A DNA stretch of 64,000 nt, taken from the NCBI GenBank assembly GCA_964547985.1, contig CAZJPV010000005.1:7755-71754 (forward strand), read 5' to 3'. The position numbers and the translations under genes were made by a program. Shown here piece by piece: positions 1 through 64,000 of this stretch; positions within the stretch are counted from its first letter, which is position 1, and the number at the start of each line of letters is the position of its first letter. Source of the DNA: an uncultured Syntrophaceae bacterium. Its GTDB lineage: Bacteria; Desulfobacterota; Syntrophia; Syntrophales; UBA2192. The notes beneath the pieces were generated by a model. That model saw only the letters and a program-made list of their open reading frames with translations, had not been told where the DNA came from and searched no databases.

Positions 1-1407
1 CGGCGCCTCGCCCTTGTTGAAGTACCACCGGACCATCCCCTTGATGTCCTGGAGGTCCTTCAGGTTCGGGAAGAGCGAGTCGGGGCCGATCAGACGGCCG
101 AACCACCCCCTCTTACCCTCGCCCCTGGGGAAGAGGAACCGGAGGGATTCCAACGTGACATAGGCCATCCCGACGATCAGCAGGAAGGCCGCACTGCGGT
201 GTAAAAGCCCTGCCACATGCGCCCCACCCCAGAGTCGGGTGAGCGTCTCCGCCCACTCCGTGCCCGCATACTTCAGGGGGAACCCGGTCAGCACGAGCGT
301 AAAGAAGGACAGCACCAGCAGCACGTGCATGATCCGGTACTTGACGGAGAAGCGCTCCACCTGCTGGAGTCCCTCGCCCGTCGCGACCACGGAGGGCAGC
401 ACGATCCCTTCTATCTCCATGCGGTGGTGTTCCCAGTAGACCTTCCGCCACCACAGGACAGTATGTAACCAGAAAAAGGCGAGCGTCCCGACGAGAAGCC
501 CCCCCATGAGGAGGAACGTGAAGTACAAGGCAGGATACTTGGCCCGGTCTGTGTAATCCGGGTGGGCCTGGTAGCTCAGGAAACGGGGGTGGAAGCCCGT
601 GTGACAACGCCCGCAGTTCGCCTTCAGGTTGTCGGGGTGAATGCTCGAACGGGAATCTTTCTTCGGCAGGATGTTGTGCTTGGTGTGGCAGTCGCCGCAG
701 CCGGCCACCGGCGCCGGGTAGCCCAGTTCCTGGACCTTCCCGTGGTAGGTGCCCTCGTAGTAGGCGACCATCCTGTCGGAGAGGTTGTTTCGCTTCATCA
801 TGGCGCTGTCGGCATGGCAGTGCTTGCATTTCTGGGTGTAGAACTCCCGCGCCTCGGCCGGGTATTGTTCGAGCGAGATGTGGAACACGCGGGTGCTGTG
901 AAGGCTGTGGCAGTCGGAGCAGTCGGCGGCATCCTGGTTGCCCTTCAGGACGGCCTCGCCGTGGCCCGAGGCCGTGTAGTCCGGGTTGCCGTGGCACTCG
1001 GTGCACTTTTCGATGATGGCGATCTTGACGTTCTTGTTCTCGACCTTCCTGATCGCGTGAATGTTCAGGTGGCAGTCACTGCAGCGGAAGTCTTCCTGAA
1101 TGTAGTGGAAGTTGTTCTGGTATTCCTTCCCGATTTCCTGGTGGCAGCTCCCGCAATTGACGGGGGCGGGCTTTTCCTTGCCGTCGCGGTGATTCTCGAT
1201 GTTTGTGATCCCCACATGGCAACTTGTGCAGCCGTTGCTGGCGTGAATGGAATGATTGAAATCAAACCGGTAGAGCGGCTCGTCGTGGCAGAACCGGCAG
1301 TCCTGGGTTGCCCGGGCCTGGCCCGTCTGCAGGATGGCGAGACCCGCCGCCAGCACAATCAACCCCGCCAGGAGCACGCCTGACCGTCTCGCCTTGATGA
1401 ACTTCAT
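1..1407 (-). CDS. CbcL-like inner-membrane cytochrome: N-terminal nonaheme c-type domain fused to a C-terminal b-type (FdnI/HydC-like) membrane domain; 3' end runs off the window start
   Basis: Absent from the ORF track because it has no stop inside the window. The reverse frame from ATG 1407-1405 reads MKFIKARRSGVLLAGLIVLAAGLAILQ. Nine CxxCH motifs follow (CRFCH, CTSCH, CGSCH, CSDCH, CTECH, CSDCH, CKHCH, CGDCH, CGRCH; e.g. plus-strand gtggcagtcgccgca 685-699 = CGDCH). Then come His-containing hydrophobic helices (YFTFLLMGGLLVGTLAFFWLH, IMHVLLVLSFFTLVLTGF, VAGLLHRSAAFLLIVGMAYV). Listed ORFs 113..1006(-) and 562..1383(+) are Arg/Pro/Gly-rich shadow frames. Confidence 0.85.
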   Translation of the reverse strand, partial: MKFIKARRSGVLLAGLIVLAAGLAILQTGQARATQDCRFCHDEPLYRFDFNHSIHASNGCTSCHVGITNIENHRDGKEKPAPVNCGSCHQEIGKEYQNNFHYIQEDFRCSDCHLNIHAIRKVENKNVKIAIIEKCTECHGNPDYTASGHGEAVLKGNQDAADCSDCHSLHSTRVFHISLEQYPAEAREFYTQKCKHCHADSAMMKRNNLSDRMVAYYEGTYHGKVQELGYPAPVAGCGDCHTKHNILPKKDSRSSIHPDNLKANCGRCHTGFHPRFLSYQAHPDYTDRAKYPALYFTFLLMGGLLVGTLAFFWLHTVLWWRKVYWEHHRMEIEGIVLPSVVATGEGLQQVERFSVKYRIMHVLLVLSFFTLVLTGFPLKYAGTEWAETLTRLWGGAHVAGLLHRSAAFLLIVGMAYVTLESLRFLFPRGEGKRGWFGRLIGPDSLFPNLKDLQDIKGMVRWYFNKGEAP

Positions 1408-1438
1408 TCGTCTGCAACCTTCCATCCGAAATATCGAC

Positions 1439-2212
1439 CTATCCGTTCTTCCCCTGTATTTCCGCCCAGCCCTGCATCCCCTTGAAGAGCCTCATGACCC
1501 TGTAGCCCTTCGTTTCCAGGTAACTGCCCGCCAGGAAGGTCCGAAAGCCCCGGTCGTCGATGAGGACCACCGTGCGGTCCAACGGCATCTCGGCATAGCG
1601 GCGACTGAGGCGGTACAGCGGGATATTCACTGTGCCCTCGATGTGGCCCTCCTTGTAAGACTTCTCCGAGCGGACATCGACAAGGAGGATGTCGTCTCGC
1701 TCGACGAGCATCTGCTGCAGGGTCAATGCCCTCACGGCCGGGATCGAACCCCGCGGGATCCGCTCGATGCTTTCCATGGAATACCCTGCCTGCTTCCAGG
1801 CAGGCATTCCCCCGTTTAGAACGTGTACTTTACGGTAGCCGTATTGGATAGCTGCGCCGGCTGCCCGGCAGCTCCGGTAGCATCCCGCGCTTTCGCAGTA
1901 TAAGACGATGACCTGGTCCTTGTCGGCCGGGAGGACCGAGGGGCTTCTCTCGATCTCCTCGCAGGCCACGCACTGCGTGCCGGGGATGCGGTGATCGAGG
2001 CACTCGATCTCGCTCATCGTGTTGATCACGCTGATGTTCTTTCCCGCGGCCATCATGGCTTTGAGCGTCGGGGCGTCGATAACCTTCCAGGGCGGCGGTG
2101 CTTCCTGGGTCTTTCCGCAGGCCCAAAGTGCGGCAAGAAGGACAAACACTGCGGCGGACATGATCCACCCCGTGCGTCTTTTCGTGTCATGCTTCCGTTC
2201 CTTACGCGTCAT
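1439..2212 (-). CDS. Tandem-rhodanese-domain lipoprotein (domain 1 with Cys loop LYCESAGCYRS, domain 2 with Asp in place of Cys)
   Basis: 257-aa ORF with signal plus lipobox (LLAALWAC). It has two rhodanese-like halves ending in GGMPAWKQAGY and KGMQGWAE. GGAGG lies upstream of the ATG. Confidence 0.85.
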   Translation of the reverse strand: MTRKERKHDTKRRTGWIMSAAVFVLLAALWACGKTQEAPPPWKVIDAPTLKAMMAAGKNISVINTMSEIECLDHRIPGTQCVACEEIERSPSVLPADKDQVIVLYCESAGCYRSCRAAGAAIQYGYRKVHVLNGGMPAWKQAGYSMESIERIPRGSIPAVRALTLQQMLVERDDILLVDVRSEKSYKEGHIEGTVNIPLYRLSRRYAEMPLDRTVVLIDDRGFRTFLAGSYLETKGYRVMRLFKGMQGWAEIQGKNG

Positions 2213-2277
2213 CCTTCAACGCCTCCCCTTTAAAAATTAAGCCCTGAAAATTTAACTCGGTCCCCTGACCCCTGTTT

Positions 2278-4290
2278 TTACTCGCTCGCCGGCACCCCGG
2301 TGAACCCCCAATCCGCCATCTGGGGCTCCGCGACGGGCTCCTTCGGTATCGGGTAGCTGTCCTTGAGGAATTTTCCGACGCCCCGTACCTTGAGTTTCGT
2401 GAAGAAGGGCGCATTGTCGTCATGGCAGTCCTTGCATCCTTCGGGCTTTCCTTTCTGCCCCAGGGTCTTCTTGACCGACACGGGCAGGTTGCCGTGGTAG
2501 ATGGGATGCATCACAGCCTGTGTCAATGCCGGTGCAGGGCGGCCTTGGACCTTGTCCTTCTTGAGTTCATAGAGCTGGTCGGCCACGAAAACGACGTTCC
2601 GGAATCCCATGTCGGTCAGGGCCCGGATCATGAGGCGGATGTCCTCCTCGGTGGCCACTGTCGTCTGTTTTACCTTCTCGCCGGCGTGGGTGACGACCTC
2701 GACCGTCGTCAGCTTCCGGCCCGCGGCGGCGTTGCGCACATGCTCCAGGCCGATGGGCCTCACGATGCCCTCGGAGAGCATCTCGCCGAACCACTGCCTG
2801 ACTTTGGGTATGGACGGGACGTAACGCTCGCCGTTCCCTTTGACGCGCTCGTGGCGGTCCGTCCAGGGCTTCCAGAGCTCCGATGCGAACTGTTTCAGTT
2901 CATCCGGGCGGGTGACCAGGGCGGCCTTGTCCGTCGAGTACCAGGCGGGCCGTCCCGCGCTGTGGTCCACGAGATAGACGCTGCGGGTCTTCCGCTCCGA
3001 GGCGTGGCAGGCCGTGCAGTGAAGCAGGTAGAAATGGAAGGTTGCCTTGTGGAAGAGCGAGCGGTGGATATTGTCGGGGTTCTTGACCTCTTTCGGCATG
3101 CCGGGCCGGGTCGGCCTGTACTGCCCCTCGAGGTGGCAGGCCGCGCAGGTTTTCATCCCCGCGCCGTCGAGATCGTTGCGGGCCGTGGCCGTGGGTGACC
3201 AGCCCTTGCCGATGTGGTGCCGGAGACGCTCGGCCTGTGTCCTGCCGGCCAGGGTGTGGCAGTCGGTGCAGCGAAGTCCCGCCTTGAGATGGAGGTCTCC
3301 CGCGGGCAGGTAGAGGGTGCCCGACTTGCGGCTGTCCATATCGCGGTGGCACTGCGTGCAGCTGTCCGTCTCGACGGATTTGCTGATCAGGGTGTTTCCC
3401 CTGAACTTCCCCTCAAGCGTGAAGATCTTCCGGTCCTCCCAGGCGTACCGGACGGCCGGCCGGGTCGAGAAATTCCACGACCCTCTGTCGTAGCCTTCGA
3501 CGTCGGGACCGGCATCGGGATTATGGAAGGTGAAGACAGCACCCCGGACCTCGCCCAGCCCCGCGCCCGCGGTGGCGGCCCAGCGGTAGTTGCGGAGGCT
3601 CAGCTGACGGTTTCTCCGGTCGAGGCGATAGCCTCTCAGGTGGCACATGAGGCAGTCGCCCTCGATGACCCCGCTCGCCCGAAAATAGCTTCGTCCGTCG
3701 GGGGTGTAGCGGGAGGAGTAATCCCCGTCCAGGGGCAGGGGCCTCAGAGGCTCGCCATGGGTAAGGGTTTTCGAGAGATCACGCCTGCCGTCGGCTTTTC
3801 TGCCGAATTCCATGGGACCCCCGCCGGGATGGGTCCAGCCGGGTGCTGTGGAAATAACCTGGCCCTTGCTGCCGATCTTGCCGCCGGCGGTGATCCAGTC
3901 GTAGGTGGAAAGACCCATGTTGCGGGCAACGGCGTTTTTCTTCGCGGCGACCCGCCCGGTGAAGGTGCCCGGATCCCCTCCCTTGCCGAAGCTGCCGGGG
4001 GAGAGGATCCAGGGGCGTTTCGGGTCGTAGCCGCCTTTCATCTCGTCGAAACCCTGCTGGAAGTGCGTGCCCGACGTGATGGTCATGTATCCGTGGCAGG
4101 TCCCGCAGGTCTTGCGGGGTGAATAGGGGTCGGTGCTGTTTCTCGTGGGGGTGATGCGCTGCCCGTGCTCGTTCTTGAGCCAGATGTCCTCGTGCTTCCA
4201 GTCCGGCGCTCGCGCGGCATCGAGCGAAAGCGGCACGATCAGGACCAGAAGAAGGAGGATACAGGCTTTCTTGAACCGGCTCATGAGCAT
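2278..4290 (-). CDS. Secreted heptaheme c-type cytochrome with large non-heme regions (about 670 aa)
   Basis: Seven CxxCH motifs (CGTCH, CLMCH, CTQCH, CTDCH, CAACH, CTACH, CKDCH). Signal peptide MLMSRFKKACILLLLVLIVPLSLDAARA. The track start at 4341 is a TTG just after a terminator hairpin, so ATG 4290 (or 4284) is preferred. Confidence 0.85.
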   Translation of the reverse strand: MLMSRFKKACILLLLVLIVPLSLDAARAPDWKHEDIWLKNEHGQRITPTRNSTDPYSPRKTCGTCHGYMTITSGTHFQQGFDEMKGGYDPKRPWILSPGSFGKGGDPGTFTGRVAAKKNAVARNMGLSTYDWITAGGKIGSKGQVISTAPGWTHPGGGPMEFGRKADGRRDLSKTLTHGEPLRPLPLDGDYSSRYTPDGRSYFRASGVIEGDCLMCHLRGYRLDRRNRQLSLRNYRWAATAGAGLGEVRGAVFTFHNPDAGPDVEGYDRGSWNFSTRPAVRYAWEDRKIFTLEGKFRGNTLISKSVETDSCTQCHRDMDSRKSGTLYLPAGDLHLKAGLRCTDCHTLAGRTQAERLRHHIGKGWSPTATARNDLDGAGMKTCAACHLEGQYRPTRPGMPKEVKNPDNIHRSLFHKATFHFYLLHCTACHASERKTRSVYLVDHSAGRPAWYSTDKAALVTRPDELKQFASELWKPWTDRHERVKGNGERYVPSIPKVRQWFGEMLSEGIVRPIGLEHVRNAAAGRKLTTVEVVTHAGEKVKQTTVATEEDIRLMIRALTDMGFRNVVFVADQLYELKKDKVQGRPAPALTQAVMHPIYHGNLPVSVKKTLGQKGKPEGCKDCHDDNAPFFTKLKVRGVGKFLKDSYPIPKEPVAEPQMADWGFTGVPASE

Positions 4291-4351
4291 TCCCGAAGTT
4301 GAGTGCAACAGGACGAAAATATTTCGGTTCAGATAAGGCAAGGCATCTTGT

Positions 4352-4380
4352 GAAAACCCGGCACCCCGGAGGGTGCCGGG
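4352..4380 (-). terminator. Rho-independent terminator or attenuator between the rhodanese and heptaheme genes
   Basis: Perfect 10-bp stem cccggcaccc/gggtgccggg (4357-4366 / 4371-4380) with a 4-nt loop. On the minus strand it is followed by TTTTC (4356-4352). Confidence 0.7.
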
Positions 4381-4406
4381 ATCTGATCAGAACAGGTCAA
4401 ACAGGC

Positions 4407-5291
4407 TCAGGGCTCTGAGGGTGCGTTGGGGTCCGCCAGCCACTCCATGGAGGAACCGTCATAGACCTTTACGTTTTTGTAGCCCAGCAGGTCGGCGAGG
4501 GCCAGCCACCAGGTCGTGCAGATCTTGCCGGTGTCGCAGTAGGTGATGATCTCGCGGTTGAGATCGGCGCCCGCGATGGGCTTGGCGATGGCCTCGATCT
4601 CCGCCTTGCTCTTGTAGGTGCCGTCCGCGTTGTAGAGCAGGCCGGGCGGCAGGTTCACGGCACCCTTGATGCGGCCCGTCCTGGGCACGAAGTCGAGCTT
4701 CTTCTCGCCCTTGTAGAACTCCGGTGCCCGGACATCGACGAGCAGGGCCTTGCCCAGGGCACCCGTGACGTAGGCCTTGTTCACGAGGAACTGCTTGTTG
4801 AACTTGCCCCGGTAGGTCTTTGCCCTGGGCTTCACGGCGTCCTTCGAGAGGGCCTTCTTTTCCGCGGCCCATTTTTCAATGCCTCCGCTCAGGACGGCCA
4901 CGTTCTCCACGCCGGCGTACCTCAGGGTCCAGGCGACCCGTGTCGCGTCCGTGCGCAACGGGATGGTCTCGTTCTTGGAGACCACGACGACGGCCGTGGT
5001 GGGCTCGATGCCCGCCGACGACAGGATGTCACGCAGGTCGTCATCGGACGGCAGCTCGTTGAGAAGAACACCCTTCTTGATGCCCCAGACGCCGTAAAAG
5101 ACGTTGATGGCCCCGGGGATGTGGCCGGCGCTGTACTCTTCCACCTTCCGGACATCGAGGACCGTAACCTTGGAGAGATTGGCCTGGAGCCACTCCGTGG
5201 TGACGATCGGTTCTCCCGCGAATGCCGCCGCCGGCAGCAGCAGAACAACGGCCAGCAGACCTACCATGACTTTCATTTTCGCTGTAACCAT
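4407..5291 (-). CDS. Periplasmic two-domain rhodanese / thiosulfate-sulfurtransferase-like protein
   Basis: 294 aa with signal peptide (VGLLAVVLLLPAAAFA). The N-terminal domain is inactive and the C-terminal domain carries an active-site Cys loop (ITYCDTGKICT). It ends in VYDGSSMEW. AGGAGG lies 6 nt before ATG 5291. Confidence 0.85.
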   Translation of the reverse strand: MVTAKMKVMVGLLAVVLLLPAAAFAGEPIVTTEWLQANLSKVTVLDVRKVEEYSAGHIPGAINVFYGVWGIKKGVLLNELPSDDDLRDILSSAGIEPTTAVVVVSKNETIPLRTDATRVAWTLRYAGVENVAVLSGGIEKWAAEKKALSKDAVKPRAKTYRGKFNKQFLVNKAYVTGALGKALLVDVRAPEFYKGEKKLDFVPRTGRIKGAVNLPPGLLYNADGTYKSKAEIEAIAKPIAGADLNREIITYCDTGKICTTWWLALADLLGYKNVKVYDGSSMEWLADPNAPSEP

Positions 5292-5307
5292 ACAAACCTC
5301 CTTTTAT

Positions 5308-6560
5308 TTATTTGTTGATGGGTATGGGCTTTGGTTTATTGATCAGCTCCAGGTTCACCCTTGAGCTGTCCTTCAGGAGGGTTTCCATGGTGAGGAATCC
5401 CTTCCTGTCTTCGTGACAGTTATCGCAGTTGCGGGTCCTTTCCGTCCGCTTCCGGATGTTGTGGATCGGGGCGTCCCAGTAGTTCGGGAGGGCGTCGAAG
5501 TTTGCCTGCTGGATTCCCGCGGGCTTGAAGGTGTCGCGCACCGTGGGGATGATGCGCAGGGTCGTGATGGTCCTGTGATTTCTCGGGCTCGTCCCCAGGA
5601 AGAAACCCGGCTTCGCCTCGGAGTGCCCGTTGTGGCAGTTGTAGCACTGCCGGTATTCGCCGGCCGAGTGGCAGCTGAAGCAGCTGGCCGTCTGACTGTG
5701 CTTGAGGTGGGCCACGCGGGCCGTCAGTTTCGCCTCCCTGCCGCGCTCGTGGCAGTCGGTACAGCGCGGCCGGTCGCGGACCTCCTCCTTGAGAGCGTAA
5801 TCCCTGCCGTCACCGTGGAGCTCGTCCATGGTGTGGCAGTCCATGCACAGCATGCCCTTCTGGTAGTGGACGTCGGCGTTTCCACCGTATTCGCCCGTGT
5901 ACTCGGGGTAGACGCGTCCGCCGTGACAGTAAGCGCAGGTCTTGCCCTCGTCTTTTCGCACGAACTTGTGTTTGTTGATGAGACCCAGGCTCACCCCGGC
6001 GATAGCCGGTGACTTCACGTGGCAGTCTCCGCAGGAGGCATGACAGGCGTTGCAGGACTTTCGGAAGACCGTATCGTCGAAGATTTTTGCCTCTTCGACG
6101 GACATCCTTTTGATCACGCGGTTGCGCTGGCCGATGGTCGTATAATGAAGGGATTTTTTATAGTTCGCGGCGACCTCCTCGTGGCACTCACCGCAGACGG
6201 CCAGGTCACTGGAGGGGCGCTTCACCATCCCCTGGTGGGCGGCGTCCTTGTCATCCGCCTTTTCGTTTCCCTTGTGACAGTACAGGCAGCCCTTCTCGAA
6301 GTGATGGTCCGTTTCGACGAGTTTATGTCGACGAGGAACGTCAGGTGGAAGGTCTCCGCCTTGACCGGCGGAGGCGCCCCTGCTCACCCCTCTGCCTCGC
6401 CCACGGGCATGACGAAGGGCTTGCAGGTCTTCTTGAGCATGGACTCGTCGGTGTGACAGGTCACGCAGCTGCTGGGGTTATTGGCGGTGCTCGACACGGC
6501 CACGAACAGGCACCAGGACAGGAGACCAGCGATGACCGGAATGATGAGCCGTGCCTTCAT
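5308..6560 (-). CDS. Undecaheme c-type cytochrome, interrupted: signal peptide plus heme 1 (6387-6560), in-frame TGA at 6384-6386, then a frame change before heme 2; candidate selenoprotein, recoded gene or pseudogene
   Basis: ORF 5308..6387 has 10 CxxCH motifs but no signal peptide. An unlisted 58-codon ORF from ATG 6560 (MKARLIIPVIAGLLSWCLFVAVSS...CVTCH...GEAEG) supplies the signal peptide and an 11th heme motif, and stops at TGA. See findings for frame and GC3 details. Confidence 0.7.
6354..6373 (-). promoter_or_regulatory. SECIS-like hairpin (or frameshift-stimulating stem-loop) 17 nt downstream of the in-frame TGA
   Basis: On the minus strand: CTCCGCC GGTCAA GGCGGAG. This is a perfect 7-bp stem with a 6-nt loop starting GGUC. 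Confidence 0.45.
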
Positions 6561-6652
6561 GCGTCCTCATGCAGGAAAAAATTTGTGCCTATTTCAGCGT
6601 AGAAGAAAGATTTTTCAACCACCCGGGGTCGGTGGACCAGGGGTTCGCCTTG

Positions 6653-7204
6653 CTACATTTTCTTCACGCTCAGGTTGACGGTGCCCGTGTTCGAGGTGCC
6701 GGAAAGGGGCTTTCCCTTTGCGTCCGTGAGGGGTTTGTCTTCCAGCGTAGTCAGGGTGGCCGTCACGGATTTCTGCCCCGATTCGTCATAGCGGACCATG
6801 AAGGTCCGCACCCATTTTTCTCCGGGCTTGATCGCCTGGACCCGGTAGAACCGGGGCTCCGACTTTCTACCCGAGTCCACGTATTTGAGCCGGATGGGCT
6901 CGGATTTTTCCCTGCCGCAGTTCTCCACGGTCACGATGACGTTAATCCGCTTGCCGGGCCGCATCACGTGCGGACCCGGTCCCTCCAGGTTCAGTTTCTT
7001 TTCACTCTCCTGTATGAAGAATGGTCCGACCTTGACCTTGAGCTTGTTGCTCTCGGGACCCTCCCCGGCAGCGATAACATGTGCGACCATACCGAAGAGA
7101 AAGACCCCGGCCAGCATCAAGACGAGAAGAACTCTTCGCAAGACGCCTCTCCCGGGTGCGAGGTTTGTGGTCATCAATTTACAGAAAATGGTCGGGTTAG
7201 TCAA
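6653..7204 (-). CDS. Secreted or membrane-anchored hypothetical protein, beta-rich (Ig/CARDB-like guess)
   Basis: 183-aa ORF with an N-terminal hydrophobic anchor (VLLVLMLAGVFLFGMVAHVIAA). It is the first gene of the co-directional cytochrome/rhodanese block. No diagnostic motif was found. Confidence 0.55.
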   Translation of the reverse strand: MTNPTIFCKLMTTNLAPGRGVLRRVLLVLMLAGVFLFGMVAHVIAAGEGPESNKLKVKVGPFFIQESEKKLNLEGPGPHVMRPGKRINVIVTVENCGREKSEPIRLKYVDSGRKSEPRFYRVQAIKPGEKWVRTFMVRYDESGQKSVTATLTTLEDKPLTDAKGKPLSGTSNTGTVNLSVKKM

Positions 7205-7242
7205 TAGTATGATAATAGTGTTTCATCCCTTTTCATCGTCGG

Positions 7243-8094
7243 TTATGCCTTTGCCCAGCATTCGATCGCCTTCGGCGCCAGGGCGCGCCCCTGTTCATAG
7301 CCTTCCTGAAGGGCGCGACGGTTCTGGCTGAACCTTGAGACGCGGAAGTTCTGAGGCGGGCATATTTCAATGACTGACACGCCCTCCGGCGGTTTTCGGA
7401 TGAGGGCTACCGATTCATTGTAACGCTGTGCCCGTTTTGCCATCGTCTCCTGCAGCATGGGGCAGCGCCTTATATACCAGCGCATGATGAGTTCAAAGGG
7501 GCCGTTTCGCTTCAGGTAATCTCGGTGCTGCGAACGGATAACCATTATGCGGCGGGCGCCGCGCCGGATGGCCTCACTGACGGGGAGGGAGTCGGCCACG
7601 CCCCCGTCCGTCATCGGACGACCGTCGACGAAGGGGTAACCCCTGTAAAAGAGCGGTATGGAGCTGGAAGCCTTCAGGACGTGCTCGAGATCGCCGGCGC
7701 TCGTAAGCTTGTAGATTGCTTCTCCCGTCTGCACGTCGGTCAGAACCGCTATAAAGGGTTTCCCCCTGGAATAAATCGTTGCAAGGTCAAGACGGATTTC
7801 CCTGATGGTGGTCTCCCAGAGCCAGTCGAGGTCCATGAGGTGGCCGCCGCGGAGAAACCTGGGTATGCTGAGAAACTGCGGTTGCAGGGAGTAGTCCAGG
7901 TAGATCTTCCTGTTTCGCCCGATCATTTCGGCGAGATACGCCGCAAGGTTGGAGGCGCCCGATGAGACGCCGAAGAAAAGGTCGAAAGGGTTGAATCGCG
8001 CTTCCAGAAAGCCGTCCAGAAGCCCCGTGGAGAAGACCCCCCTGAGCGCGCCCCCTTCGACTACAAGAGCTGTGTTGGGTGATGGATGACTCAA
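7243..8094 (-). CDS. Patatin-like phospholipase
   Basis: Oxyanion GGALRG, nucleophile elbow GVSSG and catalytic MTDGG (Asp-Gly-Gly) motifs occur in canonical order. Confidence 0.9.
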   Translation of the reverse strand: MSHPSPNTALVVEGGALRGVFSTGLLDGFLEARFNPFDLFFGVSSGASNLAAYLAEMIGRNRKIYLDYSLQPQFLSIPRFLRGGHLMDLDWLWETTIREIRLDLATIYSRGKPFIAVLTDVQTGEAIYKLTSAGDLEHVLKASSSIPLFYRGYPFVDGRPMTDGGVADSLPVSEAIRRGARRIMVIRSQHRDYLKRNGPFELIMRWYIRRCPMLQETMAKRAQRYNESVALIRKPPEGVSVIEICPPQNFRVSRFSQNRRALQEGYEQGRALAPKAIECWAKA

Positions 8095-8350
8095 TTGCCC
8101 GGCTCCAGGACATCCAGGGCCACCATGTGGCGGACCTCAGTCACAATGATGTGTCTTTTATCACATTTTGAGCCGGGATGCCTTTGAAAGGGGCCGTCAA
8201 TGCCACCCTCTTATGACCCGCCGAAATCCATTGGCTTTTCGCCGTAATCCCTGATAAATAGACCCAAATCAATCATCTGCCCGGCAGTGAAGAGAGACGC
8301 GCGGATATTCGGCTGCCGGAGCAAAAAAGCGAAATGGAGAGGGGTAGAGT

Positions 8351-8782
8351 ATGGGATCGAAACAGAAAAAGACGCAACTGGGGCGGAAGGAATATTTCGA
8401 ACGGAAGCTGAAAGAGCGCCTGTCTTTCCTGTCTGAGAAGAAGACCGAACCTGCTGAAATCGAGAAGGACCCCCGTGCCAAGAACCTGCGCGCCAATATC
8501 CGGGCCGTTGATGCAAGACTGCAGGCGATAGCCAAGATCGAACAGCGGACGGCGGAAATGGCGAAGGCCAAGACGGAAAAGGCCGCGGCCGCCCTGAAGG
8601 CCAAGGAAGCAGGCGAAGAAAAGGAGAAGAAAGAAAAGGGAAAGGAAAAGAAGGAGAAGGGAGCAGAAAAGAAAGAAAAGAAAGAGAAGAAGGAGAAGGA
8701 GCCCAAGGCCCCGGAAGAAGGGAAGGAACAAAAGAAAAAGGAAAAGAAAGAGGTAAAGGAAGAAAAGGGGGAAAAGGAATAA
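8351..8782 (+). CDS. Lys/Glu-rich low-complexity protein (structured N-terminal half, KEKKEK tail)
   Basis: 143-aa ORF. The GAA/AAG-rich DNA generates F/S/L-rich antisense shadow ORFs (8269..8731). Confidence 0.55.
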   Translation: MGSKQKKTQLGRKEYFERKLKERLSFLSEKKTEPAEIEKDPRAKNLRANIRAVDARLQAIAKIEQRTAEMAKAKTEKAAAALKAKEAGEEKEKKEKGKEKKEKGAEKKEKKEKKEKEPKAPEEGKEQKKKEKKEVKEEKGEKE

Positions 8783-8829
8783 CCCGAGTCTAACTGGCGG
8801 ACCGCTTTGAATTTTGAGCTTTAAAGTAT

Positions 8830-9231
8830 GTGCGGTTGAGTTTTGGGGGTTCTCAATCTGTGGTCAATGAAAGGGGGGTCCTATACGAAATCCCGCTGAT
8901 GCTTCTGGCGTACGGCGTGCTTTGCGCGGCTGCGATCCCCTGGCTTCATCGTTCTGTCACCGTGCATCCGACACTCATCCTCATCCCCTTCCTGCTGATC
9001 GGTCTGGGTGTGGCCTGTTTCCTCGGCAGGGCCATCAGCATCCCGAGGGTTTACGTGCTTGGAGCCCCCTCGTGCTTCTGGGTTTTTATCCTGTTATCAT
9101 TCCTCACGCTGCCTCTCATGTCGATCTACATTGCTCCGTGGTTCAACACGGCAATGCTCCTGGGGCAGACGTACCTGTCGTTTCGTGCCGACCTGTGGTT
9201 CGCAGAAAGAGAATATCATAAGAAGAAATAG
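8830..9231 (+). CDS. Small polytopic membrane protein, hypothetical
   Basis: 133-aa ORF with about four hydrophobic helices. No motif was recognised. Confidence 0.5.
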   Translation: MRLSFGGSQSVVNERGVLYEIPLMLLAYGVLCAAAIPWLHRSVTVHPTLILIPFLLIGLGVACFLGRAISIPRVYVLGAPSCFWVFILLSFLTLPLMSIYIAPWFNTAMLLGQTYLSFRADLWFAEREYHKKK

Positions 9232-9271
9232 AAAACCCCCCTATGACCCTTTGCCTTTGACGGAGGCCCTT

Positions 9272-11065
9272 ATGTTGAAGCATTTGATAAGCCTGATCGC
9301 TCTGGCGACCATGTTGGCATTTACATACGCAGAAGCGGCATGGATCGGTATCGAAATAAGGGACAAAAGGTCCGATGACGGGAAATTACAGGGAATCGAG
9401 GTGGTTGACGTCGATCAGCGCGGGCCCGCCGCCCAGGCGGGCTTGAGAAAGGGAGACGTCATCGTATTCGTGGATGGAAGGATTGCGGGGTCTACCGAGT
9501 CCTTCGTGAAGATGGCCGCGGACGCGCCGAAAGGTCAATTGCTTCATGTGACGGTGTTGAGAAACGGCGAGAGGGTCAACCATAAAATCACCCTCGCCGA
9601 GACACCGAAGTGGCTCACATATGTCCGAAAAGGCCGAGAACAGGCCGCAAAGCAAAACTTTGACGAGGCCGAAAGATCTTTCACAAAGAGCATCGAGATC
9701 GACCCCGGGATTGAAGAGGCCTATTTCGGAAGGGCCGGTGTTTATATGAACAAAAAACAGTATGACGCGGCCATTGCTGATTACACGAAGTACATTGAAC
9801 GCAGGCCTTCCAGCTGGGATGGTTACGGCAATCGCGGGATGGCTTACGAAAGAAAGGGTCAGAGGGATGATGCGATTCGTGATTACACGAAAGCGATCGA
9901 TTTAAAACCAAATGCTCCCTACTCGGCCAAGATCCGTTGCGACCGCGGCCATCTCTTCTACGAGCAGGGTGCCTACGACCGCGCCATCGAGGACTTCAAC
10001 AATGCCCTCAAAATTGACCCGAAATATACCCCTGCCTACGAAATGCGCGGGAACGCCTATGCGAAAAAGAAAGATTGGTCCCGCGCGAAGGCCGACCACG
10101 AAACGGCGGCGAAGCTCTACCTCGACCAGGGGGTCCAGCTTGCCAAAAAGGGGAATCACGACGGCGCCATACGTTTCTTCGGAATGGGTATCCGGCTCGA
10201 CACGTCGCATACCGCCTCTCTTTACTACAACAGGGGTCTTGTCCAGGAGCAGAAAGGGGACTACCAACGGTCCGTCGCCGATTACACGGCGGCCATACAG
10301 AAAAACCCCTCGTATACCGATGCTTACCGGAGGCGGGGCACCCTGTATGCCGAAAAAATGGGCGATAAGGCAAAGGCTAACCACGACTGGGAAAAGGCCA
10401 CGAGCCTCGAAAGCGCAGGGACGGGAAGCCGGGCGACGACAGGGCTGGTCTGTCCGTCGCCGATTTTCGGGAAGCTCCTCTGGAGCGGAAACACACCTAG
10501 GTGCCTGGAAGGCTTCGCACTGATCCCCGGCTGGCGGTTCAAGCAGGAAAGCACCCCCTGGGTCTGCGCGAAGTGCACCCCGAACTGTATTTTTGTAGAG
10601 GAACCGGACAGAACCTACATCTGCGCGAGTACCTCCGCAGGCGGCCGTGCGGCGGCCGGCTCAGCGGCGAGCCGTTCCGGTGGCGATTCGCTCCTGGGCG
10701 AGACATGGGACCCCTCCGACAAGAAGTCGAAAGGGGTAACGGGCGGTATGGAGGGCGCACCCCGCTCGGAGAGCGAAGTCCGTCAGGCGCTCGAAAACAT
10801 GGGCTTCAGAGTCGTACAGCCGGGGACGATCGGGGCTTTCGATGGATACTGGATCGAGATTGCGGATCCCGCGAAAACGGCCCGCTTCGGCTTCAGCGAG
10901 AGGAGACAGGCGCGAGCCACGGCAAAAGGGCAGGAAACAACCTCGACAATCGGCTGCTGGACGGAACGGAAGGGAGAGCAGTTTATCATCTGGATTGACG
11001 GGCGCGATGTCAGCATCCGTGACGAATCAAAACTTCCGCCCTGGGTGAAACTCTATTCGAAATAA
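9272..11065 (+). CDS. Secreted PDZ-TPR protein with a Cys-rich C-terminal region
   Basis: GGAGG sits at 9263-9267 before ATG 9272. Signal peptide MLKHLISLIALATMLAFTYAEA. PDZ domain (GIEVVDVDQRGPAAQAGLRKGDVIVFVDG). At least six TPR units (AYFGRAGVYMNKKQYDAAIADYTKYIE and others). The track start at 9008 overlaps the previous gene. Confidence 0.85.
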   Translation: MLKHLISLIALATMLAFTYAEAAWIGIEIRDKRSDDGKLQGIEVVDVDQRGPAAQAGLRKGDVIVFVDGRIAGSTESFVKMAADAPKGQLLHVTVLRNGERVNHKITLAETPKWLTYVRKGREQAAKQNFDEAERSFTKSIEIDPGIEEAYFGRAGVYMNKKQYDAAIADYTKYIERRPSSWDGYGNRGMAYERKGQRDDAIRDYTKAIDLKPNAPYSAKIRCDRGHLFYEQGAYDRAIEDFNNALKIDPKYTPAYEMRGNAYAKKKDWSRAKADHETAAKLYLDQGVQLAKKGNHDGAIRFFGMGIRLDTSHTASLYYNRGLVQEQKGDYQRSVADYTAAIQKNPSYTDAYRRRGTLYAEKMGDKAKANHDWEKATSLESAGTGSRATTGLVCPSPIFGKLLWSGNTPRCLEGFALIPGWRFKQESTPWVCAKCTPNCIFVEEPDRTYICASTSAGGRAAAGSAASRSGGDSLLGETWDPSDKKSKGVTGGMEGAPRSESEVRQALENMGFRVVQPGTIGAFDGYWIEIADPAKTARFGFSERRQARATAKGQETTSTIGCWTERKGEQFIIWIDGRDVSIRDESKLPPWVKLYSK

Positions 11066-11136
11066 TCCGCCGCGGGCCAAGGGCTGTCTCCGAAATAGTC
11101 CGCAGTACAATACCCGCGATGTCTGCAGCGATAAGA

Positions 11137-13506
11137 TCAGTATCCCCACCGGCCCGTGCAGTATGAAGTCCTGGTGCTTGGACCGCAAGAAATTGTTCCA
11201 CCGCCAGTAGGCCTGGATCCGGTGGACTTCAGAGTTCCTTTCAGGGTGCAGGATTTCATCTCAGCCCAGCACACACTATCCCGATAAATATAACATTCGG
11301 CCTTCGCGTTTAGTTGTCCCGATTCATCGACCTGACCCCTGATGCTGTAAATGGAAGACTGGAGATAATTGTAGAATTCCCCGTCCACCGTCCCATCACC
11401 GTGAATATTCATCTGGATGTGTCCCCCGGTCGCTACCGTGTTGCATGCAACCGATTTTGTCCCCGTTGGGTCCTTGATCGTTCCCTTGAGCTCGCTCCAG
11501 CCTCCGGAAAACGTACCAACAGGGTATTTTGGGGTTGTGCCGCCCGGTTTCGTTGTAGACGGAGGTTTGGATGAAGCTGTCGGTTTTTTGCCGGTCGGTT
11601 TTGTGGGCTGGGTCGGTTGGGTCGGTTGACTCGCACCGGCCGCGGCTGCCGCAGCGCCCAGAACCGCCTGTCCCAGCGCCTCACCTATCCTCCGCCCCGT
11701 TTCATAGTACTGTTTGTCCTTTTCCGACTTTTCCTTTCCTTTCGGCTCCTTTTCTTCAGCGGCCAGGCGGGCAAGCTGGCTCTTTGAACAGCCGCTCGCG
11801 TCCACCTGCTCGCTTGCAAGAAGGAGCGTGTAGGCGCACCGATCCTTGTCATCCGTGACCCCATCGCCGTCGGAATCGAGCTGGCTTGGCGCACAGCCAC
11901 TGGCGTCCACGAAGAGTTCTTTCGCATCCGTTCCGGGACAGATGTCTGCGTTGTCCTTTACACCATCATGATCCGAATCAAGCTGGCTTGGCGCGCAGCC
12001 TCTGTCATTCACGCTGGCCCTTTCTTCTGCTTTTGTCCCGGGGCAGTCATCCGCTTCATCCTTGACCCCGTCACCGTCCAAATCAAGCTGTCTTGGCGCA
12101 CAGCCACTGGCATCCACGAATTTCCGGTCTTCTGCTTTTGTCCCGGGGCAGTTGTCCAACCTGTCGACCACGCCGTCACCGTCGCTGTCGAGCTCAGGCT
12201 TTTCTTTTTCTTCTTTGGCGGTTTCGCCGGGTTTCTTGTCAACGGATTTTTTGATTTTCTCCAGTCTTTTGTTCAAAAGACTCAACTCATATTCAATCCG
12301 CTTTCTTGCCTCGGGGTCGGTCGTTGCCTTCCACTGACGGTCGAGGTCTGTGATCCTGTCCCCAATCTTTTCGGAAGGAAGGTTCAAGACGCGCTCTTCG
12401 GCTCCCTTTTGCTCAGCTTTTTGGAGGTCCGACTGTTTTTTTGACAGGAGTTCTATTTCGTACTCGATTCTTTTTCTTGTGTCGGAGTCTGTCGTCGTTT
12501 TCCGCAGACGGTCGAGTTCTGTAATCCTTTTGTTAATCTTGTCGGGCTGAAGGTTCCGTGCACGTTCTTCTGTCTGCCTGAGGCGTATTTCCTCCGCGCG
12601 CCTGTGAATCTCCTGTTTGTCCTTTTCTGAAAGCTGGCGGGAAATTGGCAAAGATTCCAGACGCCAGCCATAGTCCCTTCTTTCTTTGTCCAGGTATAAA
12701 ATACGATCAACATCGATACCCTTAGCATACGGTGTGTTTCTAAGCAGCATCAGGTCTGTACGCAACCTTCTGCAATCGTTTTCCGTCTTTTCCAGATAGT
12801 CCGTTATCTTCTGTGAAGCTGCGTCCGCTGTTTTGTCAACGATGGGTTTTCCGTATTTATCGTAGCCATATGCTCCTCCGACGGCTCCCGCAACAGCGCC
12901 GACCCCCCCACCCACGACGGCACCGGGAGGGCCGCCCAGGGCACCCCCAACTACGGCGCCTCCCTTGGCTCCCGCCCAGGCTCCTGCAGTCGCGGCCACT
13001 CCACTCAGGGAATCATTCGCAAGGGCCTGGGCCGCGCCCGTTCCATCTCCGTAGATCAGGGATACGCCGGCCTCCTCATAAGCCAGGGCTGAGTCGCCAT
13101 AATCCAGATACTTTCCCGCAGTCTCGAGTGTTTTGGCATACTCATGAATATTCCCCGGGAGTTGCCTGTAGATCTTATGGACGTTTTCCGGGTGAGTTTC
13201 CTTTATAAGGTTTTTGACTGTCTCCCGAGATTGGTAACGGCCGGCTGCATCCTTGATGGCATCACCCGCGCTGTAGGCGGGTCCCAGCCATTCATTCATC
13301 CCGTCCAACGTGTCCATAACTCCATCCAAGGTGGTCGAAGGGAGCGGCTGCAATTTTCCATCAGGGGTCCTGCCTCGCAGATCCCTTTGTTGACTGAACC
13401 CGCTACCCGATGCGGATGATATACCAATGGCAAGCAAGCCGATACTGACACAGGCAAGCAGTATCACCAGATTGTGAAATCTTATGGTCAGGACAGGATA
13501 TTTCAT
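11137..13506 (-). CDS. Large secreted protein: glycine-zipper segment, duplicated coiled coil, thrombospondin-type-3 Ca-binding repeats, P/T linker and C-terminal beta domain
   Basis: 789 aa. Glycine zipper GAVVGGALGGPPGAVVGGGVGAVAGAVGG. Repeated DxDGDGVxDxxDxCPGT...VDxxGC modules. QPTQPTQPTKPT linker. Confidence 0.8.
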   Translation of the reverse strand: MKYPVLTIRFHNLVILLACVSIGLLAIGISSASGSGFSQQRDLRGRTPDGKLQPLPSTTLDGVMDTLDGMNEWLGPAYSAGDAIKDAAGRYQSRETVKNLIKETHPENVHKIYRQLPGNIHEYAKTLETAGKYLDYGDSALAYEEAGVSLIYGDGTGAAQALANDSLSGVAATAGAWAGAKGGAVVGGALGGPPGAVVGGGVGAVAGAVGGAYGYDKYGKPIVDKTADAASQKITDYLEKTENDCRRLRTDLMLLRNTPYAKGIDVDRILYLDKERRDYGWRLESLPISRQLSEKDKQEIHRRAEEIRLRQTEERARNLQPDKINKRITELDRLRKTTTDSDTRKRIEYEIELLSKKQSDLQKAEQKGAEERVLNLPSEKIGDRITDLDRQWKATTDPEARKRIEYELSLLNKRLEKIKKSVDKKPGETAKEEKEKPELDSDGDGVVDRLDNCPGTKAEDRKFVDASGCAPRQLDLDGDGVKDEADDCPGTKAEERASVNDRGCAPSQLDSDHDGVKDNADICPGTDAKELFVDASGCAPSQLDSDGDGVTDDKDRCAYTLLLASEQVDASGCSKSQLARLAAEEKEPKGKEKSEKDKQYYETGRRIGEALGQAVLGAAAAAAGASQPTQPTQPTKPTGKKPTASSKPPSTTKPGGTTPKYPVGTFSGGWSELKGTIKDPTGTKSVACNTVATGGHIQMNIHGDGTVDGEFYNYLQSSIYSIRGQVDESGQLNAKAECYIYRDSVCWAEMKSCTLKGTLKSTGSRPTGGGTISCGPSTRTSYCTGRWGY
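11780..12200 (-). repeat. Tandem coding repeats (about 99-105 bp units) encoding TSP3-like calcium-binding modules
   Basis: The string gacggcgatgg/gacggtgacgg (DGDG) recurs with conserved CPGT and DASGC spacing four to five times. Confidence 0.75.
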
Positions 13507-14609
13507 TTTCTGTTTTTGGGGGGAGTTTTGTTCATACTTTGTCCGCGTTTGTAGAAGCCGTTGTAATCGATCACATCCATTCTTTTAAGACGCAGTTCTT
13601 CGCTTTGCCCATCGAAGAAGAGGCTGATACTTCCGGATGCATCATATACCGGCACCAGGAAAACAAGGAAGCCGTCTTTGCCGACTACGAAGGCCACGGC
13701 TTCCATGGACTGAAACTGAGCCGGAGCCATATTTCTCAGAATTTTTTTCGTGGCGGGGAGGGTTTCTTTCGCCGATTGGAGAAGGTCTGTCATTCGACCC
13801 TGCGCAGCCGATTTTATGGTGTCAATCGTTTTGTTTCGGCAGGACTCCATGTGAGGGTTGTTTTTCCCGGCGAAGCGAAAATTATCCATTGCCTTCAAGG
13901 AGGAATAGAGCCTCACAGCAATCATTGGGTAGTTTACATCATTCAGCAGTCGCTGGTCGCTCAGGACGATCGATTTGTGGCGCCAGTTGTCCACAGAAAC
14001 ATCTGAAAAAGTATATTCGAACGACTTTACGGCCTCGGCAAGACTCATGCCCAATGCTGCGGGTTTGAAAAGGTCGCTTCTTAGCCAAGCCGGCGTATAG
14101 CTCAGCACGGAATCCTTGCGGATCCAATCCCCCAAGATCATTTCTGCATCTACGATCCTCGGAATCTCACCTGCTATGTCCCACACCGTGAGGAGGAATA
14201 CATCACTCCAGGGATTGTAAAAGGACACAAGAGGATGATTCGATCCTGAACTTCCCACCGTGTGAACGGATACGCTCATGAAATAGGACCATCCTGCAAG
14301 GGGTGCTGTTTGAATCCAGATCTTTTCGTCAAAGATCCTGAATTTCTGAATTGCTGCGTCTTCTGCAAACAGGAAAAGGGCATCCCTGTAATCTCTCATA
14401 CAGACCTGCCTGAAATAATTGACGGAGGTCAAAAGTCTCGTCATTCGGACGTAATCTGGTTTGGAGATTTTGGCAGAGGAAACTCTATTTTCTTTCGAGG
14501 ACTTTTTGCTTGAGGCGGCTTGGCAGAAAGGGGCGGCAAAAAGGAATGCCGCAAGAACGACAAGGATAACGGGAAGGTATCGAACCGATCTTGAAGAAAA
14601 GATCTTCAT
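13503..14609 (-). CDS. Secreted hypothetical protein, translationally coupled to the TSP3-repeat protein
   Basis: 368-aa ORF with signal peptide (LPVILVVLAAFLFAAPFCQA). Its stop overlaps the downstream start (ATGA at 13503-13506). Confidence 0.7.
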   Translation of the reverse strand: MKIFSSRSVRYLPVILVVLAAFLFAAPFCQAASSKKSSKENRVSSAKISKPDYVRMTRLLTSVNYFRQVCMRDYRDALFLFAEDAAIQKFRIFDEKIWIQTAPLAGWSYFMSVSVHTVGSSGSNHPLVSFYNPWSDVFLLTVWDIAGEIPRIVDAEMILGDWIRKDSVLSYTPAWLRSDLFKPAALGMSLAEAVKSFEYTFSDVSVDNWRHKSIVLSDQRLLNDVNYPMIAVRLYSSLKAMDNFRFAGKNNPHMESCRNKTIDTIKSAAQGRMTDLLQSAKETLPATKKILRNMAPAQFQSMEAVAFVVGKDGFLVFLVPVYDASGSISLFFDGQSEELRLKRMDVIDYNGFYKRGQSMNKTPPKNRK

Positions 14610-15112
14610 ACCCGCTCCTTCAGGTGAGTAGTCGTAAAATACCAGATTGAAAGGGCTAATGCAAAGGATATTAGCCGCTAAGAATTTGTGCCAGGCTTTG
14701 AGTATTTGATATTGCTCGTAGTGAGAAGCACAAGCTGTCTATAAACTTCTTCCTGGGCTCGCTAAAAAATTTTGTTCCAGATGCAAGATTACAATCATTC
14801 ATCGGCAAAAATAATTTCTTTTTTTGACCTGCAATTCGATCCTTGACATCATTTTTCCAATCCATTACAAAATAAACGTTGTCTTGTCGGTCTCTAACAA
14901 ACCAGTCAGCTTATACATGATGGGGAGCCTTGAGCGAGCTATGAAACCCTGCTTTCGGTTGAAGGCGGGGTTTTTATAATTCAGAATGCAGGGGGGACTA
15001 TAAAAAATCTTCTTTGGTCGGTTATCATTTCCTTTACAGTTTTTGGTTCCGGCTGCTCAGTTTTATGGCCGCATAACAACCTGATTTGAAAAATATAGAA
15101 GGAAATGCAAAA

Positions 15113-15496
15113 ATGACGGGCTATGTTGGAAACATCGAGAAACAGACATTGAAGAACAATTATTTCAGAAAGGTTTTGTTCACTGCTAAGAATGCTCAAC
15201 TGGTTGTAATGTGCCTTCAACGCGGAGAGGAAATTGGAGACGAGGCTCACCATGATATAGACCAGTTCTTCAGGCTTGAACAGGGTGAGGCGAAATTCAT
15301 CTTCAATAAAAAAGAGGAACATGTAGTCCATGATGGCGAGGCGGTTATTGTCACAGCAGGTACCTTTCACAACGTGATAAACACCGGAAGGGGACGGCTG
15401 AAGCTGTATACTATATATTCACCGCCAAACCACCCTGACGGCACGGTTCACAAGACCAAAGCCGAAGCAGATAAAGCTGAAGAGGAGCATCGTTGA
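15113..15496 (+). CDS. Cupin-domain protein
   Basis: Cupin motifs (GEEIGDEAHHDIDQFFRLEQGEA ... GTFHNVINTG). The track start at 15086 is TTG, so ATG 15113 is preferred. Confidence 0.85.
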   Translation: MTGYVGNIEKQTLKNNYFRKVLFTAKNAQLVVMCLQRGEEIGDEAHHDIDQFFRLEQGEAKFIFNKKEEHVVHDGEAVIVTAGTFHNVINTGRGRLKLYTIYSPPNHPDGTVHKTKAEADKAEEEHR

Positions 15497-15574
15497 AGCT
15501 GCTTGTGAATGTTATTGGTAGATAGGCAGGCTGACTGAGTACGTCTGATGGAAACCAGGGAAAGGAGGTATTCA

Positions 15575-16009
15575 ATGTTTCATAGAGGAAGCAACAACAT
15601 TTTATTCGCATTAGCTGTCATTGCCGGGGTTCTTCTCATGAATGCCTGTGCGGCAATGAACCAGCAGACAAACAAAGGAGATACCACCATGGAAGCTGTC
15701 CGAATTTCGCCGCAGGATACTTATCAGCAGGTGACATCAGGAAGAGCTATATTAGTCTGTTCCTATGATAAGAAAACATGCAGCAAGATGATGTTAGAGG
15801 GTGCCATTACGCGTGAAGAGTTTCAGTCGAAACTGCCCAGTATTTCCAAGAGCCAGCCAATTATTTTTTATTGTGCCTGACACGAGGAACACACCTCTGC
15901 CGGTCAGGCAGTGAAATATACGAAAATGGGATATACCAATGTTAAGGCGCTGCACGGCGGCGTTGAGGCTTGGAAAAAGGCAGGGTATAAACTTGTAGGC
16001 GATAAATAA
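15575..16009 (+). CDS. Single-domain rhodanese lipoprotein with an in-frame TGA (15878-15880) in the catalytic loop; candidate selenoprotein
   Basis: AGGAGG lies 7 nt before ATG 15575, and the lipobox is VLLMNAC. The track ORF stops at IIFYCA-TGA. The same frame continues HEEHTSAGQAVKYTKMGYTNVKALHGGVEAWKKAGYKLVGDK-TAA (16007-16009). That stretch is the conserved C-terminal part of a rhodanese domain, and a terminator follows. Confidence 0.7.
15897..15911 (+). promoter_or_regulatory. SECIS-like hairpin downstream of the rhodanese TGA
   Basis: CTGCC GGTCA GGCAG: perfect 5-bp stem with loop GGUCA. The loop starts 21 nt after the TGA. Confidence 0.45.
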
Positions 16010-16050
16010 GAAGCGACCTGGTTGCTAACCGTTGGGTCAGGAAAGAAAAA

Positions 16051-16084
16051 AGGCAGAGCCGTTTCTGGCTCTGCCTTTCTGTTC
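16051..16084. terminator. Bidirectional rho-independent terminator between the convergent rhodanese and cspA genes
   Basis: 10-bp stem aggcagagcc/ggctctgcct (16051-16060 / 16067-16076). An A-run lies upstream and TTCTGTT downstream. Confidence 0.75.
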
Positions 16085-16152
16085 AAATTAAAGAGGCACA
16101 TCAGAGCATGAAAAAAACAGATTGAAGTACCTCTTCCTTACCGCTCATGCGC

Positions 16153-16353
16153 TTATAAAAGTTTCACGTTCTCGGCTGCCGGGCCTTTCTGACCCTGCAC
16201 AACGTCGAAGCTGACACGCTGGCCTTCACTAAGCGTCTTGAAACCAGCGGCTTGAATAGAAGTGTGATGAACGAACAGATCACCACCGTCATCTTTTTCG
16301 ATGAACCCGAAGCCTTTCTTGTCGTTGAACCATTTTACTTTGCCTTCTGACAT
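16153..16353 (-). CDS. cspA: Cold-shock protein (CspA family)
   Basis: [33 protein letters not shown] carries the RNP1 (KGFGFI) and RNP2 (VFVHH-like) motifs. The AGGAGG spacing fits the second ATG (16353). Confidence 0.93.
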
Positions 16354-16851
16354 CGCTTGCATCCTCCTTTCATAGAATTCTATTTAAGTCGGATTTCCAC
16401 AATGACAGAAAGAAAAAGGCCACCGAGACTCTAAAGAGCATGATGGCCAGCCTTTGCACTTCAAAATGTCTTAATCCATACTTATTTAGTGCTGGAAATT
16501 TACGATGTCTCTTATCGAAAGTCAAGGATTATTCTTTAATTATTTCAATAACTTTTATTATGAGATTCAGGAGCTTTTGCAGGGGAAGGGGGGAGGCACA
16601 CGGCGGCAAATCCACTATTGGGGCAGACCATAGTCCGAAAGTTGATAGATAGATGGAGTTTGGCGATCACAGGAAATCGTTGAGGTTCCCGTGAGTGCAA
16701 AATGACCCCGCTGCTTCTACATAAATAAAAATATATTATCTTGACTTCATGCAATTTGAGAGTAGCATATATATAAATCAAAGTAATTGACACTGGATCT
16801 GCAGCTTATCTCTCCTTTCCCCTTATAGGGGTCATAATTTGGTAATTGAAA

Positions 16852-16881
16852 CCCTGTCTTTTACAGAAGACGGGGTTTTTT
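16852..16881 (+). terminator. Orphan rho-independent terminator, possibly the 3' end of a small RNA
   Basis: 9-bp stem (ccctgtctt / aagacgggg, one G-U pair) with a 6-nt loop, followed by TTTTTT. No credible plus-strand CDS ends upstream. Confidence 0.5.
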
Positions 16882-17030
16882 GTTTCTTCTTAAAAGCTAT
16901 TTTTACAGTTGAACGTGATCAACACGCTAGGGCGTGGCACCAACGTCTCCTATTTACTCTGAACATACGGCTTTGAGGAACAGTTCCTAACGCGATTAAC
17001 GCAAATCTCTCAGCAGAAAGAAGGGCCAGG

Positions 17031-17345
17031 ATGAAGGTACATTTAATCGATAAATTCAATGATTTTAACAATCTGCATGATAATGTATGGGAATGCGGAT
17101 GGTGGAAATTGAAAGAAGACAAGGCTCAAGAGCTCGTCGGGAGTGAAATTTATTTTCACAAAAAGCGATTGGAACCGTCTTTTTATGGCGGGACGATAGT
17201 GGGATACAGAATAGAGCAGGAGGGACTACACCAGGGGGGCACTGTTTTCGAATTCCAGTATAGTCACGCATCCAGAAATGTCAGGACGAATAAATATGGC
17301 TGGTCCAGAGAAATGAAGATCATAGAAGAACCGGAACAGAAATAG
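17031..17345 (+). CDS. Hypothetical protein (104 aa), low-GC island
   Basis: ATG-started ORF with balanced composition. No motif was recognised. Confidence 0.45.
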   Translation: MKVHLIDKFNDFNNLHDNVWECGWWKLKEDKAQELVGSEIYFHKKRLEPSFYGGTIVGYRIEQEGLHQGGTVFEFQYSHASRNVRTNKYGWSREMKIIEEPEQK

Positions 17346-17453
17346 CCGCCGGAACGGATGCCGGGTTACCCAGGAGACTGATCGGCAAGGCCAGGCATCC
17401 ACAATAATATAGCGAACCTTTTTCAGGAATAATGACACGAGGTACAAAAGTTT

Positions 17454-17660
17454 ATGGCTGTTGTTTTGTCGGGCTACGAAAATGAGACGATGGTTCATCT
17501 GGATTCCGCAGGGATATCAACGGGGGTGCAAGAGAGATTACCCGAAAAAGTGTCCCGGGTTTTTGAGACGATCCTTGAGGAACTACAGATGAACGTCAGT
17601 ACAAGGAAATATCGAGACCTTTACGTGAGCGAAGGTCTCTTGTGGGGCACGAAAAGGTAA
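17454..17660 (+). CDS. Hypothetical small protein (68 aa)
   Basis: ORF only. Confidence 0.3.
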   Translation: MAVVLSGYENETMVHLDSAGISTGVQERLPEKVSRVFETILEELQMNVSTRKYRDLYVSEGLLWGTKR

Positions 17661-17681
17661 TCCAGCGGGAAGGGAAATACC

Positions 17682-17873
17682 ATGATTAAAATTTCTCAGG
17701 GACTCCCGATGAGGAAACTAAATATGGAATCCGCAATCATCAGCGCCTTCAATCGTTATTTCGAGGGTGGAAGCGCTGGAGAAAAGGCGGGAATACTTAA
17801 GGCGTCTCTCATGGATGCCCAGACAAAATATTTTCAGAAGAAAATCTGGTCAGTCCCGACGCTTCAAAAGTGA
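17682..17873 (+). CDS. Hypothetical small protein (63 aa)
   Basis: ORF only. Confidence 0.3.
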   Translation: MIKISQGLPMRKLNMESAIISAFNRYFEGGSAGEKAGILKASLMDAQTKYFQKKIWSVPTLQK

Positions 17874-17981
17874 TGGACCGGCCTCTTGCAGAAAGGTTGC
17901 GTGTGGGGAGACGGTCTATACCCTCATAGTCACTGGCAGTGTTTTTCAAAATCATCATGTCGGAAACAAGGATAAAAAGCT

Positions 17982-18338
17982 ATGACTGAAGACTTACTTG
18001 ATTACTGGGTTCGACTCATCAAGCCACTCTTCCCGATGAATGCCTGGATTGTCTCGAGCTTGTCAGATGACGATTATCTAATACAAATCGACTGGAACCT
18101 CGAAAAGGAGCCGCGTCGACCAAACAATCGATCAAAGAAAATACAGATAACCATCTCAGCGGAAGCTATTGAAAATTATCTCGATAAGGGCAAGAAAGAA
18201 CGTGAAGTGTCTGACCGCGCAATGATGAAGTTGATCTTGGAGCGGTATAACCATGTGATTCCGGATCGAAACGCTCATGCGTCCCAATCTGCATCCACAG
18301 AAAAGTGGTTAATTTCAAGTGATGTGCTCAATGCATAA
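17982..18338 (+). CDS. Hypothetical protein (118 aa)
   Basis: ORF with plausible composition. No motif was recognised. Confidence 0.45.
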   Translation: MTEDLLDYWVRLIKPLFPMNAWIVSSLSDDDYLIQIDWNLEKEPRRPNNRSKKIQITISAEAIENYLDKGKKEREVSDRAMMKLILERYNHVIPDRNAHASQSASTEKWLISSDVLNA

Positions 18339-18552
18339 TAGTCATTCATGGAAAGGCAAAAAACCGTTTGGCCTCTTTCGTCTATAGGGTCTGTTTGGTC
18401 CATCCGGATTATTCAAGGGTGTTTAAATCCATCTCATTCTTTCCGGGTCTTTCCAGGAGAAGATTCCGGAATTCCGTGGAAGACTTCATTATCGATGTCT
18501 GAAGAGATGAAAAGAGATACATCCCCACCTATACGTCCCCCCGGGAACTGTC

Positions 18553-19023
18553 TTACCTGACGTTACTATCCGGAAGTTGCACCAGCACCACTTCGCCTTT
18601 CGCGCGGATCTCTCCCTCTGCAGATAAAGCAACACTGACAATCGCTTTTCGATTTGTTCTTTCTTTGACCCTTCCCCTCAGCTCCAGGACCTTTCCCGTC
18701 GGCGTTGGTTTTAGAAAATCGACCTTTAACGATACGGAAACGAAGCGGGAAACCGGTCGGTCATCCAGAGATAAGCCCTCGTCACGCAATTTAGCTGCCG
18801 CTGCAGTGGCAGAACTGTGACAATCTATCAATGAGGCGATAAGCCCCCCATAGATGGAGCCGGGAACACCACCCGTGCAGTAAAGCCCGGGTGTGTAATG
18901 ACAGACGCTTTCCTCACCATCCCAGTAGCTCTTAATGTGCAGTCCCTCCTGATTCAGACGGCCGCAACCGTAGCAATGTGCAAATGCATCTGGATAGTAA
19001 TCTTGAAAGGCTTTAACCTTCAT
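18553..19023 (-). CDS. PaaI/hotdog-fold thioesterase with an N-terminal Cys pair
   Basis: MKVKAFQDYYPDAFAHCYGCGRLN... plus GGVPGSIYGGLIASLIDCH is typical of the PaaI/thioesterase superfamily. The upstream 33 codons of the track ORF look non-coding. Confidence 0.75.
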   Translation of the reverse strand: MKVKAFQDYYPDAFAHCYGCGRLNQEGLHIKSYWDGEESVCHYTPGLYCTGGVPGSIYGGLIASLIDCHSSATAAAAKLRDEGLSLDDRPVSRFVSVSLKVDFLKPTPTGKVLELRGRVKERTNRKAIVSVALSAEGEIRAKGEVVLVQLPDSNVR

Positions 19024-19380
19024 ACTTGACTCCTTTTCCAGTGTGTGGCTTTTTTTACTCGAGAACCGGCGCCCGTGTCCGGACGCCCCGTGCATCATAG
19101 AGAATATCGGGCTTGCCATCAAGGTGTAATTGGGTCTGGGCGTATTATGGGGCCAGACTCAATCATTGCCAATTGATGGGTTTTCTCTCAGCCTCGTTCC
19201 ATGGCAAGGAAACCGAGAATCGCAACTGAAGGCACTCCATAACAGCATAGTCCGGATGTTAAGGCGGGGTCAAACTTGAATCTTGACAAAAACGATGGTA
19301 TTCTGGAATTCAATTATTCTAATGCCGGTATCGGCAGGGCGCGGCGAGTATAAGGTGGAAAATCTGTAGAGGATAAAGAT

Positions 19381-19911
19381 TTGGTCTCAACCATTCTGAC
19401 ACGGATGTTTCTCATCCGATCCTGGATCGAGCGGACGGTGGCCGCCCACCAGAAAGAGGCGAGACCCGTCGCCGAGGTCATCGAGGCCTGCGGCTTTCAA
19501 CGCCTGCCTGATTACTTCGGCGCGGCATTCCTTGACCGCGTCCAGTGCGTGTCAGTCGAACGGATCCCCTTGCCGCCGCTTACTTCCAGGGGGCTCAGGT
19601 CCCTCGGGGGCATCAGAACGGCAAGAAGGTTTTCCGGCATCACGTACGGCGACACGTACTTCGTCGATCGGAAACGCGAGCAGAGCGAATCCTTGCACTT
19701 CCACGAGCTGATCCACGCGGTGCAGTGGGATTGCCTCGGTTTTGAGAAGTTTCTCCGGGCCTATGGCGTGGGGCTGGTGCGAAACGGTTATGCCCGAAAC
19801 CCCCTCGAAATCATGGCTTACACCCACCAGCGCCGGTTCGAGACCGACCTCATTCCTTATCCCGCCGAGGCTGCAGTCCGTGCAGAGCTGGGATCGAAGT
19901 ACTCGAAATAG
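19381..19911 (+). CDS. Hypothetical protein with an HExxH motif (possible zincin-like)
   Basis: FHELIHAVQW is the only recognisable motif. The ORF has a TTG start and the true start is uncertain. Confidence 0.45.
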   Translation: MVSTILTRMFLIRSWIERTVAAHQKEARPVAEVIEACGFQRLPDYFGAAFLDRVQCVSVERIPLPPLTSRGLRSLGGIRTARRFSGITYGDTYFVDRKREQSESLHFHELIHAVQWDCLGFEKFLRAYGVGLVRNGYARNPLEIMAYTHQRRFETDLIPYPAEAAVRAELGSKYSK

Positions 19912-20010
19912 AATGAGGGAAATCTCGGAGGCCGGCTTTGCTCATTTGATATCAGAGAAGAAATTACAGGGGATCCTCTTGTAACCACACCCCGCAAATC
20001 CCCAGTGTTT

Positions 20011-20081
20011 CTCCACAGGGTAAACAATCCACCAATATCATTGACATCTTTGCTGTAATTTATTATCCATCAAACGCTGAT
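20011..20081 (+). repeat. Copy 1 of an imperfect direct repeat of about 70 bp with a promoter-like core (ATATCATTGACATCTT-N6-AATTTATTATC)
   Basis: Core 20035-20050 is identical to 21264-21279, and AATTTATTATC 20057-20067 is identical to 21286-21296. The flanks (AAACAAT, ATCA, CTGAT) are also shared. Confidence 0.75.
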
Positions 20082-20284
20082 TCTCACCTGCGTTTCAGTG
20101 TTACGAACGGGCAGAGAAAGCTGAAATATGTGAACCCCGTCAGCTTTTTACTCATCTCATGTATCAAAAATAGAAAGTTGCAGTTTGGGGCTAGGGTTTA
20201 AAACGATCCAGGTGTATCATCTACGGGCGATCGGAATATAAAAGGTGCTTAAAGCAATGGAAGGGAAAAGCCTGTTTGAAGAAA

Positions 20285-21118
20285 ATGATTAAGGCGGGAA
20301 AAAGCGTAAAGAACGAGCACTCCGTTGCCGGCGCAAAAGAGCCCCCGGAAATCTATTACGAGAAAGCCGAATACGCCCTTAAACTTTTAAAGGGTGATTG
20401 CATCGATATTTTGAATAACCATTTCGAAGAAAATACCTTCGACATGATTTTTGCCGACCCCCCTTATTTTCTCTCCAATGGGGGGGTAACCTGTCATGCC
20501 GGGAAAATGGTTTCTGTAGATAAAGGCGGCTGGGATAAATCTAAAGGCGTGGTGGAAAATCATAGATTCAATATTGAATGGTTAAAGGCATGCCGAAGAG
20601 TCCTGAAGCCGAATGGGACGATCTGGATATCCGGAACGACGCATGTTATTTATTCGATTGGTTTTGCGCTGCAGAGCCTGGGCTATAAGATATTGAATGA
20701 TATCGTGTGGTATAAACCAAATGCGTCACCGAACCTTTCCTGCAGGTATTTTACTCATTCCACAGAAATTGTTTTGTGGGCAACTAAAAGCGAAGAAAGT
20801 AAACATCATTTTGATTATCGATTAATGAAAGAGTTGAACAGGGGAAAGCAGATGAGGAACCTCTGGGAAATTCGTCCGCCGTCTGCTTCAGAAAAACATT
20901 TTGGCAAACACCCCACACAAAAACCGTTAGAGCTTTTGAAACGAATTATTCTTGCTTCAACTGAAGCAGGAAGTCTTGTTCTGGATCCATTTTGCGGGAG
21001 TTCGACAACCGGCGTTGCCTGTGCTTTATTGGGCAGGCGATATGTCGGGATTGATCTGGAAGAACGATATCTCGATTTATCAAGAAGAAGGCTTGAAGAG
21101 GTGAGAAACCAGCCGTAA
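20285..21118 (+). CDS. Beta-class DNA methyltransferase (N6-adenine or N4-cytosine), apparently orphan
   Basis: DPPY motif (MIFADPPYF) lies N-terminal and the AdoMet motif (VLDPFCGSSTTGVA) C-terminal. No adjacent endonuclease-like ORF was found. Confidence 0.9.
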   Translation: MIKAGKSVKNEHSVAGAKEPPEIYYEKAEYALKLLKGDCIDILNNHFEENTFDMIFADPPYFLSNGGVTCHAGKMVSVDKGGWDKSKGVVENHRFNIEWLKACRRVLKPNGTIWISGTTHVIYSIGFALQSLGYKILNDIVWYKPNASPNLSCRYFTHSTEIVLWATKSEESKHHFDYRLMKELNRGKQMRNLWEIRPPSASEKHFGKHPTQKPLELLKRIILASTEAGSLVLDPFCGSSTTGVACALLGRRYVGIDLEERYLDLSRRRLEEVRNQP

Positions 21119-21242
21119 TGATTTAATACCCAAGCATCTTGAATCTACCCAATTTATAGACCTCAGGCTTAGACCATTTGATATTTTAGAGAAGAAGGTC
21201 CAGAAAACCTTTCATAACCATTCACCGAATCTTCAGTTTTCC

Positions 21243-21310
21243 CCTCCAAGAAACAATTTATCTATATCATTGACATCTTAGCCACAATTTATTATCGATC
21301 AGTGTCTGAT
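21243..21310 (+). repeat. Copy 2 of the promoter-like direct repeat, immediately upstream of the CoA-transferase operon
   Basis: See copy 1. TTGACA sits at 21270-21275. Confidence 0.75.
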
Positions 21311-21351
21311 CAGGCAATAGTGCAATGAAAGTAAATGTGAGGTCGATACCT

Positions 21352-22206
21352 ATGAAAGAGAAACTAATGACGGCAATCGAAGCGGCGCGTTTCGTTGAAA
21401 ACGGGAGTCACCTGGGTGTCGGTGCCGGTATGGCGATGAACCCCATGCCCGTCGTGAGGGAGGTCATTAAAAGGGATGTCAGGGGACTTACACTGACCCC
21501 CGTCGTCACCGGGGGCTATGTGGCGGATCTTCTCATTGGTGCCGGATGCGTTGAGACGGTCCAGTTTCCCCAGATTGTCATGGATGAGTTCGGTCTTGCG
21601 CCCAAGTTCAGAAAAAAGGCGGAAAAGGGCGAGCTCAAGTACCTGGAAACCATGTGAGCCTCCCTCCTCCTCGGGCTCCAGGCTGGGGCCTACAATCTCC
21701 CCTTCATTCCCGTCCTTGGCCTTCTGGGGACGGACTACATGAAAATACGGCCTGACCTCAAGACAATGAAAGACCCCTATTCAGGCCATGAATACGTTGT
21801 GATTCCCCCGATTATTCCCGACGTGGCCATTATCCATGCCACAAAGGGAGACCGCTTCGGGGGTGTCACGACCTTCAGTATGCGAAATGACTTGCTCCTG
21901 GCCCGGGCCGCAAAGAAAACCATTGCCGTCATCGAGGAACTTCTCGAGCCGGATGAGGTCCTGCCGGCACGTAACGAGGTCTATATTGCCCCCGTTCATG
22001 TCGATGCCGTCGTGCTTGCACCGCGGGGCGCGCATCCCACGGGTTGTCCCGGAAAATACGACGTTGACGGGGCCCACATCAAAGCGTACATGGCGGCGGC
22101 AAAGGATGACAAGTCTTTCAGGCAATACCTGGACACCTATATCTACGGGCCGAAGGACCATAACGATTATCTCAAGAAAGTGGGGTTGGGAGATTATGGA
22201 AAATAA
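21352..22206 (+). CDS. Family-I CoA-transferase subunit A (glutaconate-CoA-transferase GctA-like) with an in-frame TGA at 21655-21657
   Basis: Track ORFs 21325..21657 and 21739..22206 are in the same frame, separated only by one TGA. Read-through gives ...GELKYLETM-x-ASLLLGLQAGAYNLPFIPVLGLLGTDYMKIRPDLK.... This stretch is contiguous with the recalled GctA pattern (LGLPFLPV; DAVVLAPxGAHP later). Confidence 0.7.
21673..21691 (+). promoter_or_regulatory. Hairpin downstream of the CoA-transferase TGA (weaker SECIS candidate)
   Basis: GGGCUCC AGGCU GGGGCCU: 7 pairs including two G-U, with loop AGGCU starting 22 nt after the TGA. Confidence 0.3.
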
Positions 22207-22933
22207 GGCGACGGATCCTGTCGTGAGAATGATAGTGGCCATTTCGAAGATTCTCAAGAATGGCGAGTGGGTTGCCGCGGGGACGCTCTCCCCGATTCCG
22301 GTGGCAGGCTGTATCCTGGCGAAACACACCCATGCGCCGGACATCACGTCCATTTTTTTCGGTGACCCGGCCGACCGAATGGGGGATGGCCTCTTTGAGC
22401 TCTTCGGGCTCGTCCAGAAGGGAAAGATTGACGTTTTCTTCCTTTCCGGGGCGCAGATCGATCAGCAGGGGAACATCAACCTGATCTGCATCGGGGATTA
22501 TATGAAGCCGAAGGTCAGGCTTCCAGGGGGCGCGGCCTCCAACATGCTCTACGCCATGAGCAGGCGGACCATTCTCTTCACCACCACCCACACCAGGAAT
22601 CTTTTCGTTCAAAAGGCCGATTTTGTGAACGCAACCGCCTTCGATGGCGCGGTCAAGACACCCTGGAGGCGTGGGGGGTTGAGCCATGTGGTCACTCCGC
22701 TTGGCATCATGAGGTTCGACACCCAGATAAATAAAATCGTCCTGGACTCCGTCTTTCCCGGCATCTCTGTTGACACCGCCGTGGAGAACACGGGATTCGA
22801 CCTGGGCATAGGAAAGAGAACCATCCCGACCATCGAGCCGGTGCGTGAGGAAGAATTGAGGATTCTCAAAGAGGTTGTGGCTAAAGAGATGAGGGCTATT
22901 TACCCTGTCTTTACTGAAAAGCTCTGGGGCTAA
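22196..22933 (+). CDS. Family-I CoA-transferase subunit B (GctB-like)
   Basis: MENKATDPVVRMIVAISKILKNGEWVAAGTLSPIPVAGC...GGAASN. It overlaps the end of subunit A by 11 nt. The first 120 codons of track ORF 21836..22933 are an out-of-frame shadow of subunit A. Confidence 0.85.
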   Translation: MENKATDPVVRMIVAISKILKNGEWVAAGTLSPIPVAGCILAKHTHAPDITSIFFGDPADRMGDGLFELFGLVQKGKIDVFFLSGAQIDQQGNINLICIGDYMKPKVRLPGGAASNMLYAMSRRTILFTTTHTRNLFVQKADFVNATAFDGAVKTPWRRGGLSHVVTPLGIMRFDTQINKIVLDSVFPGISVDTAVENTGFDLGIGKRTIPTIEPVREEELRILKEVVAKEMRAIYPVFTEKLWG

Positions 22934-22977
22934 GTCCTGTCGGCGACAAGGAAACGAGATGAGGGTCAGGAGGCATT

Positions 22978-24117
22978 ATGGATTTCAAATTAACGGAGGA
23001 GCAGGAACTCATCCGCAAGAATATGCGGGAGTTTGCCATGAAGCACGTCGATCCCATCGCGGCGGAGATCGATGAAAATGAGCGCCACCCCACGGAGGTT
23101 TTCGAGAAACTGGCTGAAGGGGGCTGGATGGGCATCCCCATCCCGCAGAAGTACGGCGGCGCCGGTTCGGATTTCCTGACGCACATCGTCGCCGTGGAAG
23201 AGCTCTGCAGGGTCTGCGCCTCCACGGGGCTGACCATGTCGTTCCAGTCCGGCATCCTGGGCACGCTGATCAAGGATTTCGGAACCGAAGCGCAGAGGCA
23301 AAAGTATGTGGTTCCCATAGCCCGCGGGCAGCACCTCGGGGCATTCTGTCTGACGGAGCCGGGCGCCGGCACCGACATGATGGCGGCGACGACCACCGCC
23401 GTCCGGGAGGGCGACCATTATGTCCTCAACGGCACGAAAACATACATCAGCAACGGCCCACTGGCGGACATGTACCTCGTCTTCTGCTGGACGGACAAAA
23501 AGGCGGGAAGAAAAGGGATGAGCGCGTTCATCGTCCCCAAAGGTAACCCGGGGCTCAAGCCGGGCGTGCATTTCAGGAAGATGGGTCTGAGGTCCTCCCA
23601 GACATCGGAGGTTTTCTTCAAGGACTGCCGCGTCCCCGCAGAAAGCCTGCTCGGGGAAGAGGGCAGGGGCATTGCCATGGCCATGACCGGGCTCGATCAC
23701 GCCAGGGTCGGCGCGGCCGCAGTGTGCGTCGGAATTCTTCAGGCGGCCCTCGATGAATCCATCAGGTATTCCAAAGAGAGGGTCCAGTTCGGCAGCCCCA
23801 TCTCGAAGCAACAGGCCATTGCCTGGATGATCGCCGACATGGCTACGGATTTAAATGCCGCAAGGTTTCTCACCTACCATGCCGCCTGGCTGAAGGACCA
23901 GAAAAAACCTTTCACCACCGAGTCCGCCATGGCCAAGCTCTTTGGCTCGGAAAAGGCCATGTATCATACCACCAAGGCGGTCCAGATCCACGGTGGGTAT
24001 GGTTATGTCAAGGGCGCGAAGGTGGAACGGCTGATGCGTGACGCCAAGGTCACCGAAATCTTTGACGGCACATCGGAAGCCCAGCGGATGGTGATCTCCT
24101 TTAATGTTCTCCGCTGA
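22978..24117 (+). CDS. Acyl-CoA dehydrogenase (short/medium-chain type)
   Basis: Full-length ACAD pattern (MDFKLTEEQELIR..., CLTEPGAGTD, GGYGY, RDAKVTEIFDGTSEAQR). Asp sits where the YEGT Glu is usually found. Confidence 0.92.
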   Translation: MDFKLTEEQELIRKNMREFAMKHVDPIAAEIDENERHPTEVFEKLAEGGWMGIPIPQKYGGAGSDFLTHIVAVEELCRVCASTGLTMSFQSGILGTLIKDFGTEAQRQKYVVPIARGQHLGAFCLTEPGAGTDMMAATTTAVREGDHYVLNGTKTYISNGPLADMYLVFCWTDKKAGRKGMSAFIVPKGNPGLKPGVHFRKMGLRSSQTSEVFFKDCRVPAESLLGEEGRGIAMAMTGLDHARVGAAAVCVGILQAALDESIRYSKERVQFGSPISKQQAIAWMIADMATDLNAARFLTYHAAWLKDQKKPFTTESAMAKLFGSEKAMYHTTKAVQIHGGYGYVKGAKVERLMRDAKVTEIFDGTSEAQRMVISFNVLR

Positions 24118-24490
24118 TCATCGACCTGCCGGGGTATTACAAAGTCAGGTTCGATCATTAACTAAAAAGGGGGCCGTCATGGTGGAAGACTGGCTGGCCA
24201 ATGCGGCGAATGCGCTTTGTGCCCGACCTGCCGGGGCTGCCGCGCAGTAGCTTACGCGCACAGCAAGGCCCGTGGCCGGGCGGACCTCTTCGCCGACGAC
24301 CCTCAGTGCTGGCGCATCACGGGGACAAAAGGATGACCTGCGGTGAAAAGAAAGGAAATATCTTATAGTTTGGAAGTCAGGACTTACGTTTACTAAAGCT
24401 GTCGAGAATGCTCAGGTATAGTCTAAGGTTTATTTCTGTTCTATCGGCATTCAACAGGTATATGGAACACAGGATAGAAGGAGGGAGTTC

Positions 24491-24958
24491 ATGTCACTAT
24501 TTGGAATCCAAATTACCCTGATGGTTCACGTCCTGTTCGGCGTGCTGGGGATCATGCTAGCGGTAGCTCTTCTCGTGTATGTCTTGAATGCGAACGAGAA
24601 GAACATCCCCAGGATCCGAAGGCTGAGCCTTTACACGGCTCTGTCCATAACCCTTTCCTATGTCATCGGCGGTTGGTGGTATGTGGCCCACTATTACCCC
24701 GAAAGGGACATCATCCGCGGCGGCGCATGGAAGTGGGCGCACACATTCTTCATGGAGTTCAAAGAGCACTTGTTTTTCTTACTGCTGTTCCTGAGCATTC
24801 TTCTGCCGATCATCGCTTACCGGAACGACTTGATGATCCCTGAAAACCGTCGGCTCATGCTCATCGTCACCTGGCTGATCATTCTCATCGGTCTTGTTAC
24901 GGACGGATCGGGAGCAATTATCAGCAGGGGTGTCATTGTAGGATATATGGGGAGGTAA
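24491..24958 (+). CDS. Polytopic membrane protein, hypothetical
   Basis: 155 aa with four hydrophobic helices. GGAGG precedes the ATG. Confidence 0.6.
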   Translation: MSLFGIQITLMVHVLFGVLGIMLAVALLVYVLNANEKNIPRIRRLSLYTALSITLSYVIGGWWYVAHYYPERDIIRGGAWKWAHTFFMEFKEHLFFLLLFLSILLPIIAYRNDLMIPENRRLMLIVTWLIILIGLVTDGSGAIISRGVIVGYMGR

Positions 24959-24963
24959 GGGCC

Positions 24964-25275
24964 ATGACGAACTCGAAACTGGATAAACCAACGATCGGTT
25001 TCGGCCTTTCCGTGGCCGTGGTGAGCATTCTCAATACGCTGCTGGTCATCTTCAAGGAACTGACGCCAACCTTCAAGAAGGCTATGGCCGATGCAACGGG
25101 GCATCACTGGACAACCCATGGAGTGATCGTCATCGGGCTGTTCATCGTGCTGGGCTTCGTCTTCTCCAGCATGGCCAAGCCCGAGTCCTGGGGTGCAGAC
25201 AAGCTGGGAAAAGCAATCCTCTGGTCCGTCATCATTGGGGGTGGCGCCCTTGCGGCCTTCTACATGCTTCACTGA
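24964..25275 (+). CDS. Small membrane protein, hypothetical
   Basis: 103 aa with three hydrophobic helices, lying 5 nt after the previous gene. Confidence 0.55.
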   Translation: MTNSKLDKPTIGFGLSVAVVSILNTLLVIFKELTPTFKKAMADATGHHWTTHGVIVIGLFIVLGFVFSSMAKPESWGADKLGKAILWSVIIGGGALAAFYMLH

Positions 25276-25863
25276 TCCGCAAGAAAAAGGCATGCCACTT
25301 CATTGAATGTCACCGATGCGACAGTTGCCGCTTCTTCGAACGAAGAGGTTGTCTATAAATGGCGGGAGGATTATGATGCTAAGGTTCATATTCTCGATCC
25401 TCGTCTCATCGATCATCACCACGCCTGTCGTCTTTGTCCCTGTGCCAATCATTACCAATCCTCAGGATGGTCCAATGATGAAATCGATCATCGCACGACC
25501 GGATAAATGAATAACCCGCTATAATCATCAAGCCTGAAATATGGTGTTAAAAATTATCTTTCCGATATCCCGGTCAATCGCTACCTGTAATTCTGAAAGG
25601 AGATTCAGGAGGTCGAAGTGTATACCTGCCCCATGCATCCCTGGCAAAACCCATCCTTTTCCTGACGGCCGTCTAAGGTATTTACACTGTTTTAATCAGT
25701 CTTTTTATGATTGTCATTTTTTTGCCAGCAGATAAATATAATAATTGAAAAAGCGGAATGAACCCGGAGGCGATTCGCAAACTCTTTGCGAGGCCGATTC
25801 ATGAGGCAGACCTCGAGGGTTTAGCCGGGGGAGTTGATTCGAATACCAGGGGAGGTTGATCTT

Positions 25864-26076
25864 ATGGCAAAAGCAAAAGAAGGAGATCTGTACCGGTGCG
25901 AGGAGTGTGGGATGGTTGTCTGTGTTGAAGACCCCTGCGGCTGCAGCACATGCGACTTGATCTGTTGTGACGTCCCGATGACAAGAAAAGCGGGCACTGC
26001 AAAAACCGCAAGAAAAAAGAAAGCTGCATTGAAAACAAGGGGTGCCACCAACAAGGCAAGGGCCGCCAGGAAATAG
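25864..26076 (+). CDS. Desulforedoxin-like small metal-binding protein with a basic K/A-rich tail
   Basis: MAKAKEGDLYRCEECGMVVCVEDPCGCSTCDLICCDVPM resembles the desulforedoxin pattern (YKCxxCG...LVCCGxxM). GGAGG lies 8 nt before ATG 25864. Confidence 0.6.
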   Translation: MAKAKEGDLYRCEECGMVVCVEDPCGCSTCDLICCDVPMTRKAGTAKTARKKKAALKTRGATNKARAARK

Positions 26077-26352
26077 GTGATCCCCGGATCGGGTATAGGG
26101 CGCGAACGAATAGATACCGACTCAACACGTACATGAGCAATAGGCGACCGCGATTGTCCGGCAAGGCCGTCAGGGGATCTGTTTGTCAACGAGCGGCATC
26201 TCAACTTTATGCAGACAGGCATTCAGGCCGCGAAATTTTAACTCCAAACAAGGGTCCTGGAGATGAGCAGATGAGCCCCCTGAAGAAGGCAACGCGGAAA
26301 GAAATTGCGGCTTGCGAGAAGTCGCCAAATTCCCTGATCGGAGAGTGCACTT

Positions 26353-26739
26353 ATGAATTGGCTCAAAAAGTACACGGACTATGCTTATGCCCTGTTGCGT
26401 ATGATAACGGGGTTCATGTTCACGTTCCACGGTGCCCAGAAAATTCTGAGGGTGCTGTCAGAATTCCAGCCACCGGTAGGGTCCCAGCTCTGGTTCGGCG
26501 GAATCATCGAACTCCTGTGCGGGCTGGCGGTGATGCTGGGATTTAAAACGCGCGAGGCGGCTTTCCTCTGCAGCGGCACGATGGCCGTGGCTTATTTTCA
26601 ATACCACTGGAAGTTCCAGATGGGACCCCAGTTCTTTCCGGCAATCAACAAAGGCGAATTGGCAGCTCTCTACAGTTTTGTTTTCCTCTACCTTGCCTGT
26701 CGGGGAGGGGTGAAATGGTGCCTGGACAAAATAGATTAA
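26353..26739 (+). CDS. DoxX-family membrane protein
   Basis: LLRMITGFMFTFHGAQKI plus four TM helices, typical of DoxX. Confidence 0.8.
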   Translation: MNWLKKYTDYAYALLRMITGFMFTFHGAQKILRVLSEFQPPVGSQLWFGGIIELLCGLAVMLGFKTREAAFLCSGTMAVAYFQYHWKFQMGPQFFPAINKGELAALYSFVFLYLACRGGVKWCLDKID

Positions 26740-26776
26740 TAACCTGAAAAACAATCTAGAAAAGGAGGAAGGAGCC

Positions 26777-27283
26777 ATGAAAAGATCAGTGGGACTCACA
26801 ATCATGAGTGTATTTCTCACGCTGTGTCTCATCATAGTAACTGCTGAAAATATTTGCAGTGAAGAGTACAGCACTTTGAAAGGTCTGAAATCCGTTAAGG
26901 CGGTATTCGATTTCGAATTAGGAAACCCACAGAGCGCATTGCTGCATCTCCAGGTCGTTCACCAGACTTTCAAGGATAAAAACATATGGATAGGAAAGAA
27001 GAAGCCGAATATTGTGGTTGTTTTCATCGGTCCTTCTGTAAAGCTGGCATCCACAAACAGGGATGGTTTTACTGCTGAGGATCAGAAAATCCTCAATGAG
27101 TATGCAAGCACTGTATCGGCAATGGCAAAGGACGGGATCCAGTTTGAAATTTGTCTTATTGCCGTTAAGGTTGCTGGCGTGGAGCCGTCCTCGATCTTAC
27201 CGGAGATCAAGCAGGTCGGCAATGGATGGATTTCCCTGATCGGATATGAGGCTAAGGGCTACGCCTTAGTCCCTGTCATTTGA
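26777..27283 (+). CDS. Secreted DsrE/DsrF-like (sulfur-relay fold) protein
   Basis: Signal peptide followed by VKAVFDF...VVVFIGPSVKL...FEICLIAVK, the pattern of COG1416/DsrE-like proteins. Assignment is from memory. Confidence 0.55.
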   Translation: MKRSVGLTIMSVFLTLCLIIVTAENICSEEYSTLKGLKSVKAVFDFELGNPQSALLHLQVVHQTFKDKNIWIGKKKPNIVVVFIGPSVKLASTNRDGFTAEDQKILNEYASTVSAMAKDGIQFEICLIAVKVAGVEPSSILPEIKQVGNGWISLIGYEAKGYALVPVI

Positions 27284-27316
27284 GAAGAAGCGGTCACAAT
27301 GAAAGCCGCAAAGAAA

Positions 27317-27350
27317 ACGCCCGCTGGACTGAAACCCCGCGGGCGTTTTC
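27317..27350 (+). terminator. Rho-independent terminator after the DsrE-like gene
   Basis: Stem acgcccgc/gcgggcgt (27317-27324 / 27339-27346) followed by TTTT. Confidence 0.75.
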
Positions 27351-27750
27351 TACTGTGACGGCTGAATCTTACTGACGTTTCGATGCTACCCCATTTATAC
27401 ATCGATCGTGTTTTTTGTTCTCCTTACCCCCTTTCTCTCTGTAGCCTTTTTAGGTTATTTGGAGCAGCCAGAGTTTGAACTCCACCTGGTCATACTTAAC
27501 AGCTGTGCTGAAAAAACCAGCTGTTGACCGCGCACTTCAGGAATCAGATTTCAAAAGCGGTTCGAATCAGCTCAACAAGCACACCGAGAGCCGTAACGAT
27601 GACAAGAAAGATTGTCGAAAATAAACAATCTTCCATGGTTTTCTGTCGCCTGATCAACCTTGTTTTTAATTTTGCATAAAATGGCGAACAAGGGAATCGG
27701 GCGATCCCCCATTTTGCACTTCGTATTTCCTTACGCACCGACGGTTCGTC

Positions 27751-28131
27751 TTGGGCATGCTGGAAGCGGGCGCGTCGGGTTACCTCATGAAAAATTGCGC
27801 CTTCGATGAACTGGCCAAGGCCGTCCGCAGCGTTGCAACAGGTCAGACCTATTTGAGCCCGGGCATTGCGGATGTGCTCGTGAAGGGATATCTCGACAAG
27901 GTCAACGAGAAACTTTCCGTAGCACGCTCCCCACTGACGCAGAGGGAGCGGGAAATCCTCCAGCTCCTTGCGGAGGGGCAGTCATCAAAAGAAATAGCCG
28001 CGCACCTTAACGTGAGCGTGAAAACCGTCGAGACCCACCGCCGGAACATGATGCAGAAACTGAATATGCGTAGCGTCGCCGAGCTCACAAAATATGCCAT
28101 CCGGGAAGGACTGATCAGCGTCGAAGATTAA
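27751..28131 (+). pseudogene. 5'-truncated NarL/FixJ-type response regulator (last receiver helix plus LuxR HTH only)
   Basis: The ORF begins inside the receiver (LEAGASGYLMK). The linker and LuxR HTH are intact (LTQREREILQLLAEGQSSKEIAAHLNVSVKTVETHRRNMMQKL). No phospho-acceptor Asp region lies upstream, and the start is TTG. Confidence 0.65.
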
Positions 28132-28383
28132 GAACATCAGCTTTTTATCCCTCTTTTTCCTTGAAAAGTCTGCACCGAAAGGTCTACTGAGGGGCTACTT
28201 TTTGATCCCGGCAATCTGCCAGGCGCTTAATCCCGCCGCGATGATCCACAATCACCCCCATATTTTGTGGTCGTTTTCCGGGACGAGCTTTGTCCACCAT
28301 GGTCCTGAAAGTTCGGTTAAGAGGGTTCGACTACCACTGTTTCAGCAAAAAGCGCATAAATATTAAATGCTTAGCTTAAACAC

Positions 28384-28416
28384 AGGCCCTCGCCAACCGG
28401 CGAGGGCCTTCTTTTT
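28384..28416 (+). terminator. Rho-independent terminator
   Basis: 11-bp stem aggccctcgcc/ggcgagggcct with loop AACC, followed by TCTTTTT. Confidence 0.75.
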
Positions 28417-28515
28417 ATCTTCACGCAGGCCAGTATATTTCTTTATTGAAAATGCCTGAAAAATGTGGATGATAGAGCTTCTTCAGGGAAATCCAGGGAT
28501 ACCCGGAGGGGAATC

Positions 28516-28971
28516 ATGGAAAAAGGGGTCATTGATTGCTTGGCCGACGAATCGAAGCTCGACCGGTGCGTCAGGAGGCTGGGTGAAATCATGGAGGAAC
28601 TCGGAGAGGTCGGCCTCTTCCTCGAAAAATCCAGCGCCGCCATGGCGGAGCACGGCAGAAAGATCAAATCCGAGGAGGAACGCCTCGATAAGCTCAAGAA
28701 TGAAATTCGGGAGACCAAGATCCCCGGCTTCTGCGGCGTCAAGCTGCTCCAGGAGGCAAGCGCCCTGATTGACATCATCGGGGTCCGTATCTCCTACCTG
28801 AGGGGCCTCGGCGAGGGTGTCAACACCAAGAAGATCGACTCCATCGAAAAATTTATCCATGAAAAACTGCAGCCCATCCTCACGGTGAGCTTCAAAGAGA
28901 TGGCGCATTTCGGGTCCATGGACGAAAAAAAGATCCTAGAAGCCATCCTGGCCAGAGGAAGCAGCCAGTGA
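28516..28971 (+). CDS. Hypothetical helical protein
   Basis: GGAGGGG lies 5 nt before ATG 28516. The protein is charged and helical, with no motif. It sits 23 nt upstream of the C39-like peptidase gene. Confidence 0.55.
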   Translation: MEKGVIDCLADESKLDRCVRRLGEIMEELGEVGLFLEKSSAAMAEHGRKIKSEEERLDKLKNEIRETKIPGFCGVKLLQEASALIDIIGVRISYLRGLGEGVNTKKIDSIEKFIHEKLQPILTVSFKEMAHFGSMDEKKILEAILARGSSQ

Positions 28972-28994
28972 TTGGGGCAAGCGACCGGTAGAAT

Positions 28995-29516
28995 ATGAAA
29001 ATGATGCATTACCCGACGGTGAAACAGCGGACCCACGACGACTGCGGTGCGGCCTGCGTGTCTTCCATCCTTCGTTACCATAACCGGAGACACAAGTACG
29101 TGAGGCTTTGCCGGGAGCTCAAGCTCAGCAAGATCGGTGTCGACGAATCCGAGATGGTCCGGTTTCTTCAGGCGGAGGGATTCAAGGCCGAGCTCCTGGT
29201 CGACCTCACTTCCGACGGGCTTATCGAGTGCCTGAAGGCGGAAAAGCCGGTGATTCTGATCATCCAGGCCTGGAGCCGGAAGAAGGCCGAAACTTACGCC
29301 TGCGCGGATTACGGGCATTATGTGATGGCGATCGGTTACAACGATGACAGAATCTATTTCATGGACCCGGCCCTGCGATTCGGGACCTACGGATTCATGG
29401 CGAGAGAAGAGCTCGAGAAGAGGTGGTATCTCGTCGGCGAGGGGGGGAGCAGGAAAAGAATCGGCATCGTCGTGGATCCGGGCAACGACGAAAGAAGGAT
29501 GATTCACATTGATTGA
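28995..29516 (+). CDS. Stand-alone papain-like peptidase, C39-like (Peptidase_C39_2 type)
   Basis: Q...DDCGAACVSSIL (Gln plus catalytic Cys) and a later GHYVMAIGY (His) in C39 order. There is no ABC-transporter fusion. Confidence 0.65.
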   Translation: MKMMHYPTVKQRTHDDCGAACVSSILRYHNRRHKYVRLCRELKLSKIGVDESEMVRFLQAEGFKAELLVDLTSDGLIECLKAEKPVILIIQAWSRKKAETYACADYGHYVMAIGYNDDRIYFMDPALRFGTYGFMAREELEKRWYLVGEGGSRKRIGIVVDPGNDERRMIHID

Positions 29517-29771
29517 CGACCCCGGCGGGTACAAAGGCCCCACAGGCCGCTCCCAAGGCGGCTTTTTTATTTGATACATCCGCGCCCCGAAATCCTGCGG
29601 ATTTCGAGGTACCCCGTGGAAAAATCAGATCAAAAACAGAAATCATCTTGAATAATTTCGCATTATGAGATAACGATTCATTATTTTCACCCGCGACGAA
29701 CAAGCGTTCATCGGTCGGCGGTTAAAGTTCATTCCTTCTCATGATGGTTCGCAAAAAAAAGGGGGGGATCC

Positions 29772-30782
29772 ATGAAAAGCAAGAGGACGGGCAGGATCGG
29801 GAGCCTCGATTGCCGTTCCATCCGGAAATTCATCGACAACCATTTCTCGCACTTCAATGCCTACGCCCTGAAAGCGGCATCACAAGCCTATATCCAGCAT
29901 CTCCGTAAAGGCAACCGGATGCTTCTGGCCATGGCCGGCGCCATGAGCACGGCGGAGATCGGCGGCACCCTCGCAGAGATGATCCGGAAGGACAAAGTGC
30001 ACGCCATCTGCACAACCGGTGCGAATCTCGAAGAAGACATCTTCAACCTCATTGCCCATGATCACTACGAACATATCCCCCACTACCGGCAGCTGGCGTC
30101 CCGGGACGAAGAAAACCTTTACAAAAGAGGCCTGAACCGTGTCACCGATACCTGTATTCCGGAGACCGAGGCGATGCGCCGGGTGCAGGGTCATCTCCTC
30201 GAATGCGTCAGAAGGGCCGAACAGAAAGGTCAAAGATTCTTTCCCTTTGAATTTTTCTATCAGATGATCCGGCGTGGCGATCTCAAGTCTTATTATCAAA
30301 TTGATCCCAGAAATTCCTGGGTCGCCGCGGCCTGCAAAAAGAACCTCCCCATCTGGACGCCCGGCTGGGAAGATTCCACGCTGGGGAATTATATTGTCGC
30401 GTCATCACGGAGAAAGATGATCTCCGGTTTCGGGACCGTGAAATCAGGCCTCGAGCAGATGAATTTCCTGATTGACTGGTACCTCCAGAATACCAAGAAG
30501 GGGACCATCGGTTTTTTCCAGATAGGCGGTGGTATTGCCGGGGACTTTGCCATCTGCGTCGTACCGCTGATCACCCAGGACCTGAAAGGGAAGTGCAAAT
30601 ACTGGGGTTATTTCTGCCAGATCTCGGACAGTACGACCTCTTACGGATCCTACAGCGGCGCTTCGCCCAACGAAAAAATCACATGGGGAAAACTGTCGGC
30701 CGCCACGCCTAAATTCCACATCGAATCAGACGCGACCATCGTGGCCCCGCTGATGTTCGCTTACATACTCGCGGCAAGGTAA
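29772..30782 (+). CDS. Deoxyhypusine synthase family protein
   Basis: LAMAGAMSTAEIGG, ICTTGANLEEDIFN and FFQIGGGIAGDF are characteristic of DHS-like NAD-binding proteins. Confidence 0.75.
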   Translation: MKSKRTGRIGSLDCRSIRKFIDNHFSHFNAYALKAASQAYIQHLRKGNRMLLAMAGAMSTAEIGGTLAEMIRKDKVHAICTTGANLEEDIFNLIAHDHYEHIPHYRQLASRDEENLYKRGLNRVTDTCIPETEAMRRVQGHLLECVRRAEQKGQRFFPFEFFYQMIRRGDLKSYYQIDPRNSWVAAACKKNLPIWTPGWEDSTLGNYIVASSRRKMISGFGTVKSGLEQMNFLIDWYLQNTKKGTIGFFQIGGGIAGDFAICVVPLITQDLKGKCKYWGYFCQISDSTTSYGSYSGASPNEKITWGKLSAATPKFHIESDATIVAPLMFAYILAAR

Positions 30783-31438
30783 GGGACCCCGGGTCAAACA
30801 ACCAAAAGCCCGCCAGGGTATGTCAGCATTATCGTCACGAAAGATCCCGCCTCCGTCTGCCAGCCGACCGTTTTACATTTGAACATCCCTGTATTATCCT
30901 CCCGAACGTAAAGATTGTGAGTTACGAAACCTCAAAATAATCATTTTAAATTATGATTTATAATCAATATGATATGCCGTTTTCATAGAAAAAATATGAT
31001 ATTTTTAGGTCTCAGACAAATTTGTCGAAAGGGATACAGGCAGGGTCCACATAACAATTCGTTTTGATAATGTTTTTGCAGTTTGAGGTCAAAATATTCG
31101 ACAATTGTTGCCTCACCGCAAATGCCGACTCAGGGAGGTCAGGAAGGGATATAAAGAAAATGCATAATGTATTCAATATGTTGATAAATTTTTTTACATT
31201 CGGCACGGTAACTGCATTGAATAGAGGTGTAAAATTGTGATTAAGAACGCTCTTTACAGATCAAATAGACATTATCTCGCCCCGGCCCTACCGACCGTTA
31301 AGGTTGACAGTTTCCCCCTCCTTTACTGTTGGCCTTAAAATGGGGTTTTCCCCTCCTCCTTTGCCCCGTGGTAATCGGTAGGGCAGGGCTGTTTCTGGGG
31401 TCAGGTAAAAACGATTTTCCCTTCATCAGCCATCGCTC

Positions 31439-32674
31439 TTATTTTTTCGATGACGATTTAACAAAGAAAAAGAATCCCACCGCCAAAACGGCCGCCAGCG
31501 CATCGAGTGCGAAGGCAAGACCGTAACTGCCTGTCGTATCCCGGAGCATTCCGCCCATCCAGTGAGACCCTATGGCGCCGAGACCGTAAAAGGGGGTCCA
31601 TGCACCGATCACAGTCCCCATAATCTCTTTTCTGAAATAATCCCCGGCACAGGCCCCGTAGATGGGGAAGGTGACACCATAGAATACGGCCAGCAGGGCA
31701 ACGAAGAGGGCCAGCAGTAGCCAGGAGGTCCCGTGCATCAGGATGCCGATGACTGCCAGCGCGATGAAGGCATCGGAGATCAGGATCATTTTATGGCGGC
31801 CGATGTAATCCGAAAGAGGCAGCACGGTTAAAACACCGGCGACCTGGGCGATGCCATGGATCGTGGCAAGGGAACTTGCCTTTTCCAGGGATAGGCCGAG
31901 TTCGTAACGGGCATAGTCAACCATGAAGGTTGTGATGCCGTAGAGGCTGTAGGAGATCAGAAAATAGGAAATACCGATCAACCAGAAAACCCGATACCCA
32001 AAGATATCCGATGCAGGGTACCGCCCGGTTGTGTGAGCCTTCGCAGGAGGTCCATGTGTGGAAGCGTCCGGCTCGCCCCAGGGCCGCGCACCCGACGATT
32101 CAGGATCCCGCCTGAGAAAGAGCCCGTTCATGACCACCATGGCAAGGGCCGCGGCACCGATGAAATACCAGGCGTGCCGCCACGTGAAGTGATGAACGAT
32201 CAAGGGGAAGGCCGCTCCCATGGTCGCGAAGCCAAGCCCGTAGCCTGTGGAGAGGATGCCGAGAGCCAGTCCCCTGCGATGAGGGGCGAACCAGCGCTGG
32301 ACGACCGTGATGACGGGTGTCCACATCCCTGTGGCCCCCAGGCCGACAACGGCAAAAGCCAGACAGGCAAAAAGGAGAGAATCCACCTTGCCCATGAGGA
32401 GGAGGCCCGCACCAAGGATCAGAGAGCAGACCGTGATGACCAGGCGTGCGCCGAACCGGTCCGTCAGGTAACCGGCTAAGGGCGTGAAGAGAATGTAGGT
32501 GAAGAGATAGGCGTTGAAGATCGATCCGGCATCCGTCCGGCTGATGCTCAGATCCCTGATCATTTCAGGCAGGACGACGCCGTATCCGAGCCTGGCCGAG
32601 TAACTGATGAACAGGTTGACGAAACAGACGGCGAGGACGACCCAGGCCCAGTGGAAGGTCACCGGAGGAACCAT
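31439..32674 (-). CDS. MFS transporter (oxalate/formate-antiporter-like)
   Basis: 411 aa with 12 predicted helices. GYLTDRFGARLV loop motif between TM2 and TM3. Confidence 0.85.
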   Translation of the reverse strand: MVPPVTFHWAWVVLAVCFVNLFISYSARLGYGVVLPEMIRDLSISRTDAGSIFNAYLFTYILFTPLAGYLTDRFGARLVITVCSLILGAGLLLMGKVDSLLFACLAFAVVGLGATGMWTPVITVVQRWFAPHRRGLALGILSTGYGLGFATMGAAFPLIVHHFTWRHAWYFIGAAALAMVVMNGLFLRRDPESSGARPWGEPDASTHGPPAKAHTTGRYPASDIFGYRVFWLIGISYFLISYSLYGITTFMVDYARYELGLSLEKASSLATIHGIAQVAGVLTVLPLSDYIGRHKMILISDAFIALAVIGILMHGTSWLLLALFVALLAVFYGVTFPIYGACAGDYFRKEIMGTVIGAWTPFYGLGAIGSHWMGGMLRDTTGSYGLAFALDALAAVLAVGFFFFVKSSSKK

Positions 32675-32697
32675 GCGTTTCTCCTTACAGGATCATC

Positions 32698-33273
32698 TCA
32701 GCCGTGAAGTCTTTTCAGCAGCCAGGCCATGTTTTCACCCAGGGTCTTCATGGTCTGAATCCCCTCGGTGTCCTTCAACACCTCGCCGGGGTCTCTCCCG
32801 ATGCCGATGTTCCAGTAGCTGGAACCCGGCAGGATCATCTGCATGTAGTGCAGGAACAGGTTCATGGAGCTGAAGGCGGGAATGGCACCGGCCCGCCTCA
32901 CGGCCACAACGGAAGAACCGACCTTCCGTTTCAGCATGTAGTCATTCGCCCGGCCTACGAATCCGCATCGCTCGATGAGGGCCCTCATGTTCGAGGTGAC
33001 GTCGGAGAAGTACGTGGGTGAGCCGAGGAGAACCCCGTCGGCCTCGCGTATCTTTGCGATGTATTCGTTCATTTTATCCTTGTCATTGACGCACCGCCCG
33101 TCCTTGTTCTTGAAACACTTGTAGCAGGCGAGACATCCCTGGAGATTCTGGCCCGCCATCTGGAGCAATTCCGTTTTGATGCCTTCCTTTTTCAGTTCCT
33201 CCAGGACCGTGTTGAGCAGAATTGCCGTATTGCCGTTCTTCCTCGCGCTTCCGTTGATTGCCACCACTTTCAT
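32698..33273 (-). CDS. Flavodoxin-like NADPH-dependent FMN reductase / iron-sulfur flavoprotein-like
   Basis: MKVVAINGSARKNGNT..., GSPTYF and a Cys cluster CLACYKCFKNKDGRC. Confidence 0.8.
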   Translation of the reverse strand: MKVVAINGSARKNGNTAILLNTVLEELKKEGIKTELLQMAGQNLQGCLACYKCFKNKDGRCVNDKDKMNEYIAKIREADGVLLGSPTYFSDVTSNMRALIERCGFVGRANDYMLKRKVGSSVVAVRRAGAIPAFSSMNLFLHYMQMILPGSSYWNIGIGRDPGEVLKDTEGIQTMKTLGENMAWLLKRLHG

Positions 33274-33311
33274 TGAAGTCCAATCTCCTTTCCTTTCTCT
33301 CCGGTGTATGT

Positions 33312-34013
33312 CTATCGCTTCTTGAAAAGCTCCGGCAGGGCCGTCCCGGCCCCGGCCCGTATCGTCTCGTCGTAGAGGTGTGACATCTCGTTCGGCTCGG
33401 GGTTGATTTCGATCAAGCGCGCGCCGTTTTCCCTGGCGATCTGCGGGAACCCCGCGGCGGGCCAGACAACGCCCGAGGTCCCGATACTAACGAAGAGGTC
33501 GCACTTCCGGATCGCACCGGTCGCCTCACCGACGACTGCCGGGTCGAGCCTGTCCCCGAACCAGACGATATCCGGACGGAGCCAGCTTCCGCAATCCCGG
33601 CATTTGTAGCTCCGGTATTTCTCTCCCATATCCTCGATGACCCCGTGCCAGGGGCAGCGAAGCCGCCAAAGGCTCCCGTGAAGCTCGACCACTTTCCTGT
33701 TCCCCGCGCGCTGGTGCATGCCGTCGATGTTCTGGGTGACGACGGTGACACTCGGGTGAGCCTTCTCCTGGGCGGCGATCACGTCATGTCCCGCGTGGGG
33801 CCTGCAGGCCAGCACCGCCTGCCGCCTGAGTTCATGGAAGTCAAGGACCTTTTGTGGGTCATCCTCGAAGGCCGTCTGACAGGCGTATTCCTGCCAGCGG
33901 TACTGGCTCCAGACACCGCCGCTCCCCCGGTAGGTGGGAACGCCGCTTTCGGCGGACATCCCGGCCCCGGTAAAAAAGACGATGTTCTTATAACACGAAA
34001 AGTCAATTTCCAT
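33312..34013 (-). CDS. cobB: NAD-dependent protein deacylase (Sir2/CobB family)
   Basis: FFTGAGMSAESGVPTYRG, QNIDGMH and a Zn ribbon (CPWHG...CRDCG). Confidence 0.9.
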   Translation of the reverse strand: MEIDFSCYKNIVFFTGAGMSAESGVPTYRGSGGVWSQYRWQEYACQTAFEDDPQKVLDFHELRRQAVLACRPHAGHDVIAAQEKAHPSVTVVTQNIDGMHQRAGNRKVVELHGSLWRLRCPWHGVIEDMGEKYRSYKCRDCGSWLRPDIVWFGDRLDPAVVGEATGAIRKCDLFVSIGTSGVVWPAAGFPQIARENGARLIEINPEPNEMSHLYDETIRAGAGTALPELFKKR

Positions 34014-34105
34014 GGCCGTCTCCTTGGGGTGTTCACAACCTGTCGCATACCTCTCGAAGGTCTGGGCCGTCGGGAGAGAGACCGGGCAACCCAGAGGTCG
34101 TGGTC

Positions 34106-34501
34106 CTATATCAGACCGACGAGGGAGAGCCCTACCATTATGTTGACAACCGACAGGAATAAAGTGATACGGCCCGACCAGACGTGGAGTTGTCTCAACC
34201 CCGACCTCATCTGCAAAATTCCCGTCTGCATCTGACCGAGAAGAATCGTTGAGAGAGCAATCAAAAAAACAACCATACCGAGATAGGCGTGAGGGACTGC
34301 GAAATGCTCGTTTCTATCCAGGGAAAGTTGAAGGGCCTCCGCAAAGAAACCCAGGACCATGACGACAAATCCCGTCAGGGCTAGGGCCCGGTGTGACTTG
34401 AACCACCATTTCCGCGCCCTGGCAAAACGGGCAATGGCCACCGCCGTTGCCATGAGCAGAAACCCGGTCAGCATCATGCCGGCGTGAGTCAAAAGGAGCA
34501 T
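34106..34501 (-). CDS. Four-helix membrane protein with conserved-looking His residues (possible b-type heme binder)
   Basis: 131 aa with four TM helices and His residues near the helix ends (KSHRAL, VPHAYL, LHVWSG). Function not established. Confidence 0.5.
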   Translation of the reverse strand: MLLLTHAGMMLTGFLLMATAVAIARFARARKWWFKSHRALALTGFVVMVLGFFAEALQLSLDRNEHFAVPHAYLGMVVFLIALSTILLGQMQTGILQMRSGLRQLHVWSGRITLFLSVVNIMVGLSLVGLI

Positions 34502-34715
34502 TCCGATATCCCCTGAAATTTTGGAACTATATTAGCGGCAATTTGAGGAATGTCAACCGCAACCATAGCCAGGCCATACCGGGGTTTTGGCCCCATGACC
34601 GCTCAGGGTTCAAATAGCCTGTTTTCTGGCATGGTTCCTGAATATTGAGGGCTCAAGTTGTTATTTCTCTTCGAAAGTCAGGAAGAATAGACCCCGCGAA
34701 GGCAGGTAAGGAACC

Positions 34716-35117
34716 ATGAAACCGCAGGAACTCAAGTATTTCAAGAAGATGCTCAATGAGCGGATCGATGAGCTCATCAAGGGCGCGGGCAGGACCGTAA
34801 GCGAGATGGCCGGCGAAGAAGAAGTTTTTGCCGACCCTAACGACAGGGCCTCGCAGGAGAGCGAGAGAAACCTCGAGCTGAGGATCCGGGAAAGGGAGCG
34901 CAAACTGATTTTCAAGATGAGGGAGGCCCTCCAGCGGATCGAAGACGGCACTTTCGGCATCTGTGAAGAGTGTGAGGAGCCCATCTCCCTTCAGAGGCTC
35001 AAGGCACGGCCGGTGACGACCTTCTGCATTGAATGCAAAACCCGTGAGGAGCAGCTGCAAAAACTCCAGGGCAGGACCTCCGGGTTCGTACCAGCCTTTT
35101 TGGGAGAGGGTTCTTAG
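34716..35117 (+). CDS. dksA: DksA/TraR-family C4 zinc-finger regulator
   Basis: Coiled-coil N-terminus and CEECEEPI...CIEC zinc finger. Confidence 0.88.
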   Translation: MKPQELKYFKKMLNERIDELIKGAGRTVSEMAGEEEVFADPNDRASQESERNLELRIRERERKLIFKMREALQRIEDGTFGICEECEEPISLQRLKARPVTTFCIECKTREEQLQKLQGRTSGFVPAFLGEGS

Positions 35118-35160
35118 GGCTCAGGGCACAACGCACAGGACAGAGGAAGAAACAAAGAAA

Positions 35161-35194
35161 GATCGGGGAGCGCCTCCTCGGTCTTTTTCTTTTT
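35161..35194 (+). terminator. Rho-independent terminator after dksA
   Basis: 10-bp stem (gatcggggag/ctcctcggtc, two G-U pairs) with a 3-nt loop, followed by TTTTTCTTTTT. Confidence 0.6.
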
Positions 35195-35204
35195 ACGCGG
35201 AGCC

Positions 35205-36518
35205 CTACTCGGGGATTTTCCCGGTGAGGAGCATCCCGATCTGCCCGTCGAGCCTTGCAGCGATGGCCTTGATCTCCTCCGTGTCGGTCGATAGGAATCT
35301 CAGCAAATCGAAGCGGTTAAGACGTTCGGCTATCTGGATGAAGACCGGGCAGATGCCGAGGATCATGGCCGAGGCCACCCTCTCCGTCCATGCCTTTCCG
35401 GAGAAAAGGGGGGCAATCCCGCCACCGAAGAGTTGATAGAGGCGGGTCTCGATACCCGGTGCCGACGGGTAGTCCTTCTCATCGATGGAAGCCCCTGCGG
35501 CGGCGAGGGCCTCGATCGTGTTCAGTGCCTCCCGGAGCGGACGGTCCTCGCGAAGACCGTATCCCGCGGCCAGGGGATCGAGCCCGAGTTCCAGACACCT
35601 CTTCAGGAGGGGAAGGGCATCCTCGGACTTGCGTGAAAGAGAGATCCATCCGCCGTGATCCATCAGGAGGAACCCGTCTTTTTCCTTCTCCCCTCCCTGT
35701 CTTCGGAAGGCCGCGTAGGTCATGCAGGGGCAGGGGCAGTGGTAGCAGGCCCGGTTTCGCCCGAGTTTCCCACGGAGCGCCCCGGCAGACTCGCCGCCGT
35801 CGGCGATTCTCTTCAAAACGGGGACAAACCCCTCGGTTTTCATGGCTCCCGAGTCTCGCAACAGCTTTTCCGTCGTCTTGGACAGAGCCGGGTGATCCTC
35901 GCGGTGGGGCAGTCCCCCGATGCCGTTGAACAGGACGGCCTTGAGGTTCTTTGCCGCCATCCGGGCGGCGAGTCCAACCCTGTCGAGACTCCCGTGACTG
36001 CCGATGGAGGCCGATGCGAAGGGCGAGCTTCGATCCGCCGCCGGCCCCGTGACGATGGAGGCGCGGAATCCGGGTGCACTTCGCCTCAAGGACTGAACAA
36101 TTTCAGGTACCGGACGATCGGAGGTCTCTTGGAGCGGGACGATGGCGATGGAGCCTCGCCCGATATGGATAGCGCAGGGCTGTTCTGTTGCACCGCGGAT
36201 GACAAGAAAATCCAAACCGGCACATTTCATCTCCGGACCAGTCCGGAGCATGAAGGGCACGTGGCAGAGATGATCGTACAGGGGGGACCTGAACGTGGCG
36301 ACGAGAAGCGATGACGCCGGGGCGAAACTTCCCGTCAGTGGCCCCGTCCCAAAAACGAGGGAGTCGCTTTCATACTGGGTAAGGAGCCAGGCGCTCATGG
36401 ACGCCCCAACGAGATGTTTCCGGATCGCCTCTTCCTCGAAGTCGACCGTGTAGGACGACCGCAGGGTCAGGTCAACGACGCCGATTTTGCCGTTATAAAA
36501 GAAGGGGAAGAGTTTCAT
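35205..36518 (-). CDS. Short, divergent aldehyde:ferredoxin-oxidoreductase-family paralog (437 aa)
   Basis: AFOR_N-like N-terminus (GKIGVVDLT..., FGTGPLTGSFAPAS, CAGLDFLVIRG). A compact Cys cluster ACYHCPCPC. The C-terminal domains are much shorter than in the 611-aa AOR at 45617. Confidence 0.6.
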   Translation of the reverse strand: MKLFPFFYNGKIGVVDLTLRSSYTVDFEEEAIRKHLVGASMSAWLLTQYESDSLVFGTGPLTGSFAPASSLLVATFRSPLYDHLCHVPFMLRTGPEMKCAGLDFLVIRGATEQPCAIHIGRGSIAIVPLQETSDRPVPEIVQSLRRSAPGFRASIVTGPAADRSSPFASASIGSHGSLDRVGLAARMAAKNLKAVLFNGIGGLPHREDHPALSKTTEKLLRDSGAMKTEGFVPVLKRIADGGESAGALRGKLGRNRACYHCPCPCMTYAAFRRQGGEKEKDGFLLMDHGGWISLSRKSEDALPLLKRCLELGLDPLAAGYGLREDRPLREALNTIEALAAAGASIDEKDYPSAPGIETRLYQLFGGGIAPLFSGKAWTERVASAMILGICPVFIQIAERLNRFDLLRFLSTDTEEIKAIAARLDGQIGMLLTGKIPE

Positions 36519-37831
36519 GCGTTTATCTCAACCGGAGCCGTTTTTTGCCACCGGAAACGGATCTTCGCCGCGCTGTAAGGGCATCGGTCCACGCAGCGCA
36601 GGCACATGATGCACTCCATCATGGGGATCTTCGGTGAGACGCCTTCACGGAGCTGGCTCGCGTCGATGATGCCCACGGGGCAGACCTCGGCGCACTGGAT
36701 GCAGGAGAACTTCTTGCACTTGCGCGCCCCGATAACGATCTTGAGGAGCCTCAGCAGGCTGGCTATGCCGAGGGTCGCCCCGACAGGGCAGAGGTAACGG
36801 CACCAGGACCTGCGCTCGGCGATCTCCGTTGCCGCCAGGGCCGGGACAATGGCCAGCTCGGCGCTTTGCATGAAGGACTGAACCCCGTAGGAGCGGCACA
36901 GTGTCCCGATAGGACAGACGGTGCAGAAGGCCTGAAATCCAAGGACGGCGCTTCCACCCACGGCACCACCCAGGATGCCGTACTTGGCCATGCGGCTCTT
37001 CAGGAAATTCGGCCAGCCCAGCTTCTTCGGGGTGATCTTGTCCACCAGGTCCAGCACGAAGCCGAAGGGGCATACCCAGCCGCAGAAAACCCTCCCGAAA
37101 AGAACCGTCAGGATGAGAAGGGCAAGCGCCGACGATGCGCCCACAAGGATGAGCGTCCCCGACGATGCGATGTTCTGCAGTGTCCCCGTGGGGCAGGCGA
37201 GCTCCACCGTCCCCGCCCTGAAGTAACAGAAGGTCCCCACGACGAGAATGACCAGAAAGAGAAAGGACAGAGCCTGTACACCCCACCGGGCCGCCTTGAT
37301 CCAGCGCAGGGCCTTGCCACGCGTGTAGGTTAGGGCATTTTCCGGGCAGTGCTTCACGCACAGCGGGTCGCCCTCGCAGAGGTCGCACTTGTGGATAACC
37401 TGGTTCGTAGGGTCGCGGATCGGCGCGGCCTCGGGGCAGGCCATGGTGCACAAACCGCAGTCGACGCAGAACAGGTCGTCAATCCTCACGATGCCGTCGT
37501 CGCCCTTCTCGATGGCTCGCGTGGGACAGGCCTCGAGGCACAGGGGCCTGCGGCAGTGCTGGCAGAGGACGGCGAAGTTTTTTCCGAGCTTTTCGTCGGT
37601 GAGGACCTTGACGCTTGCCTGTGCGGGGGCCACCCTGGAGACGTTCCGCGTCGAGCAGATCATCTCGCAGGTCCCGCAGCCTGTGCACTTCGCGGGGTCG
37701 AAGAGAATGTACCGGTTCCGCCGCGGCATGAAGAAGTCGGAAAACTTCTTTTTCTCCGGTACGCGGGGTCGGAGGTCCTCGAGTTTCAAGCCACTTTGCG
37801 GCTGGGTATCGGGCTTTCTTGACGCTTCCAT
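36515..37831 (-). CDS. Fusion protein: DmsB-like 4x[4Fe-4S] ferredoxin domain plus NapH/MauN-like membrane polyferredoxin
   Basis: N-terminal CTGCGTCEMIC, CQHCRRPLCLEACP, CVDCGLCTMACP and CDLCEGDPLCVKHCP. Then TM helices carrying CGWVCPFG and CRYLCPVG (NapH signatures). C-terminal CIQCAEVCP and CIMCLRCVDRCP. Confidence 0.75.
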   Translation of the reverse strand: MEASRKPDTQPQSGLKLEDLRPRVPEKKKFSDFFMPRRNRYILFDPAKCTGCGTCEMICSTRNVSRVAPAQASVKVLTDEKLGKNFAVLCQHCRRPLCLEACPTRAIEKGDDGIVRIDDLFCVDCGLCTMACPEAAPIRDPTNQVIHKCDLCEGDPLCVKHCPENALTYTRGKALRWIKAARWGVQALSFLFLVILVVGTFCYFRAGTVELACPTGTLQNIASSGTLILVGASSALALLILTVLFGRVFCGWVCPFGFVLDLVDKITPKKLGWPNFLKSRMAKYGILGGAVGGSAVLGFQAFCTVCPIGTLCRSYGVQSFMQSAELAIVPALAATEIAERRSWCRYLCPVGATLGIASLLRLLKIVIGARKCKKFSCIQCAEVCPVGIIDASQLREGVSPKIPMMECIMCLRCVDRCPYSAAKIRFRWQKTAPVEINA

Positions 37832-37980
37832 TCTAATGTTCTGTTTCGTCTATTGGGTCTATTTCGTCCTGTGAAGACCCTTCCTCCCCTGCTTTCCCTC
37901 TCCCCTGGCGGGAGCGGATTGAGGTGAGGGGGTCTTTTAAATCTTCCGGTCCCTGTACCCTGGTCCCGGGACCCTGCTTC

Positions 37981-38442
37981 TTATGCGTTGCGGAGCAGGT
38001 AGATCTCCCGCCTGCACGACGGGCACGTTTCGAGCGCCGTCAGGACGTTTGCCGGCTCTGTCTGGAGCCTTCCGAAGACAAATTCCTCCACGGGCACGGC
38101 CACAAAGAACCGGCCGCAGGCCTCGCAGCGCTTGGCGTTTTCGACCACGTTTTCCCCGATGGCCGCCTCGCGGAGCTTGCGGATCAAGTCCCGGCAGCTC
38201 ACCCCCTGGGGGCAGACGTCGGTGCCGCTGTTGCACTCCGTGCAGTACCAGATGTTTTTGTCCTCGACGATGTTTTCGCCCGTGAGCGTCTTCTTGATAA
38301 TGCCCCGGGGCGACATCTCGATGCCGAAATTCACATACATCTCCGCCATGGGACAGGCGGCGACACAGCGGCCGCACTCGACACAGCCTAGGGCCCCTGA
38401 AACTTGCTTCGCTTCCTCGATCTTATCGTGCCGTCGCTTCAT
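37981..38442 (-). CDS. Small Fe-S protein, HdrC-like, with a C-terminal Cys-pair ribbon
   Basis: CVECGRCVAACP and CTECNSGTDVCP, followed by CEACG...CPSC. Confidence 0.6.
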   Translation of the reverse strand: MKRRHDKIEEAKQVSGALGCVECGRCVAACPMAEMYVNFGIEMSPRGIIKKTLTGENIVEDKNIWYCTECNSGTDVCPQGVSCRDLIRKLREAAIGENVVENAKRCEACGRFFVAVPVEEFVFGRLQTEPANVLTALETCPSCRREIYLLRNA

Positions 38443-40474
38443 AGCGCTCCTTTTCCACGCTTACGGCGCAGACCTTGTATTCGGGAGTCTTGCAGGCCGG
38501 GTCGAGCACCGGGTTCGTGAGCCTGTTGGCCCTCGCCTCGGTGAAGTGGAAGGGGGCGAAGATGCTCCCCTTTGCCACGCGATCGGTGATCTTGGCCGTC
38601 GTCACGATGCTCCCCCGCCGGGAGCTGACTCGAATCCTCTCCCCCTCGCGGATGCCGAGCGCGGCGGCATCGGTGGGGTGGATCTCCACGTAGGCCCACT
38701 CGATCTCGCGGTTGAGAAAGGGCGAACGCCGCGACATGGTCCCCGTGTGGTAATGGGCGAAGACGCGCCCCGTGTTGAGATAGTAAGGGTACTCCGAGTC
38801 GGGCTTTTCCGCAGGCGGCCTGTAGTCGGGGATGACGAACCGGCCCAGCCCGCGGGTGAACTTCTCGCCGTGCAGAAAGCGCGTCCCCGGGTGGTTTTCA
38901 TCGGGGCAGGGCCACTGCAGTCCTACGCGCTCCAGGCGGTCGAAGCTCACCCCGGCGTACGCCGGGACGAGATGGGCATATTCCGACATCACATCGGCGG
39001 GCGAAGGGTAGTCGAAGGCGAGTCCCAGGGCCTTCCCCAGGAGGCAGAGGATCTCGAAGTCGCCCTTCGCGGCTCCGGGCGGGTCGATGGCCTTGTGAAG
39101 GAGCTGGAAGCGCCTCTCCGTGTTTGTGTAAGTCCCGGTCTTTTCGGCAAAGCAGGCTCCCGGTAGGACCAGGTGCGCGAATCTCGCCGTTTCCGTCAGG
39201 AAGATGTCCTGGACGACCAGGAAATCGAGCCTCTGAAGGGCCTCCATGACGTGGTTCACGTCGGGGTCGCTCAAGCAGGGGTTTTCGGCCATGATGTACA
39301 GGGCCCGGATGTCCTTTCCCGCGGTATTGATGAGCTCCGTCACGGTGAGCCCCGGTTTGTCAGAGAGATCTGTTTTCCAGGCCTTCTGAAACTTCTCCCT
39401 TACGGCGGGGTCGGACACGCCCTGGTAGCCGGGGTAGAGGTCCGGCAGGGCCCCCATGTCGCAGGCGCCCTGAACGTTGTTCTGTCCGCGAAGCGGGTAG
39501 ATTCCCGAGAAATGCTTTCCCACATGGCCGCAAAGCATAGCCAGATCGCAGATGGCGATCACGTTGGCCGCCCCGCAGGCGTGCTGGGTAATGCCCATGC
39601 AGTAGACGATGGCAGCGTTTTTAGCCTTCGCGTAGGTCTCGGCCACCGCGCGGATGACCGATTCGTCGATGCCTGTTTCCTTCGCGGCCTTCTCCACGGG
39701 CCATGCCTCGAGGAAGGTCTTTAGGTTCTCGAAGTTTTCCGTCCGCTTCTCGATGAAGCCGACATTGTGGAGCCCTTTGTCGCTGATGTGGCGCATCATT
39801 CCCGCCAGAAGCGGGATATCGGTTCCAGGGTTCAGCCTCAGCAGCCTGTGGGCGTTTCGGGCCACCGCTGTTTCCCGGGGGTCGATAACGAACATCTTCG
39901 CTCCCCGGTCGAGGGCCTTGTAGACCTCGCCCATGAGAACGGGGTGAGTCTCGGCGGCGTTGGAGCCTACAAAAACGATGCAGTCGGCGCCGGCAAGATC
40001 AGAGATGGAGTTGGTCATGGCGCCGCTGCCCAGCGTCTGGAGCATGCCCACCGTGGTTGCCGCGTGACAGAGCCTGGCGCAGTGGTCCACGTTGTTGGTC
40101 TTGAAGGCCGCCCGGATGAGCTTCTGGAAGAGGTAGTTCTCCTCGTTGGTGCACTTGGCCGAGGAGAGCCCGCCCACGCTGTCAGGGCCGTATTCCCCGG
40201 CCGTCTCACTAAGCTTCTGCGCCGCAAGGTCGATGGCCTCCTCCCAGGAGATGGCCTCGAAACGGTCACCCTTGCGCAGAAGCGGCGCCGTCAAGCGCTC
40301 GGGGTGATGGACGAACTCGTGGGCGAACCACCCCTTCACGCAAAGGGATCCCCGGTTCACGGGGTTCTCCCGGTCGGGGTAGGTGGCCGTGGCGCGGCCC
40401 TCCTCCACCTTGAGGATGAGCCCGCATCCCGTGCCGCAGTAAGGGCAGATGGTTCGGATAAACTCAGGTTTCAT
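38423..40474 (-). CDS. fdhA: Formate-dehydrogenase-type Mo/W-bis-PGD catalytic subunit, Cys variant
   Basis: N-terminal [4Fe-4S] motif CPYCGTGC...C. Active-site stretch NNVDHCARLCHAATTVG...GSGAMTNS has Cys where FdhF has Sec. 683 aa, uninterrupted. Confidence 0.88.
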   Translation of the reverse strand: MKPEFIRTICPYCGTGCGLILKVEEGRATATYPDRENPVNRGSLCVKGWFAHEFVHHPERLTAPLLRKGDRFEAISWEEAIDLAAQKLSETAGEYGPDSVGGLSSAKCTNEENYLFQKLIRAAFKTNNVDHCARLCHAATTVGMLQTLGSGAMTNSISDLAGADCIVFVGSNAAETHPVLMGEVYKALDRGAKMFVIDPRETAVARNAHRLLRLNPGTDIPLLAGMMRHISDKGLHNVGFIEKRTENFENLKTFLEAWPVEKAAKETGIDESVIRAVAETYAKAKNAAIVYCMGITQHACGAANVIAICDLAMLCGHVGKHFSGIYPLRGQNNVQGACDMGALPDLYPGYQGVSDPAVREKFQKAWKTDLSDKPGLTVTELINTAGKDIRALYIMAENPCLSDPDVNHVMEALQRLDFLVVQDIFLTETARFAHLVLPGACFAEKTGTYTNTERRFQLLHKAIDPPGAAKGDFEILCLLGKALGLAFDYPSPADVMSEYAHLVPAYAGVSFDRLERVGLQWPCPDENHPGTRFLHGEKFTRGLGRFVIPDYRPPAEKPDSEYPYYLNTGRVFAHYHTGTMSRRSPFLNREIEWAYVEIHPTDAAALGIREGERIRVSSRRGSIVTTAKITDRVAKGSIFAPFHFTEARANRLTNPVLDPACKTPEYKVCAVSVEKERYEATAR

Positions 40475-41316
40475 GGCTTCTTTTCCGTGCTGTCGACCCA
40501 GTCGGGCATGTCCTGCCCGGGGCGGGGCTCCTTGATGAAGTCAGAGAGGACGGGGGATTTACGATCCGCGTCGATCCCTGCCTCATAGTTGTAATCCCTC
40601 TTCAGGGCTTCCCGCATCGATAGCTGGAGCGTCATGAGGGGGATGCCTACCGGGCAGGCCTCCTGACAGGCCCCGCAGGCCACACAGGTATCGGAGAGGT
40701 GAAAAGCCCGGATGAGATGGAAGGTGGTCATTTCTGCCGGGACGACGCCGCGCTCGACCCAGACTTCGTCCTCGAGCTTGCAGGGTACGCAGACGCAGAT
40801 GGGGCAGGAATTGCGGCAGCCGTAACACTTGATGCAGCGCCTGAGCTGTTCGGCCCACTTCTCCATGCGTGTGCGGGCATCGCCCTCCAGGTAGGACTTC
40901 ACCCGCTCGTCGGTCAGGGGATCCACGCCCTCCACGGCGCTCCCCGCGTCGAGCTTCTGAGGGTAGGGACGGTTGCAGAGGCATGCCTTCGCCTGGGCGG
41001 AGTCGCAGGCGTAGCCGAGGGTGAGGAGCCTCTCGCGGTCGACCTGGTTTCGCTTGACGAGCTCCACGACGGCCCTCTCGTCGCATCCCCGCATGACGAC
41101 AACCAGCCGCCAGGGCTGCGGCCTCTCCAGCAGGACCGCCCGGGCCATCTTGGCGAGCAGCCACTTGGGCTCGAGCACGAGCTTGTCGATCTCCGCCGGA
41201 GCCGTAAAGACGTGTGGCTGAATCACATCCCAGTAGCCCTTTTTGAGTGCTAGAACGCCGTCGGCTTGCTTCCTCTCGAGGAGCTCTCTCGCTCTCTGTC
41301 TTACCTGTTCCAGCAT
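40471..41316 (-). CDS. Fe-S cluster protein (AsrA/sulfhydrogenase-beta-like Cys pattern)
   Basis: CIKCYGCRNSCPICVCVPC and CVACGACQEACP. The stop overlaps the fdhA start (4 nt). Confidence 0.6.
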   Translation of the reverse strand: MLEQVRQRARELLERKQADGVLALKKGYWDVIQPHVFTAPAEIDKLVLEPKWLLAKMARAVLLERPQPWRLVVVMRGCDERAVVELVKRNQVDRERLLTLGYACDSAQAKACLCNRPYPQKLDAGSAVEGVDPLTDERVKSYLEGDARTRMEKWAEQLRRCIKCYGCRNSCPICVCVPCKLEDEVWVERGVVPAEMTTFHLIRAFHLSDTCVACGACQEACPVGIPLMTLQLSMREALKRDYNYEAGIDADRKSPVLSDFIKEPRPGQDMPDWVDSTEKKP

Positions 41317-41357
41317 CTTTTTTTTCTTTTCACCGGCCGCCCGTCACTTATCACGAG

Positions 41358-41786
41358 TCACTGTTTTACGGGCACCCATGCCCCCATCGAGGGCAGGCCC
41401 TCGAGCTCCCTGTAAAAGCCCAAAATCGTTTCCACGTACTGGTGCCACTCGTGGGTCGTGCCGAAGCCCAGCAGCAGCCGGTTCCCGCCGATGCCCGTCG
41501 TGTCGAGGAGCGTCTTGAGAAGCTCCAGACGCTTGAGGGCAGGGTGGTTGGCGTCGTTGAAGCGGCACCCGCCGACGTGGCAGCCCAGGACGGCCACCCC
41601 CGTTACCCCACTGGCGAAGGCCCGTATCACCAGGTCGGGTTCGACGTAACCCGCGCACTCCACCGGGATCACCCGGAAAGATACAGGCAGCTCGATACGC
41701 TGTCGCCCGGCGGCGTCTGCCCCGAAGAGGCCGCACCAGCGGCATGCGAAGACGAGGATTTTCACGTTGTTTGAATCGGCGGACAT
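41358..41786 (-). CDS. mvhD: MvhD-like (methyl-viologen-reducing hydrogenase delta subunit family) protein
   Basis: ILVFACRWCGLFGADAAG ... VIPVECAGYVEPDLVIRAF ... GVAVLGCHVGGC matches the FlpD/MvhD pattern. Confidence 0.85.
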   Translation of the reverse strand: MSADSNNVKILVFACRWCGLFGADAAGRQRIELPVSFRVIPVECAGYVEPDLVIRAFASGVTGVAVLGCHVGGCRFNDANHPALKRLELLKTLLDTTGIGGNRLLLGFGTTHEWHQYVETILGFYRELEGLPSMGAWVPVKQ

Positions 41787-41787
41787 G

Positions 41788-43494
41788 TCAGCGTACCTCC
41801 CGGAAGGCCCGCCGTATCATCTGGCAGACGGCCCGGTCATTGAGCTCGGGCATCTGCATGGCCCCGTTCGGGCAGACGGAGACGCAATTGCCGCAAGCCT
41901 TGCAGCGGATCTTGATGACACGGCTCACGGAACGATTTCCCATGCGTTGGAGCCTGCAGGCCCCGTAAGGGCATACGGCCATACAGTTGCCGCATCCCGT
42001 GCAGGCATCTGAGTTTACGCTTGCGTGGCCAACCTTCTGGTCCGGCATGCGGCTCATCGCGAGGGCCGAGACCATTTTCTTCCCGAGGAAGGAGGCCGCC
42101 TTCATGGCCGCCGCTTCGCCCTGGGCGATGGCCTGGTCCGACGAGACGGGCCAGCGGGCCGTCCCGCAGATGAAAATACCGTCATTTAGCGTCTCCACGG
42201 GATGGTTGGGGTAGACCTCTGCGAAGAACCCGTATTTGTCCACGGGGATCTCGAGCATGCGGGCGAGCGCCGCGCTCTCCGGGTCGGCAATGAGGGGCGT
42301 GCTGAGGACGACAAGGTCCGTTTCAATGGTCCGGGTCACTCCCGAGATGGCGTCGAAGACCTGGACCTCGCCGACCTGTCCTTCACCGAGCACCCCGGGC
42401 GGCCGCGCGGCATCGAAACGGATGAACTGGACGCCCTTCTCAAGTGCCTTCCGATAATACGCCTCCAGAATGCTGCCCGGCGTCATGATGTCGCGGTGCA
42501 GGACATAGGCCTTCGCGCCCGGAATCTCGTCGATGATCCGCATGGCGTTCTTGAGGGACAGGGGACAGCAGATCGTGGAACAGTAGGGCCGATCAATATT
42601 TCGCGCGCCAACGCACTGGATGAAGACGGCCGTCCGGCAGGCGGGTTTCCCCGTCGAGAACTGCCTCTCCATCTCCATCTGGGTGATCACGTTTTTGAGC
42701 TTCCCGTAACCATGCAGCCCCTGGGGGAAAAGGATTCGTGCCCCCGTTGCCAGAACGATGGCGCCGACGCGCAGACCGGTTTTTCCTTCGGGACCTGCCA
42801 GGGTGACCTTGAAATCGCCGGCCTGGCCTTTGACGGAAACAACCCTTGTCTTCCCGTAGAAGCTGATATGGTGGTTTCTGCTGACCTCTTCGAGCCGCAG
42901 ACCGATCTTCTCAGAGCCGGATTCTCCGCCGGGATAGGCCTGCGATATGATGTTGAGAAGTCCGCCGGGAGCTGATCCCCTCTCGACGAGGTGGACCCGG
43001 AACCCGAGTCTGGCCAATCCGCAGGCGGCCGAGAGGCCGGCAGGCCCTGCGCCGATCACCAGGGTTTCCTGCTGCAGCCGGACGGTGATGTCTTTCGAAT
43101 CCTGCATGTTCTGAAGCAGCGCGAGCTCCATGTCGAGCTGGCTTGCGGCTTTACGGAAAGCGCCCTCCGGGTCCTTGCGGTGAATCCAGGCGCAACCTTC
43201 CCGCAGATCTACTGTGCGCACATGCCGGAGCTCGGCGCCTTTTTTTACGAGTCCAAGCCGGACGAATTCCATTCTGCCGTATGGGGAGCAGGCGCCGATA
43301 AGGACCTTGCCGATCCCGCGATCGTGAATGGCGGAAAGGGCCCGTTCAACGTCGGAAGCAAGGCATAGGGATTCCGTGATCGTTACGCCATCCACGGCAG
43401 GATCGGCATTGAACCTCTTCCGGATGGACTCCAGATCGATGACCTTACCGATCTCACCGAAGCAGTCGCAGAGAAAGACGGTGACTTTGGGCAT
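41788..43494 (-). CDS. hdrA: HdrA-like flavoprotein 2 (N-terminal Cys-rich domain, FAD domain, C-terminal 2x[4Fe-4S])
   Basis: VIGAGPAGLSAA, FIQCVGARN...YCSTICC, CTGCGNCMAVCP and CKACGNCVSVCP. Confidence 0.85.
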   Translation of the reverse strand: MPKVTVFLCDCFGEIGKVIDLESIRKRFNADPAVDGVTITESLCLASDVERALSAIHDRGIGKVLIGACSPYGRMEFVRLGLVKKGAELRHVRTVDLREGCAWIHRKDPEGAFRKAASQLDMELALLQNMQDSKDITVRLQQETLVIGAGPAGLSAACGLARLGFRVHLVERGSAPGGLLNIISQAYPGGESGSEKIGLRLEEVSRNHHISFYGKTRVVSVKGQAGDFKVTLAGPEGKTGLRVGAIVLATGARILFPQGLHGYGKLKNVITQMEMERQFSTGKPACRTAVFIQCVGARNIDRPYCSTICCPLSLKNAMRIIDEIPGAKAYVLHRDIMTPGSILEAYYRKALEKGVQFIRFDAARPPGVLGEGQVGEVQVFDAISGVTRTIETDLVVLSTPLIADPESAALARMLEIPVDKYGFFAEVYPNHPVETLNDGIFICGTARWPVSSDQAIAQGEAAAMKAASFLGKKMVSALAMSRMPDQKVGHASVNSDACTGCGNCMAVCPYGACRLQRMGNRSVSRVIKIRCKACGNCVSVCPNGAMQMPELNDRAVCQMIRRAFREVR

Positions 43495-43498
43495 TGCC

Positions 43499-44713
43499 TT
43501 ATTTCTTCCCTTCCATGATCGAACGGAGCGCGGCCGAGGAGGCGTGAACCGCCGACTCCGTCACATGCGCTGGTGTCATGATGTGGCCGTAGGACTCGAA
43601 TAAACGTGTGACTCGACCTTCCGTCGCCAGTGTGGGGACGGCGTAACCCCGGGGCAGGGCGGGGATGGTCGGCTGCAGATTGCCGTTGAGAATGACCATG
43701 TCGAACTTCCAGATCTCGCGTGTCTGTGTCAGGGTGTCCTCGAATTTCACGGCGATGCCGTCACTGCCGGGCAGGGGATAGATGAGAGAAGGCCGCCCCC
43801 GGACAGCCCGTACACCTTTTCCTTCGATAGCGCGGATTGCGTACCCGTAGTAATCCCGACCGACGGTACGAAGGTCCGTGTAGAGAATGACGCAGTCGAT
43901 GGCAGGGTTTCTGCGCCTGACCCACTGGGCCTGCTTGAGGGCATGCATGCAACAAACAGCCGAACAGTGGGGCAGGAACTTCAGGTCGCGGGCACCGGCG
44001 CACTGGATGAATGCGATATTCCGGGGCACGGCCTTGTTTGAGTGCCTGAGGATGGTTCCCCTGTTTTCGCCCGCCTCAGCCTTCCAGGCCTCGAATTCAA
44101 GCGAGGTCATGATGTCCGGGTGGGTCCCCCAACCATACTCCTTCAGGGGTTCGAGGCTCACCTCGGAGAATCCCGCAGACCATATGACTTCGTCAACCGG
44201 GACCTGGAACCGCGCTTCTTCTCGATCGAAGTCGATGGCCTTCGTGGGGCACACATCCGCGCAGGAGCGACAGTCTCCGCAGCGATCCCGGTCGATGATG
44301 TAGAACGGAGGATAAGCGTGCTCCCAGATCGGCCGGGCGGCCCCCCGCGGACAGGCGTCTTTGCAGCGGCCGCAAAAGATGCATAGCTCGGGGTCGATCA
44401 CTGGTGCTAATTTCAAGATGACGGCTTGGAAGACGTGATGGTTTTTTTCCAGTGATTCCACTCTTGCGAGCGTGTGAACAAAAATGGAGGGGTTTTCCTT
44501 GCAGCGGCGGATCTCCGCCCAGAGGGTGCAAAAAGCGCAGTGGTCCGTTGGATAGTACTTGTCAAGTCTTGCCACAATCCCTCCAAGGTCGAATCCGTTA
44601 TCGACGAGATGGACGTGTTGACCTGCAGCAGCTAAATCAAGGGCTGCCGAGATACCGGAGATACCGCCGCCCATGACGAGAATCGTTCTCTTTTTCGTTT
44701 CCGTTTTTTGCAT
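43499..44713 (-). CDS. hdrA: HdrA-like flavoprotein 1 (FAD domain with inserted ferredoxin domain)
   Basis: VMGGGISGISAALDLA, YPTDHCAFC, CIFCGRCKDACP, CGDCRSCADVCP and FIQCAGARD...HCSAVCC. Confidence 0.85.
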   Translation of the reverse strand: MQKTETKKRTILVMGGGISGISAALDLAAAGQHVHLVDNGFDLGGIVARLDKYYPTDHCAFCTLWAEIRRCKENPSIFVHTLARVESLEKNHHVFQAVILKLAPVIDPELCIFCGRCKDACPRGAARPIWEHAYPPFYIIDRDRCGDCRSCADVCPTKAIDFDREEARFQVPVDEVIWSAGFSEVSLEPLKEYGWGTHPDIMTSLEFEAWKAEAGENRGTILRHSNKAVPRNIAFIQCAGARDLKFLPHCSAVCCMHALKQAQWVRRRNPAIDCVILYTDLRTVGRDYYGYAIRAIEGKGVRAVRGRPSLIYPLPGSDGIAVKFEDTLTQTREIWKFDMVILNGNLQPTIPALPRGYAVPTLATEGRVTRLFESYGHIMTPAHVTESAVHASSAALRSIMEGKK

Positions 44714-44765
44714 ATCCTTAAATTTGGATCCGATACCCTGAACCTTTGACCCTGTCCCCTTTTCT

Positions 44766-45467
44766 TTATTCTTCCTCGTCTTCCTTGATCAACCCGTAAT
44801 GCTCCCCCAGCTTCCTCACGCGCCCCTCGAGCCAGTCCATAAAGCCCTCGTCGCGCCCGTGACGGCGCCCATCTTCCTCCTCGAGGCGCATGGCGACGCG
44901 CTTCTCGGGGGGAGGCATCCTTTTGACCTTCTCGTAGACCGTGACGATGGACTTGGGCTTCGTGGGGCATCGCCTCTCGCAGGCATTGCAGCCCGTGCAG
45001 GGGCCCTCGAGGACCACGGGGTATTTGTCCTTCTCGAGCACGATAGCGTCGTAGCGGCAGGCATCGTAACAACGGGTGCAGTCTTCCTGACCCGTCCAGG
45101 CGAGGCAGGTATTGCGGTTGATGAGGGCATTGCCGATGTCGACCTCATCGCGGGAGATCTTTGCGATGGCCCCCGTCGGACATTCCTTGATGCAGGCCAT
45201 GCAGAAGATGCACTTCTTGTGCTCGAGGATAGGGGTGCCGAAGCAGGTGATCCCGCCGGCGAGTCCCGCCGGGTGGATGGCGTCGACAGGGCAGACATCC
45301 ACGCATCGGTAGCAGCGGGCGCAGGTTGCGAGAAAGGATTTTTCCTCGAGGGATCCTGGCGGGCGCGGGATCTCTCTGGCCCCGCTGACCTTAAAGAGGC
45401 CGAACAGGAGGGTCGAGACGGCTCCGCTGACGAGAAGATGGATCGTGTCCCTTCGTGAAAAGTCCAT
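44766..45467 (-). CDS. NapG/MauM-like periplasmic polyferredoxin with a twin-arginine-type N-terminus
   Basis: MDFSRRDTIHLL plus an h-region, then RPPGSLEEKSFLATCARCYRCVDVCP (the NapG signature RPPGA..E..F...C.RC). Three further Cys clusters follow. Confidence 0.75.
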   Translation of the reverse strand: MDFSRRDTIHLLVSGAVSTLLFGLFKVSGAREIPRPPGSLEEKSFLATCARCYRCVDVCPVDAIHPAGLAGGITCFGTPILEHKKCIFCMACIKECPTGAIAKISRDEVDIGNALINRNTCLAWTGQEDCTRCYDACRYDAIVLEKDKYPVVLEGPCTGCNACERRCPTKPKSIVTVYEKVKRMPPPEKRVAMRLEEEDGRRHGRDEGFMDWLEGRVRKLGEHYGLIKEDEEE

Positions 45468-45616
45468 GAGTGCAGGTATCCCCTGATCGTTCCAGGTTCC
45501 GTATCAACGACCCCTCTCCCCCTCGGTTACGGACCGATGTGAGCATACAAAAAGAACCCATAAAATGCAAGGGCGGGTGAAAAGAATCACCCGCCCCTAC
45601 ATAAAGCATCCAACGG

Positions 45617-47452
45617 TTAGAGGTTGTGTTTCTTCCTGGCCGCGTTGACGTCGGCAATCAGGTAATCGAGACCGCAGGCCTTGAGGGTGGCCTCCGTCGG
45701 GATGCCCTTGGCGTCCCAGCCGAAGAATCCGTATGTGTCGGCTTCCATCTTCTTCTGATCTTCGTCGGTGAAGACGGCGTTCTTTTTTGGTCCTGCGGGC
45801 AGCTTCTCCGCGTACATGCGTTTCGGCAGCCGGTCATCCTTGGAGCTGACGCCCTCGCGGACGTTGAAGACGCGCTCTGCTGTGATGATCCGCTTGGCCG
45901 TCGTCCAGTAGTCCTCCGGTTTCATGGCCCAGCCGCACAGCGGGTTGAGCATGTCGGTGACGATCTTGTCCGAACCGGCGCCCCAGACGAGAATCGAGGT
46001 AAAGGTGCACATGCAGAGCGAGTCGGCCATCGCCGTCATGGCCAGTGCCTTGGAGCCCTGTCCTTCGTGGTGATCGCCGCCGTTCGTGCCCATCGTGTAG
46101 CTGTAGGCACGGATCTTGTCGCCCCGCGGATCGTGGGCCGCCAGTTCCCGGCCCTTTACGACGTTGGCATAGGCCTCGGAGCCCTTGCCGATCTGTTTGG
46201 ACATCTTGGCCACGCCCTGGGCCATGAACTTTCCAGCCTTGCCTTCCTTGTGGGCGATCCTGCGTATCATCTCCATGTAGGTGTCGCCGTCACCCCACTT
46301 GGGTTTCAGGCCGTCGAGGTCCGCAGGCTTCAGGGCACCCTTCTCTAAAGCTTCTGTCACGAAGGCCAGGGTGCCTCCCGTGGAGATGTTGTCGAGACCG
46401 TAGGCGTCGCAGGCCTCGATGAGGGCGATCATCTGGCCGAAGTCCTTCATGCCCAGGTTGGAACCCATGAGCCCGCCGGACTCATACTCGGGTCCCTCGG
46501 CGACGAGACCCTTGTACTTCCCGTCGCGAAGGACGCCCAGCTTCAGACAGTGGGTCGGGCAGTTGGTGCAGGCCGCGTGGCGCTTCCAGAATCTCCGGGC
46601 CGCTTCCTCGCCACCGATATTGACGATGTCGGGGTACCAGGTGGTCTGGAAGTTCTTCGTGATGAGCGAGCCGTGGAGGAAGTGCTTGAGTTCCAGGAGG
46701 CCGCCCGTTCCCCAGCGCTTGATGCCTTCCCAGGCTTCTTTCTGTACGTTGGTTGTCTTGGCGGTTCTAGCGGCTGTGAGGAAATTCGCGCTGTCCACGA
46801 CGGGGACGGCGTACTTGGTGCCCCGCACGGCGAAGCCTTTCAACTTCTTGTTTCCGAACACCGGGCCGACGTTGCTGCGCGACGCGGCGCGGTAACGCTC
46901 GACGATGATGTTGGCCTGAAGCGCCCCGTTCTCGCCGGCCGGGCCGATGACAGCCGTCCGGATGAGAGGATCCTTCATGTCACTGATCATCATCGCATGG
47001 GCTTCTTCGGTGGTCTTGCCCCACATCTTCGAGGCGTCCTTGAACTCTACCTTGTCGTTGACGACGGAAAACCACACGGGCTTCTTTGCGCGGCCCTTGA
47101 TGTAGATGCCGTCCCAGCCGGCCCACTTGATCTCTCCCGCGAGGTGGGCTCCCGTCTCAGCGTGGCTCAAAAGACCCGTGAGGGGGTTCTTGTTGACGAA
47201 GCATGTCCTGTAAGAGACGGACATGGTCCCGGACAGGGGCCCCGGCCCCACGAAGACGAAGGCGTCCTCATCTAAGGGATTCTTGCCGGCCTTGTATTCC
47301 GTCACGGCGTAGTAGGCGCCCAAGCCTCTTCCACCGATGTACTGCTGGAGAATTTCTTCGGAAACCGGCCGTGTCTTGTAGGTCAGTGTGCTGAGGTCGA
47401 TTTCCAGTACCTTTCCGAAATTTCCGCCTTTGGGTGCTGCCATAGTGATCAC
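45617..47452 (-). CDS. aor: Tungsten-type aldehyde:ferredoxin oxidoreductase family enzyme (611 aa), no signal peptide of its own
   Basis: GKVLEIDLST..., YIGGRGLGAYY, GPGPLSGT, ACTNCPTHC and the full-length AOR domain order. Confidence 0.9.
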   Translation of the reverse strand: MITMAAPKGGNFGKVLEIDLSTLTYKTRPVSEEILQQYIGGRGLGAYYAVTEYKAGKNPLDEDAFVFVGPGPLSGTMSVSYRTCFVNKNPLTGLLSHAETGAHLAGEIKWAGWDGIYIKGRAKKPVWFSVVNDKVEFKDASKMWGKTTEEAHAMMISDMKDPLIRTAVIGPAGENGALQANIIVERYRAASRSNVGPVFGNKKLKGFAVRGTKYAVPVVDSANFLTAARTAKTTNVQKEAWEGIKRWGTGGLLELKHFLHGSLITKNFQTTWYPDIVNIGGEEAARRFWKRHAACTNCPTHCLKLGVLRDGKYKGLVAEGPEYESGGLMGSNLGMKDFGQMIALIEACDAYGLDNISTGGTLAFVTEALEKGALKPADLDGLKPKWGDGDTYMEMIRRIAHKEGKAGKFMAQGVAKMSKQIGKGSEAYANVVKGRELAAHDPRGDKIRAYSYTMGTNGGDHHEGQGSKALAMTAMADSLCMCTFTSILVWGAGSDKIVTDMLNPLCGWAMKPEDYWTTAKRIITAERVFNVREGVSSKDDRLPKRMYAEKLPAGPKKNAVFTDEDQKKMEADTYGFFGWDAKGIPTEATLKACGLDYLIADVNAARKKHNL

Positions 47453-48195
47453 CTCCCCTTCTTGGTCTTCACAGAAACGACCCGCTTACCTTCAACGTTC
47501 GGGTAGAACAGGAGGTTTGCGAGATCCTTACCCGCCTCTTCCGGCGTCACAGAACGGTAAGCCATGTTCACGCCGATTCCCACCGGTCGGCCCATGAGGC
47601 AGGGCCCCTGGGGGTTTCCGGCTTGATCGTGGCAGGCCTTGACGCATTGTGGGTCACCGCCGCACAGGTCGCAGATGAGGGGCTGACCCGTGTCGGGGTT
47701 TCCACGGATGTACTTGGCCGGGCAGGCCTCCTGACACTTCATGCACTTGGCGCCCAGACAGATTTTCTCGTTGAGCACAATGCCGTTGGTCTTGGCATCA
47801 CGGGTAATAGATTTGGGTGTGGTCGGGCAGGCCGCGATGCACGGGGCATCGTCGCACTGCCAGCAGATGACCGGTAAGTCGATCATATCCTTGTGCTTGT
47901 AAACCCAGACCCGGGACATCGCGGGCCGGGCGGTTCCGGTGTGGAACAGCGAGCAGGCCAGCTCGCAGCTCCGGCAGCCCGTGCAGTTCTGGCGCTCGGC
48001 GAAGAGGTACTTCTGCGCGTAGGGTGCGGTGCCCGCAACAGCCTGGACCGAGTACTGGGCCTCGGCCTTCTTCGGTACCATACCACCGACAGCAGTCAAC
48101 ACGATGGCACCTCCCGCCGCTGTAGCAGTTCCCCTCAGAAAGTCACGACGAGTCGTTTCCTTCTGGAGGACATCAGGCAGTTTCTTTTCGTCCAT
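47449..48195 (-). CDS. Tat-signal-bearing 4x[4Fe-4S] ferredoxin subunit (DmsB/HybA/DsrO-like), translationally coupled to AOR
   Basis: TTRRDFLRG plus an h-region and AEA cleavage-like site. CTGCRSCELAC, CWQCDDAPCIAACP, CMKCQEACP and CDLCGGDPQCVKAC. ATGA overlap with the aor start. Confidence 0.85.
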   Translation of the reverse strand: MDEKKLPDVLQKETTRRDFLRGTATAAGGAIVLTAVGGMVPKKAEAQYSVQAVAGTAPYAQKYLFAERQNCTGCRSCELACSLFHTGTARPAMSRVWVYKHKDMIDLPVICWQCDDAPCIAACPTTPKSITRDAKTNGIVLNEKICLGAKCMKCQEACPAKYIRGNPDTGQPLICDLCGGDPQCVKACHDQAGNPQGPCLMGRPVGIGVNMAYRSVTPEEAGKDLANLLFYPNVEGKRVVSVKTKKGR

Positions 48196-48324
48196 GTCTA
48201 ACCTCCCTTATATTTGCCTCGAGTTAAGGACTTGGAAACTCAATGAAGAGTATAGGGTACACCTCCTTTCATGCGTTTTGTTTCCTCCTGTTTTCTCATT
48301 TCACGGTCGACCCGGCGGAGCGGG

Positions 48325-48816
48325 TTACTTCATCTTGCTGGTGTAAACGTAGTCGTTCGACTTCTGGGCCTCGTGGCACTTGATGCACTCATCAATCTTG
48401 CCCTCCTGTTCGACCTTACCGCTGGTTTTGTACTGGGCCCAGAACCAGTCACCGCCCTTGGGGTTGTAACCCTTCACCTTGTACATGACGTCGATGAACT
48501 TGAGCTTTTTGTTTTTGTCGAAATTATCCTGCACGATCATAGAGCCGTCGGCGAACTTGCCCTTCTTGGCCTTGATGGAATCGAAGGCCGTCTGGTTGAC
48601 GTAGGCCGTCAGAAAAGCGCCGTGCGGTTCCGGTCCCTTGTACTGGGCCTCGGTACCGGGCCACATCTTCCAGCTCTGATAATTATTTTTCTGGACGAAG
48701 TTCCAGACAGCCGTGCCGTCGGCCGCCGGACCCTTCTTTGCCTGGGCGAAAAGGATGCCCGACAGGGCAAGGGTGACGGTGAGCACGATGGCGAGAAGGA
48801 GCCATTCTTTTTTCAT
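48325..48816 (-). CDS. Periplasmic monoheme c-type protein (cytochrome-P460-like fold guess)
   Basis: Signal peptide and a single C-terminal CIKCH. The beta-rich body (GDWFWAQYK) resembles P460-domain proteins as I recall them. Confidence 0.6.
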   Translation of the reverse strand: MKKEWLLLAIVLTVTLALSGILFAQAKKGPAADGTAVWNFVQKNNYQSWKMWPGTEAQYKGPEPHGAFLTAYVNQTAFDSIKAKKGKFADGSMIVQDNFDKNKKLKFIDVMYKVKGYNPKGGDWFWAQYKTSGKVEQEGKIDECIKCHEAQKSNDYVYTSKMK

Positions 48817-49249
48817 ATCAGTCTCCTTTCGAAATACACGCGGTCACCCGGAAAAGGGGAATAGACCGTATCTGGCGAATCATACGGATGAAGGGAAGCA
48901 CATTCGCTGAGGATAGCGGATGGGGACGTGAAGTGGCGGCTCGCAGCCGGTGGAGTGGGTCAATGTCGCAATCATCCGGGATCCCTTCGCGAAGGCCTGT
49001 GATACCTCATTTAACGTCGCGCATTGCTCGACAGACGCGATTGTAACCGGCATGGTGCGTTCCCCGGTGGATGGTCTCTGATTGCCCGGACCCTCCTTTA
49101 TCCTCCAGGACTACAAGTACTGAAAGAAAATCGACCGGGAAGCTGAGAGAAGTCGCTGCGCCTTTGGTCTCTCTTTTTTATAAAATATATGATGATCTAA
49201 TATATGAAGTCAAATCAAATTTCTCCAAAAGTAAAATTAAATCAATTAG

Positions 49250-49269
49250 TTATGTCATGTTTGACATAA
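49250..49269. promoter_or_regulatory. Perfect inverted repeat TTATGTCA-N4-TGACATAA in the divergent intergenic region (operator candidate)
   Basis: 8-bp arms at 49250-49257 and 49262-49269. It lies about 80 nt upstream of the ModE-like gene start. Confidence 0.45.
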
Positions 49270-49350
49270 CAGGGTTTTCCGTGCAAAATTAAACGGGTGA
49301 TTTACTGGGTCTATCCTGCATACCGATTCCACTGGGAAAAAGGAGAGCAC

Positions 49351-49668
49351 ATGGAAATCAAGTATAAGATTTGGCTGGAGAGGAACGGCCGCGTGATCTT
49401 TGGGCCCGGTCGATTCGAACTGCTGGAGGCTGTCGAGGAATGCCAGAGTCTGAGCGCGGCGGCGAAGAAGCTGAAGATGTCCTACCGGGCCGCCTGGGGA
49501 CGCCTCAGGGCCTCGGAGGACAGGCTGGGCATTCCTCTGGTTGAACTGACCGGCAACCGCCAGGGGATGCGCCTGACGGAAGAAGGAAAAAAGCTCCATG
49601 ATTCCTTTCTCGAACTGGAAAAAAAAATAGACAGGTTGCTCGAGGAATATCAGGGCCGGCTGACGTGA
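49351..49668 (+). CDS. ModE N-terminal-domain-like winged-helix regulator (no Mop/TOBE domain)
   Basis: SLSAAAKKLKMSYRAAWGRL...LVELTGNRQGMRLTEEGKKL parallels the ModE N-domain pattern (SISxGAKxxGISYKSAW...LVExxxGG...LTxxG). AGGAG lies 6 nt before ATG 49351. Confidence 0.7.
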   Translation: MEIKYKIWLERNGRVIFGPGRFELLEAVEECQSLSAAAKKLKMSYRAAWGRLRASEDRLGIPLVELTGNRQGMRLTEEGKKLHDSFLELEKKIDRLLEEYQGRLT

Positions 49669-49775
49669 TAAAGAAGCGTAAGGCGCGCCTTCGCGTATCC
49701 ACCAGGGGAACGTCATGACACGCATGCTTTCCCCTGCGTCCGTTCTGTGGTATAAAAGGTCAACGTTTTCTCTGC

Positions 49776-51179
49776 TTGAGGCTCGACTTGGAAAAAGGGA
49801 GTAAGCATTCCGCCGCCGAAGGAAAAAACGCGATCTGGTCCTTCTTTGCATCCGTCAGGCTCACCATTGTCCTGCTCATCGTCATTGCCGTCTCCTCGAT
49901 TTTGGGAACGATCATTCCCCAGCAGGAAGAGGCGCAGAGGATCATGCGTGAGCTGCCCCCCGGGCTCGTCTCTACCCTCCAGTCCCTTCAGCTCTTCGAC
50001 ATGTACCACTCCGTGTGGTTCCTTCTGATGATGGCCCTTCTGGCCGTGAATCTCACCGTTTGTTCCGTGAACCGCTTCCCCCGCACATGGAAAATTTTTC
50101 AGGCCGCCCGATCCGGGGGTGCGGTACGCCGGTTTGAGGGGGATACCGCTGACCGGGTTTTCACGGCCGGGGGAACGCCCGTACAGGTCGCTGAAGGGCT
50201 GGAGAGGATCATCCGCAGGAAATTCGGGAAGGTTCGCCGCGTGGAAGAAAGAGGCGTGATCACGCTCCACGGCGAGAAAGGGGTCTTCTCCTATTTTGGC
50301 GTCTATGTGGTCCATTTCAGTATCCTCGTCGTCCTTGCAGGGGCTATTTTCGGTTCTCTTTCGGGATTCGACGGGTACGTCAACATCCCCGAAGGGGGGA
50401 CCATCGACACGGTGAAGCTCAGGGGCGGACAGGGAACGAAGAAACTCGACTTTGCCGTCCGCTGTGATCGTTTCACGGTGGAGTTTTATGACAACGGCAT
50501 GCCGAGGGAGTTCCGCTCTGATCTCTCTTTTCTGAGGGACGGGAAGGTTGTCCAGGAGGGACCCCTGCGGGTCAACCACCCCATCGAGTTCGGGGGGATC
50601 CGGTTTTACCAGGCCAGTTACGGAAACCAGCCCGGGACCGCTCTACTGACCGTCCAGGACGGTAGGGGCGCGAAGAAGCTTCTGAAAATCTCGGCGGGGG
50701 ATCAATTCGAACTTCCCGGCAGGAAGGCAACCGTTTCGGTGCTCCGCATCGAGGAGAACCTCATGAACATGGGTCCCGCCGTGAAGGTGGGCGTCGTGTC
50801 GGAAGAAGGCGGTACCGCCTTCTGGGTCTTCAGGCATATCCGTGAGATCGAGGAGGCCAACCCCGGGATCACGAAACAGGTGCCGCAATTCAATCCCGGT
50901 CTCTTCAAGCCCTATCTTTTTTCACTGGGAGGTATTGAAAGCGCCTACTTCACCGGGCTTCAGGTGAACACCGATCCGAGTGTCCCCATTGTGGCGGCGG
51001 GGGCGTTCCTCATGGTGGCCGGTTTTATGATCGTCTTTTTATTCTCCCACCGGCGGATATGGGTCCGCCTCGAGGAGAAGGACGGCAAGAGCAGAATCAG
51101 TATTGCCGGCCGGTGCAACCGGGACCCGGTCGGCCTTTCCCGCGACATGGACGCCATTGCGGCGGGTGAACGGAAGTAG
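49776..51179 (+). CDS. resB: Cytochrome c biogenesis protein ResB/Ccs1 (system II)
   Basis: WSFFASVRLTIVLLIVIAVSSILGTIIPQ N-terminal signature, a large periplasmic loop and a C-terminal TM. TTG start, with no upstream ATG before TM1. Confidence 0.85.
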   Translation: MRLDLEKGSKHSAAEGKNAIWSFFASVRLTIVLLIVIAVSSILGTIIPQQEEAQRIMRELPPGLVSTLQSLQLFDMYHSVWFLLMMALLAVNLTVCSVNRFPRTWKIFQAARSGGAVRRFEGDTADRVFTAGGTPVQVAEGLERIIRRKFGKVRRVEERGVITLHGEKGVFSYFGVYVVHFSILVVLAGAIFGSLSGFDGYVNIPEGGTIDTVKLRGGQGTKKLDFAVRCDRFTVEFYDNGMPREFRSDLSFLRDGKVVQEGPLRVNHPIEFGGIRFYQASYGNQPGTALLTVQDGRGAKKLLKISAGDQFELPGRKATVSVLRIEENLMNMGPAVKVGVVSEEGGTAFWVFRHIREIEEANPGITKQVPQFNPGLFKPYLFSLGGIESAYFTGLQVNTDPSVPIVAAGAFLMVAGFMIVFLFSHRRIWVRLEEKDGKSRISIAGRCNRDPVGLSRDMDAIAAGERK

Positions 51180-51211
51180 CTCACGTTGTTCCGTCAGGGG
51201 TCGAACTTTTC

Positions 51212-52060
51212 ATGAATACTGTAATCCTCAACTGGGTCACCTTCGTCTATTTCGGCGCGGCCGTCTTTTATTTCATCCACATGCTCCGCGAAGGCGAGTT
51301 CTGGGGAAAGGCCGCGACCGTCACGGCCTTCGCCGGAATCGCAGCCCAGACGATTGCCCTGGTCGTCCGCTGGGTGGAGTCCTACAGGATGGGCATCGGG
51401 CATATCCCCCTTTCGAATCTCTATGAATCGCTCATCTTCTTTGCCTGGGCGGTCATGCTCCTGTACCTGATCATGGAGTGGAGAATCAAAAACAGGAGCG
51501 CGGGTACTTTTGTAACCCCCTTTGCGTTTTTGCTCATGTCCTATGCATCGATATCGCCGAACATCAGCGGGCAGATTCTGCCGCTGATACCGGCGCTACA
51601 GAGCAACTGGTTGACGAGCCACGTGATCACCTGTTTCATGGGGTATGCATCCTTCGCCATCGCCGCCGGCCTGGGCTTCATGTATCTCGTCAAAGGCGAT
51701 GACGGCGCGCCGCAGAAGGACCCGGCACCATTTTCCCGCCGTTACCTGCCTGCCAGAGATGCGCTCGATGAACTCATTTATCAGTGCGCGAGCCTGGGAT
51801 TTATTTTCCTGACGCTCGGCATCATTACAGGAGCCGTCTGGGCTCACTACGCGTGGGGACGATACTGGGGGTGGGACCCGAAGGAAACGTGGTCGCTCAT
51901 CACCTGGCTCGTCTATGCGGCCATGCTCCATTCCCGCTATGTTCGCGGGTGGCGGGGAAAACAAATGGCTGTCATGGCCCTTGTGGGGCTTGCCTGCGTG
52001 CTTGTTACCTATCTCGGCGTGAATTATCTGCCGGGCCTGCACAGTTACATCCAATCTTAG
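51212..52060 (+). CDS. ccsA: Cytochrome c biogenesis heme-handling protein CcsA/ResC
   Basis: WWD-type motif WGRYWGWDPKETWSLITW and flanking His residues. Confidence 0.9.
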   Translation: MNTVILNWVTFVYFGAAVFYFIHMLREGEFWGKAATVTAFAGIAAQTIALVVRWVESYRMGIGHIPLSNLYESLIFFAWAVMLLYLIMEWRIKNRSAGTFVTPFAFLLMSYASISPNISGQILPLIPALQSNWLTSHVITCFMGYASFAIAAGLGFMYLVKGDDGAPQKDPAPFSRRYLPARDALDELIYQCASLGFIFLTLGIITGAVWAHYAWGRYWGWDPKETWSLITWLVYAAMLHSRYVRGWRGKQMAVMALVGLACVLVTYLGVNYLPGLHSYIQS

Positions 52061-52085
52061 AACGGAGTCATCGGTCGTACGAAAA

Positions 52086-53585
52086 ATGAGAGCCAGCGGC
52101 ATTCTTCTTCATATCTCGTCGCTTCCGTCCCGCTTCGGGATCGGCGACCTGGGGCCTGAAGCCTACCGCTTCGCGGACTTTCTCCGCCGGGCGGGCCAGC
52201 GCTGCTGGCAGGTCCTGCCTCTGTGTCCCACCGACGCGATCCACGGAAACTCACCCTACAACAGCGCTTCGGCCTTTGCCGGGAATGTGCTTCTCATCAG
52301 TCCCGAGGAGATGGTTCGAGAGGGCTTTCTCGAGGGCGGCAATCTCAGAGGCGCGCCCTCTTTCCCGGAGGGCGACATCGATTACCCGGCTGTGAGCCTT
52401 TACAAAGGGAACCTCTTCCACAAAGCCTTTGAAGCCTTCAGGAAAACCGGGAGGAAATACGGGGATGACTTTCAGGCTTTCTGCGATCACAACGCGGGCT
52501 GGCTCGACGATCATGCGCTTTTTACCGCGCTTAAACGCCACGGGCGGGGTAGGGCATGGAACCACTGGCCTCGTCCGATCAGGGACAGGATGCCTGCTGC
52601 ACTGAATGAGGTGAAGATAAGATTTGCGGAAGAGATCGGGCGAGAGAGGTTTCTCCAGTTTGTATTCTACCGGCAGTGGAAGGCCCTCAAGCATTATGTG
52701 AACGCCCTCGGCATCGAGGTCATCGGGGACCTCCCCATTTACGTCCACTACGACAGTGCCGATGTCTGGCAGCATCCCGAATATTTCATGCTGGGCAGAA
52801 ACAAAAGCCCCGCCGCTCTGGCCGGTGTCCCGCCGGATTACTTTAGCAAGACGGGTCAGCTCTGGGGCAACCCTCTTTATCGGTGGGATGTTCTCAAGGG
52901 ACGTCGCTACCGGTGGTGGATCGACCGGATCGTTCACAACCTCAGGCGCTTCGACCGGGTGCGGATCGATCATTTCCGCGGTTTCGTGGCTTTCTGGCAG
53001 GTCTCCTCCGAAGCCAGGACGGCCGTCGGCGGAAAATGGGTGAAGGCGCCCGCCGAAGATTTTTTCAGGACGATATTGAAGCGTGTGCCGCGCGAGAGAC
53101 TCATCGCCGAGGATCTCGGATTCATCACGCCCGATGTGACGCAGGTTCTCGAGAAGATCGGGGTTCCGGGAATGCGTGTGCTTCTCTTCGCCTTCGAGGA
53201 GGGGATGGCGCACTCCCCCCATGCCCCACACAATCACGTCAGGAATTGCGTCGTCTATACGGGGACCCACGACAACAACACCGTCCGGGGCTGGTTCGAA
53301 AATGAAGCCGGCCGGGGTCGGAGACGAAGGCTCTTTCGCTACCTGGGAAAGAGGATCAGGGCCGGGGAAGCCCACCAGGTATTCATGCGCCTGGCGATGA
53401 TGTCCGTGGCGGATACGGTGATCATCCCCATGCAGGATGCCCTGGGGCTGGGGGAAGAGGCGAGGATGAACCGGCCCTCCACCTGGACGGGCAACTGGCA
53501 ATGGCGCCTGGGCAGGGGGCAGCTGAAAATCGGCGTCGCAAGGGATCTGCGCATGCTTGCATCCACCTACGGTCGGTGCGGATAA
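52086..53585 (+). CDS. malQ: 4-alpha-glucanotransferase (amylomaltase)
   Basis: RASGILLHISSLPSRFGIGDLG, RIDHFRGF, AEDLG and YTGTHDN motifs. Confidence 0.93.
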   Translation: MRASGILLHISSLPSRFGIGDLGPEAYRFADFLRRAGQRCWQVLPLCPTDAIHGNSPYNSASAFAGNVLLISPEEMVREGFLEGGNLRGAPSFPEGDIDYPAVSLYKGNLFHKAFEAFRKTGRKYGDDFQAFCDHNAGWLDDHALFTALKRHGRGRAWNHWPRPIRDRMPAALNEVKIRFAEEIGRERFLQFVFYRQWKALKHYVNALGIEVIGDLPIYVHYDSADVWQHPEYFMLGRNKSPAALAGVPPDYFSKTGQLWGNPLYRWDVLKGRRYRWWIDRIVHNLRRFDRVRIDHFRGFVAFWQVSSEARTAVGGKWVKAPAEDFFRTILKRVPRERLIAEDLGFITPDVTQVLEKIGVPGMRVLLFAFEEGMAHSPHAPHNHVRNCVVYTGTHDNNTVRGWFENEAGRGRRRRLFRYLGKRIRAGEAHQVFMRLAMMSVADTVIIPMQDALGLGEEARMNRPSTWTGNWQWRLGRGQLKIGVARDLRMLASTYGRCG

Positions 53586-53691
53586 AGGAGCGCAGAGAAT
53601 TTCGCCTCGATTGCGCGCGCGGAGCGCAATTGTAACCCGTTGAAATTATTAGTTTTATGGAGAGAATAAAAGCAGAAAAGCCCGCCTCGGT

Positions 53692-53720
53692 AAAAGGTAT
53701 GAGAAGCTCTCATACCTTTT
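53692..53720. terminator. Strong bidirectional-type hairpin terminator downstream of malQ
   Basis: Perfect 13-bp stem aaaaggtatgaga/tctcatacctttt with a 3-nt loop. The A/T runs are built into the stem ends. Confidence 0.7.
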
Positions 53721-53864
53721 ACTTAGGTTTTTTCTAATCAAAAATACGAAGGAAAATCAGCATGTCGTCGTATTGTTTTTATTTTCCCCCTGCCGTTAAT
53801 ATGGTTACACAGGGGGAAACCCCGCGCCCGCGTTTCGAAATACATTTCATATCGGGAGGTCCTA

Positions 53865-54113
53865 TTGCGACGACAACAATTCGAGGGCACATGCCGATGC
53901 GAGGATTGCGATTTGGAGATGGAATGGGGCAGCACGGACTGGTCGTTACTTGACGGCCATCTCCATTGCTCTTCCTGCACCATCAGAGACTTAGAAATGG
54001 ACCACTGTGAACACGGGAGAATTGTCGTAAAGTTTCGCACCCCGAAGCGGCCACAACGTGTGAACGAGAAAAGAGTCCGAGCTCGATCCGGTCTCAGCGC
54101 GATTCAGTCATAG
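53865..54113 (+). CDS. Small Cys/His-rich (zinc-ribbon-like) hypothetical protein
   Basis: CRCEDC...HCSSC...HCEH pattern. Its TAG stop directly abuts the ATG of the next gene, in the same frame. Confidence 0.35.
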   Translation: MRRQQFEGTCRCEDCDLEMEWGSTDWSLLDGHLHCSSCTIRDLEMDHCEHGRIVVKFRTPKRPQRVNEKRVRARSGLSAIQS

Positions 54114-56504
54114 ATGTCAAGGGAAGATAAAGAGCCGATGAGCTACAACATCAGCATTGATGAGATCAGGGAGCTCTCCAGGCGGCTTGCGCTGCGCAAG
54201 TCCCTGCTCGAGATCACCAATCGCCTTTATGCCGCCAGGGACATTTATGAAATCCACCTGGAACTGAAGAAATTCATCCTGCCTCTTCTCAATGCCCAGT
54301 CCGTCAGCCTCTATGCCGTCGACCCGACGCGTGGCGACCTGTACACCCTGACGGGTGAGGCGAACCAGCCCAGGGAGGTCAGGGTATCCATCAGCGGCAA
54401 TTCTGTTGCGGGATTTGTGGCCCAGAGCGGTAAACCCCTGAATGTTGCCTATGTCCAGGACAGCGGCGGCGCCTCGGGCATCCAGCAGCTGTTCTCACAA
54501 AAAGAAAGGACGCCCCAGGAGTCTCTTTCCAGAGCCGTCCAGGTGCTGGCTGTCCCGGTTTCTCATGAAAATACGCTGATGGGGGTCATCGAGGTCTCGA
54601 ACCGGAAGGATGAAGCAAGATTCAGCGATGATGAACAGGCCTTTCTGGAAGAAATCGCCGAGGTCCTGGGCATTGCCCTTTTCAACCAGTCCAAGGTCGT
54701 CAAGAAGAAAAAAGGCCGATTCGACTACCTCGTCAGGCAGAATCTCGTGCTGGAGTCGGATCTTGAAATCCTCCGGGCTGACGCGCGGAGGAATAGTGAA
54801 CCCATCGAAAACCTCCTGATGTCGAAATGCAAGATTTCCAAGGAGGATGTCGGAAGGTCCCTGGAGGACTTCTACGGCTGTGAGTACGTTCCCTTCAGGG
54901 ATTCCTACCCGGTCCCCGAGGAGCTCATGAAGCCCCTGAAGAGGGACTATCTCTTGCGTGAGATGTGGGTTCCCCTGGGAAGGTCGAACGGGGGCATCCT
55001 CGTTCTCGTTGATGATCCGCACAATATTCTCAAAAGGGACGCCATCCAGAACCTTCTCAAGGCAAAATCGATCGAATTCCGGGTCGGTCTCCAGGAAGAC
55101 ATTCATCAGTTCATCAATCACTTTTTCGCGAGGCCGGAAGGGAATGTCGTCTCCATCACGGACATCCTTGGACGCGTCGAGCCCGAGGAAGAGACGGAGG
55201 AAGAGGGCGAAGTCTCGGAATCCGACAGCGTCATCATGCAGCTGGTCAACAAGATCATCAACGAAGCGTACGTCCGGCGCGCGTCGGACATCCACCTGGA
55301 GCCCAACGCCAAGAAAAAGAACGTGGAGGTCCGTTTCAGGGTGGATGGGGATTGCACGATCTACCAGACGCTACCGTACGCGTACAGGGCCGCCCTGATC
55401 TCCAGGATCAAGATCATGTCAAACCTCGACATCACGGAGAGGCGGCTCCCCCAGGACGGGAAGATCCGTTTCAAACGCGGAAAAGGGGAGGAGATCGAGC
55501 TGCGCGTCGCCACGATGCCCACGCAGGGAAACCATGAAGACGTGGTCCTCCGCATCCTCACGAAAGGCAAAATCATGCGCCTGGAGGACATGGCCCTTTC
55601 TCCCTACAACTACGACAACCTCCTCGACATCCTTGAAAAACCCTACGGTCTCATCCTCGCCGTCGGCCCCACCGGTTCCGGGAAAACCACGACCCTCCAC
55701 GCGGCGCTCCACCAGATCAACCGGCAGAACATCAAGATCTGGACGATCGAGGATCCGGTGGAAATCACCCAGGAGGGCATCCGCCAGGTCCAGGTCAACC
55801 CGAAAATCGGTCTCGATTTTGCGCGGGCCATGCGCTCCTTCCTGAGGTCGGACCCCGATGTCATCATGGTCGGTGAGATGAGGGATTTCGAGACGGCCAA
55901 AATCGGTATCGAGGCCTCCCTCACGGGGCATCTCGTTCTCACCACCCTGCATACGAACAGCGCGCCGGAGACCGTGGTGAGGCTCCTGGACATGGGGATC
56001 GACCCCCTCAATTTTGCCGACTCCCTTCTGGGGATCCTCGCGCAGCGACTGGCCAAATGCCTCTGCAAGGAATGCCGCGAGCCCTATCATCCCTCCCAGG
56101 AGGAGTACGATACCATCGCCATGAATTACGGCGAAGAGCATTTTGCCAAACTCAGGATTCCTTATAACAAGGACTTCAGGCTCTACCGGGCCAAGGGATG
56201 CCCGGATTGCAATATGACGGGTTACAGGGGCAGAATCGCTCTCCACGAGCTTCTCATCAATTCGGATATCATCAAATCCCTGATCCAGCGGCAGGCGACG
56301 GTGGACGAGGTCCGGGAGACCGCCATCGAGGAGGGGATGAGTCTTCTGTTTCAGGACGGCATTCACAAGGTCCTTGACGGCCTCACGGATTTCGATCAGG
56401 TACGAAGAGTCTGCATCTCTTCGACCCGGAGTGTCAAGAAGAGGGAGCATCGAAAAAATACTGTCCAAAAGGAGGCAAAAAACTCAAGAAAAAAGGATGG
56501 ATAG
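54114..56504 (+). CDS. GspE/PilB-family secretion ATPase with an N-terminal GAF domain
   Basis: Walker A GPTGSGKTTT, Asp box, Walker B, His box and a tetracysteine motif (CKECREP...CPDC). The N-terminal 190 aa or so are GAF-like. Confidence 0.88.
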   Translation: MSREDKEPMSYNISIDEIRELSRRLALRKSLLEITNRLYAARDIYEIHLELKKFILPLLNAQSVSLYAVDPTRGDLYTLTGEANQPREVRVSISGNSVAGFVAQSGKPLNVAYVQDSGGASGIQQLFSQKERTPQESLSRAVQVLAVPVSHENTLMGVIEVSNRKDEARFSDDEQAFLEEIAEVLGIALFNQSKVVKKKKGRFDYLVRQNLVLESDLEILRADARRNSEPIENLLMSKCKISKEDVGRSLEDFYGCEYVPFRDSYPVPEELMKPLKRDYLLREMWVPLGRSNGGILVLVDDPHNILKRDAIQNLLKAKSIEFRVGLQEDIHQFINHFFARPEGNVVSITDILGRVEPEEETEEEGEVSESDSVIMQLVNKIINEAYVRRASDIHLEPNAKKKNVEVRFRVDGDCTIYQTLPYAYRAALISRIKIMSNLDITERRLPQDGKIRFKRGKGEEIELRVATMPTQGNHEDVVLRILTKGKIMRLEDMALSPYNYDNLLDILEKPYGLILAVGPTGSGKTTTLHAALHQINRQNIKIWTIEDPVEITQEGIRQVQVNPKIGLDFARAMRSFLRSDPDVIMVGEMRDFETAKIGIEASLTGHLVLTTLHTNSAPETVVRLLDMGIDPLNFADSLLGILAQRLAKCLCKECREPYHPSQEEYDTIAMNYGEEHFAKLRIPYNKDFRLYRAKGCPDCNMTGYRGRIALHELLINSDIIKSLIQRQATVDEVRETAIEEGMSLLFQDGIHKVLDGLTDFDQVRRVCISSTRSVKKREHRKNTVQKEAKNSRKKDG

Positions 56505-56543
56505 CCGATCATTCTATAAACCGGGGGAAAGGGGGTGAAAAAA

Positions 56544-57185
56544 ATGTCAGGCCAGCCCATCGGCGAGATCATGGTCCGGAAAAATATCATCACCGAGCAG
56601 CAGCTGGAAAAAGCCCTGGAGAGGCAGAAGAAAGAAAAGGGCAAATTTCTGGGTGAGATTCTCCTCGAGATGGGTATTCCGCAGGAACAGATCAACAAGG
56701 CCCTCTATTATTACAACAAGAGGACTCCCATCGGTCAGATCCTGGTGGACTTGAACGTCATCACGCCGGCACAACTCCAGGAAGCACTGGATAAACAGAA
56801 ATCGATGATCTCCATATTGCACAGTTACAAACCCCTGGGCATGCTGCTGGTGGATCTCGGCTTCGTCAATTACAGAACCTACCTCGATGTACTCTCCAAG
56901 CATTTCAACATGCCCATCGTGCACCTGAAGTATTTCAAGTTAAGAGAGGCCCTGCAGAAGACGATTGGAGAAGAATATGCCCTCAGGAATAAAATCATCG
57001 TCGTCCAGGATGACGGCCGGAGGATAGAGGTTGTTCTTTCAGAACCGTCTGTCTTGATCCAGGAAGAACTCCGCAAGTTCATGCCGGCGGGGAAGGAAAT
57101 CGTTTTCAAACTCGCCGATCCCCATGAGATCGTGCGGATCCTCCAATCGACCTATGATCCCTACTCCGTGACCGGCTACGCCTGA
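56544..57185 (+). CDS. Stand-alone protein built of MshEN/T2SSE_N-type repeats (candidate c-di-GMP receptor)
   Basis: Repeats PIGEIMVRKNIITEQQLEKALERQ, FLGEILLEMGIPQEQINKAL, PIGQILVDLNVITPAQLQEALDKQ and PLGMLLVDLGFVNYRTYLDVL. The C-terminal half is T2SSE_N-like. Confidence 0.7.
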   Translation: MSGQPIGEIMVRKNIITEQQLEKALERQKKEKGKFLGEILLEMGIPQEQINKALYYYNKRTPIGQILVDLNVITPAQLQEALDKQKSMISILHSYKPLGMLLVDLGFVNYRTYLDVLSKHFNMPIVHLKYFKLREALQKTIGEEYALRNKIIVVQDDGRRIEVVLSEPSVLIQEELRKFMPAGKEIVFKLADPHEIVRILQSTYDPYSVTGYA

Positions 57186-57400
57186 TTTTTGCACACACCC
57201 TCCGCATCTCGAAAGATCCCTGCCGGAAAGCTCAACAATCCACCCCCACCGTCGATGTTCAATGGACCCTCGAAGCCCCCAAAAGGCTTCAGCATGCATT
57301 GACGGCTCATTTTCATTATGTTATTCAAGATTTATTGATCCCTGTGGCTATGAAGGGGACCATCCATGTCTCCATGATTTTTTAAAGGAGGAACATTCAG

Positions 57401-57859
57401 ATGAAGAGGGTTCTTGTCTTTCTTGCTTTGACGGTCATCGTGGCTTTCGTTTTTTATTTTTTTGTATTTTCTGAAAGCCCGAAAGATTCGACCAGGACCG
57501 GGAAGGATTATGCCGGAAAGTCCTATCAGGGTGCTTCGAAAGATGCACCGGATATCGTCCGGAAGGCGGAAGAGCTGCAAAGGGATACCTACCAGAAGCG
57601 TATGGATGAGTCCCTGAAGGATTTCGAATCCAGGATCGAGCGCCTCAAGGCAGACACAAAAAAGGCCGGGCGAAAGACCAAGGAAAAAGTCGAAGACGCG
57701 CTGGACGAGCTGAGCCGGATGCTCGAGGACGCGAAGAAGAAACTTGCCGAGCTGAAGAAATCCACCGGTGAAGCCTGGGACAGTACGAAAGCCAAGATGG
57801 ATGCCTCGCTCGAGGCCCTGGAAAAGAAATACAGGGATGTCGTGTCCAAGAAAGGGTAG
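57401..57859 (+). CDS. Membrane-anchored coiled-coil protein, hypothetical
   Basis: N-terminal TM helix followed by charged heptad-like sequence. Confidence 0.6.
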   Translation: MKRVLVFLALTVIVAFVFYFFVFSESPKDSTRTGKDYAGKSYQGASKDAPDIVRKAEELQRDTYQKRMDESLKDFESRIERLKADTKKAGRKTKEKVEDALDELSRMLEDAKKKLAELKKSTGEAWDSTKAKMDASLEALEKKYRDVVSKKG

Positions 57860-57887
57860 GGAAGATTAAAGGTTACAGGGTGCGGGC

Positions 57888-59021
57888 GTGTTCGGGAAGC
57901 GGATTAAAATATTCAGTTTGCTGGGTTTTGAAGTTCGGGTGGACTTGAGCTGGGTCGTCCTGGCCGTCCTGATTACCTGGTCCCTTGCCAAGGGCGTTTT
58001 CCCGGATTACTTCGAGAATTTACCCCTACAGACATACTGGCTCATGGGCGCGGCGGGTGCCCTGGGGCTTTTTCTCTCCATCATCTTCCACGAACTTTCG
58101 CACTCCCTCGTGGCCCGAAGATTCGGGATCCCCATGAAGGGGATTACCCTCTTCATCTTCGGCGGTGTCGCCGAGATGAGCGAGGAAGCCCCTAACGCTA
58201 AAGCCGAATTCTGGATGGCCCTGGTCGGTCCCGCATCCAGTCTTCTCATGAGCGCGATGATCTTTGTGCTCTCGCGTTACGGTGAAGGCGCCGGGTGGCC
58301 CGTGCCGGCAGTCGGGGTGCTTTTTTACCTCGCCTGGATCAATGTCGCCCTTGCGGTCTTCAACATGATCCCCGCCTTTCCCCTGGACGGCGGACGCGTG
58401 TTGCGGGCCGTTCTCTGGGGACTCAAAAATAATCTTCAATGGGCCACGCGGGTCACCTCGAGACTCGGCTCGGGTTTCGGCATTTTTCTGATCGCCCTCG
58501 GTCTTTACTATATCATCCAGGGCCAGTTCATCGGCGGGATCTGGTGGTTCCTGATCGGCATGTTCGTGAGAAGCGCGGCCCAGATGTCCTACCAGCAGCT
58601 GCTCACCCGAAAGGCCCTGGAGGGGGAGAGGGTGAGGCGATTCATGGTGACGAATCCTGTCACGGTTCCCCCCACCATCTCATTGCACCAGCTCGTGGAT
58701 CATTACATCTACAAACATCATTTCAAGATGTATCCCATCGTGGAGGACGGCAGGCTCACCGGCTATGTCACGCTGCGGCAGCTGAAGGAGATACCCCACG
58801 ATCAATGGGAACGGGTCACGGTTCGAGAGGTTGCGCAGCCCTGCTCACCGGCAATGACCATCCCGCCCGATACCGATGCCCTGCAGGCCCTCTCCATCAT
58901 GAACCGAACGGGGAGCAGCAGACTGATGGTCGTGGAAGATGACCGGCTTGTCGGGATCATCGCTCTCAAGGATCTACTGCAGTTCCTGTCTCTGAAGCTG
59001 GCACTCGAAGGAACGGAATAG
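57888..59021 (+). CDS. Site-2 protease family (M50) metalloprotease with a tandem CBS pair
   Basis: HELSHSLVARRFG (HExxH), NMIPAFPLDGGRV and two C-terminal CBS domains. GTG start. Confidence 0.9.
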   Translation: MFGKRIKIFSLLGFEVRVDLSWVVLAVLITWSLAKGVFPDYFENLPLQTYWLMGAAGALGLFLSIIFHELSHSLVARRFGIPMKGITLFIFGGVAEMSEEAPNAKAEFWMALVGPASSLLMSAMIFVLSRYGEGAGWPVPAVGVLFYLAWINVALAVFNMIPAFPLDGGRVLRAVLWGLKNNLQWATRVTSRLGSGFGIFLIALGLYYIIQGQFIGGIWWFLIGMFVRSAAQMSYQQLLTRKALEGERVRRFMVTNPVTVPPTISLHQLVDHYIYKHHFKMYPIVEDGRLTGYVTLRQLKEIPHDQWERVTVREVAQPCSPAMTIPPDTDALQALSIMNRTGSSRLMVVEDDRLVGIIALKDLLQFLSLKLALEGTE

Positions 59022-59157
59022 TTCCGGCGCCGCTGCCCCCGCGGTGAGAGACGTGACCGCATGACAGCCCGACAAATGCCCGGGTAGGGAGAAAAGATTT
59101 TTCCCACACCCTCTATATAAACTTAAACATTGAACCCAAGCAAAAGGTGAAACCGTC

Positions 59158-59736
59158 ATGTCATACAGAATATACGCGGGACTGCTTTTGTTAATGCCGA
59201 TTCTGGCTCTGGCGGGATGCGCAGGAGGTAAACCAATGACGCTTGAAAACTACTACAGGGAACTGGCTGCCACGGACCCGGCGAAGGCGGCCCTCGTCAA
59301 GCCCGGATCCGCTGAGGAGAAGGCCGGCATCGAGGCCTTCAAGGAATACTACAAGGTCTTTGCCGAGGATGTCATCCGGCGCGATACAAAGAAGGTCTAC
59401 GCCCGGGATGCCTTCTTCAAGGACGGCTACAAGGAGGTGAAAGGCGTCGATGCCATCGAGAGCTATTTCGTCGCCACGACGAAGGCCGTTCACGAGTGCA
59501 CCTTCGACATCACCGACGTGAGCGTCCACGAGGGGAACTATTACTTCCGGTGGGTTATGAAACTCACTCTCAAGCGCGACAAGAACAACCCGATCGAGCA
59601 GATCGGCATGTCGCACGTCCGCTTCGCGCCCGACGGGAAGGTGGTCTTCCACACCGATTACTGGGACACGAGTGTGGTCTTCGAGCGCGTGCCCGTGATG
59701 GGAACTATCATCCGGTGGGTCAAAGAGCGGTTTTAG
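59158..59736 (+). CDS. NTF2/SnoaL-like lipoprotein
   Basis: Lipobox LALAGC. Its size and pattern (YYFRWVMKL...) are consistent with the NTF2-like fold. Confidence 0.6.
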   Translation: MSYRIYAGLLLLMPILALAGCAGGKPMTLENYYRELAATDPAKAALVKPGSAEEKAGIEAFKEYYKVFAEDVIRRDTKKVYARDAFFKDGYKEVKGVDAIESYFVATTKAVHECTFDITDVSVHEGNYYFRWVMKLTLKRDKNNPIEQIGMSHVRFAPDGKVVFHTDYWDTSVVFERVPVMGTIIRWVKERF

Positions 59737-59742
59737 TTTTTT

Positions 59743-60213
59743 CTATTTTTTCCCTTTTTTCGTCGGCTCTTCGGTTGGGGGCGAGAAGATGTCGAAAACC
59801 GATTTGTAGGCCGGGAGGTCGGACATGGCCATTTTGGCCGTCCCGGTAAGATTCATCCCGACATCCAGCCACTTGCTGAACTGGCTGTCCACGGACGTTT
59901 TGTAGGAGAGATAGTTCCGGATGATCTGCTGCAGGTACTTTTCGAAAAACTCGTTGAGAACGGTGTCCCCGTATTGTATGATGAGATGAAGGAGAGGCAC
60001 GGGTAAAAGGATGTTCTTGCTCTTCGCCTCCTCGAGGACGACCTGTGTCAGGATGTACGCGGTCACGTCCTCCTGTGTTTTCGCATCTTCCACCTTCACC
60101 TGACGACCTTCCCTGATCAGATCGGCGACCTGGCCGAGCGTGATGTAGGCGTTCTTTTCCGTGTCATAGAGACGCCTGTTTGCGTATTTCTTGAGAAGAA
60201 TTCTTTCTGGCAT
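59743..60213 (-). CDS. phaR: PHA synthesis repressor PhaR
   Basis: ILLKKYANRRLYDTEKNAYITLGQVADLIREG is the PhaR DNA-binding signature. Confidence 0.9.
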   Translation of the reverse strand: MPERILLKKYANRRLYDTEKNAYITLGQVADLIREGRQVKVEDAKTQEDVTAYILTQVVLEEAKSKNILLPVPLLHLIIQYGDTVLNEFFEKYLQQIIRNYLSYKTSVDSQFSKWLDVGMNLTGTAKMAMSDLPAYKSVFDIFSPPTEEPTKKGKK

Positions 60214-60380
60214 GGCTTCACTCCCCCGGTCGAATGGCTGGGTCTGCTGACACAGCGCAATATTTTTGAAGAAAATATTTTTTGTTAATTTTTTGTATGG
60301 TCAATATTATCGTATATTACTCTAAAATATTAAATACTTAATTAATTACCAGTACAAGCACAGTGTAGCACATCTATATA

Positions 60381-60427
60381 TTGCATTGCAACATTTTTCT
60401 TGACAACGGGGGAAAAAGCCTTATAAT
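60381..60427 (+). promoter_or_regulatory. Near-consensus sigma70 promoter (TTGACA 60400-60405, 16-nt spacer, TATAAT 60422-60427) preceded by palindrome TTGCATTGCAA (60381-60391)
   Basis: Read directly from the sequence. It lies about 50 nt upstream of the first phasin-like gene and its AGGAGG RBS. Confidence 0.7.
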
Positions 60428-60477
60428 ACCTCCCAGAGACACACCAAAAACATTCAATCAATAGGAGGTAAAGTAAC

Positions 60478-60750
60478 ATGGAACACACCAAGATTGCAAA
60501 GCAAACGATGGATTTTTACAAGACAACCTTTGACAACACCTACGGCACGCTGATGGCGCTCCAGGTGCAGACGCAGCAGTTAATCTCCACGCAGATGGAG
60601 CAGACGGCCGGTCTGCCTGCCGAAGGGAAACAGATCGTTAACGAGTGGATGAAATCCTACCGAAGGGGCTGCGAGGATTTCAAGAAGGTCGTGGATGACG
60701 GGTTCGCAAAGTTTGAGTCCTATTTCGGCGCGGCCGAGAAGAATGCCTAG
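60478..60750 (+). CDS. Phasin-like small helical protein, paralog 1
   Basis: 90 aa, alignable with the next ORF (TFDNTYGTLMALQVQ / AFDNAFNVMLALQVQ; GCEDFKKVVDDGF / GCADFKKNVDESF). Divergent from phaR. Confidence 0.7.
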   Translation: MEHTKIAKQTMDFYKTTFDNTYGTLMALQVQTQQLISTQMEQTAGLPAEGKQIVNEWMKSYRRGCEDFKKVVDDGFAKFESYFGAAEKNA

Positions 60751-60805
60751 GCGAATCTTTTAAAACCCTTTCGAGGGGATTTTTGCCAGAAGGAGGTGAA
60801 AGGGT

Positions 60806-61060
60806 ATGCTTCAGAAGGAGATACTCACACAGATGATTACGTTCAACAAGACAGCCTTCGATAACGCCTTCAACGTCATGCTGGCGCTCCAGGTGCAGAT
60901 GGAAAAAACCTTCAGGATGTACATGGAGCAGGTACCGGGATTCCCCGTGGAGGGCAGAAAGGTGCTCGAGGAGTGGATCACCGTCTATAAAAAAGGCTGT
61001 GCGGATTTCAAGAAAAACGTTGACGAAAGCTTCAAAAAAGTAGAAACATTCATTCAATAG
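60806..61060 (+). CDS. Phasin-like small helical protein, paralog 2
   Basis: See paralog 1. GGAGG precedes the ATG. Confidence 0.7.
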   Translation: MLQKEILTQMITFNKTAFDNAFNVMLALQVQMEKTFRMYMEQVPGFPVEGRKVLEEWITVYKKGCADFKKNVDESFKKVETFIQ

Positions 61061-61270
61061 ACAACGGTCTTCACAGGGTTGCGCTCCGCGGTAGGCGTTT
61101 CGTAATTCGATCCACCTCCAGCGAGAGCCACCTGTGAAAGACTGTTTTTCGGCAAATCAGCTAAATACCCGCGAAAGTACCGAAAACCACACGGAAGGTG
61201 CGTGACTGAAAAAGTCCGCGCTCCTTCATTATTCCCCTCAACGAGAAAACTTTATTGTAAGGAGTTCGCC

Positions 61271-61699
61271 ATGATCGGAAAGACCATCAGCGAAATCAAA
61301 GTCGGAGATGCGGCCGAGTTCACGAAGACGATATCCGAGGCGGATGTCTATCTGTACGCCGGCGTCACCGGTGATCTCAACCCCGCCCATGTCAACGAGG
61401 ATTACGCGAAAAAGACCTTCTTCAAGACGAGGATCGCTCACGGCATGCTGACAGCGGGTTTCATCTCCGCTATTTTCGGAACCCAGCTCCCGGGTCCGGG
61501 GACCATCTACATCCGGCAGGAGCTGAGTTTCATGGCGCCGGTCTTCTTTGGCGACACGATCACCGCACGCGCGGAAGTGGTCGAGGTGAACACGGAAAAG
61601 AACCGGCTTCGAATCAAGACGACCTGCCGAAATCAGGAGGGAATAATCGTCCTGGACGGCGAGGCCCTCGTGAGCCCCCCGAAAGCGGCAAAAGCGTAA
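61271..61699 (+). CDS. phaJ: MaoC-like (R)-specific enoyl-CoA hydratase
   Basis: YAGVTGDLNPAHVNEDYAKKT...IAHGML hydratase-2 motif. The PHA-locus context supports the phaJ assignment. ATG 61271 is preferred over the upstream GTG. Confidence 0.8.
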   Translation: MIGKTISEIKVGDAAEFTKTISEADVYLYAGVTGDLNPAHVNEDYAKKTFFKTRIAHGMLTAGFISAIFGTQLPGPGTIYIRQELSFMAPVFFGDTITARAEVVEVNTEKNRLRIKTTCRNQEGIIVLDGEALVSPPKAAKA

Positions 61700-61706
61700 T
61701 TTAAAA

Positions 61707-63416
61707 TCACTGGGATCCGGCAACGTTTCCAGGCGGTGAGGCGGGGAGATAGATGTGAACCGTTGTCCCCTTCTGGACTTCCGATTCTATTGTGATCAAG
61801 CCGTTGTGATTCTTGATGATGGAGTAACACACCGCAAGGCCGAGGCCCAGCCCCTTGTGGGTCCTGACTTTTTTGGTCGTGAAATAGGGGTCAAAGATTT
61901 TCGAGAGATTCTCCTTCGGGATGCCGACCCCGTGATCCTGGATAGAAATCCTGATGTAATGCCCCATCCTTAACAGAATCTCGTCATCCTTGCCTACCGT
62001 GATGTTTTCCGCCCGAACATCTATGGCGCCCTCATCGGTCATGGCCTCCCGGGCATTTTGAATGACGTTTCGAAAGACCTGCCGGATCTGTCCCTCGTCA
62101 ATATCGGCGGGCCAGAGATCATCGGGGATGAAGGAATTGCACCGCACGGCCGAATCCCCCAGGGAGATGGTCGCCGAGTCCAGGATAATGGGCGCCAGGG
62201 CGGAGACCTTCCGGACCGGGAAGCCTCCCTTCGCGAAGGTGATGAGTTGATGCATGAGCTCCTTGGCCTGCAGACCCGCCTTTTCCGCGATGGCCAGACC
62301 TTCTTCCAGGATCTTGTCCTCTTCATCGATCGAAATCTTTGCGAGAAAGATGTTTCGGAGCATGGCGGAAAGCAGCAGATCGAAGTCCTGGGCAATGCCG
62401 CTCGCCAGGGTTCCCAGGGATTCGAGCCTCCGGATCTTGTTCAATTCCTCCTCGGCCTTCATCCGTTCGGTGATATCCTCCAGGGTCTCCAGGGCCCCGA
62501 CGCGATTTCCAGACGCGTCCCTGATGGTTGCGGCCGTGAATCGAAGCCATTTTCCATCTTCACCCAGGTCGGGGAAGAAGTCCGTGGCCTCAAAGGCCTC
62601 GTCGAGAAGGTTCGACTTTGTATATTTATCGGTGTACCACTTTGGAATCCGGCCGATTTCACTATCGACGAGAAGATCGGCCATGCAGGGTCTTTCCTTT
62701 TTGTAGAAGGCCCGCCAGTGCTGGGTCGTGCCCAGAACCTCGCCGGCCGGAATCTTGCTCAGCTCCACCAGGGCATGATTCCAGAAGATGACCCGGTGGT
62801 CTTTGCCGATGACAAAGGCCGGGATGGGTGAGTTTTGAAGTATGCTGTAGAGCCGCTGTTCGCTCTCCTTGAGTTCCTCCTCGGCCCGCCTTTTTTCCGT
62901 GATGTCCTCCAGGGTCTCCAGGACCCCGACGAGGTTCTTCGAGGAATCCCGGATGATCGCCGCGGTGAATCGCAGCCATTTCCCGTTCTCGCCCAGGTCG
63001 GGAAAGAAGTCCGTGGCCTCGAAGGCCTCCTCGATCAGCTTCGACTTGCTGTATTTTCCCGCATACCACTTCGGGATCTTGTCAACCTTTCCGTCGATGA
63101 GCAGATCGGCCATGCAGGGCCTTTTTTCCTTGTAGAAGGCCCGCCAGTGTTCCCGCATGCCGATGACCTTTGTGGCGGCAATCCCGCTCAACTCCTCCAG
63201 GGCCCGGTTCCAGTAAATAACGCGCCGGTCTTTTCCGATAACGAACATGGGTATGGGCGATTGACGGACGGTCCTGTAGAGCCTATCCTCACTTTCCCTG
63301 AGACGCTCCTCGACCTCCCTGGGCCTGGCTTCCGATTGTTCCAGCCTGCTGACACGACGGCGAAGCGCCTTGAGCTCCCCAATAAGTTCCTTCTTTGTTT
63401 TCCCCTCGTCTTTCAT
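61707..63416 (-). CDS. Cytoplasmic PAS-PAS sensor kinase-like protein with Gln at the expected phospho-His position
   Basis: Coiled-coil N-terminus and two PAS units. The DHp H-box reads LASGIAQDFDLLL, where AHDFNN is expected. The N (NVIQNAREAM), G1 (DHGVGI), F and G2 (GLGLGL) boxes are intact. Confidence 0.85.
   Translation of the reverse strand: MKDEGKTKKELIGELKALRRRVSRLEQSEARPREVEERLRESEDRLYRTVRQSPIPMFVIGKDRRVIYWNRALEELSGIAATKVIGMREHWRAFYKEKRPCMADLLIDGKVDKIPKWYAGKYSKSKLIEEAFEATDFFPDLGENGKWLRFTAAIIRDSSKNLVGVLETLEDITEKRRAEEELKESEQRLYSILQNSPIPAFVIGKDHRVIFWNHALVELSKIPAGEVLGTTQHWRAFYKKERPCMADLLVDSEIGRIPKWYTDKYTKSNLLDEAFEATDFFPDLGEDGKWLRFTAATIRDASGNRVGALETLEDITERMKAEEELNKIRRLESLGTLASGIAQDFDLLLSAMLRNIFLAKISIDEEDKILEEGLAIAEKAGLQAKELMHQLITFAKGGFPVRKVSALAPIILDSATISLGDSAVRCNSFIPDDLWPADIDEGQIRQVFRNVIQNAREAMTDEGAIDVRAENITVGKDDEILLRMGHYIRISIQDHGVGIPKENLSKIFDPYFTTKKVRTHKGLGLGLAVCYSIIKNHNGLITIESEVQKGTTVHIYLPASPPGNVAGSQ
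62439..63296 (-). repeat. Tandem 429-bp intragenic duplication (two 143-aa PAS units)
   Basis: aa 41-183 versus 184-326 align without gaps (SPIPMFVIGKDRRVIYWN / SPIPAFVIGKDHRVIFWN; EAFEATDFFPDLGENGKWLRFTAA / EAFEATDFFPDLGEDGKWLRFTAA). Confidence 0.85.
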
Positions 63417-63468
63417 AGCTACAAAAATTACACCATCTGTTCGGGCTTTTCAATTTGAAATCTTAAAA

Positions 63469-64000
63469 TCAGCGTTTCTGGAAAACCTCCGGGTTGACGA
63501 GGTGAGGCGGGACCCTGCCGGTTACCCCCGCAACCAGGTTTTCCGCTGCCATGACGGACATTTTTGTACGCGTCGCGACACTGGCACTCCCGGTATGGGG
63601 GACGACGAGGCAGTTCGGAAGCGCGAGGAGGGGGTGATCCTTCGGCAGGGGTTCCGGATCCGTCACATCGAGCCCCGCGTAGGCGATCCGGCCTATGCGC
63701 AGCGCCTCGTAAAGGGCCTGTGTGTCCACAACGGGCCCACGGGTGGTATTGACGAGAATCGCTGTTTTCTTCATTTTTCCAAAGGCTTCCGCGCTGATCA
63801 GGTGGCGCGTCTGAGGTGTCAGCGGGGTGTGAAGGGTTATGAAGTCTGATTCGGCGAGAAGCTCGTCGAGGCTTTCGCACATTCTGGCATCCGCGGGAGC
63901 CCCCAATTCGGGCCGCATTTTGTGATCGTAAAAAAGGACCCTCATGCCGAAGCCCTTGGCGCGCCTGGCCACGGCCGTCCCGATGCGCCCCATCCCGATG
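63469..64000 (-). CDS. D-isomer-specific 2-hydroxyacid dehydrogenase (glyoxylate/hydroxypyruvate-reductase-like), N-terminus beyond the window end
   Basis: GIGMGRIG NAD-binding loop at the window edge, then LVNTTRG, GLDV and PHTGS motifs. Confidence 0.88.
   Translation of the reverse strand, partial: IGMGRIGTAVARRAKGFGMRVLFYDHKMRPELGAPADARMCESLDELLAESDFITLHTPLTPQTRHLISAEAFGKMKKTAILVNTTRGPVVDTQALYEALRIGRIAYAGLDVTDPEPLPKDHPLLALPNCLVVPHTGSASVATRTKMSVMAAENLVAGVTGRVPPHLVNPEVFQKR

Follow-up and report, generated by a model that had tools for sequence, protein, structure and literature searches.

A conserved row of rhodanese and multiheme cytochrome genes in syntrophic Desulfobacterota contains a selenocysteine codon and may encode a molybdenum-independent sulfane-sulfur reductase

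Six co-directional minus-strand genes at the start of the window (the whole 64,000-nt stretch of DNA analysed here, from an uncultured Syntrophaceae bacterium) form a row which, judged by gene calls and comparison with related loci, is real and conserved in syntrophic Desulfobacterota. The second gene, g2 (5308-6560, minus strand), encodes a multiheme cytochrome, and comparison of homologous loci identifies an in-frame TGA within it as a selenocysteine codon followed by a SECIS element. By analogy with known systems we propose, with a confidence slightly better than even, that the cluster is a periplasmic, molybdenum-independent module in which a quinol-fed reductase would act on rhodanese-bound sulfane sulfur. 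In this particular genome g2 is probably a recent pseudogene.

Gene calls reproduced the order of the six genes given in an earlier note on this DNA. All features of the row lie on the minus strand. The first gene, g1 (6653-7174, within an ORF reaching 7204), encodes a small secreted or anchored beta-rich protein of 173 aa from its ATG, which was also called as 173 aa on independent contigs; it is CARDB-like (22.2 bits, slightly below the Pfam cut-off of 22.7) and is not kept next to the cluster in most relatives. Downstream of g2 follow g3 (4407-5291), a periplasmic tandem rhodanese; g4 (2278-4284), a 668-aa secreted heptaheme cytochrome with seven CxxCH motifs and a large non-heme beta-rich domain; g5 (1439-2212), a rhodanese lipoprotein with the lipobox LWAC; and g6 (1-1410), a CbcL-type fusion of a nonaheme c domain with nine CxxCH and a b-type membrane domain. 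The window edge cuts g6, so that 470 of its 621 aa lie inside, and the full length of 621 aa was obtained from locus L001. A recount of CxxCH motifs gave 1+10 in g2, 7 in g4 and 9 in g6, in agreement with the 27 reported before. Past the window the operon runs on with a 43-aa ORF and a second CARDB-like protein (147 aa), for which no homology to g1 was detected, and an opposite-strand ThiF gene comes next.

The statement that the row has neither a molybdopterin nor a porin gene also held in Pfam searches of the called genes in the cluster and its 10-kb flanks. Neither PF00384, the molybdopterin catalytic subunit by which Psr/Phs systems are recognised, nor an outer-membrane beta-barrel family of the kind expected for an Mtr/Pcc/Ext conduit was found there, and the sole molybdopterin oxidoreductase in the window lies 31 kb off (38423-40474). 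Promoter and terminator scans returned matches at chance level, with no minus-strand terminators inside the cluster, and no tRNA was found in the 64,000-nt window. A short AFOR-like ORF (35205-36518) was considered as a further selenoprotein and rejected; it ends at a normal stop with no in-frame continuation.

The earlier note had described g2 as an 11-heme cytochrome. Eleven CxxCH motifs are indeed present, but they are not carried by one ORF, and the note overlooked the UGA with its SECIS element as well as a frameshift. The 5' segment of g2 (6387-6560, minus strand) comprises 58 codons, whose translation aligns with the N-termini of full-length homologues; it encodes a signal peptide and the heme-1 motif CVTCH (6453-6467), ends in GEAEG and is closed by the TGA at 6384-6386, which we read as selenocysteine codon U59. 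The other ten CxxCH are encoded by the 3' segment (5308-6323, minus strand), which is shifted into the -1 frame with respect to the 5' segment. Of 81 homologous loci, 80 have the TGA at this column, the lone exception (L024) having CGA instead, and in all relatives the heme domain that follows continues in its frame. Loci with the TGA belong to Syntrophales, Nitrospirota, Desulfuromonadales, Geobacteraceae and Syntrophorhabdales. The predicted Sec sits near the N-terminus, between heme 1 and heme 2, in GEG-U-AGAPPPV, and in the distant homologues P0375, P0397 and P0413 a Cys aligns with the masked UGA column.

A SECIS-like hairpin, CUCCGCC-GGUCAA-GGCGGAG, is found at 6354-6373 (minus strand), its core of 6-7 bp (6 bp conserved) beginning 11 nt past the UGA. 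Each of the six core pairs can form in 82-100% of sequences, and all but one of them in 96-100%; compensatory changes occur at two pairs of the stem, and G22 and U23 of the apical loop are invariant. Wobble-base entropy is 0-0.38 bit in the stem versus 1.1-1.9 bit outside it. Taken together, the conserved in-frame TGA, the hairpin with frozen wobble bases and the distant Cys homologues identify g2 as a selenoprotein gene. No Rfam family reached its gathering threshold anywhere in the window, and at E<=10 positions 1-8000 gave chance-level matches only; no curated bacterial SECIS model therefore fits the hairpin. Re-initiation at a GTG overlapping the TGA was rejected as an explanation, its product having no signal peptide and being unable to receive heme. 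Within the close g2 family no Cys occurs at the Sec site and the rare variants are R, S, W, A or Y, a pattern that is unusual for an essential catalytic residue and counts against a catalytic role of the Sec.

The two segments of g2 in the window are separated by a frame break, which DNA comparison with L007-L019 placed at 6321-6326 (minus strand), 22 codons past the TGA: relatives read GAC AGA AAG CTC and the window reads GAC ATA AA- CTC, a 1-nt deletion. At this site the frame is lost in L001 and the window alone, and the break is common to three near-identical haplotypes of the population. Programmed -1 frameshifting at GAC-ATA-AAC was considered unlikely, since the site has no X XXY YYZ heptamer and the break occurs in this lineage only. 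The same observations favour the reading that the cluster in this genome is a decaying remnant, its TGA a plain stop and its frameshifted g2 a pseudogene of no current function, as does the fact that read-through of the UGA without a frameshift would yield a 112-aa protein with one heme. We hold this reading to be fairly probable. It concerns the strain, however, and not the family, because the frame is open across the site in the other 80 loci (79 with TGA and L024 with CGA). The rest of the window's g2 moreover has no further stops and keeps all ten CxxCH, its 3' segment is 84-89% identical to that of the closest intact relatives (L007-L015), and against relatives g2 is the best-conserved gene of the cluster (89%), so that any decay must be very recent. 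There is also a small chance that the deletion is an error in the consensus of a low-diversity population. On balance the 1-nt deletion past the Sec codon probably makes g2 a recent pseudogene in this genome, and in this strain the module has probably lost its activity or begun to decay. Intact orthologues of g2 are present in cultivated genera, e.g. Syntrophus gentianae.

Across 80 members of the g2 family, the invariant distal His number only nine for 11 CxxCH motifs; a single Met is conserved and no extra (non-motif) Cys is, a combination that may hint at an active site. An AlphaFold2 model of the full-length member P0039 (pLDDT 48) was of insufficient quality to show where the Sec lies with respect to the hemes. 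A CxxCK active-site motif, sought as a mark of the NrfA/HAO/octaheme nitrite-hydroxylamine family, is absent from the cytochromes of the cluster, and likeness to NrfA is local and confined to heme motifs (E 0.005-0.01, about 60 residues). A 2026 review names, besides MccSep/ExtKL, only the GSU2204 family and octaheme tetrathionate reductase as heme-motif families (PMC13188914). Models of the latter two (NF041027 and TIGR04315) gave no match at E<=1 to reconstructed g2, P0039 or P0031, and the MccSep/ExtKL family model NF040886 gave no match. The cytochromes thus fall outside the nitrite, hydroxylamine and tetrathionate families, of which the earlier note had named the first two as a possible refutation, and the g2 family appears to lie outside all three known heme selenoprotein families and is apparently undescribed. 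A literature search for this cluster in Syntrophales returned nothing specific.

Conservation is tightest around g2 and its rhodanese neighbour, with g2 and g3 side by side in 54 of 69 loci. The complete set of five genes was counted in the 46 loci with enough flank: all of g3-g6 accompany g2 in order in 26, and a further 5 are without just one of g3-g6. The co-conservation on which the earlier note had made its reading depend therefore holds. Eleven of the 46 loci have just g2 and g3 and no quinol module of their own, 4 have g2 alone, and both groups count against the proposed chain. The operon of the distant Cys-type homologue P0397 encodes an ArsR regulator, an 11-heme cytochrome, a cytochrome b (PF01292) and a Cys-bearing rhodanese lipoprotein; two relatives that have neither Sec nor Cys have no rhodanese neighbour.

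Both rhodanese assignments were borne out, with matches to Pfam Rhodanese (PF00581) of 117 bits for g3 and 92 bits for g5, each in two stretches. The N-domain of g3 has no Cys and its C-domain carries the catalytic loop YCDTGKIC. The catalytic Cys (YC[DN][TS]G[KR]), whose loss from orthologues would have spoken against the earlier note, is kept in 60 of 60 orthologues, so that fold and conserved active-site residue both mark g3 as a rhodanese. In g5 the Cys is found in the N-domain (LYCESAGC) and an Asp replaces it in the conserved C-domain (LIDDRG); some relatives have g5 reduced to the Cys-less C-domain. A Sec-containing g5 (LYCAU-type) was considered for relatives with low tblastn coverage and rejected, the low coverage reflecting loss of the N-domain and not an in-frame TGA.

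The heptaheme g4 has eight invariant non-motif His, a number compatible with bis-His ligation, and no extra invariant Cys; none of its 234 homologues is named, no similarity to PDB sequences was found, and an AlphaFold2 model (mean pLDDT 52) was too poor for use. The CbcL-like assignment of g6 was upheld: the published architecture of CbcL is nine c hemes plus a b-type membrane domain (PMC9129911), and g6 combines nine c heme motifs with a fused b-type domain (PF01292, 32.9 bits for the full-length L001 protein, cut-off 30.1) of six hydrophobic transmembrane segments following the c domain, three of them with His. The g6 family holds >2,400 proteins, labelled at source as 'cytochrome C' or 'formate dehydrogenase cytochrome b subunit', and GSU0274 is not among the best 120 of these homologues. 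CbcL of Geobacter feeds low-potential extracellular acceptors (PMC9129911, PMC6148476), and this, together with the 27 hemes of the cluster, the ligation pattern of g4 and the syntrophic life of the hosts, would agree with a general electron-export chain for extracellular or direct interspecies transfer, in which rhodaneses and Sec are accessory or protective and not catalytic. We find such a chain distinctly unlikely, because no porin or outer-membrane cytochrome occurs in the cluster or its flanks and what is conserved most tightly is the pairing of cytochrome with rhodanese and not that of cytochrome with quinol module. The Sec codon, the SECIS element and the rhodanese Cys are, moreover, kept across phyla, which is hard to square with a simple wire.

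Rhodaneses are carriers of sulfane sulfur. For the favoured reading, a sulfane-sulfur reductase, we infer the whole path from the composition of the cluster and by analogy, and this applies to what is reduced, to which way the electrons run and to Sec acting as the nucleophile. The CbcL-type g6 would take menaquinol electrons at the inner membrane, and its nine c hemes, probably also the heptaheme g4, would relay them to the undecaheme g2. Sulfane sulfur (a persulfide derived from polysulfide or S0, possibly a selenium analogue) would be held by g3 and g5 on their catalytic Cys and offered to g2, whose selenolate would attack the bound sulfur, the hemes then reducing the Se-S adduct to sulfide. 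Passing electrons from menaquinol on to polysulfide is, under standard conditions, an uphill reaction, which makes the direction of electron flow uncertain. The earlier note's suggestion of a molybdenum-independent pathway that takes quinol electrons to sulfane sulfur or selenium is plausible, with MccSep/ExtKL as precedent (PMC13510729), and in its substrate and direction it stays a proposal.

The chain might instead run oxidatively or use thiosulfate, a rhodanese stripping the sulfane sulfur from thiosulfate, or sulfide or persulfide being oxidised, with electrons exchanged with the quinone pool. Oxidative catalysis is the mode of His/Cys-heme enzymes such as TsdA and SoxAX (discussed in PMC13510729). 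CbcL-type proteins might in principle run in both directions, and SseA/TST-type tandem rhodaneses, which g3 resembles at 93 bits (NF008557, below the cut-off of 250), use thiosulfate or mercaptopyruvate. The hosts, however, are strict anaerobes with no evident high-potential acceptor, the cluster contains no Sox, Dsr or Sqr gene, and the potential for conversion of thiosulfate to sulfite and sulfide is too low for quinol, all of which make this alternative very unlikely in our estimate.

A further-reaching proposal, which we regard as possible but doubtful, is that the g2 family represents a second, independently evolved class of Sec-dependent multiheme reductases. The selenolate would itself be a heme ligand, or it would attack a rhodanese persulfide in trans; the rhodanese would be the obligatory half of the active site, and zero-valent sulfur would be an unrecognised electron sink for syntrophic Desulfobacterota and some Nitrospirota. 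Approximately 95% of g2-family database entries begin just past the UGA; if our reading is right, current annotation truncates a selenoprotein in hundreds of genomes of Syntrophales, Smithella and Nitrospirota, and their selenoproteomes and heme-protein inventories are therefore wrong. A second, non-homologous family would then possess the Sec and multiheme polysulfide-reductase chemistry described in 2026, selenium would have been recruited convergently for S-S cleavage on heme scaffolds, and a reason would be given for the rhodaneses that accompany such cytochromes. Syntrophs, classically seen as dependent on H2/formate transfer, would have a sulfur-linked electron sink, which would bear on cryptic sulfur cycling in methanogenic sediments and digesters.

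Among known systems, MccSep/ExtKL of Geobacter sulfurreducens (GSU2937-2936) is a Sec multiheme polysulfide reductase encoded beside the rhodanese ExtH in extHIJKL (PMC13510729, PMC6148476). Both g2 and MccSep are periplasmic multiheme c proteins with one UGA-encoded Sec and a downstream SECIS hairpin, and both are encoded beside a rhodanese-family protein with no molybdopterin subunit. MccSep is a proven reductase of polysulfide and, more weakly, of selenite, whereas the same function is only proposed for g2. Searches by phmmer and by profile gave no match at E<=10 between g2 or g4 and MccSep (PDB 9wt8/9wt9), which was present in the library. MccSep has five CxxCH and the g2 family eleven; MccSep carries its Sec at the C-terminal end, within a DGUP loop of an Ig domain, whereas that of g2 is N-terminal. 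MccSep also needs a conserved Cys that ligates heme 2, and the g2 family has no conserved heme-ligating Cys, so that MccSep chemistry is not simply transferable. The porin ExtI of the Ext cluster has no counterpart here, where a CbcL-type protein is encoded in the same operon. The best reading of these comparisons is that the g2 system is analogous to MccSep and not homologous with it. The earlier note's view that the arrangement is undescribed was overstated, in that the concept of a Sec multiheme reductase encoded beside a rhodanese has been published for a non-homologous protein.

The Ext system also raises the question of whether the substrate is selenite or tellurite, i.e. whether the cluster reduces or detoxifies chalcogen oxyanions rather than serving sulfur respiration. 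MccSep reduces selenite as well (PMC13510729), and deletion of extI impairs the reduction of both selenite and tellurite (PMC5877670). The best NCBIfam matches likewise lie in the Geobacter 'selenite/tellurite reduction operon', with ExtN/ExtO/ExtM (NF040967, NF040968 and NF040943) for g2 (37-42 bits, E about 1e-9 to 1e-11, roughly 230 residues) and ExtH (NF040901) for g3 (74 bits; g5 16.5 bits). These scores are, however, far below the family cut-offs of 200-800 bits (200 for ExtH); g2 is therefore not a member of ExtN/ExtO/ExtM, and neither g3 nor g5 belongs to ExtH. The sulfane sulfur carried by rhodaneses and the scarcity of selenite in the methanogenic habitats of Syntrophales argue in the same direction. 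MccSep itself shows a roughly sevenfold preference for polysulfide and physiologically serves S0 respiration (PMC13510729). A chalcogen oxyanion reductase is thus an unlikely identity for the cluster, and we retain sulfane sulfur as the proposed substrate.

In the Sud-Psr system of Wolinella succinogenes sulfur from polysulfide is passed by a periplasmic rhodanese-type carrier to a terminal reductase that is linked to quinol, and by this general description the proposed module is alike in having a rhodanese-type carrier feed a quinol-linked reductase. Psr, however, is a molybdopterin enzyme with an NrfD-type anchor, whereas a heme/Sec reductase and a cytochrome b/c fusion are proposed here, and Sud is a single-domain rhodanese whereas g3 is tandem. 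CbcL of Geobacter, which g6 resembles in the nine CxxCH of its periplasmic domain and in its six-segment b-type membrane domain, feeds PpcA and extracellular acceptors, whereas g6 sits in an operon with rhodaneses and a selenoprotein.

The six minus-strand genes at 1-7204 were present in the order given in the earlier note. They encode a small secreted protein with a borderline CARDB match (g1, 6653-7174), a multiheme cytochrome (g2, 5308-6560), a two-domain rhodanese with a signal peptide (g3, 4407-5291), a 668-aa cytochrome with seven CxxCH motifs (g4, 2278-4284), a two-domain rhodanese with a lipobox (g5, 1439-2212), and a protein with nine CxxCH motifs followed by a membrane domain (g6, 1-1410), which is cut by the window edge. 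The missing part was taken from identical contigs of public metagenomes, yielding a full g6 of 621 aa. Past g6 these contigs carry a 43-aa ORF, a second CARDB-like protein of 147 aa, and a ThiF gene on the opposite strand. The 43-aa ORF and the 147-aa protein, which is secreted and matches CARDB weakly, are located at 12685-13309 of the public contig matching the window (L001), just past window position 1. CARDB-like proteins bracket the cluster at both ends, and no similarity between g1 and the 147-aa protein was detectable. Gaps between the cluster genes are 16-122 nt, and no terminator-like site was found on the minus strand inside the cluster, where scans stayed at chance level. The previously reported count of 27 hemes was reproduced, with 1+10 CxxCH motifs in g2, 7 in g4, and 9 in g6. 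System II cytochrome c maturation genes (ResB and CcsA) are found in the same window at 49776-52060 on the plus strand.

No molybdopterin or porin family was detected in the cluster or within 10 kb of it, again in agreement with the earlier note. The sole molybdopterin oxidoreductase of the window lies 31 kb away, amid Fe-S and aldehyde-oxidoreductase genes. It is located at 38423-40474, without an obvious export signal, in a minus-strand run of redox genes (35205-48195) that also includes a short AFOR-like protein of 437 aa consisting of the N-domain only, a poly-ferredoxin, an HdrA/GltD-like flavoprotein with Fe-S, and a full-length aldehyde:ferredoxin oxidoreductase (45617-47452).

The g2 product had been described as an 11-heme cytochrome. 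Eleven motifs are indeed encoded, but not in a single ORF. Translation of 6250-6700 gave a signal peptide, the heme motif CVTCH, the residues PVGEAEG, and then a TGA at 6384-6386. Beyond the TGA this frame reads AGAPPPVKAETFHLTFLVD, and the other ten heme motifs sit in the -1 frame. Gene callers split g2 likewise, into 58 aa and 306 aa, on six metagenome contigs. Among 120 homologues listed, approximately 95% are annotated as proteins of about 345 aa starting directly after AGAPPPVK, and in seven full-length proteins the place of the TGA is taken by R, S, W, A, Y, A or R. A scan with one genome per species yielded 80 loci (81 with the window's own), mostly from Syntrophales/Smithella MAGs, the others from Nitrospirota, Desulfuromonadales, Geobacteraceae, and Syntrophorhabdales. 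The TGA occupies the same column of (E/G)G-TGA-AG(A/P)PP(P/S/A)V in 80 of the 81, and every relative carrying it has the heme domain in the same frame. The one exception is locus L024, where a CGA codon was confirmed at this position and the adjacent tandem rhodanese is absent. To align distant relatives, found by a profile search of 1.8 billion representatives, the UGA was masked as X; three full-length proteins (P0375, P0397, and P0413) have Cys in the masked column. Close members lacking the Sec codon (P0011, P0031, P0039, P0057, P0060, P0095, P0097, and L024) carry Arg, Ser, Trp, Ala or Tyr, never Cys. These rare members may be inactive copies, functional variants or, in the Trp case, translation-table artefacts.

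Downstream of the UGA a GC-rich hairpin, CUCCGCC-NGUNNN-GGCGGAG, was identified, with a 6-bp core beginning 11 nt past the UGA. Across 76 distinct sequences, pairing is kept in 96-100% for five core pairs and in 82% for the sixth (columns 19-28); the loop G and U are invariant, and two pairs show compensatory double changes. Wobble entropy is 0.28, 0.38, 0, and 0 bit within the stem, against 1.1-1.9 bit in the loop and on either side of the hairpin. Stem column 27 is G whether the codon specifies K, R, S, T, P or Q. Because low wobble entropy is confined to the stem, the constraint acts on the RNA and not on the protein. The 11-nt spacing and GU loop agree with the minimal SECIS of E. coli fdhF. 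A bacterial selenoprotein gene is normally recognised by an in-frame TGA, a hairpin, wobble constraint, and Cys homologues in combination. On these sequence grounds the g2 TGA is read as a selenocysteine codon (U59), and the conserved UGA and SECIS element define an apparently undescribed selenoprotein family. The earlier note was essentially right in its observation and reasonable in its interpretation, but overlooked both elements.

The window's own g2 also carries a frame break. At a site where its nine closest relatives (81-88% overall identity) read GTC GAC AGA/CGC AAG CTC GTC, the window reads GTC GAC ATA AA- CTC GTC, a difference of one substituted and one missing base, 22 codons past the UGA. 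All other g2 loci are in frame; the break is private to the window lineage. An intact orthologue is present in the cultivable Syntrophus gentianae. The six public contigs represent three haplotypes, 0-3 SNPs apart in 12 kb. Since the deletion is common to all three, a random assembly error is unlikely. A programmed frameshift was rejected, as there is no slippery heptamer at the site and the break is lineage-private. With Sec read-through only, the predicted product is 112 aa with one heme. The 3' part contains no more stops, keeps all ten heme motifs, and is the best-conserved gene of the cluster when compared to relatives (89%). The deletion probably inactivated g2 in this strain very recently.

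Conservation of the neighbourhood was determined by tblastn of the window proteins against the 80 g2 loci. Among the 69 loci with 1.5 kb of flank or more, 54 have the tandem rhodanese g3 immediately after g2. Flanks of 7.5 kb or more were available for 46 loci; in 26 of these g3-g4-g5-g6 follow in order, bearing out the suggested association of rhodanese, CbcL-like, and multiheme genes; another 5 miss one of g3-g6, 11 hold g3 only, and 4 hold none. In a short form, found for example in Nitrospirota and Desulfuromonadales, the cytochrome-rhodanese pair is surrounded by unrelated genes. These counts and the short form identify the Sec-cytochrome and the tandem rhodanese as the core unit. The heptaheme g4, the lipoprotein rhodanese g5, and the CbcL-type g6 are a Syntrophales extension of this pair. 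Neither g1 nor g8, the 147-aa CARDB-like protein, is conserved. In a small sample, a rhodanese neighbour was absent in two Sec/Cys-free relatives and present in one informative Cys-type locus.

P0397, a Cys-type 11-heme cytochrome, ends in a hydrophobic C-terminal tail and is encoded in a compact four-gene operon (L087:220-3135). The other three products are an ArsR-family regulator containing several Cys, a cytochrome b encoded by its own gene (PF01292, 74 bits), and a rhodanese lipoprotein carrying a catalytic Cys. Here the same three functions are put together from different genes. By its gene content the operon looks like a minimal version of the window module, and its regulator may be a sensor of the metalloid or persulfide type. 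Paired small YeeE/YedE-type sulfur-transport membrane proteins were seen near two other g2 relatives (L090:10155-11210, with a PF04143 match, and L039:8868-9912, assigned by eye only), a further hint of a sulfur connection.

Elsewhere in the window, a possible foreign island at 14000-22000 has a G+C content of 0.44-0.51, compared to about 0.6 in its flanks; it contains few long ORFs and includes an N6/N4 DNA methylase gene (20276-21118). Between a patatin gene and a PDZ/TPR protein, a plus-strand ORF (8351-8782) with tandem repeats of 21-30 nt at 8620-8699 specifies a low-complexity protein that is rich in Lys/Glu and highly charged. A 789-aa protein (11137-13506, minus) has repeated Asp-rich DxDGDGV motifs, a faint thrombospondin type-3 match in the public contigs, and a 105-nt internal tandem duplication (11972-12183). 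Within a PAS-domain histidine kinase gene (61707-63416, minus), 429 nt are duplicated in tandem (62445-63283, 74% match), indicating that PAS modules were duplicated.

Eleven CxxCH motifs were counted in 78 of 80 reconstructed g2-family members. Outside the motifs, the 80 members share only nine invariant His, together with one conserved Met, four conserved Lys, and no extra conserved Cys; at least one heme probably has unusual ligation. In g4, seven motifs, eight invariant His, and a large beta-rich non-heme domain were found, and the His and motif set is as expected for an electron carrier. In full-length g6, nine motifs were counted, PF01292 scored above its threshold, and six hydrophobic segments as well as membrane-located His were seen. 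A plain electron-export chain built from these cytochromes is improbable in our assessment. The rhodanese g3 keeps the catalytic loop YC[DN][TS]G[KR] in 60 of 60 orthologues and has an N-domain without Cys. In g5 the Cys-less C-domain is the conserved part, and the Cys-bearing N-domain is missing in some relatives. Oxidative or thiosulfate chemistry of the module is a further rival that we rate as improbable.

The closest functional precedent is MccSep (ExtKL) of G. sulfurreducens, a pentaheme selenoprotein (PMC13510729, 2026) whose gene adjoins that of the rhodanese lipoprotein ExtH (PMC6148476). MccSep uses Sec together with a Cys-ligated heme to reduce polysulfide and, less effectively, selenite, and it is required for S0 respiration (PMC13510729). 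A selenite or tellurite reductase is an unlikely rival reading of the window cluster. The best-supported model, resting on composition, co-conservation, and the MccSep precedent rather than on homology, leads from quinol to sulfane sulfur in four steps. Menaquinol would be oxidised by g6, electrons would pass from the g6 c hemes, probably via g4, to g2, the rhodaneses would carry sulfane sulfur, and the U59 selenolate would attack this sulfur, the hemes reducing the adduct to sulfide.

The likeness of g6 to CbcL is one of architecture (nine c motifs and a PF01292 membrane domain), as published for CbcL in PMC9129911. Neither g2 nor g4 matched MccSep at E<=10, as single sequences or profiles, in a PDB sequence library that included it. 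A May 2026 review (PMC13188914) lists NF040886, NF041027, and TIGR04315, and no others, as selenoprotein families with heme motifs. None of the three was matched by g2, whose best curated similarities, all weak, are to ExtN, ExtO, and ExtM. No publication on the g2 family or the cluster was found in a literature collection with few subscription journals. MccSep has a heme-ligating Cys, whereas the g2 family has no conserved extra Cys, and its chemistry must therefore differ. One option is that the second chalcogen is contributed in trans by a rhodanese Cys-persulfide; this would account for the strict pairing of cytochrome and rhodanese. A Sec-dependent multiheme reductase with a rhodanese partner is a known kind of system, to which the g2 family would add an apparently undescribed member.

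Follow-up and report, generated by a model that had tools for sequence, protein, structure and literature searches.

Selenocysteine (Sec) insertion in bacteria follows a general mechanism and hairpin geometry that are well described (PMC9312934). Among Sec-containing cytochromes, MccSep (ExtKL) of Geobacter sulfurreducens is a pentahaem polysulfide reductase (PMC13510729), and rhodaneses with a CxU motif are listed as a selenoprotein family (PMC13188914). The class I CoA-transferase fold is represented by the two-subunit enzymes GctAB, a glutaconate CoA-transferase, and IpdAB, a cholesterol ring-cleaving retro-Claisen hydrolase (PMC6678751). Syntrophus aciditrophicus has 19 selenoproteins, and its lineage is selenoprotein-rich (PMC1794560).

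We analyzed a 64,000-nt stretch of DNA (the window) from a bacterium of the Syntrophales (Desulfobacterota). An earlier note, made from the sequence alone, had described three places where TGA is followed by a hairpin, and suggested that, if the hairpins are real SECIS elements, the proteins with Sec would be a multihaem cytochrome c, a rhodanese and a CoA-transferase. All three patterns are present as described, with UGA-to-loop distances of 17 nt (site 1), 21 nt (site 2) and 22 nt (site 3) that match the bacterial geometry, and the comparative data below support the suggestion. Site 1 lies on the minus strand, a point that the first reading missed.

Sites in the window and the use of TGA

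Counting stems of 4 bp or more, the window has four hairpins with a GGUCA loop, against 3.6 expected, and simulated sequence yields 0.8 per window with a TGA 12–26 nt upstream. The hairpin is not a generic repeat, a possibility that had been raised as a check. The folding z-score is −2.6 at site 1, −1.2 at site 2 and +0.7 at site 3, and a search against Rfam gave no match to a SECIS model. Within-window statistics alone do not clearly place the pattern above chance; the significance of the three sites comes from their conservation in relatives.

The same numbers bear on whether the UGAs are simply ordinary stops of split or decaying genes next to GC-rich hairpins, or TGA codons translated as Trp or Gly. 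The roughly 0.8 TGA-preceded GGUCA hairpins expected per shuffled window, the weak z-scores at sites 2 and 3, and some database entries with W at these codons could be taken that way. The comparative data already refute this explanation, which we consider extremely improbable: TGA is kept in 79/80, 6/6 and 52/52 relatives at sites 1, 2 and 3, with open homologous frames on both sides. The database proteins with W have TGA in their DNA, and these entries presumably come from gene prediction with a different genetic code. TGA also serves as a normal stop, as the earlier note observed for the ACAD gene (24115-24117) and the cupin gene (15494-15496). It terminates 10 of the 31 long ORFs in the window, so the codon is not reassigned and the note was right to doubt global reassignment. 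The note was also right that the FdhA-like protein uses Cys rather than Sec, since the usual Sec position is the Cys in HCARLCH.

An 11-haem cytochrome c and its operon

The genes and elements at site 1 are as follows.

5308..6560, minus strand: exported cytochrome c gene with 11 CXXCH motifs, split over two reading frames here
6384..6386, minus strand: in-frame UGA (predicted Sec59) of the 11-haem cytochrome c, context GEAEG-U-AGAPPPVKAE
6354..6373, minus strand: SECIS-like hairpin CUCCGCC / GGUCAA / GGCGGAG, encoding PPPVKAE
6321..6326, minus strand: frameshift site, a 1-nt deletion identified by alignment to relatives L022-L028
4407..5291, minus strand: periplasmic two-domain rhodanese (294 aa) with signal peptide and active site CDTGK, directly downstream of the cytochrome
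2278..4341, minus strand: multihaem cytochrome c (687 aa; assigned by Pfam), next gene in the operon
1439..2212, minus strand: second rhodanese (257 aa; Pfam Rhodanese, 92 bits), end of the gene string

The cytochrome has Pfam matches to Cytochrome_C7, c3_2 and the MtrC/MtrF domain, and the predicted Sec sits in a G-U-A-G motif shortly after haem 1. Across 80 species representatives the codon is TGA in 79 and CGA in one (L039), where one stem pair is broken too. Species with the UGA-containing gene belong to the Syntrophales, Smithella, Nitrospirota, Syntrophorhabdales, Geobacteraceae and Desulfuromonadales. Many distant homologues have Cys at the equivalent position (G-C-G-G), whereas non-Sec members of the core family have Arg (CGA), Ser (TCA), Ala, Tyr or Pro, which would be unusual replacements for a catalytic Sec. 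Most database homologues are about 345 aa long and start just past the Sec position.

The hairpin (loop GGUCAA at 6366..6361, UGA at 6386..6384) lies in a 47-nt segment that folds with −22.6 kcal/mol (z = −2.6). Six of the seven stem pairs stay paired in 82–100% of 77 sequences, and pair 19-28 is CG in 48, UG in 11 and GC in 4. Third-position entropy is 0–0.37 bit within the stem compared with 1.2–1.9 bit around it. The loop shared by sites 1 and 2, on which the earlier note placed weight, is only partly meaningful: GGUCA is invariant in the rhodanese relatives, whereas the cytochrome family has N-G-U-Y-N-N, with only the G-U at loop positions 2-3 invariant.

The copy in the window is disrupted about 60 nt downstream of the UGA, where it reads GAC ATA AA- CTC and relatives read GAC AGA AAG CTC. 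The resulting frame change, within the ORF at 5308..6387, had been overlooked in the first reading. This copy is probably a recent pseudogene and not functional here. We think it slightly more likely than not that site 1 is locally a relic: UGA and SECIS are intact, but no functional selenoprotein would be made, and any product would be no more than a one-haem peptide of about 112 aa. The deletion, seen against all close relatives, shifts the remaining 10 haem motifs into another frame, and relatives at 81–88% identity are a single open frame throughout; the lesion is identical in eight independent assemblies of the organism and is therefore no assembly error. Against a relic, the 359 codons downstream form a fully open frame with 88% identity to relatives; the lesion is thus either very recent or tolerated. 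A low-efficiency −1 ribosomal slip at C-AUA-AAC, which has its A-AAC half in common with the coronavirus slippery heptamer U-UUA-AAC, could possibly restore the frame. A local relic would concern this copy only and is compatible with Sec in the cytochrome family.

The conserved operon of the Sec cytochrome also encodes one or two periplasmic rhodaneses and another large multihaem cytochrome. A rhodanese of the 294-aa type adjoins it in 64 of 80 loci, a cytochrome of the 687-aa type is present in at least 45 of 80 (a lower bound, given flanks of only 3 kb), and the second rhodanese occurs within the 3-kb flank in 10 of 80. The cytochrome most likely reduces sulfane sulfur, polysulfide or selenium compounds. 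In such a role the substrate would come from the rhodanese and be attacked by the Sec of the cytochrome, with electrons provided by the haems.

An exported rhodanese and a CoA-transferase-fold enzyme

Sites 2 and 3 lie on the plus strand.

15575..16009 (alternative start 15548), plus strand: exported single-domain rhodanese, putative selenoprotein gene, motif IIFYCA-U-HEEHTSAGQA
15878..15880, plus strand: in-frame UGA (predicted Sec) two residues past the rhodanese active-site Cys (C-A-U)
15897..15911, plus strand: SECIS-like hairpin CUGCC / GGUCA / GGCAG, encoding part of SAGQA
21352..22206 (alternative start 21325), plus strand: alpha subunit of a CoA-transferase-fold enzyme, GctA/IpdA-like (Pfam CoA_trans, 78.6 bits)
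21655..21657, plus strand: in-frame UGA (predicted Sec111, counted from 21325), context LETM-U-ASLLLGLQAG
21673..21691, plus strand: SECIS-like hairpin GGGCUCC / AGGCU / GGGGCCU
22196..22933, plus strand: beta subunit of the CoA-transferase-fold enzyme

At site 2, TGA is present in all six relatives (53–66% identity), three of which are called W in databases, and is identical in 10 assemblies of the organism. The GGUCA loop (15902-15906) is invariant in all five relatives that reach the hairpin. In one relative (L161) the stem is CAGCC...GGCUG, in which a compensatory change has turned U-A into A-U. By its motif the protein is of the catalogued CxU type, although with NCBIfam NF041203, 'rhodanese_LYCAU (seleno)protein', it reaches 63.5 bits, below the cut-off of 115.

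At site 3, all 52 metagenomic relatives (60–94% identity) have TGA at this codon, and the loop AGGCU (21680-21684) is invariant. Pair 21-35 of the stem is GC in 19, AU in 15 and GU in 2 sequences and unpaired in none; 93% of cells in the stem are paired, against at most 59% in slid controls. The codons CUC CAG GCU show zero synonymous variation (0 bit) in 40 sequences. The alpha and beta subunit genes are neighbours in 51 of 58 loci.

The closest PDB chains to the alpha subunit are 1POI_A, 6CO6_A and 5MZW_A. Sec111 aligns with the IpdA Glu that was changed to Ala between PDB 6CO6 and 6COJ. The closest full-length non-Sec homologues carry Cys at this position (P0121-P0124, P0146, P0160, P0182), and more distant IpdA-like proteins carry Glu. 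The beta subunit has [Y/F]GD where GctB has ESG, the Glu of which we take to be catalytic, and thus appears to be without the canonical transferase glutamate. From the position of Sec111 at the catalytic Glu of IpdA, together with such a beta subunit, we infer that Sec is the catalytic residue of this enzyme. A CoA-transferase-fold selenoprotein was found neither in the 2026 selenoprotein catalogue (PMC13188914) nor in the literature searched.

Probable selenocysteine decoding and known systems

UGA conservation, constraint on the hairpins at the RNA level, Cys/Sec pairing and operon context are observed, and on these grounds all three UGAs are very probably Sec sites of the ordinary bacterial SECIS/SelB pathway. 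The TGA codons are identical in 8–10 independent assemblies of the organism. Synonymous sites in the hairpins are conserved, and some changes are compensatory: fourfold-degenerate sites nearby vary by 1.2–1.9 bit and stem third positions are near-invariant. Covariation is thin: the sequences are related, each hairpin offers one or two informative pairs, and all three hairpins coincide with conserved peptide motifs. The comparison of Cys/Sec pairs proposed in the earlier note yielded Cys in CoA-transferase homologues and in distant cytochromes. In another Syntrophales MAG, the Sec cytochrome (L088) lies on the same 553,664-bp contig as the Sec CoA-transferase (L105).

Specific UGA codons would accordingly be read as selenocysteine in this bacterium. 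The elongation factor SelB would bind a hairpin that begins 10–16 nt past the UGA, and, carrying Sec-tRNA(Sec), would deliver it to the ribosome in place of release factor. SelB dependence and Sec insertion itself are predictions, as are all the enzymatic functions.

Instead of SelB-dependent insertion, the UGA and hairpin could represent programmed stop-codon read-through or termination control, in which the hairpin aids near-cognate decoding or the truncated and the full-length product each have a function. Such a role would fit a core cytochrome family that tolerates Arg, Ser, Ala, Tyr and Pro at the position, the lack of an Rfam SECIS match, and a site 3 loop without the adjacent G-U common to the loops of sites 1 and 2. 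It would also fit the window, where no selA, selB, selD or tRNA-Sec gene was found. We nevertheless judge it unlikely: the closest non-UGA CoA-transferase homologues and many distant cytochromes have Cys, site 2 is in a curated selenoprotein type, the geometry is that of a bacterial SECIS, and the host lineage is known as selenoprotein-rich. Moreover, to our knowledge such read-through elements are not established in bacteria.

Under Sec decoding the mechanism is ordinary, and the novelty would lie in two protein families, the 11-haem cytochrome c and the CoA-transferase fold, which may be new; neither was found in the current selenoprotein catalogue. The earlier note had called all three families less usual. 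This does not hold for CxU rhodaneses, already catalogued (NF041203, PMC13188914), nor for multihaem cytochromes as such, known from MccSep (PMC13510729), a member of a different family.

As in the SECIS of E. coli fdhF/fdnG type, the UGA at all three sites is followed at once by a coding-region hairpin whose apical loop lies 17–22 nt past the UGA, with G in the first two loop positions. The fdhF loop carries G-U, and so do the loops of sites 1 and 2. Unlike that type, the sites match no Rfam model, no bulged U is evident at the predicted hairpins, and the site 3 loop AGGCU has no adjacent G-U, being possibly a GGC triloop closed by A-U.

The site 2 protein shares with rhodanese-like selenoprotein form 3 (NF041203) a single domain and an active-site Cys followed by Sec two residues on. 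It has FYCAU in place of LYCAU and bears an N-terminal export signal; with this signal and the score below cut-off, it is better regarded as a diverged relative than as a strict equivalog. The site 3 enzyme resembles IpdAB and GctAB in its alpha/beta composition, its alpha subunit aligning full-length with 1POI_A (E = 6e-30) and 6CO6_A (E = 3e-27) and its beta subunit with 1POI_B and 6CO6_B. It differs in having Sec or Cys for Glu in alpha, and from GctB in having Tyr or Phe at the position that we take to be the GctB catalytic Glu.

The site 1 cytochrome and MccSep are both periplasmic multihaem cytochromes c with one Sec from a UGA and a SECIS-like hairpin, although Sec is predicted in the former. 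Both occur in Desulfobacterota and Nitrospirota, both are linked genetically to a rhodanese-like protein (ExtH in Geobacter), and the database entries of both are broken at the UGA. However, MccSep has five haems, against 11 CXXCH motifs here, and its U325 lies in a C-terminal Ig-like domain, whereas the predicted Sec59 is close to the N-terminus. Outside its CXXCH motifs the site 1 cytochrome showed no conserved Cys that would correspond to C239. It gave no match to NCBIfam ExtKL (NF040886) and, among PDB sequences, none beyond generic cytochrome motifs. The site 1 cytochrome is not homologous to MccSep, although its proposed role is analogous.

In-frame TGA codons and hairpins in the window

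Three genes in the window contain an in-frame TGA followed by a hairpin, and a check of the sequence found all three patterns exactly where the earlier note had claimed them. The genes encode a multihaem cytochrome c (site 1), a rhodanese (site 2) and the alpha subunit of a CoA-transferase-fold enzyme (site 3).

Site 1, minus strand: TGA 6386..6384; 17 nt to the loop, GGUCAA; hairpin 6354-6373, arms CUCCGCC / GGCGGAG
Site 2, plus strand: TGA 15878-15880; 21 nt to the loop, GGUCA; hairpin 15897-15911, arms CUGCC / GGCAG
Site 3, plus strand: TGA 21655-21657; 22 nt to the loop, AGGCU; hairpin 21673-21691

As had also been claimed, TGA serves as an ordinary stop in the ACAD and cupin genes; it ends 10 of the 31 long ORFs of the window. 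The window has four hairpins with a GGUCA loop and a stem of 4 bp or more (3.6 expected), which shows that the hairpin is not a generic repeat. A TGA 12-26 nt upstream of such a hairpin is expected about 0.8 times per simulated window, and for the fourth GGUCA hairpin, at 52718, the TGA 16 nt upstream is not in the reading frame of the local gene. Within the window alone, the TGA-hairpin pattern is not statistically compelling. Single-sequence folding gave z-scores of -2.6, -1.2 and +0.7 for sites 1, 2 and 3, statistics that are too weak to decide anything. Rfam SECIS models had no match in the whole window at the gathering threshold, three 201-nt slices searched at E up to 10 returned noise, and a MAFFT alignment of the two GGUCA hairpins (6-nt and 5-nt loops) was not structure-consistent. 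No further credible TGA-interrupted gene was found among 139 same-frame ORF pairs in the window; candidates at 24841, 25273, 19709 and 41788 were rejected as overlapping genes or translations that look non-coding.

The interpretation of the three sites as selenocysteine (Sec, U) codons with SECIS elements was upheld alongside the pattern itself by the TGA codons of relatives and the conservation of the hairpins. In the bSECISearch model, the apical loop reportedly lies about 16-37 nt from the UGA and has a G in its first two positions, and the loops here agree with this, at 17, 21 and 22 nt and with the sequences GGUCAA, GGUCA and AGGCU. Homology continues on both sides of the in-frame UGA in all three genes, for site 1 in relatives; in the window copy of site 1, the frame must first be restored about 60 nt downstream. 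Covariation, with only one or two informative covarying pairs per element, and synonymous constraint point to selection on the hairpins at the RNA level.

The standard bacterial Sec pathway employs SelB and Sec-tRNA(Sec) (PMC9312934), and the lineage decodes Sec and is rich in selenoproteins, with 19 in S. aciditrophicus (PMC1794560). This ordinary pathway is the simplest reading of the mechanism here: SelB carrying Sec-tRNA(Sec) would bind the hairpin and decode the UGA, and we infer both SelB dependence and actual Sec insertion at the three sites. The 64-kb window contains no selA, selB, selD or tRNA-Sec gene; for the last, ARAGORN found no tRNA at all in the window. A 553,664-bp contig from another Syntrophales MAG encodes both a Sec cytochrome (locus L088, 55% identity) and a Sec CoA-transferase-fold subunit (L105, 89%), so these two selenoprotein families co-occur beyond the source organism.

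Other redox genes of the window were also inspected. In the FdhA-like protein, the position usually taken by Sec is Cys (HCARLCH), in line with the earlier remark that the formate dehydrogenase uses Cys. In the 41344-41790 region (minus strand), the HdrA-like gene ends in TGA and is followed in the same frame by an open stretch of 147 codons that is Arg/Pro-rich and looks non-coding; two overlapping ORFs occur in this region, and the MvhD-like candidate had no Pfam match at 1e-5. A 437-aa ORF (35205-36518, minus strand), which may be truncated or a variant, resembles aldehyde:ferredoxin oxidoreductase (AFOR) in the N-terminal domain alone and adjoins a 438-aa polyferredoxin. A full-length AFOR of 611 aa is encoded at 45617-47452.

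The site 2 rhodanese and the site 3 CoA-transferase-fold enzyme

The site 2 read-through product is an exported single-domain rhodanese (PF00581, 37.2 bits) with the motif IIFYCA-U, which includes the C-x-U active-site motif FYCA-U. Every one of the 16 database homologues stops at ...FYCA or continues with W. At the DNA level, the codon is TGA in six of six relatives (53-66% identity), and it is identical in 10 assemblies of the source organism. The GGUCA loop is invariant in the five relatives whose sequence extends to it, one of which (L161) has a compensatory stem change from U-A to A-U. The best match is to NF041203, 'rhodanese_LYCAU, rhodanese-related (seleno)protein', at 63.5 bits with U entered as C, below the curated cut-off of 115, and a 2026 review lists rhodanese form 3, with a CxU motif, as a catalogued selenoprotein (PMC13188914). 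Together, these place site 2, as a divergent member, in a selenoprotein type that is already known. Cys/Sec pairs, by which the earlier note had proposed to check the sites, were found at site 3 and, in more distant homologues only, at site 1; at site 2, there was no Cys form among the 16 matches.

Reading through site 3 gives a GctA/IpdA-like alpha subunit (PF01144, CoA_trans, 78.6 bits) whose beta subunit is encoded by the next gene, and matches to PDB chains 1POI_A and 1POI_B indicate the CoA-transferase fold in both subunits. Cys occurs exactly at the TGA position in the closest full-length homologues (database proteins P0121-P0124, 64-66% identity) and in P0146, P0160 and P0182, and about 45 still closer matches are C-terminal fragments that begin just past this position. 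The codon is TGA in 52 of 52 metagenomic relatives containing the motif. Pair 21-35 of the hairpin, formed by the third position of a Gly codon and the second position of a Val or Ala codon, is GC in 19 sequences, AU in 15, GU in 2 and unpaired in none, and 93% of cells are paired, compared with at most 59% for slid controls. The codons CUC CAG GCU span part of the stem and the loop; they are free of synonymous variation among 40 distinct sequences, whereas the adjacent Leu codons vary.

Beta subunit: 22196-22933, adjoining the alpha subunit gene in 51 of 58 loci

Class I CoA-transferases of the GctAB/AtoDA type have their catalytic glutamate in the beta subunit, in an ESG or ENG motif. In the window and in 51 relatives, the beta subunit has [Y/F]GD after an APD....-type segment, where we take GctB to have its catalytic Glu in ESG; the HMMER alignment ends just before this residue. 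The apparent replacement of the GctB motif ESG by [Y/F]GD suggests that the enzyme may not be a conventional CoA-transferase.

In the alpha subunit, the Sec corresponds in the alignment to the residue at which PDB entries 6CO6 (EMDEGMV) and 6COJ (EMDAGMV) differ. The IpdA position was taken from this difference between the deposited sequences; the residue is presumably the catalytic Glu105 of IpdA, mutated by the depositors. Only the distant homologues P0168, P0172 and P0177 have Glu at the Sec position, with D-E kept. The catalytic Glu of IpdAB lies in the alpha subunit, in a D-E-G motif, whereas Sec occurs here and Cys in P0121-P0124. IpdAB is a retro-Claisen ring-cleaving hydrolase with a CoA-transferase fold (PMC6678751). 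A CoA-transferase-fold selenoprotein is absent from the 2026 catalogue (PMC13188914) and from our literature searches.

An N6/N4 DNA methyltransferase gene (20276-21118) lies upstream of the pair in the window and downstream of it in a 94%-identical locus (L102). The alpha and beta genes alone keep their relative position, and the ACAD gene is found beside them in only 2 of 58 loci.

The site 1 cytochrome and its operon

The site 1 read-through product consists of a signal peptide and a multihaem cytochrome c that contains 11 CXXCH motifs, its Sec being residue 59. Judged by homologues, the source organism belongs to Syntrophales. The cytochrome's homologues in databases mostly have about 345 aa and start just past the TGA position, which is the signature of gene callers halting at an in-frame stop. 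In a scan of one genome per species, the codon was TGA at 79 of 80 loci, from taxa that include Syntrophales, Smithella, Nitrospirota, Syntrophorhabdales, Geobacteraceae and Desulfuromonadales. The sole locus without TGA (L039) has CGA (Arg), and a stem pair is also broken there; a further locus, L167, has TCA (Ser), a nearly intact hairpin and no adjoining rhodanese.

Conservation 3' of the site is at the nucleotide level (TGA GCN GGN GCN CCU CCG CCN GUN NNG GCG GAR), with third-position entropies of 0-0.37 bit in four stem codons versus 1.2-1.9 bit in neighbouring fourfold-degenerate codons and the loop. Of the stem pairs, six persist in 82-100% of 77 distinct sequences, pair 19-28 is CG in 48, UG in 11 and GC in 4, and the loop consensus across the family is N-G-U-Y-N-N.

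Full-length proteins of the core family have R, S, A, Y or P at the Sec position, and their S (TCA) and R (CGA) codons are one base from TGA and are not Cys codons. Two core-family proteins read W, and the one checked (P0053) has TGA in its DNA. An exhaustive profile search identified at least 9 distant full-length cytochromes with Cys at the aligned position, or 12 if a one-column shift is allowed, in a G-C-G-G..P motif, so a Sec/Cys pair exists at the superfamily level. P0053, modelled with AlphaFold2 from a 57-sequence alignment, gave a poor structure, with a mean pLDDT of 56.7 and values under 50 near the Sec, and a Foldseek search of the PDB with this model returned no match.

The window copy has a 1-nt deletion at 6321-6326 (minus strand) that no close relative shares, reading GAC ATA AA- CTC where relatives have GAC AGA AAG CTC, which puts 10 of the 11 haem motifs out of frame. 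The other 359 codons continue in a different frame that is still fully open. The deletion is identical in eight independent metagenome assemblies, which makes the frameshift a genuine mutation rather than an error of assembly. Programmed frameshifting, with a -1 ribosomal slip at 6321-6326, is a minor possibility, as these positions form only half of a canonical slippery heptamer. Most likely, the window copy of the cytochrome gene is a recent pseudogene.

Gene string, 1439-6560, minus strand: Sec cytochrome, periplasmic rhodanese (294 aa), multihaem cytochrome (687 aa), second rhodanese (257 aa)

The periplasmic two-domain rhodanese directly follows the Sec cytochrome at 64 of 80 species loci, and the 687-aa multihaem cytochrome occurs after it at 45 loci or more; the second rhodanese comes next in the window. 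This conserved gene string suggests a redox module acting on sulfur or selenium. At 49776-52060 (plus strand), ResB-like and CcsA-like genes for System II cytochrome c biogenesis are present, in keeping with the many multihaem cytochromes of the window.

Candidate families and comparison with MccSep

Site 2 is of an established type; sites 1 and 3 seem to represent selenoprotein families that are not yet catalogued and whose chemistry is of interest. We tentatively propose, short of considering it probable, that they define an 11-haem Sec reductase module and the first CoA-transferase-fold selenoenzyme. If so, Sec would take the place of the catalytic carboxylate in an IpdA-like alpha subunit and allow selenoester or selenolate chemistry on acyl-CoA, a new solution at the catalytic position in a well-studied enzyme superfamily, and the enzyme would perhaps cleave rings or C-C bonds in anaerobic alicyclic or aromatic degradation. 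Likewise, the widespread 11-haem periplasmic Sec cytochrome, its dedicated rhodaneses and the large cytochrome would constitute a sulfur, polysulfide or selenium reductase module operating in syntrophs and Nitrospirota.

Prokaryotic selenoproteins have been catalogued mostly via Cys/Sec-pair searches and curated models (PMC13188914), and the catalogue has gaps. All three genes are split by gene callers or have the codon mistranslated as W, and in the sources searched, the entries for most relatives are truncated or split, many of them labelled 'hypothetical protein'. The Trp-reading proteins P0248, P0255 and P0256 (loci L160-L162) and P0053 (L166) have TGA in their DNA, on short contigs, and the Trp-reading entry P0012 probably does as well. 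Such entries, presumably called under a genetic code in which TGA is Trp, mask selenoproteins. Annotation rules could be built on GEG-U-AGAPPPV, FYCA-U and ET[IM]-U-P[AG]LLLGLQAG, each with its conserved hairpin.

By analogy, the closest functional counterpart of the site 1 cytochrome appears to be MccSep/ExtKL, the Sec pentahaem polysulfide reductase of Geobacter sulfurreducens, which is not of the same family. Membership of MccSep is ruled out by architecture and by the lack of sequence similarity. The ExtKL model NF040886 and the catalogue's GSU2204 and OTR octahaem family models had no match to the site 1 cytochrome at E up to 0.01, and a PDB profile search returned generic cytochrome matches only. 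The traits of MccSep, namely five CXXCH motifs, a D-G-U-P loop with the Sec and a His/Cys-ligated haem 2, do not describe the site 1 protein: MccSep is a 5-haem protein whose Sec, U325, lies in an Ig-like domain at the C-terminus (PMC13510729), whereas 11 haem motifs and Sec59 are found here. Both proteins are periplasmic multihaem cytochromes that carry a single Sec, and both are linked to a rhodanese, which for MccSep is ExtH. If our proposal holds, the 11-haem cytochrome would be a second, independently evolved multihaem selenoenzyme beside MccSep. Its link to rhodaneses suggests a selenium-dependent sulfur/selenium redox module in syntrophic Desulfobacterota and Nitrospirota, which would parallel the recently solved MccSep polysulfide reductase.

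Follow-up and report, generated by a model that had tools for sequence, protein, structure and literature searches.

The gene at 15575–16009 on the forward strand very likely encodes a single-domain rhodanese of 144 residues with a signal peptide, in which the UGA at codon 102 would be recoded to selenocysteine (Sec). Judged from sequence comparison, the TGA at 15878–15880 is almost certainly a selenocysteine codon and not a stop. A preliminary description of the window, the 64-kb stretch of DNA analyzed here, had proposed a rhodanese with a TGA read as Sec. This central claim is supported by conservation of the TGA, by the presence of Cys at the same column in TGA-free relatives, by a covarying hairpin downstream, and by the existence of catalogued selenoproteins with the same C-x-U motif. 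The gene is an unannotated addition to a selenoprotein family that has been predicted since 2005, not a new kind of selenoprotein.

The start of the gene is placed at the ATG at 15575, which is favored over an upstream ATG at 15548 because it is preceded by a Shine–Dalgarno sequence, AAGGAGG, read at 15562–15568 on the forward strand and separated from it by 6 nt. The conventional ORF (15575–15880) ends with SQPIIFYCA and then TGA, and reading on in frame adds 42 codons, HEEHTSAGQAVKYTKMGYTNVKALHGGVEAWKKAGYKLVGDK, up to the TAA at 16007–16009, as had been described. In translation, this TAA is the true end of the frame, and the full coding sequence comprises 144 codons, including the UGA as predicted Sec102, followed by the stop. 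The Pfam Rhodanese profile (PF00581) matches the read-through product with E = 2e-9 and 38.3 bits (cut-off 22.2), whereas a Pfam profile scan of the truncated 101-residue ORF gave no PF00581 match; the 42-residue tail alone matches at E = 4e-4. Two earlier claims are therefore sustained, namely that the domain would be truncated without read-through and that the tail is the C-terminal part of a rhodanese domain. The rhodanese homology spans residues 40–139 (15692–15991, forward strand), as delimited by NCBIfam and Pfam matches, an AlphaFold2 model, and Foldseek. The terminator reported after the gene was recovered by a terminator scan as a 14-bp, G+C-rich hairpin with T/A runs at 16047–16080, to which no strand is assigned: the scan score and a T run lie on the minus strand, and TTTCTGTT follows the stem on the plus strand. 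This hairpin sits between the rhodanese gene and a convergent cold-shock gene (16153–16362, minus strand) and could serve both.

Relatives were collected by scanning species-representative genomes, one genome per species, which yielded at least 192 genes, and 80 loci were read. The genomes come from many anaerobic phyla and belong to Syntrophales, Desulfobacterales, Geotalea toluenoxydans, Nitrospirota, Acidobacteriota, Rokubacteria, Planctomycetota, and Myxococcota, lineages that presumably use the standard genetic code. The preliminary description had proposed checking whether homologs carry Cys or Sec at the TGA column. Across 82 genes (the window gene, two metagenome loci, and 79 species-representative loci), the column holds TGA in 79, TGC in two (L072 and L082), and AGC in one (L070). 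Searching 1.8 billion cluster representatives with a profile returned 399 relatives at E ≤ 1e-10; among the 45 full-length, single-domain, motif-bearing representatives, 25 have Cys at this column, 11 have Ser, six have some other residue, and three have a false Trp. In TGA-free relatives, the column is variable (C, S, D, G, E, T). Downstream of the TGA, the frame closes after 37–46 codons in 73 of 76 TGA-bearing genes, and a GGxxAW-like motif follows in 72 of them. Over this stretch, differences per site amount to 0.30 at the first codon position, 0.33 at the second, and 0.57 at the third, and such a concentration of change at third positions is what a translated sequence shows.

Several relatives depart from this simple architecture. 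The post-TGA frame is broken in L085 and L087. In L076, it extends over 389 codons, by way of what appears to be a frameshifted tail. In L056 (from 2386) and L059 (from 3178), no stop occurs for 357 and 387 codons past the TGA, respectively, and the Sec-rhodanese looks as if it runs in frame into a patatin-like phospholipase domain, judging from a reading of its motifs (GGGxHGAFTWGVLDR…GTSAGA). The window contains a separate patatin gene at 7243–8094 on the minus strand.

The SECIS-like hairpin described after the TGA was borne out at 15897–15911 on the forward strand. Its stem is formed by CTGCC (15897–15901) and GGCAG (15907–15911), its loop by GGTCA (15902–15906; GGUCA in the RNA), and a 16-nt spacer separates it from the TGA. 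Taken alone, the hairpin does not stand out (z = −1.5, with 16 of 200 shuffles folding equally well), so its significance derives solely from comparison with relatives. In an ungapped alignment of the 76 TGA-bearing genes, the four inner pairs are retained in 96–100% of sequences; for the outermost pair, 69 of the 76 retain it. Two codon third positions form a pair that is maintained in all 76 genes, as U-A in 48, C-G in 22, U-G in four, A-U in one, and G-C in one. The covariation score of the hairpin is 0.237, compared with 0.148 in shuffled alignments, none of 500 of which reached the observed value, and at most 0.134 when the pairing partners were slid. In the middle of the stem, the pairing is in part dictated by Ala and Gly codons. 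The second base of the loop is an invariant G. In bacteria, SelB-dependent Sec insertion is marked by just such a covarying hairpin at a fixed position directly behind the UGA, which supports this mode of decoding. Three TGA-free relatives were also folded; L072 and L082 have no hairpin, and L070 retains one. The latter (3184–3243) encodes Ser (AGC) at the Sec column, yet carries the hairpin CAGCC-GGCCG-GGCUG at the SECIS position, which may reflect a recent loss of Sec.

The SECIS hairpins of Escherichia coli fdhF and Moorella thermoacetica fdhA have GGUC-type loops. The window element resembles such bacterial SECIS elements in lying within the coding region soon behind the UGA and in forming a hairpin whose apical loop is G-rich, here GGUCA. 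It differs in that its stem has only 5 bp (6–8 bp in some relatives) and no bulged U is evident. No SECIS family was returned by an Rfam scan of the window at gathering thresholds or by a permissive scan of 15800–16100, the latter giving only weak chance matches on the terminator hairpin; Rfam may simply hold no model for so short an element. In the decoding scheme proposed here, the hairpin 16 nt past the UGA, with its apical loop starting GG, would act as a bacterial SECIS element as the ribosome nears the UGA and would recruit SelB-GTP-Sec-tRNA(Sec). Sec would then be inserted at codon 102 instead of termination by release factor 2, and translation would end at the TAA at 16007.

The same evidence bears on other explanations of the TGA. 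The best surviving of these, which we still regard as improbable, holds that the UGA is read through without selenium, either by near-cognate decoding or by insertion of Cys through the Sec pathway under selenium limitation, giving Trp or Cys at position 102. The functional tolerance of Cys at the Sec column in many relatives fits this idea. However, it leaves the conserved SelB-type covarying hairpin unexplained, and the codon conserved across phyla is TGA, not TGC or TGT, which implies a benefit of Sec itself.

Considerably less probable still is that the TGA is a genuine stop, with the 101-residue product being a truncated protein and the 42 downstream codons a decaying remnant. The broken frames in L085 and L087 would fit such decay, as would the public gene calls: 18 close database homologs (P0001–P0018) are 100–117 residues long and end at the position of the TGA. 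Termination of homologs at this point had been named at the outset as an observation that would count against recoding, but as a test it is misleading; the database proteins do stop there, but in the DNA the frame continues. These proteins end at the TGA because gene callers stop at TGA. In 73 of 76 genes, drawn from different phyla, the downstream frame is open and its protein sequence conserved, which a pseudogene remnant would not show, and decay accounts neither for the third-position excess downstream nor for the covarying hairpin; it would also leave a truncated product with no recognizable domain. A sequencing error is excluded because the identical truncated product recurs on 23 contigs from the sequence collection.

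We give almost no credence to the proposal that TGA encodes a standard amino acid throughout the organism (genetic code 4 or 25), which would make the residue Trp or Gly. It draws on database homologs recorded with Trp at the Sec position, including P0007 and P0009–P0011 and further P0021, P0034, P0053, P0105, P0147, and P0153. However, the DNA of P0007 and P0010, where checked, carries TGA on short contigs, and the recorded proteins differ from the standard bacterial translation, which points to gene calls made with genetic code 4; we infer that the remaining Trp-bearing homologs are likewise code-4 calls on TGA. In addition, 12 of the 36 confident genes in the window end with TGA, so TGA is an ordinary stop in this host, and the related lineages are rich in selenoproteins (PMC1794560). 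Trp at the Sec column is a convenient flag for missed selenoproteins. Hardly any weight attaches, finally, to a split into a pair of small genes, one being the 101-residue ORF and the other encoding a 32-residue peptide from GTG 15911, since, although an in-frame GTG-initiated ORF exists at 15911–16009, no Shine–Dalgarno-like sequence was seen before 15911, a start there would interrupt the helix behind the rhodanese loop, and the segment HEEHTSAGQA between the TGA and 15911 is conserved as protein in the relatives.

With the TGA read as selenocysteine, the position of the residue within the active-site loop can be examined. The preliminary description counted Ser at +6 and Gly-Tyr at +17/+18 from the TGA and placed the TGA-encoded residue at the catalytic Cys. 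The arithmetic is right, and the spacing equals that from the catalytic Cys in PDB 6mxv; the placement itself must be revised, as the canonical position belongs to Cys100. This is the Cys that had been pointed out two residues upstream of the TGA (C-A-U), encoded by TGT at 15872–15874 on the forward strand. Of the 82 genes, 79 encode Cys at this codon (TGC or TGT), and the remaining three have TGA. In P0023, a relative with a loop of canonical length (CGSGMTS), the sole loop Cys aligns to Cys100, and Cys100 likewise aligns with the catalytic-loop Cys of 6mxv. An AlphaFold2 model built with X at the Sec position (pLDDT 93.9) shows a strand at 96–99 ending at Tyr99, a six-residue loop C100-A-U-H-E-E105, and a helix from His106. 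Because Cys100 is invariant, aligns with the single loop Cys of P0023, and is the first loop residue after the central strand, it is assigned the canonical catalytic position; in the model, Sec102 is predicted to be the third residue of the six-residue loop.

Foldseek searches with the model retrieved GlpE (1gmx), YgaP, 6mxv, and BH2092 at TM scores of 0.70–0.78. The protein shares with GlpE, PspE, and the YgaP rhodanese domain the same fold and a Cys in the first position of a six-residue loop after the central strand. Unlike them, it has a non-basic loop, C-A-U-H-E-E, with Thr or acidic residues where canonical loops have Arg, and it carries Sec and further conserved cysteines at 62 and 69. 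Against the NCBIfam GlpE model, whose cut-off is 102 bits, the window protein reaches only 25 bits. Cys62, in the motif LVCAY (codon 15758–15760), is near-invariant, being present in at least 90% of 51 aligned sequences, and might serve the C-x-U loop as a third redox partner. Conservation of Cys69 (codon 15779–15781) is limited to closer relatives.

The earlier statement that rhodaneses are among the reported bacterial selenoprotein families proved correct. Rhodanese selenoproteins of the C-x-U type are catalogued as "COG0607 form 2, CxU" (PMC9312934), a 2026 review credits them to Zhang and Gladyshev (2005), and the reviews mark them as predicted only. They are represented by one curated model, NCBIfam NF041203 ("rhodanese_LYCAU"). 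With its rhodanese/COG0607 domain and Sec in C-x-U, the window protein fits the subfamily as the reviews define it. It resembles NF041203-type proteins in its single domain, in the Y-C-A-U motif (F-Y-C-A-U at residues 98–102), in the placement of Sec two residues after a conserved Cys, in the existence of Cys homologs, and in its occurrence in anaerobic lineages of the Deltaproteobacteria type; it differs in carrying a signal peptide, which most members lack. NF041203 is also its best NCBIfam match (residues 40–139), with 63.8 bits when Cys stands for Sec and 56.9 bits with X, and eight other members of the clade score 52.5–69.2 bits. Membership of NF041203 proper was rejected, as these scores are about half of the 115-bit cut-off. 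The genes bearing the IIFYCAU motif are best classed as an uncurated sister clade outside NF041203, and it is because the clade lies outside the curated model that annotation pipelines truncate the gene.

Other rhodanese selenoproteins differ in how Sec is arranged. A rhodanese-related sulfurtransferase with a U-x-U motif has been reported in the Olavius algarvensis delta-1 symbiont (PMC1976440), in which a second Sec replaces the conserved Cys. The same pattern occurs in three relatives, L040 (3202–3210), L043 (492–500), and L053 (3184–3192), where the Cys and Sec codons are both TGA (FY-U-[GA]-U), whereas the window gene has Cys (TGT) first and is a C-x-U form. Rhodanese selenoprotein forms 1, 2, and 4 (UxxS, UxxG) are likewise rhodanese-domain proteins whose active-site loop contains Sec, but their motifs begin with U and contain no C-x-U; the window protein retains the Cys and has Sec in addition at +2. 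Our own reading of those motifs, on which the papers are silent, is that Sec would replace the catalytic Cys in forms 1, 2, and 4.

The N-terminus argues for export. A signal peptide is predicted from the sequence at approximately residues 1–26, MFHRGSNNILFALAVIAGVLLMNAC followed by A (15575–15652, forward strand). Among the TGA-bearing relatives, 15 of 76 have a comparable hydrophobic N-terminal extension, and 61 start at the domain. The protein had been called a lipoprotein, which is plausible. Lipoboxes follow the consensus [LVI][ASTVI][GAS]C. Several of the 15 extended relatives, more distant ones, have a canonical lipobox (LAAC, LTAC, ISSC) whose Cys aligns to Cys25 of the window protein (codon 15647–15649, forward strand), a possible lipid-attachment site; against this, the window region reads L-M-N-A-C25 with an atypical Asn at −2, and close homologs have Asp at −2 or no Cys at the aligned site. 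The rhodanese selenoprotein is probably exported and possibly lipid-anchored.

The chemistry suggested by the C-x-U loop is proposed with low confidence. The invariant Cys100 would occupy the classical persulfide-carrying position, with the selenol two residues later, and the Cys100/Sec102 pair might cycle through an intramolecular selenenylsulfide. The role might be that of a redox or sulfane-sulfur (or selenium) relay and not that of a classical thiosulfate:cyanide sulfurtransferase, since the loop lacks the usual basic residue. Gene context is uninformative on function because neighborhood clustering over 80 related loci found no recurrent gene neighbor. A tentative extension, which we hold to be rather doubtful as a whole, is that the IIFYCAU proteins form a distinct subfamily without a curated model, that the window protein belongs to a branch that is exported, being either periplasmic or lipid-anchored, and that its Cys100–Sec102 selenenylsulfide handles sulfane sulfur or selenium outside the cytoplasm. 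The exported-branch reading could tie in with double-rhodanese and multihaem cytochrome genes approximately 10 kb upstream. There, two double-rhodanese proteins (1442–2212 and 4410–5291) flank a 687-residue multihaem cytochrome (2281–4341), and a second multihaem cytochrome (5311–6387) adjoins this group, all on the minus strand. Below the respective cut-offs, the double-rhodanese at 1442–2212 weakly matches NF041203, that at 4410–5291 weakly matches ExtH, a rhodanese of selenite/tellurite operons, and the cytochrome at 5311–6387 weakly matches ExtN/ExtM.

The window was also surveyed for Sec machinery and redox genes. None of selA, selB, selC, and selD was found in its 64 kb by a Pfam and NCBIfam survey of approximately 40 ORFs together with a tRNA scan, which detected no tRNA in the window. 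In a redox cluster at 35205–48195 on the minus strand, a formate dehydrogenase alpha subunit is accompanied by polyferredoxins, a pair of HdrA-like genes, and a pair of aldehyde:ferredoxin oxidoreductase-like genes. The formate dehydrogenase subunit (38426–40474, minus strand; TIGR01591, 836 bits) is uninterrupted and is therefore not a Sec form.

A second Sec candidate lies in the same window, in a gene for a GctA/IpdA-like CoA-transferase alpha subunit (PF01144; 21343–22206, forward strand) with an in-frame TGA at 21655–21657. In alignment with glutaconate CoA-transferase 1poi, its read-through product matches over the whole length (E = 2.8e-30). The TGA column aligns to Glu105 of Mycobacterium tuberculosis IpdA and holds Cys in all seven full-length homologs examined; at the DNA level, it is TGA in 76 of 78 genes and TGT in two (77 metagenome loci plus the window; related loci L090–L169). 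An 8-bp hairpin (21673–21680 paired with 21684–21691, loop GGC, forward strand) begins 15 nt downstream of the UGA. The hairpin shows 93% pairing and G-C/A-U covariation, and none of 500 shuffles reached its score. The sequence CTCCAGGCTGG is invariant, including at synonymous sites, and the two Cys forms encode the same peptide with the hairpin absent. The family was not found in the table of the 2026 review, among the NCBIfam selenoprotein models, or in the main texts of deep-Sep and BSepDB, and literature searches returned nothing relevant. On this comparative evidence, the CoA-transferase alpha subunit may represent a new selenoprotein family, and, being apparently uncatalogued, it is likely a more valuable lead than the rhodanese. 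The presence of a second gene with a Sec signature in the window suggests that the host decodes Sec.

For the rhodanese family, these results bear on both annotation and chemistry. In the public protein sets examined, the gene is recorded as a "hypothetical protein" of 100–117 residues or with a false Trp, and the only dedicated curated model misses a clade that accounts for at least 192 genes in species-representative genomes. The C-x-U loop would be a design in which Sec accompanies the rhodanese catalytic Cys and does not replace it. If the exported subclade is real, it would place a selenol outside the cytoplasm. For the organism, the corrected annotation would add one more selenoprotein to its inventory.
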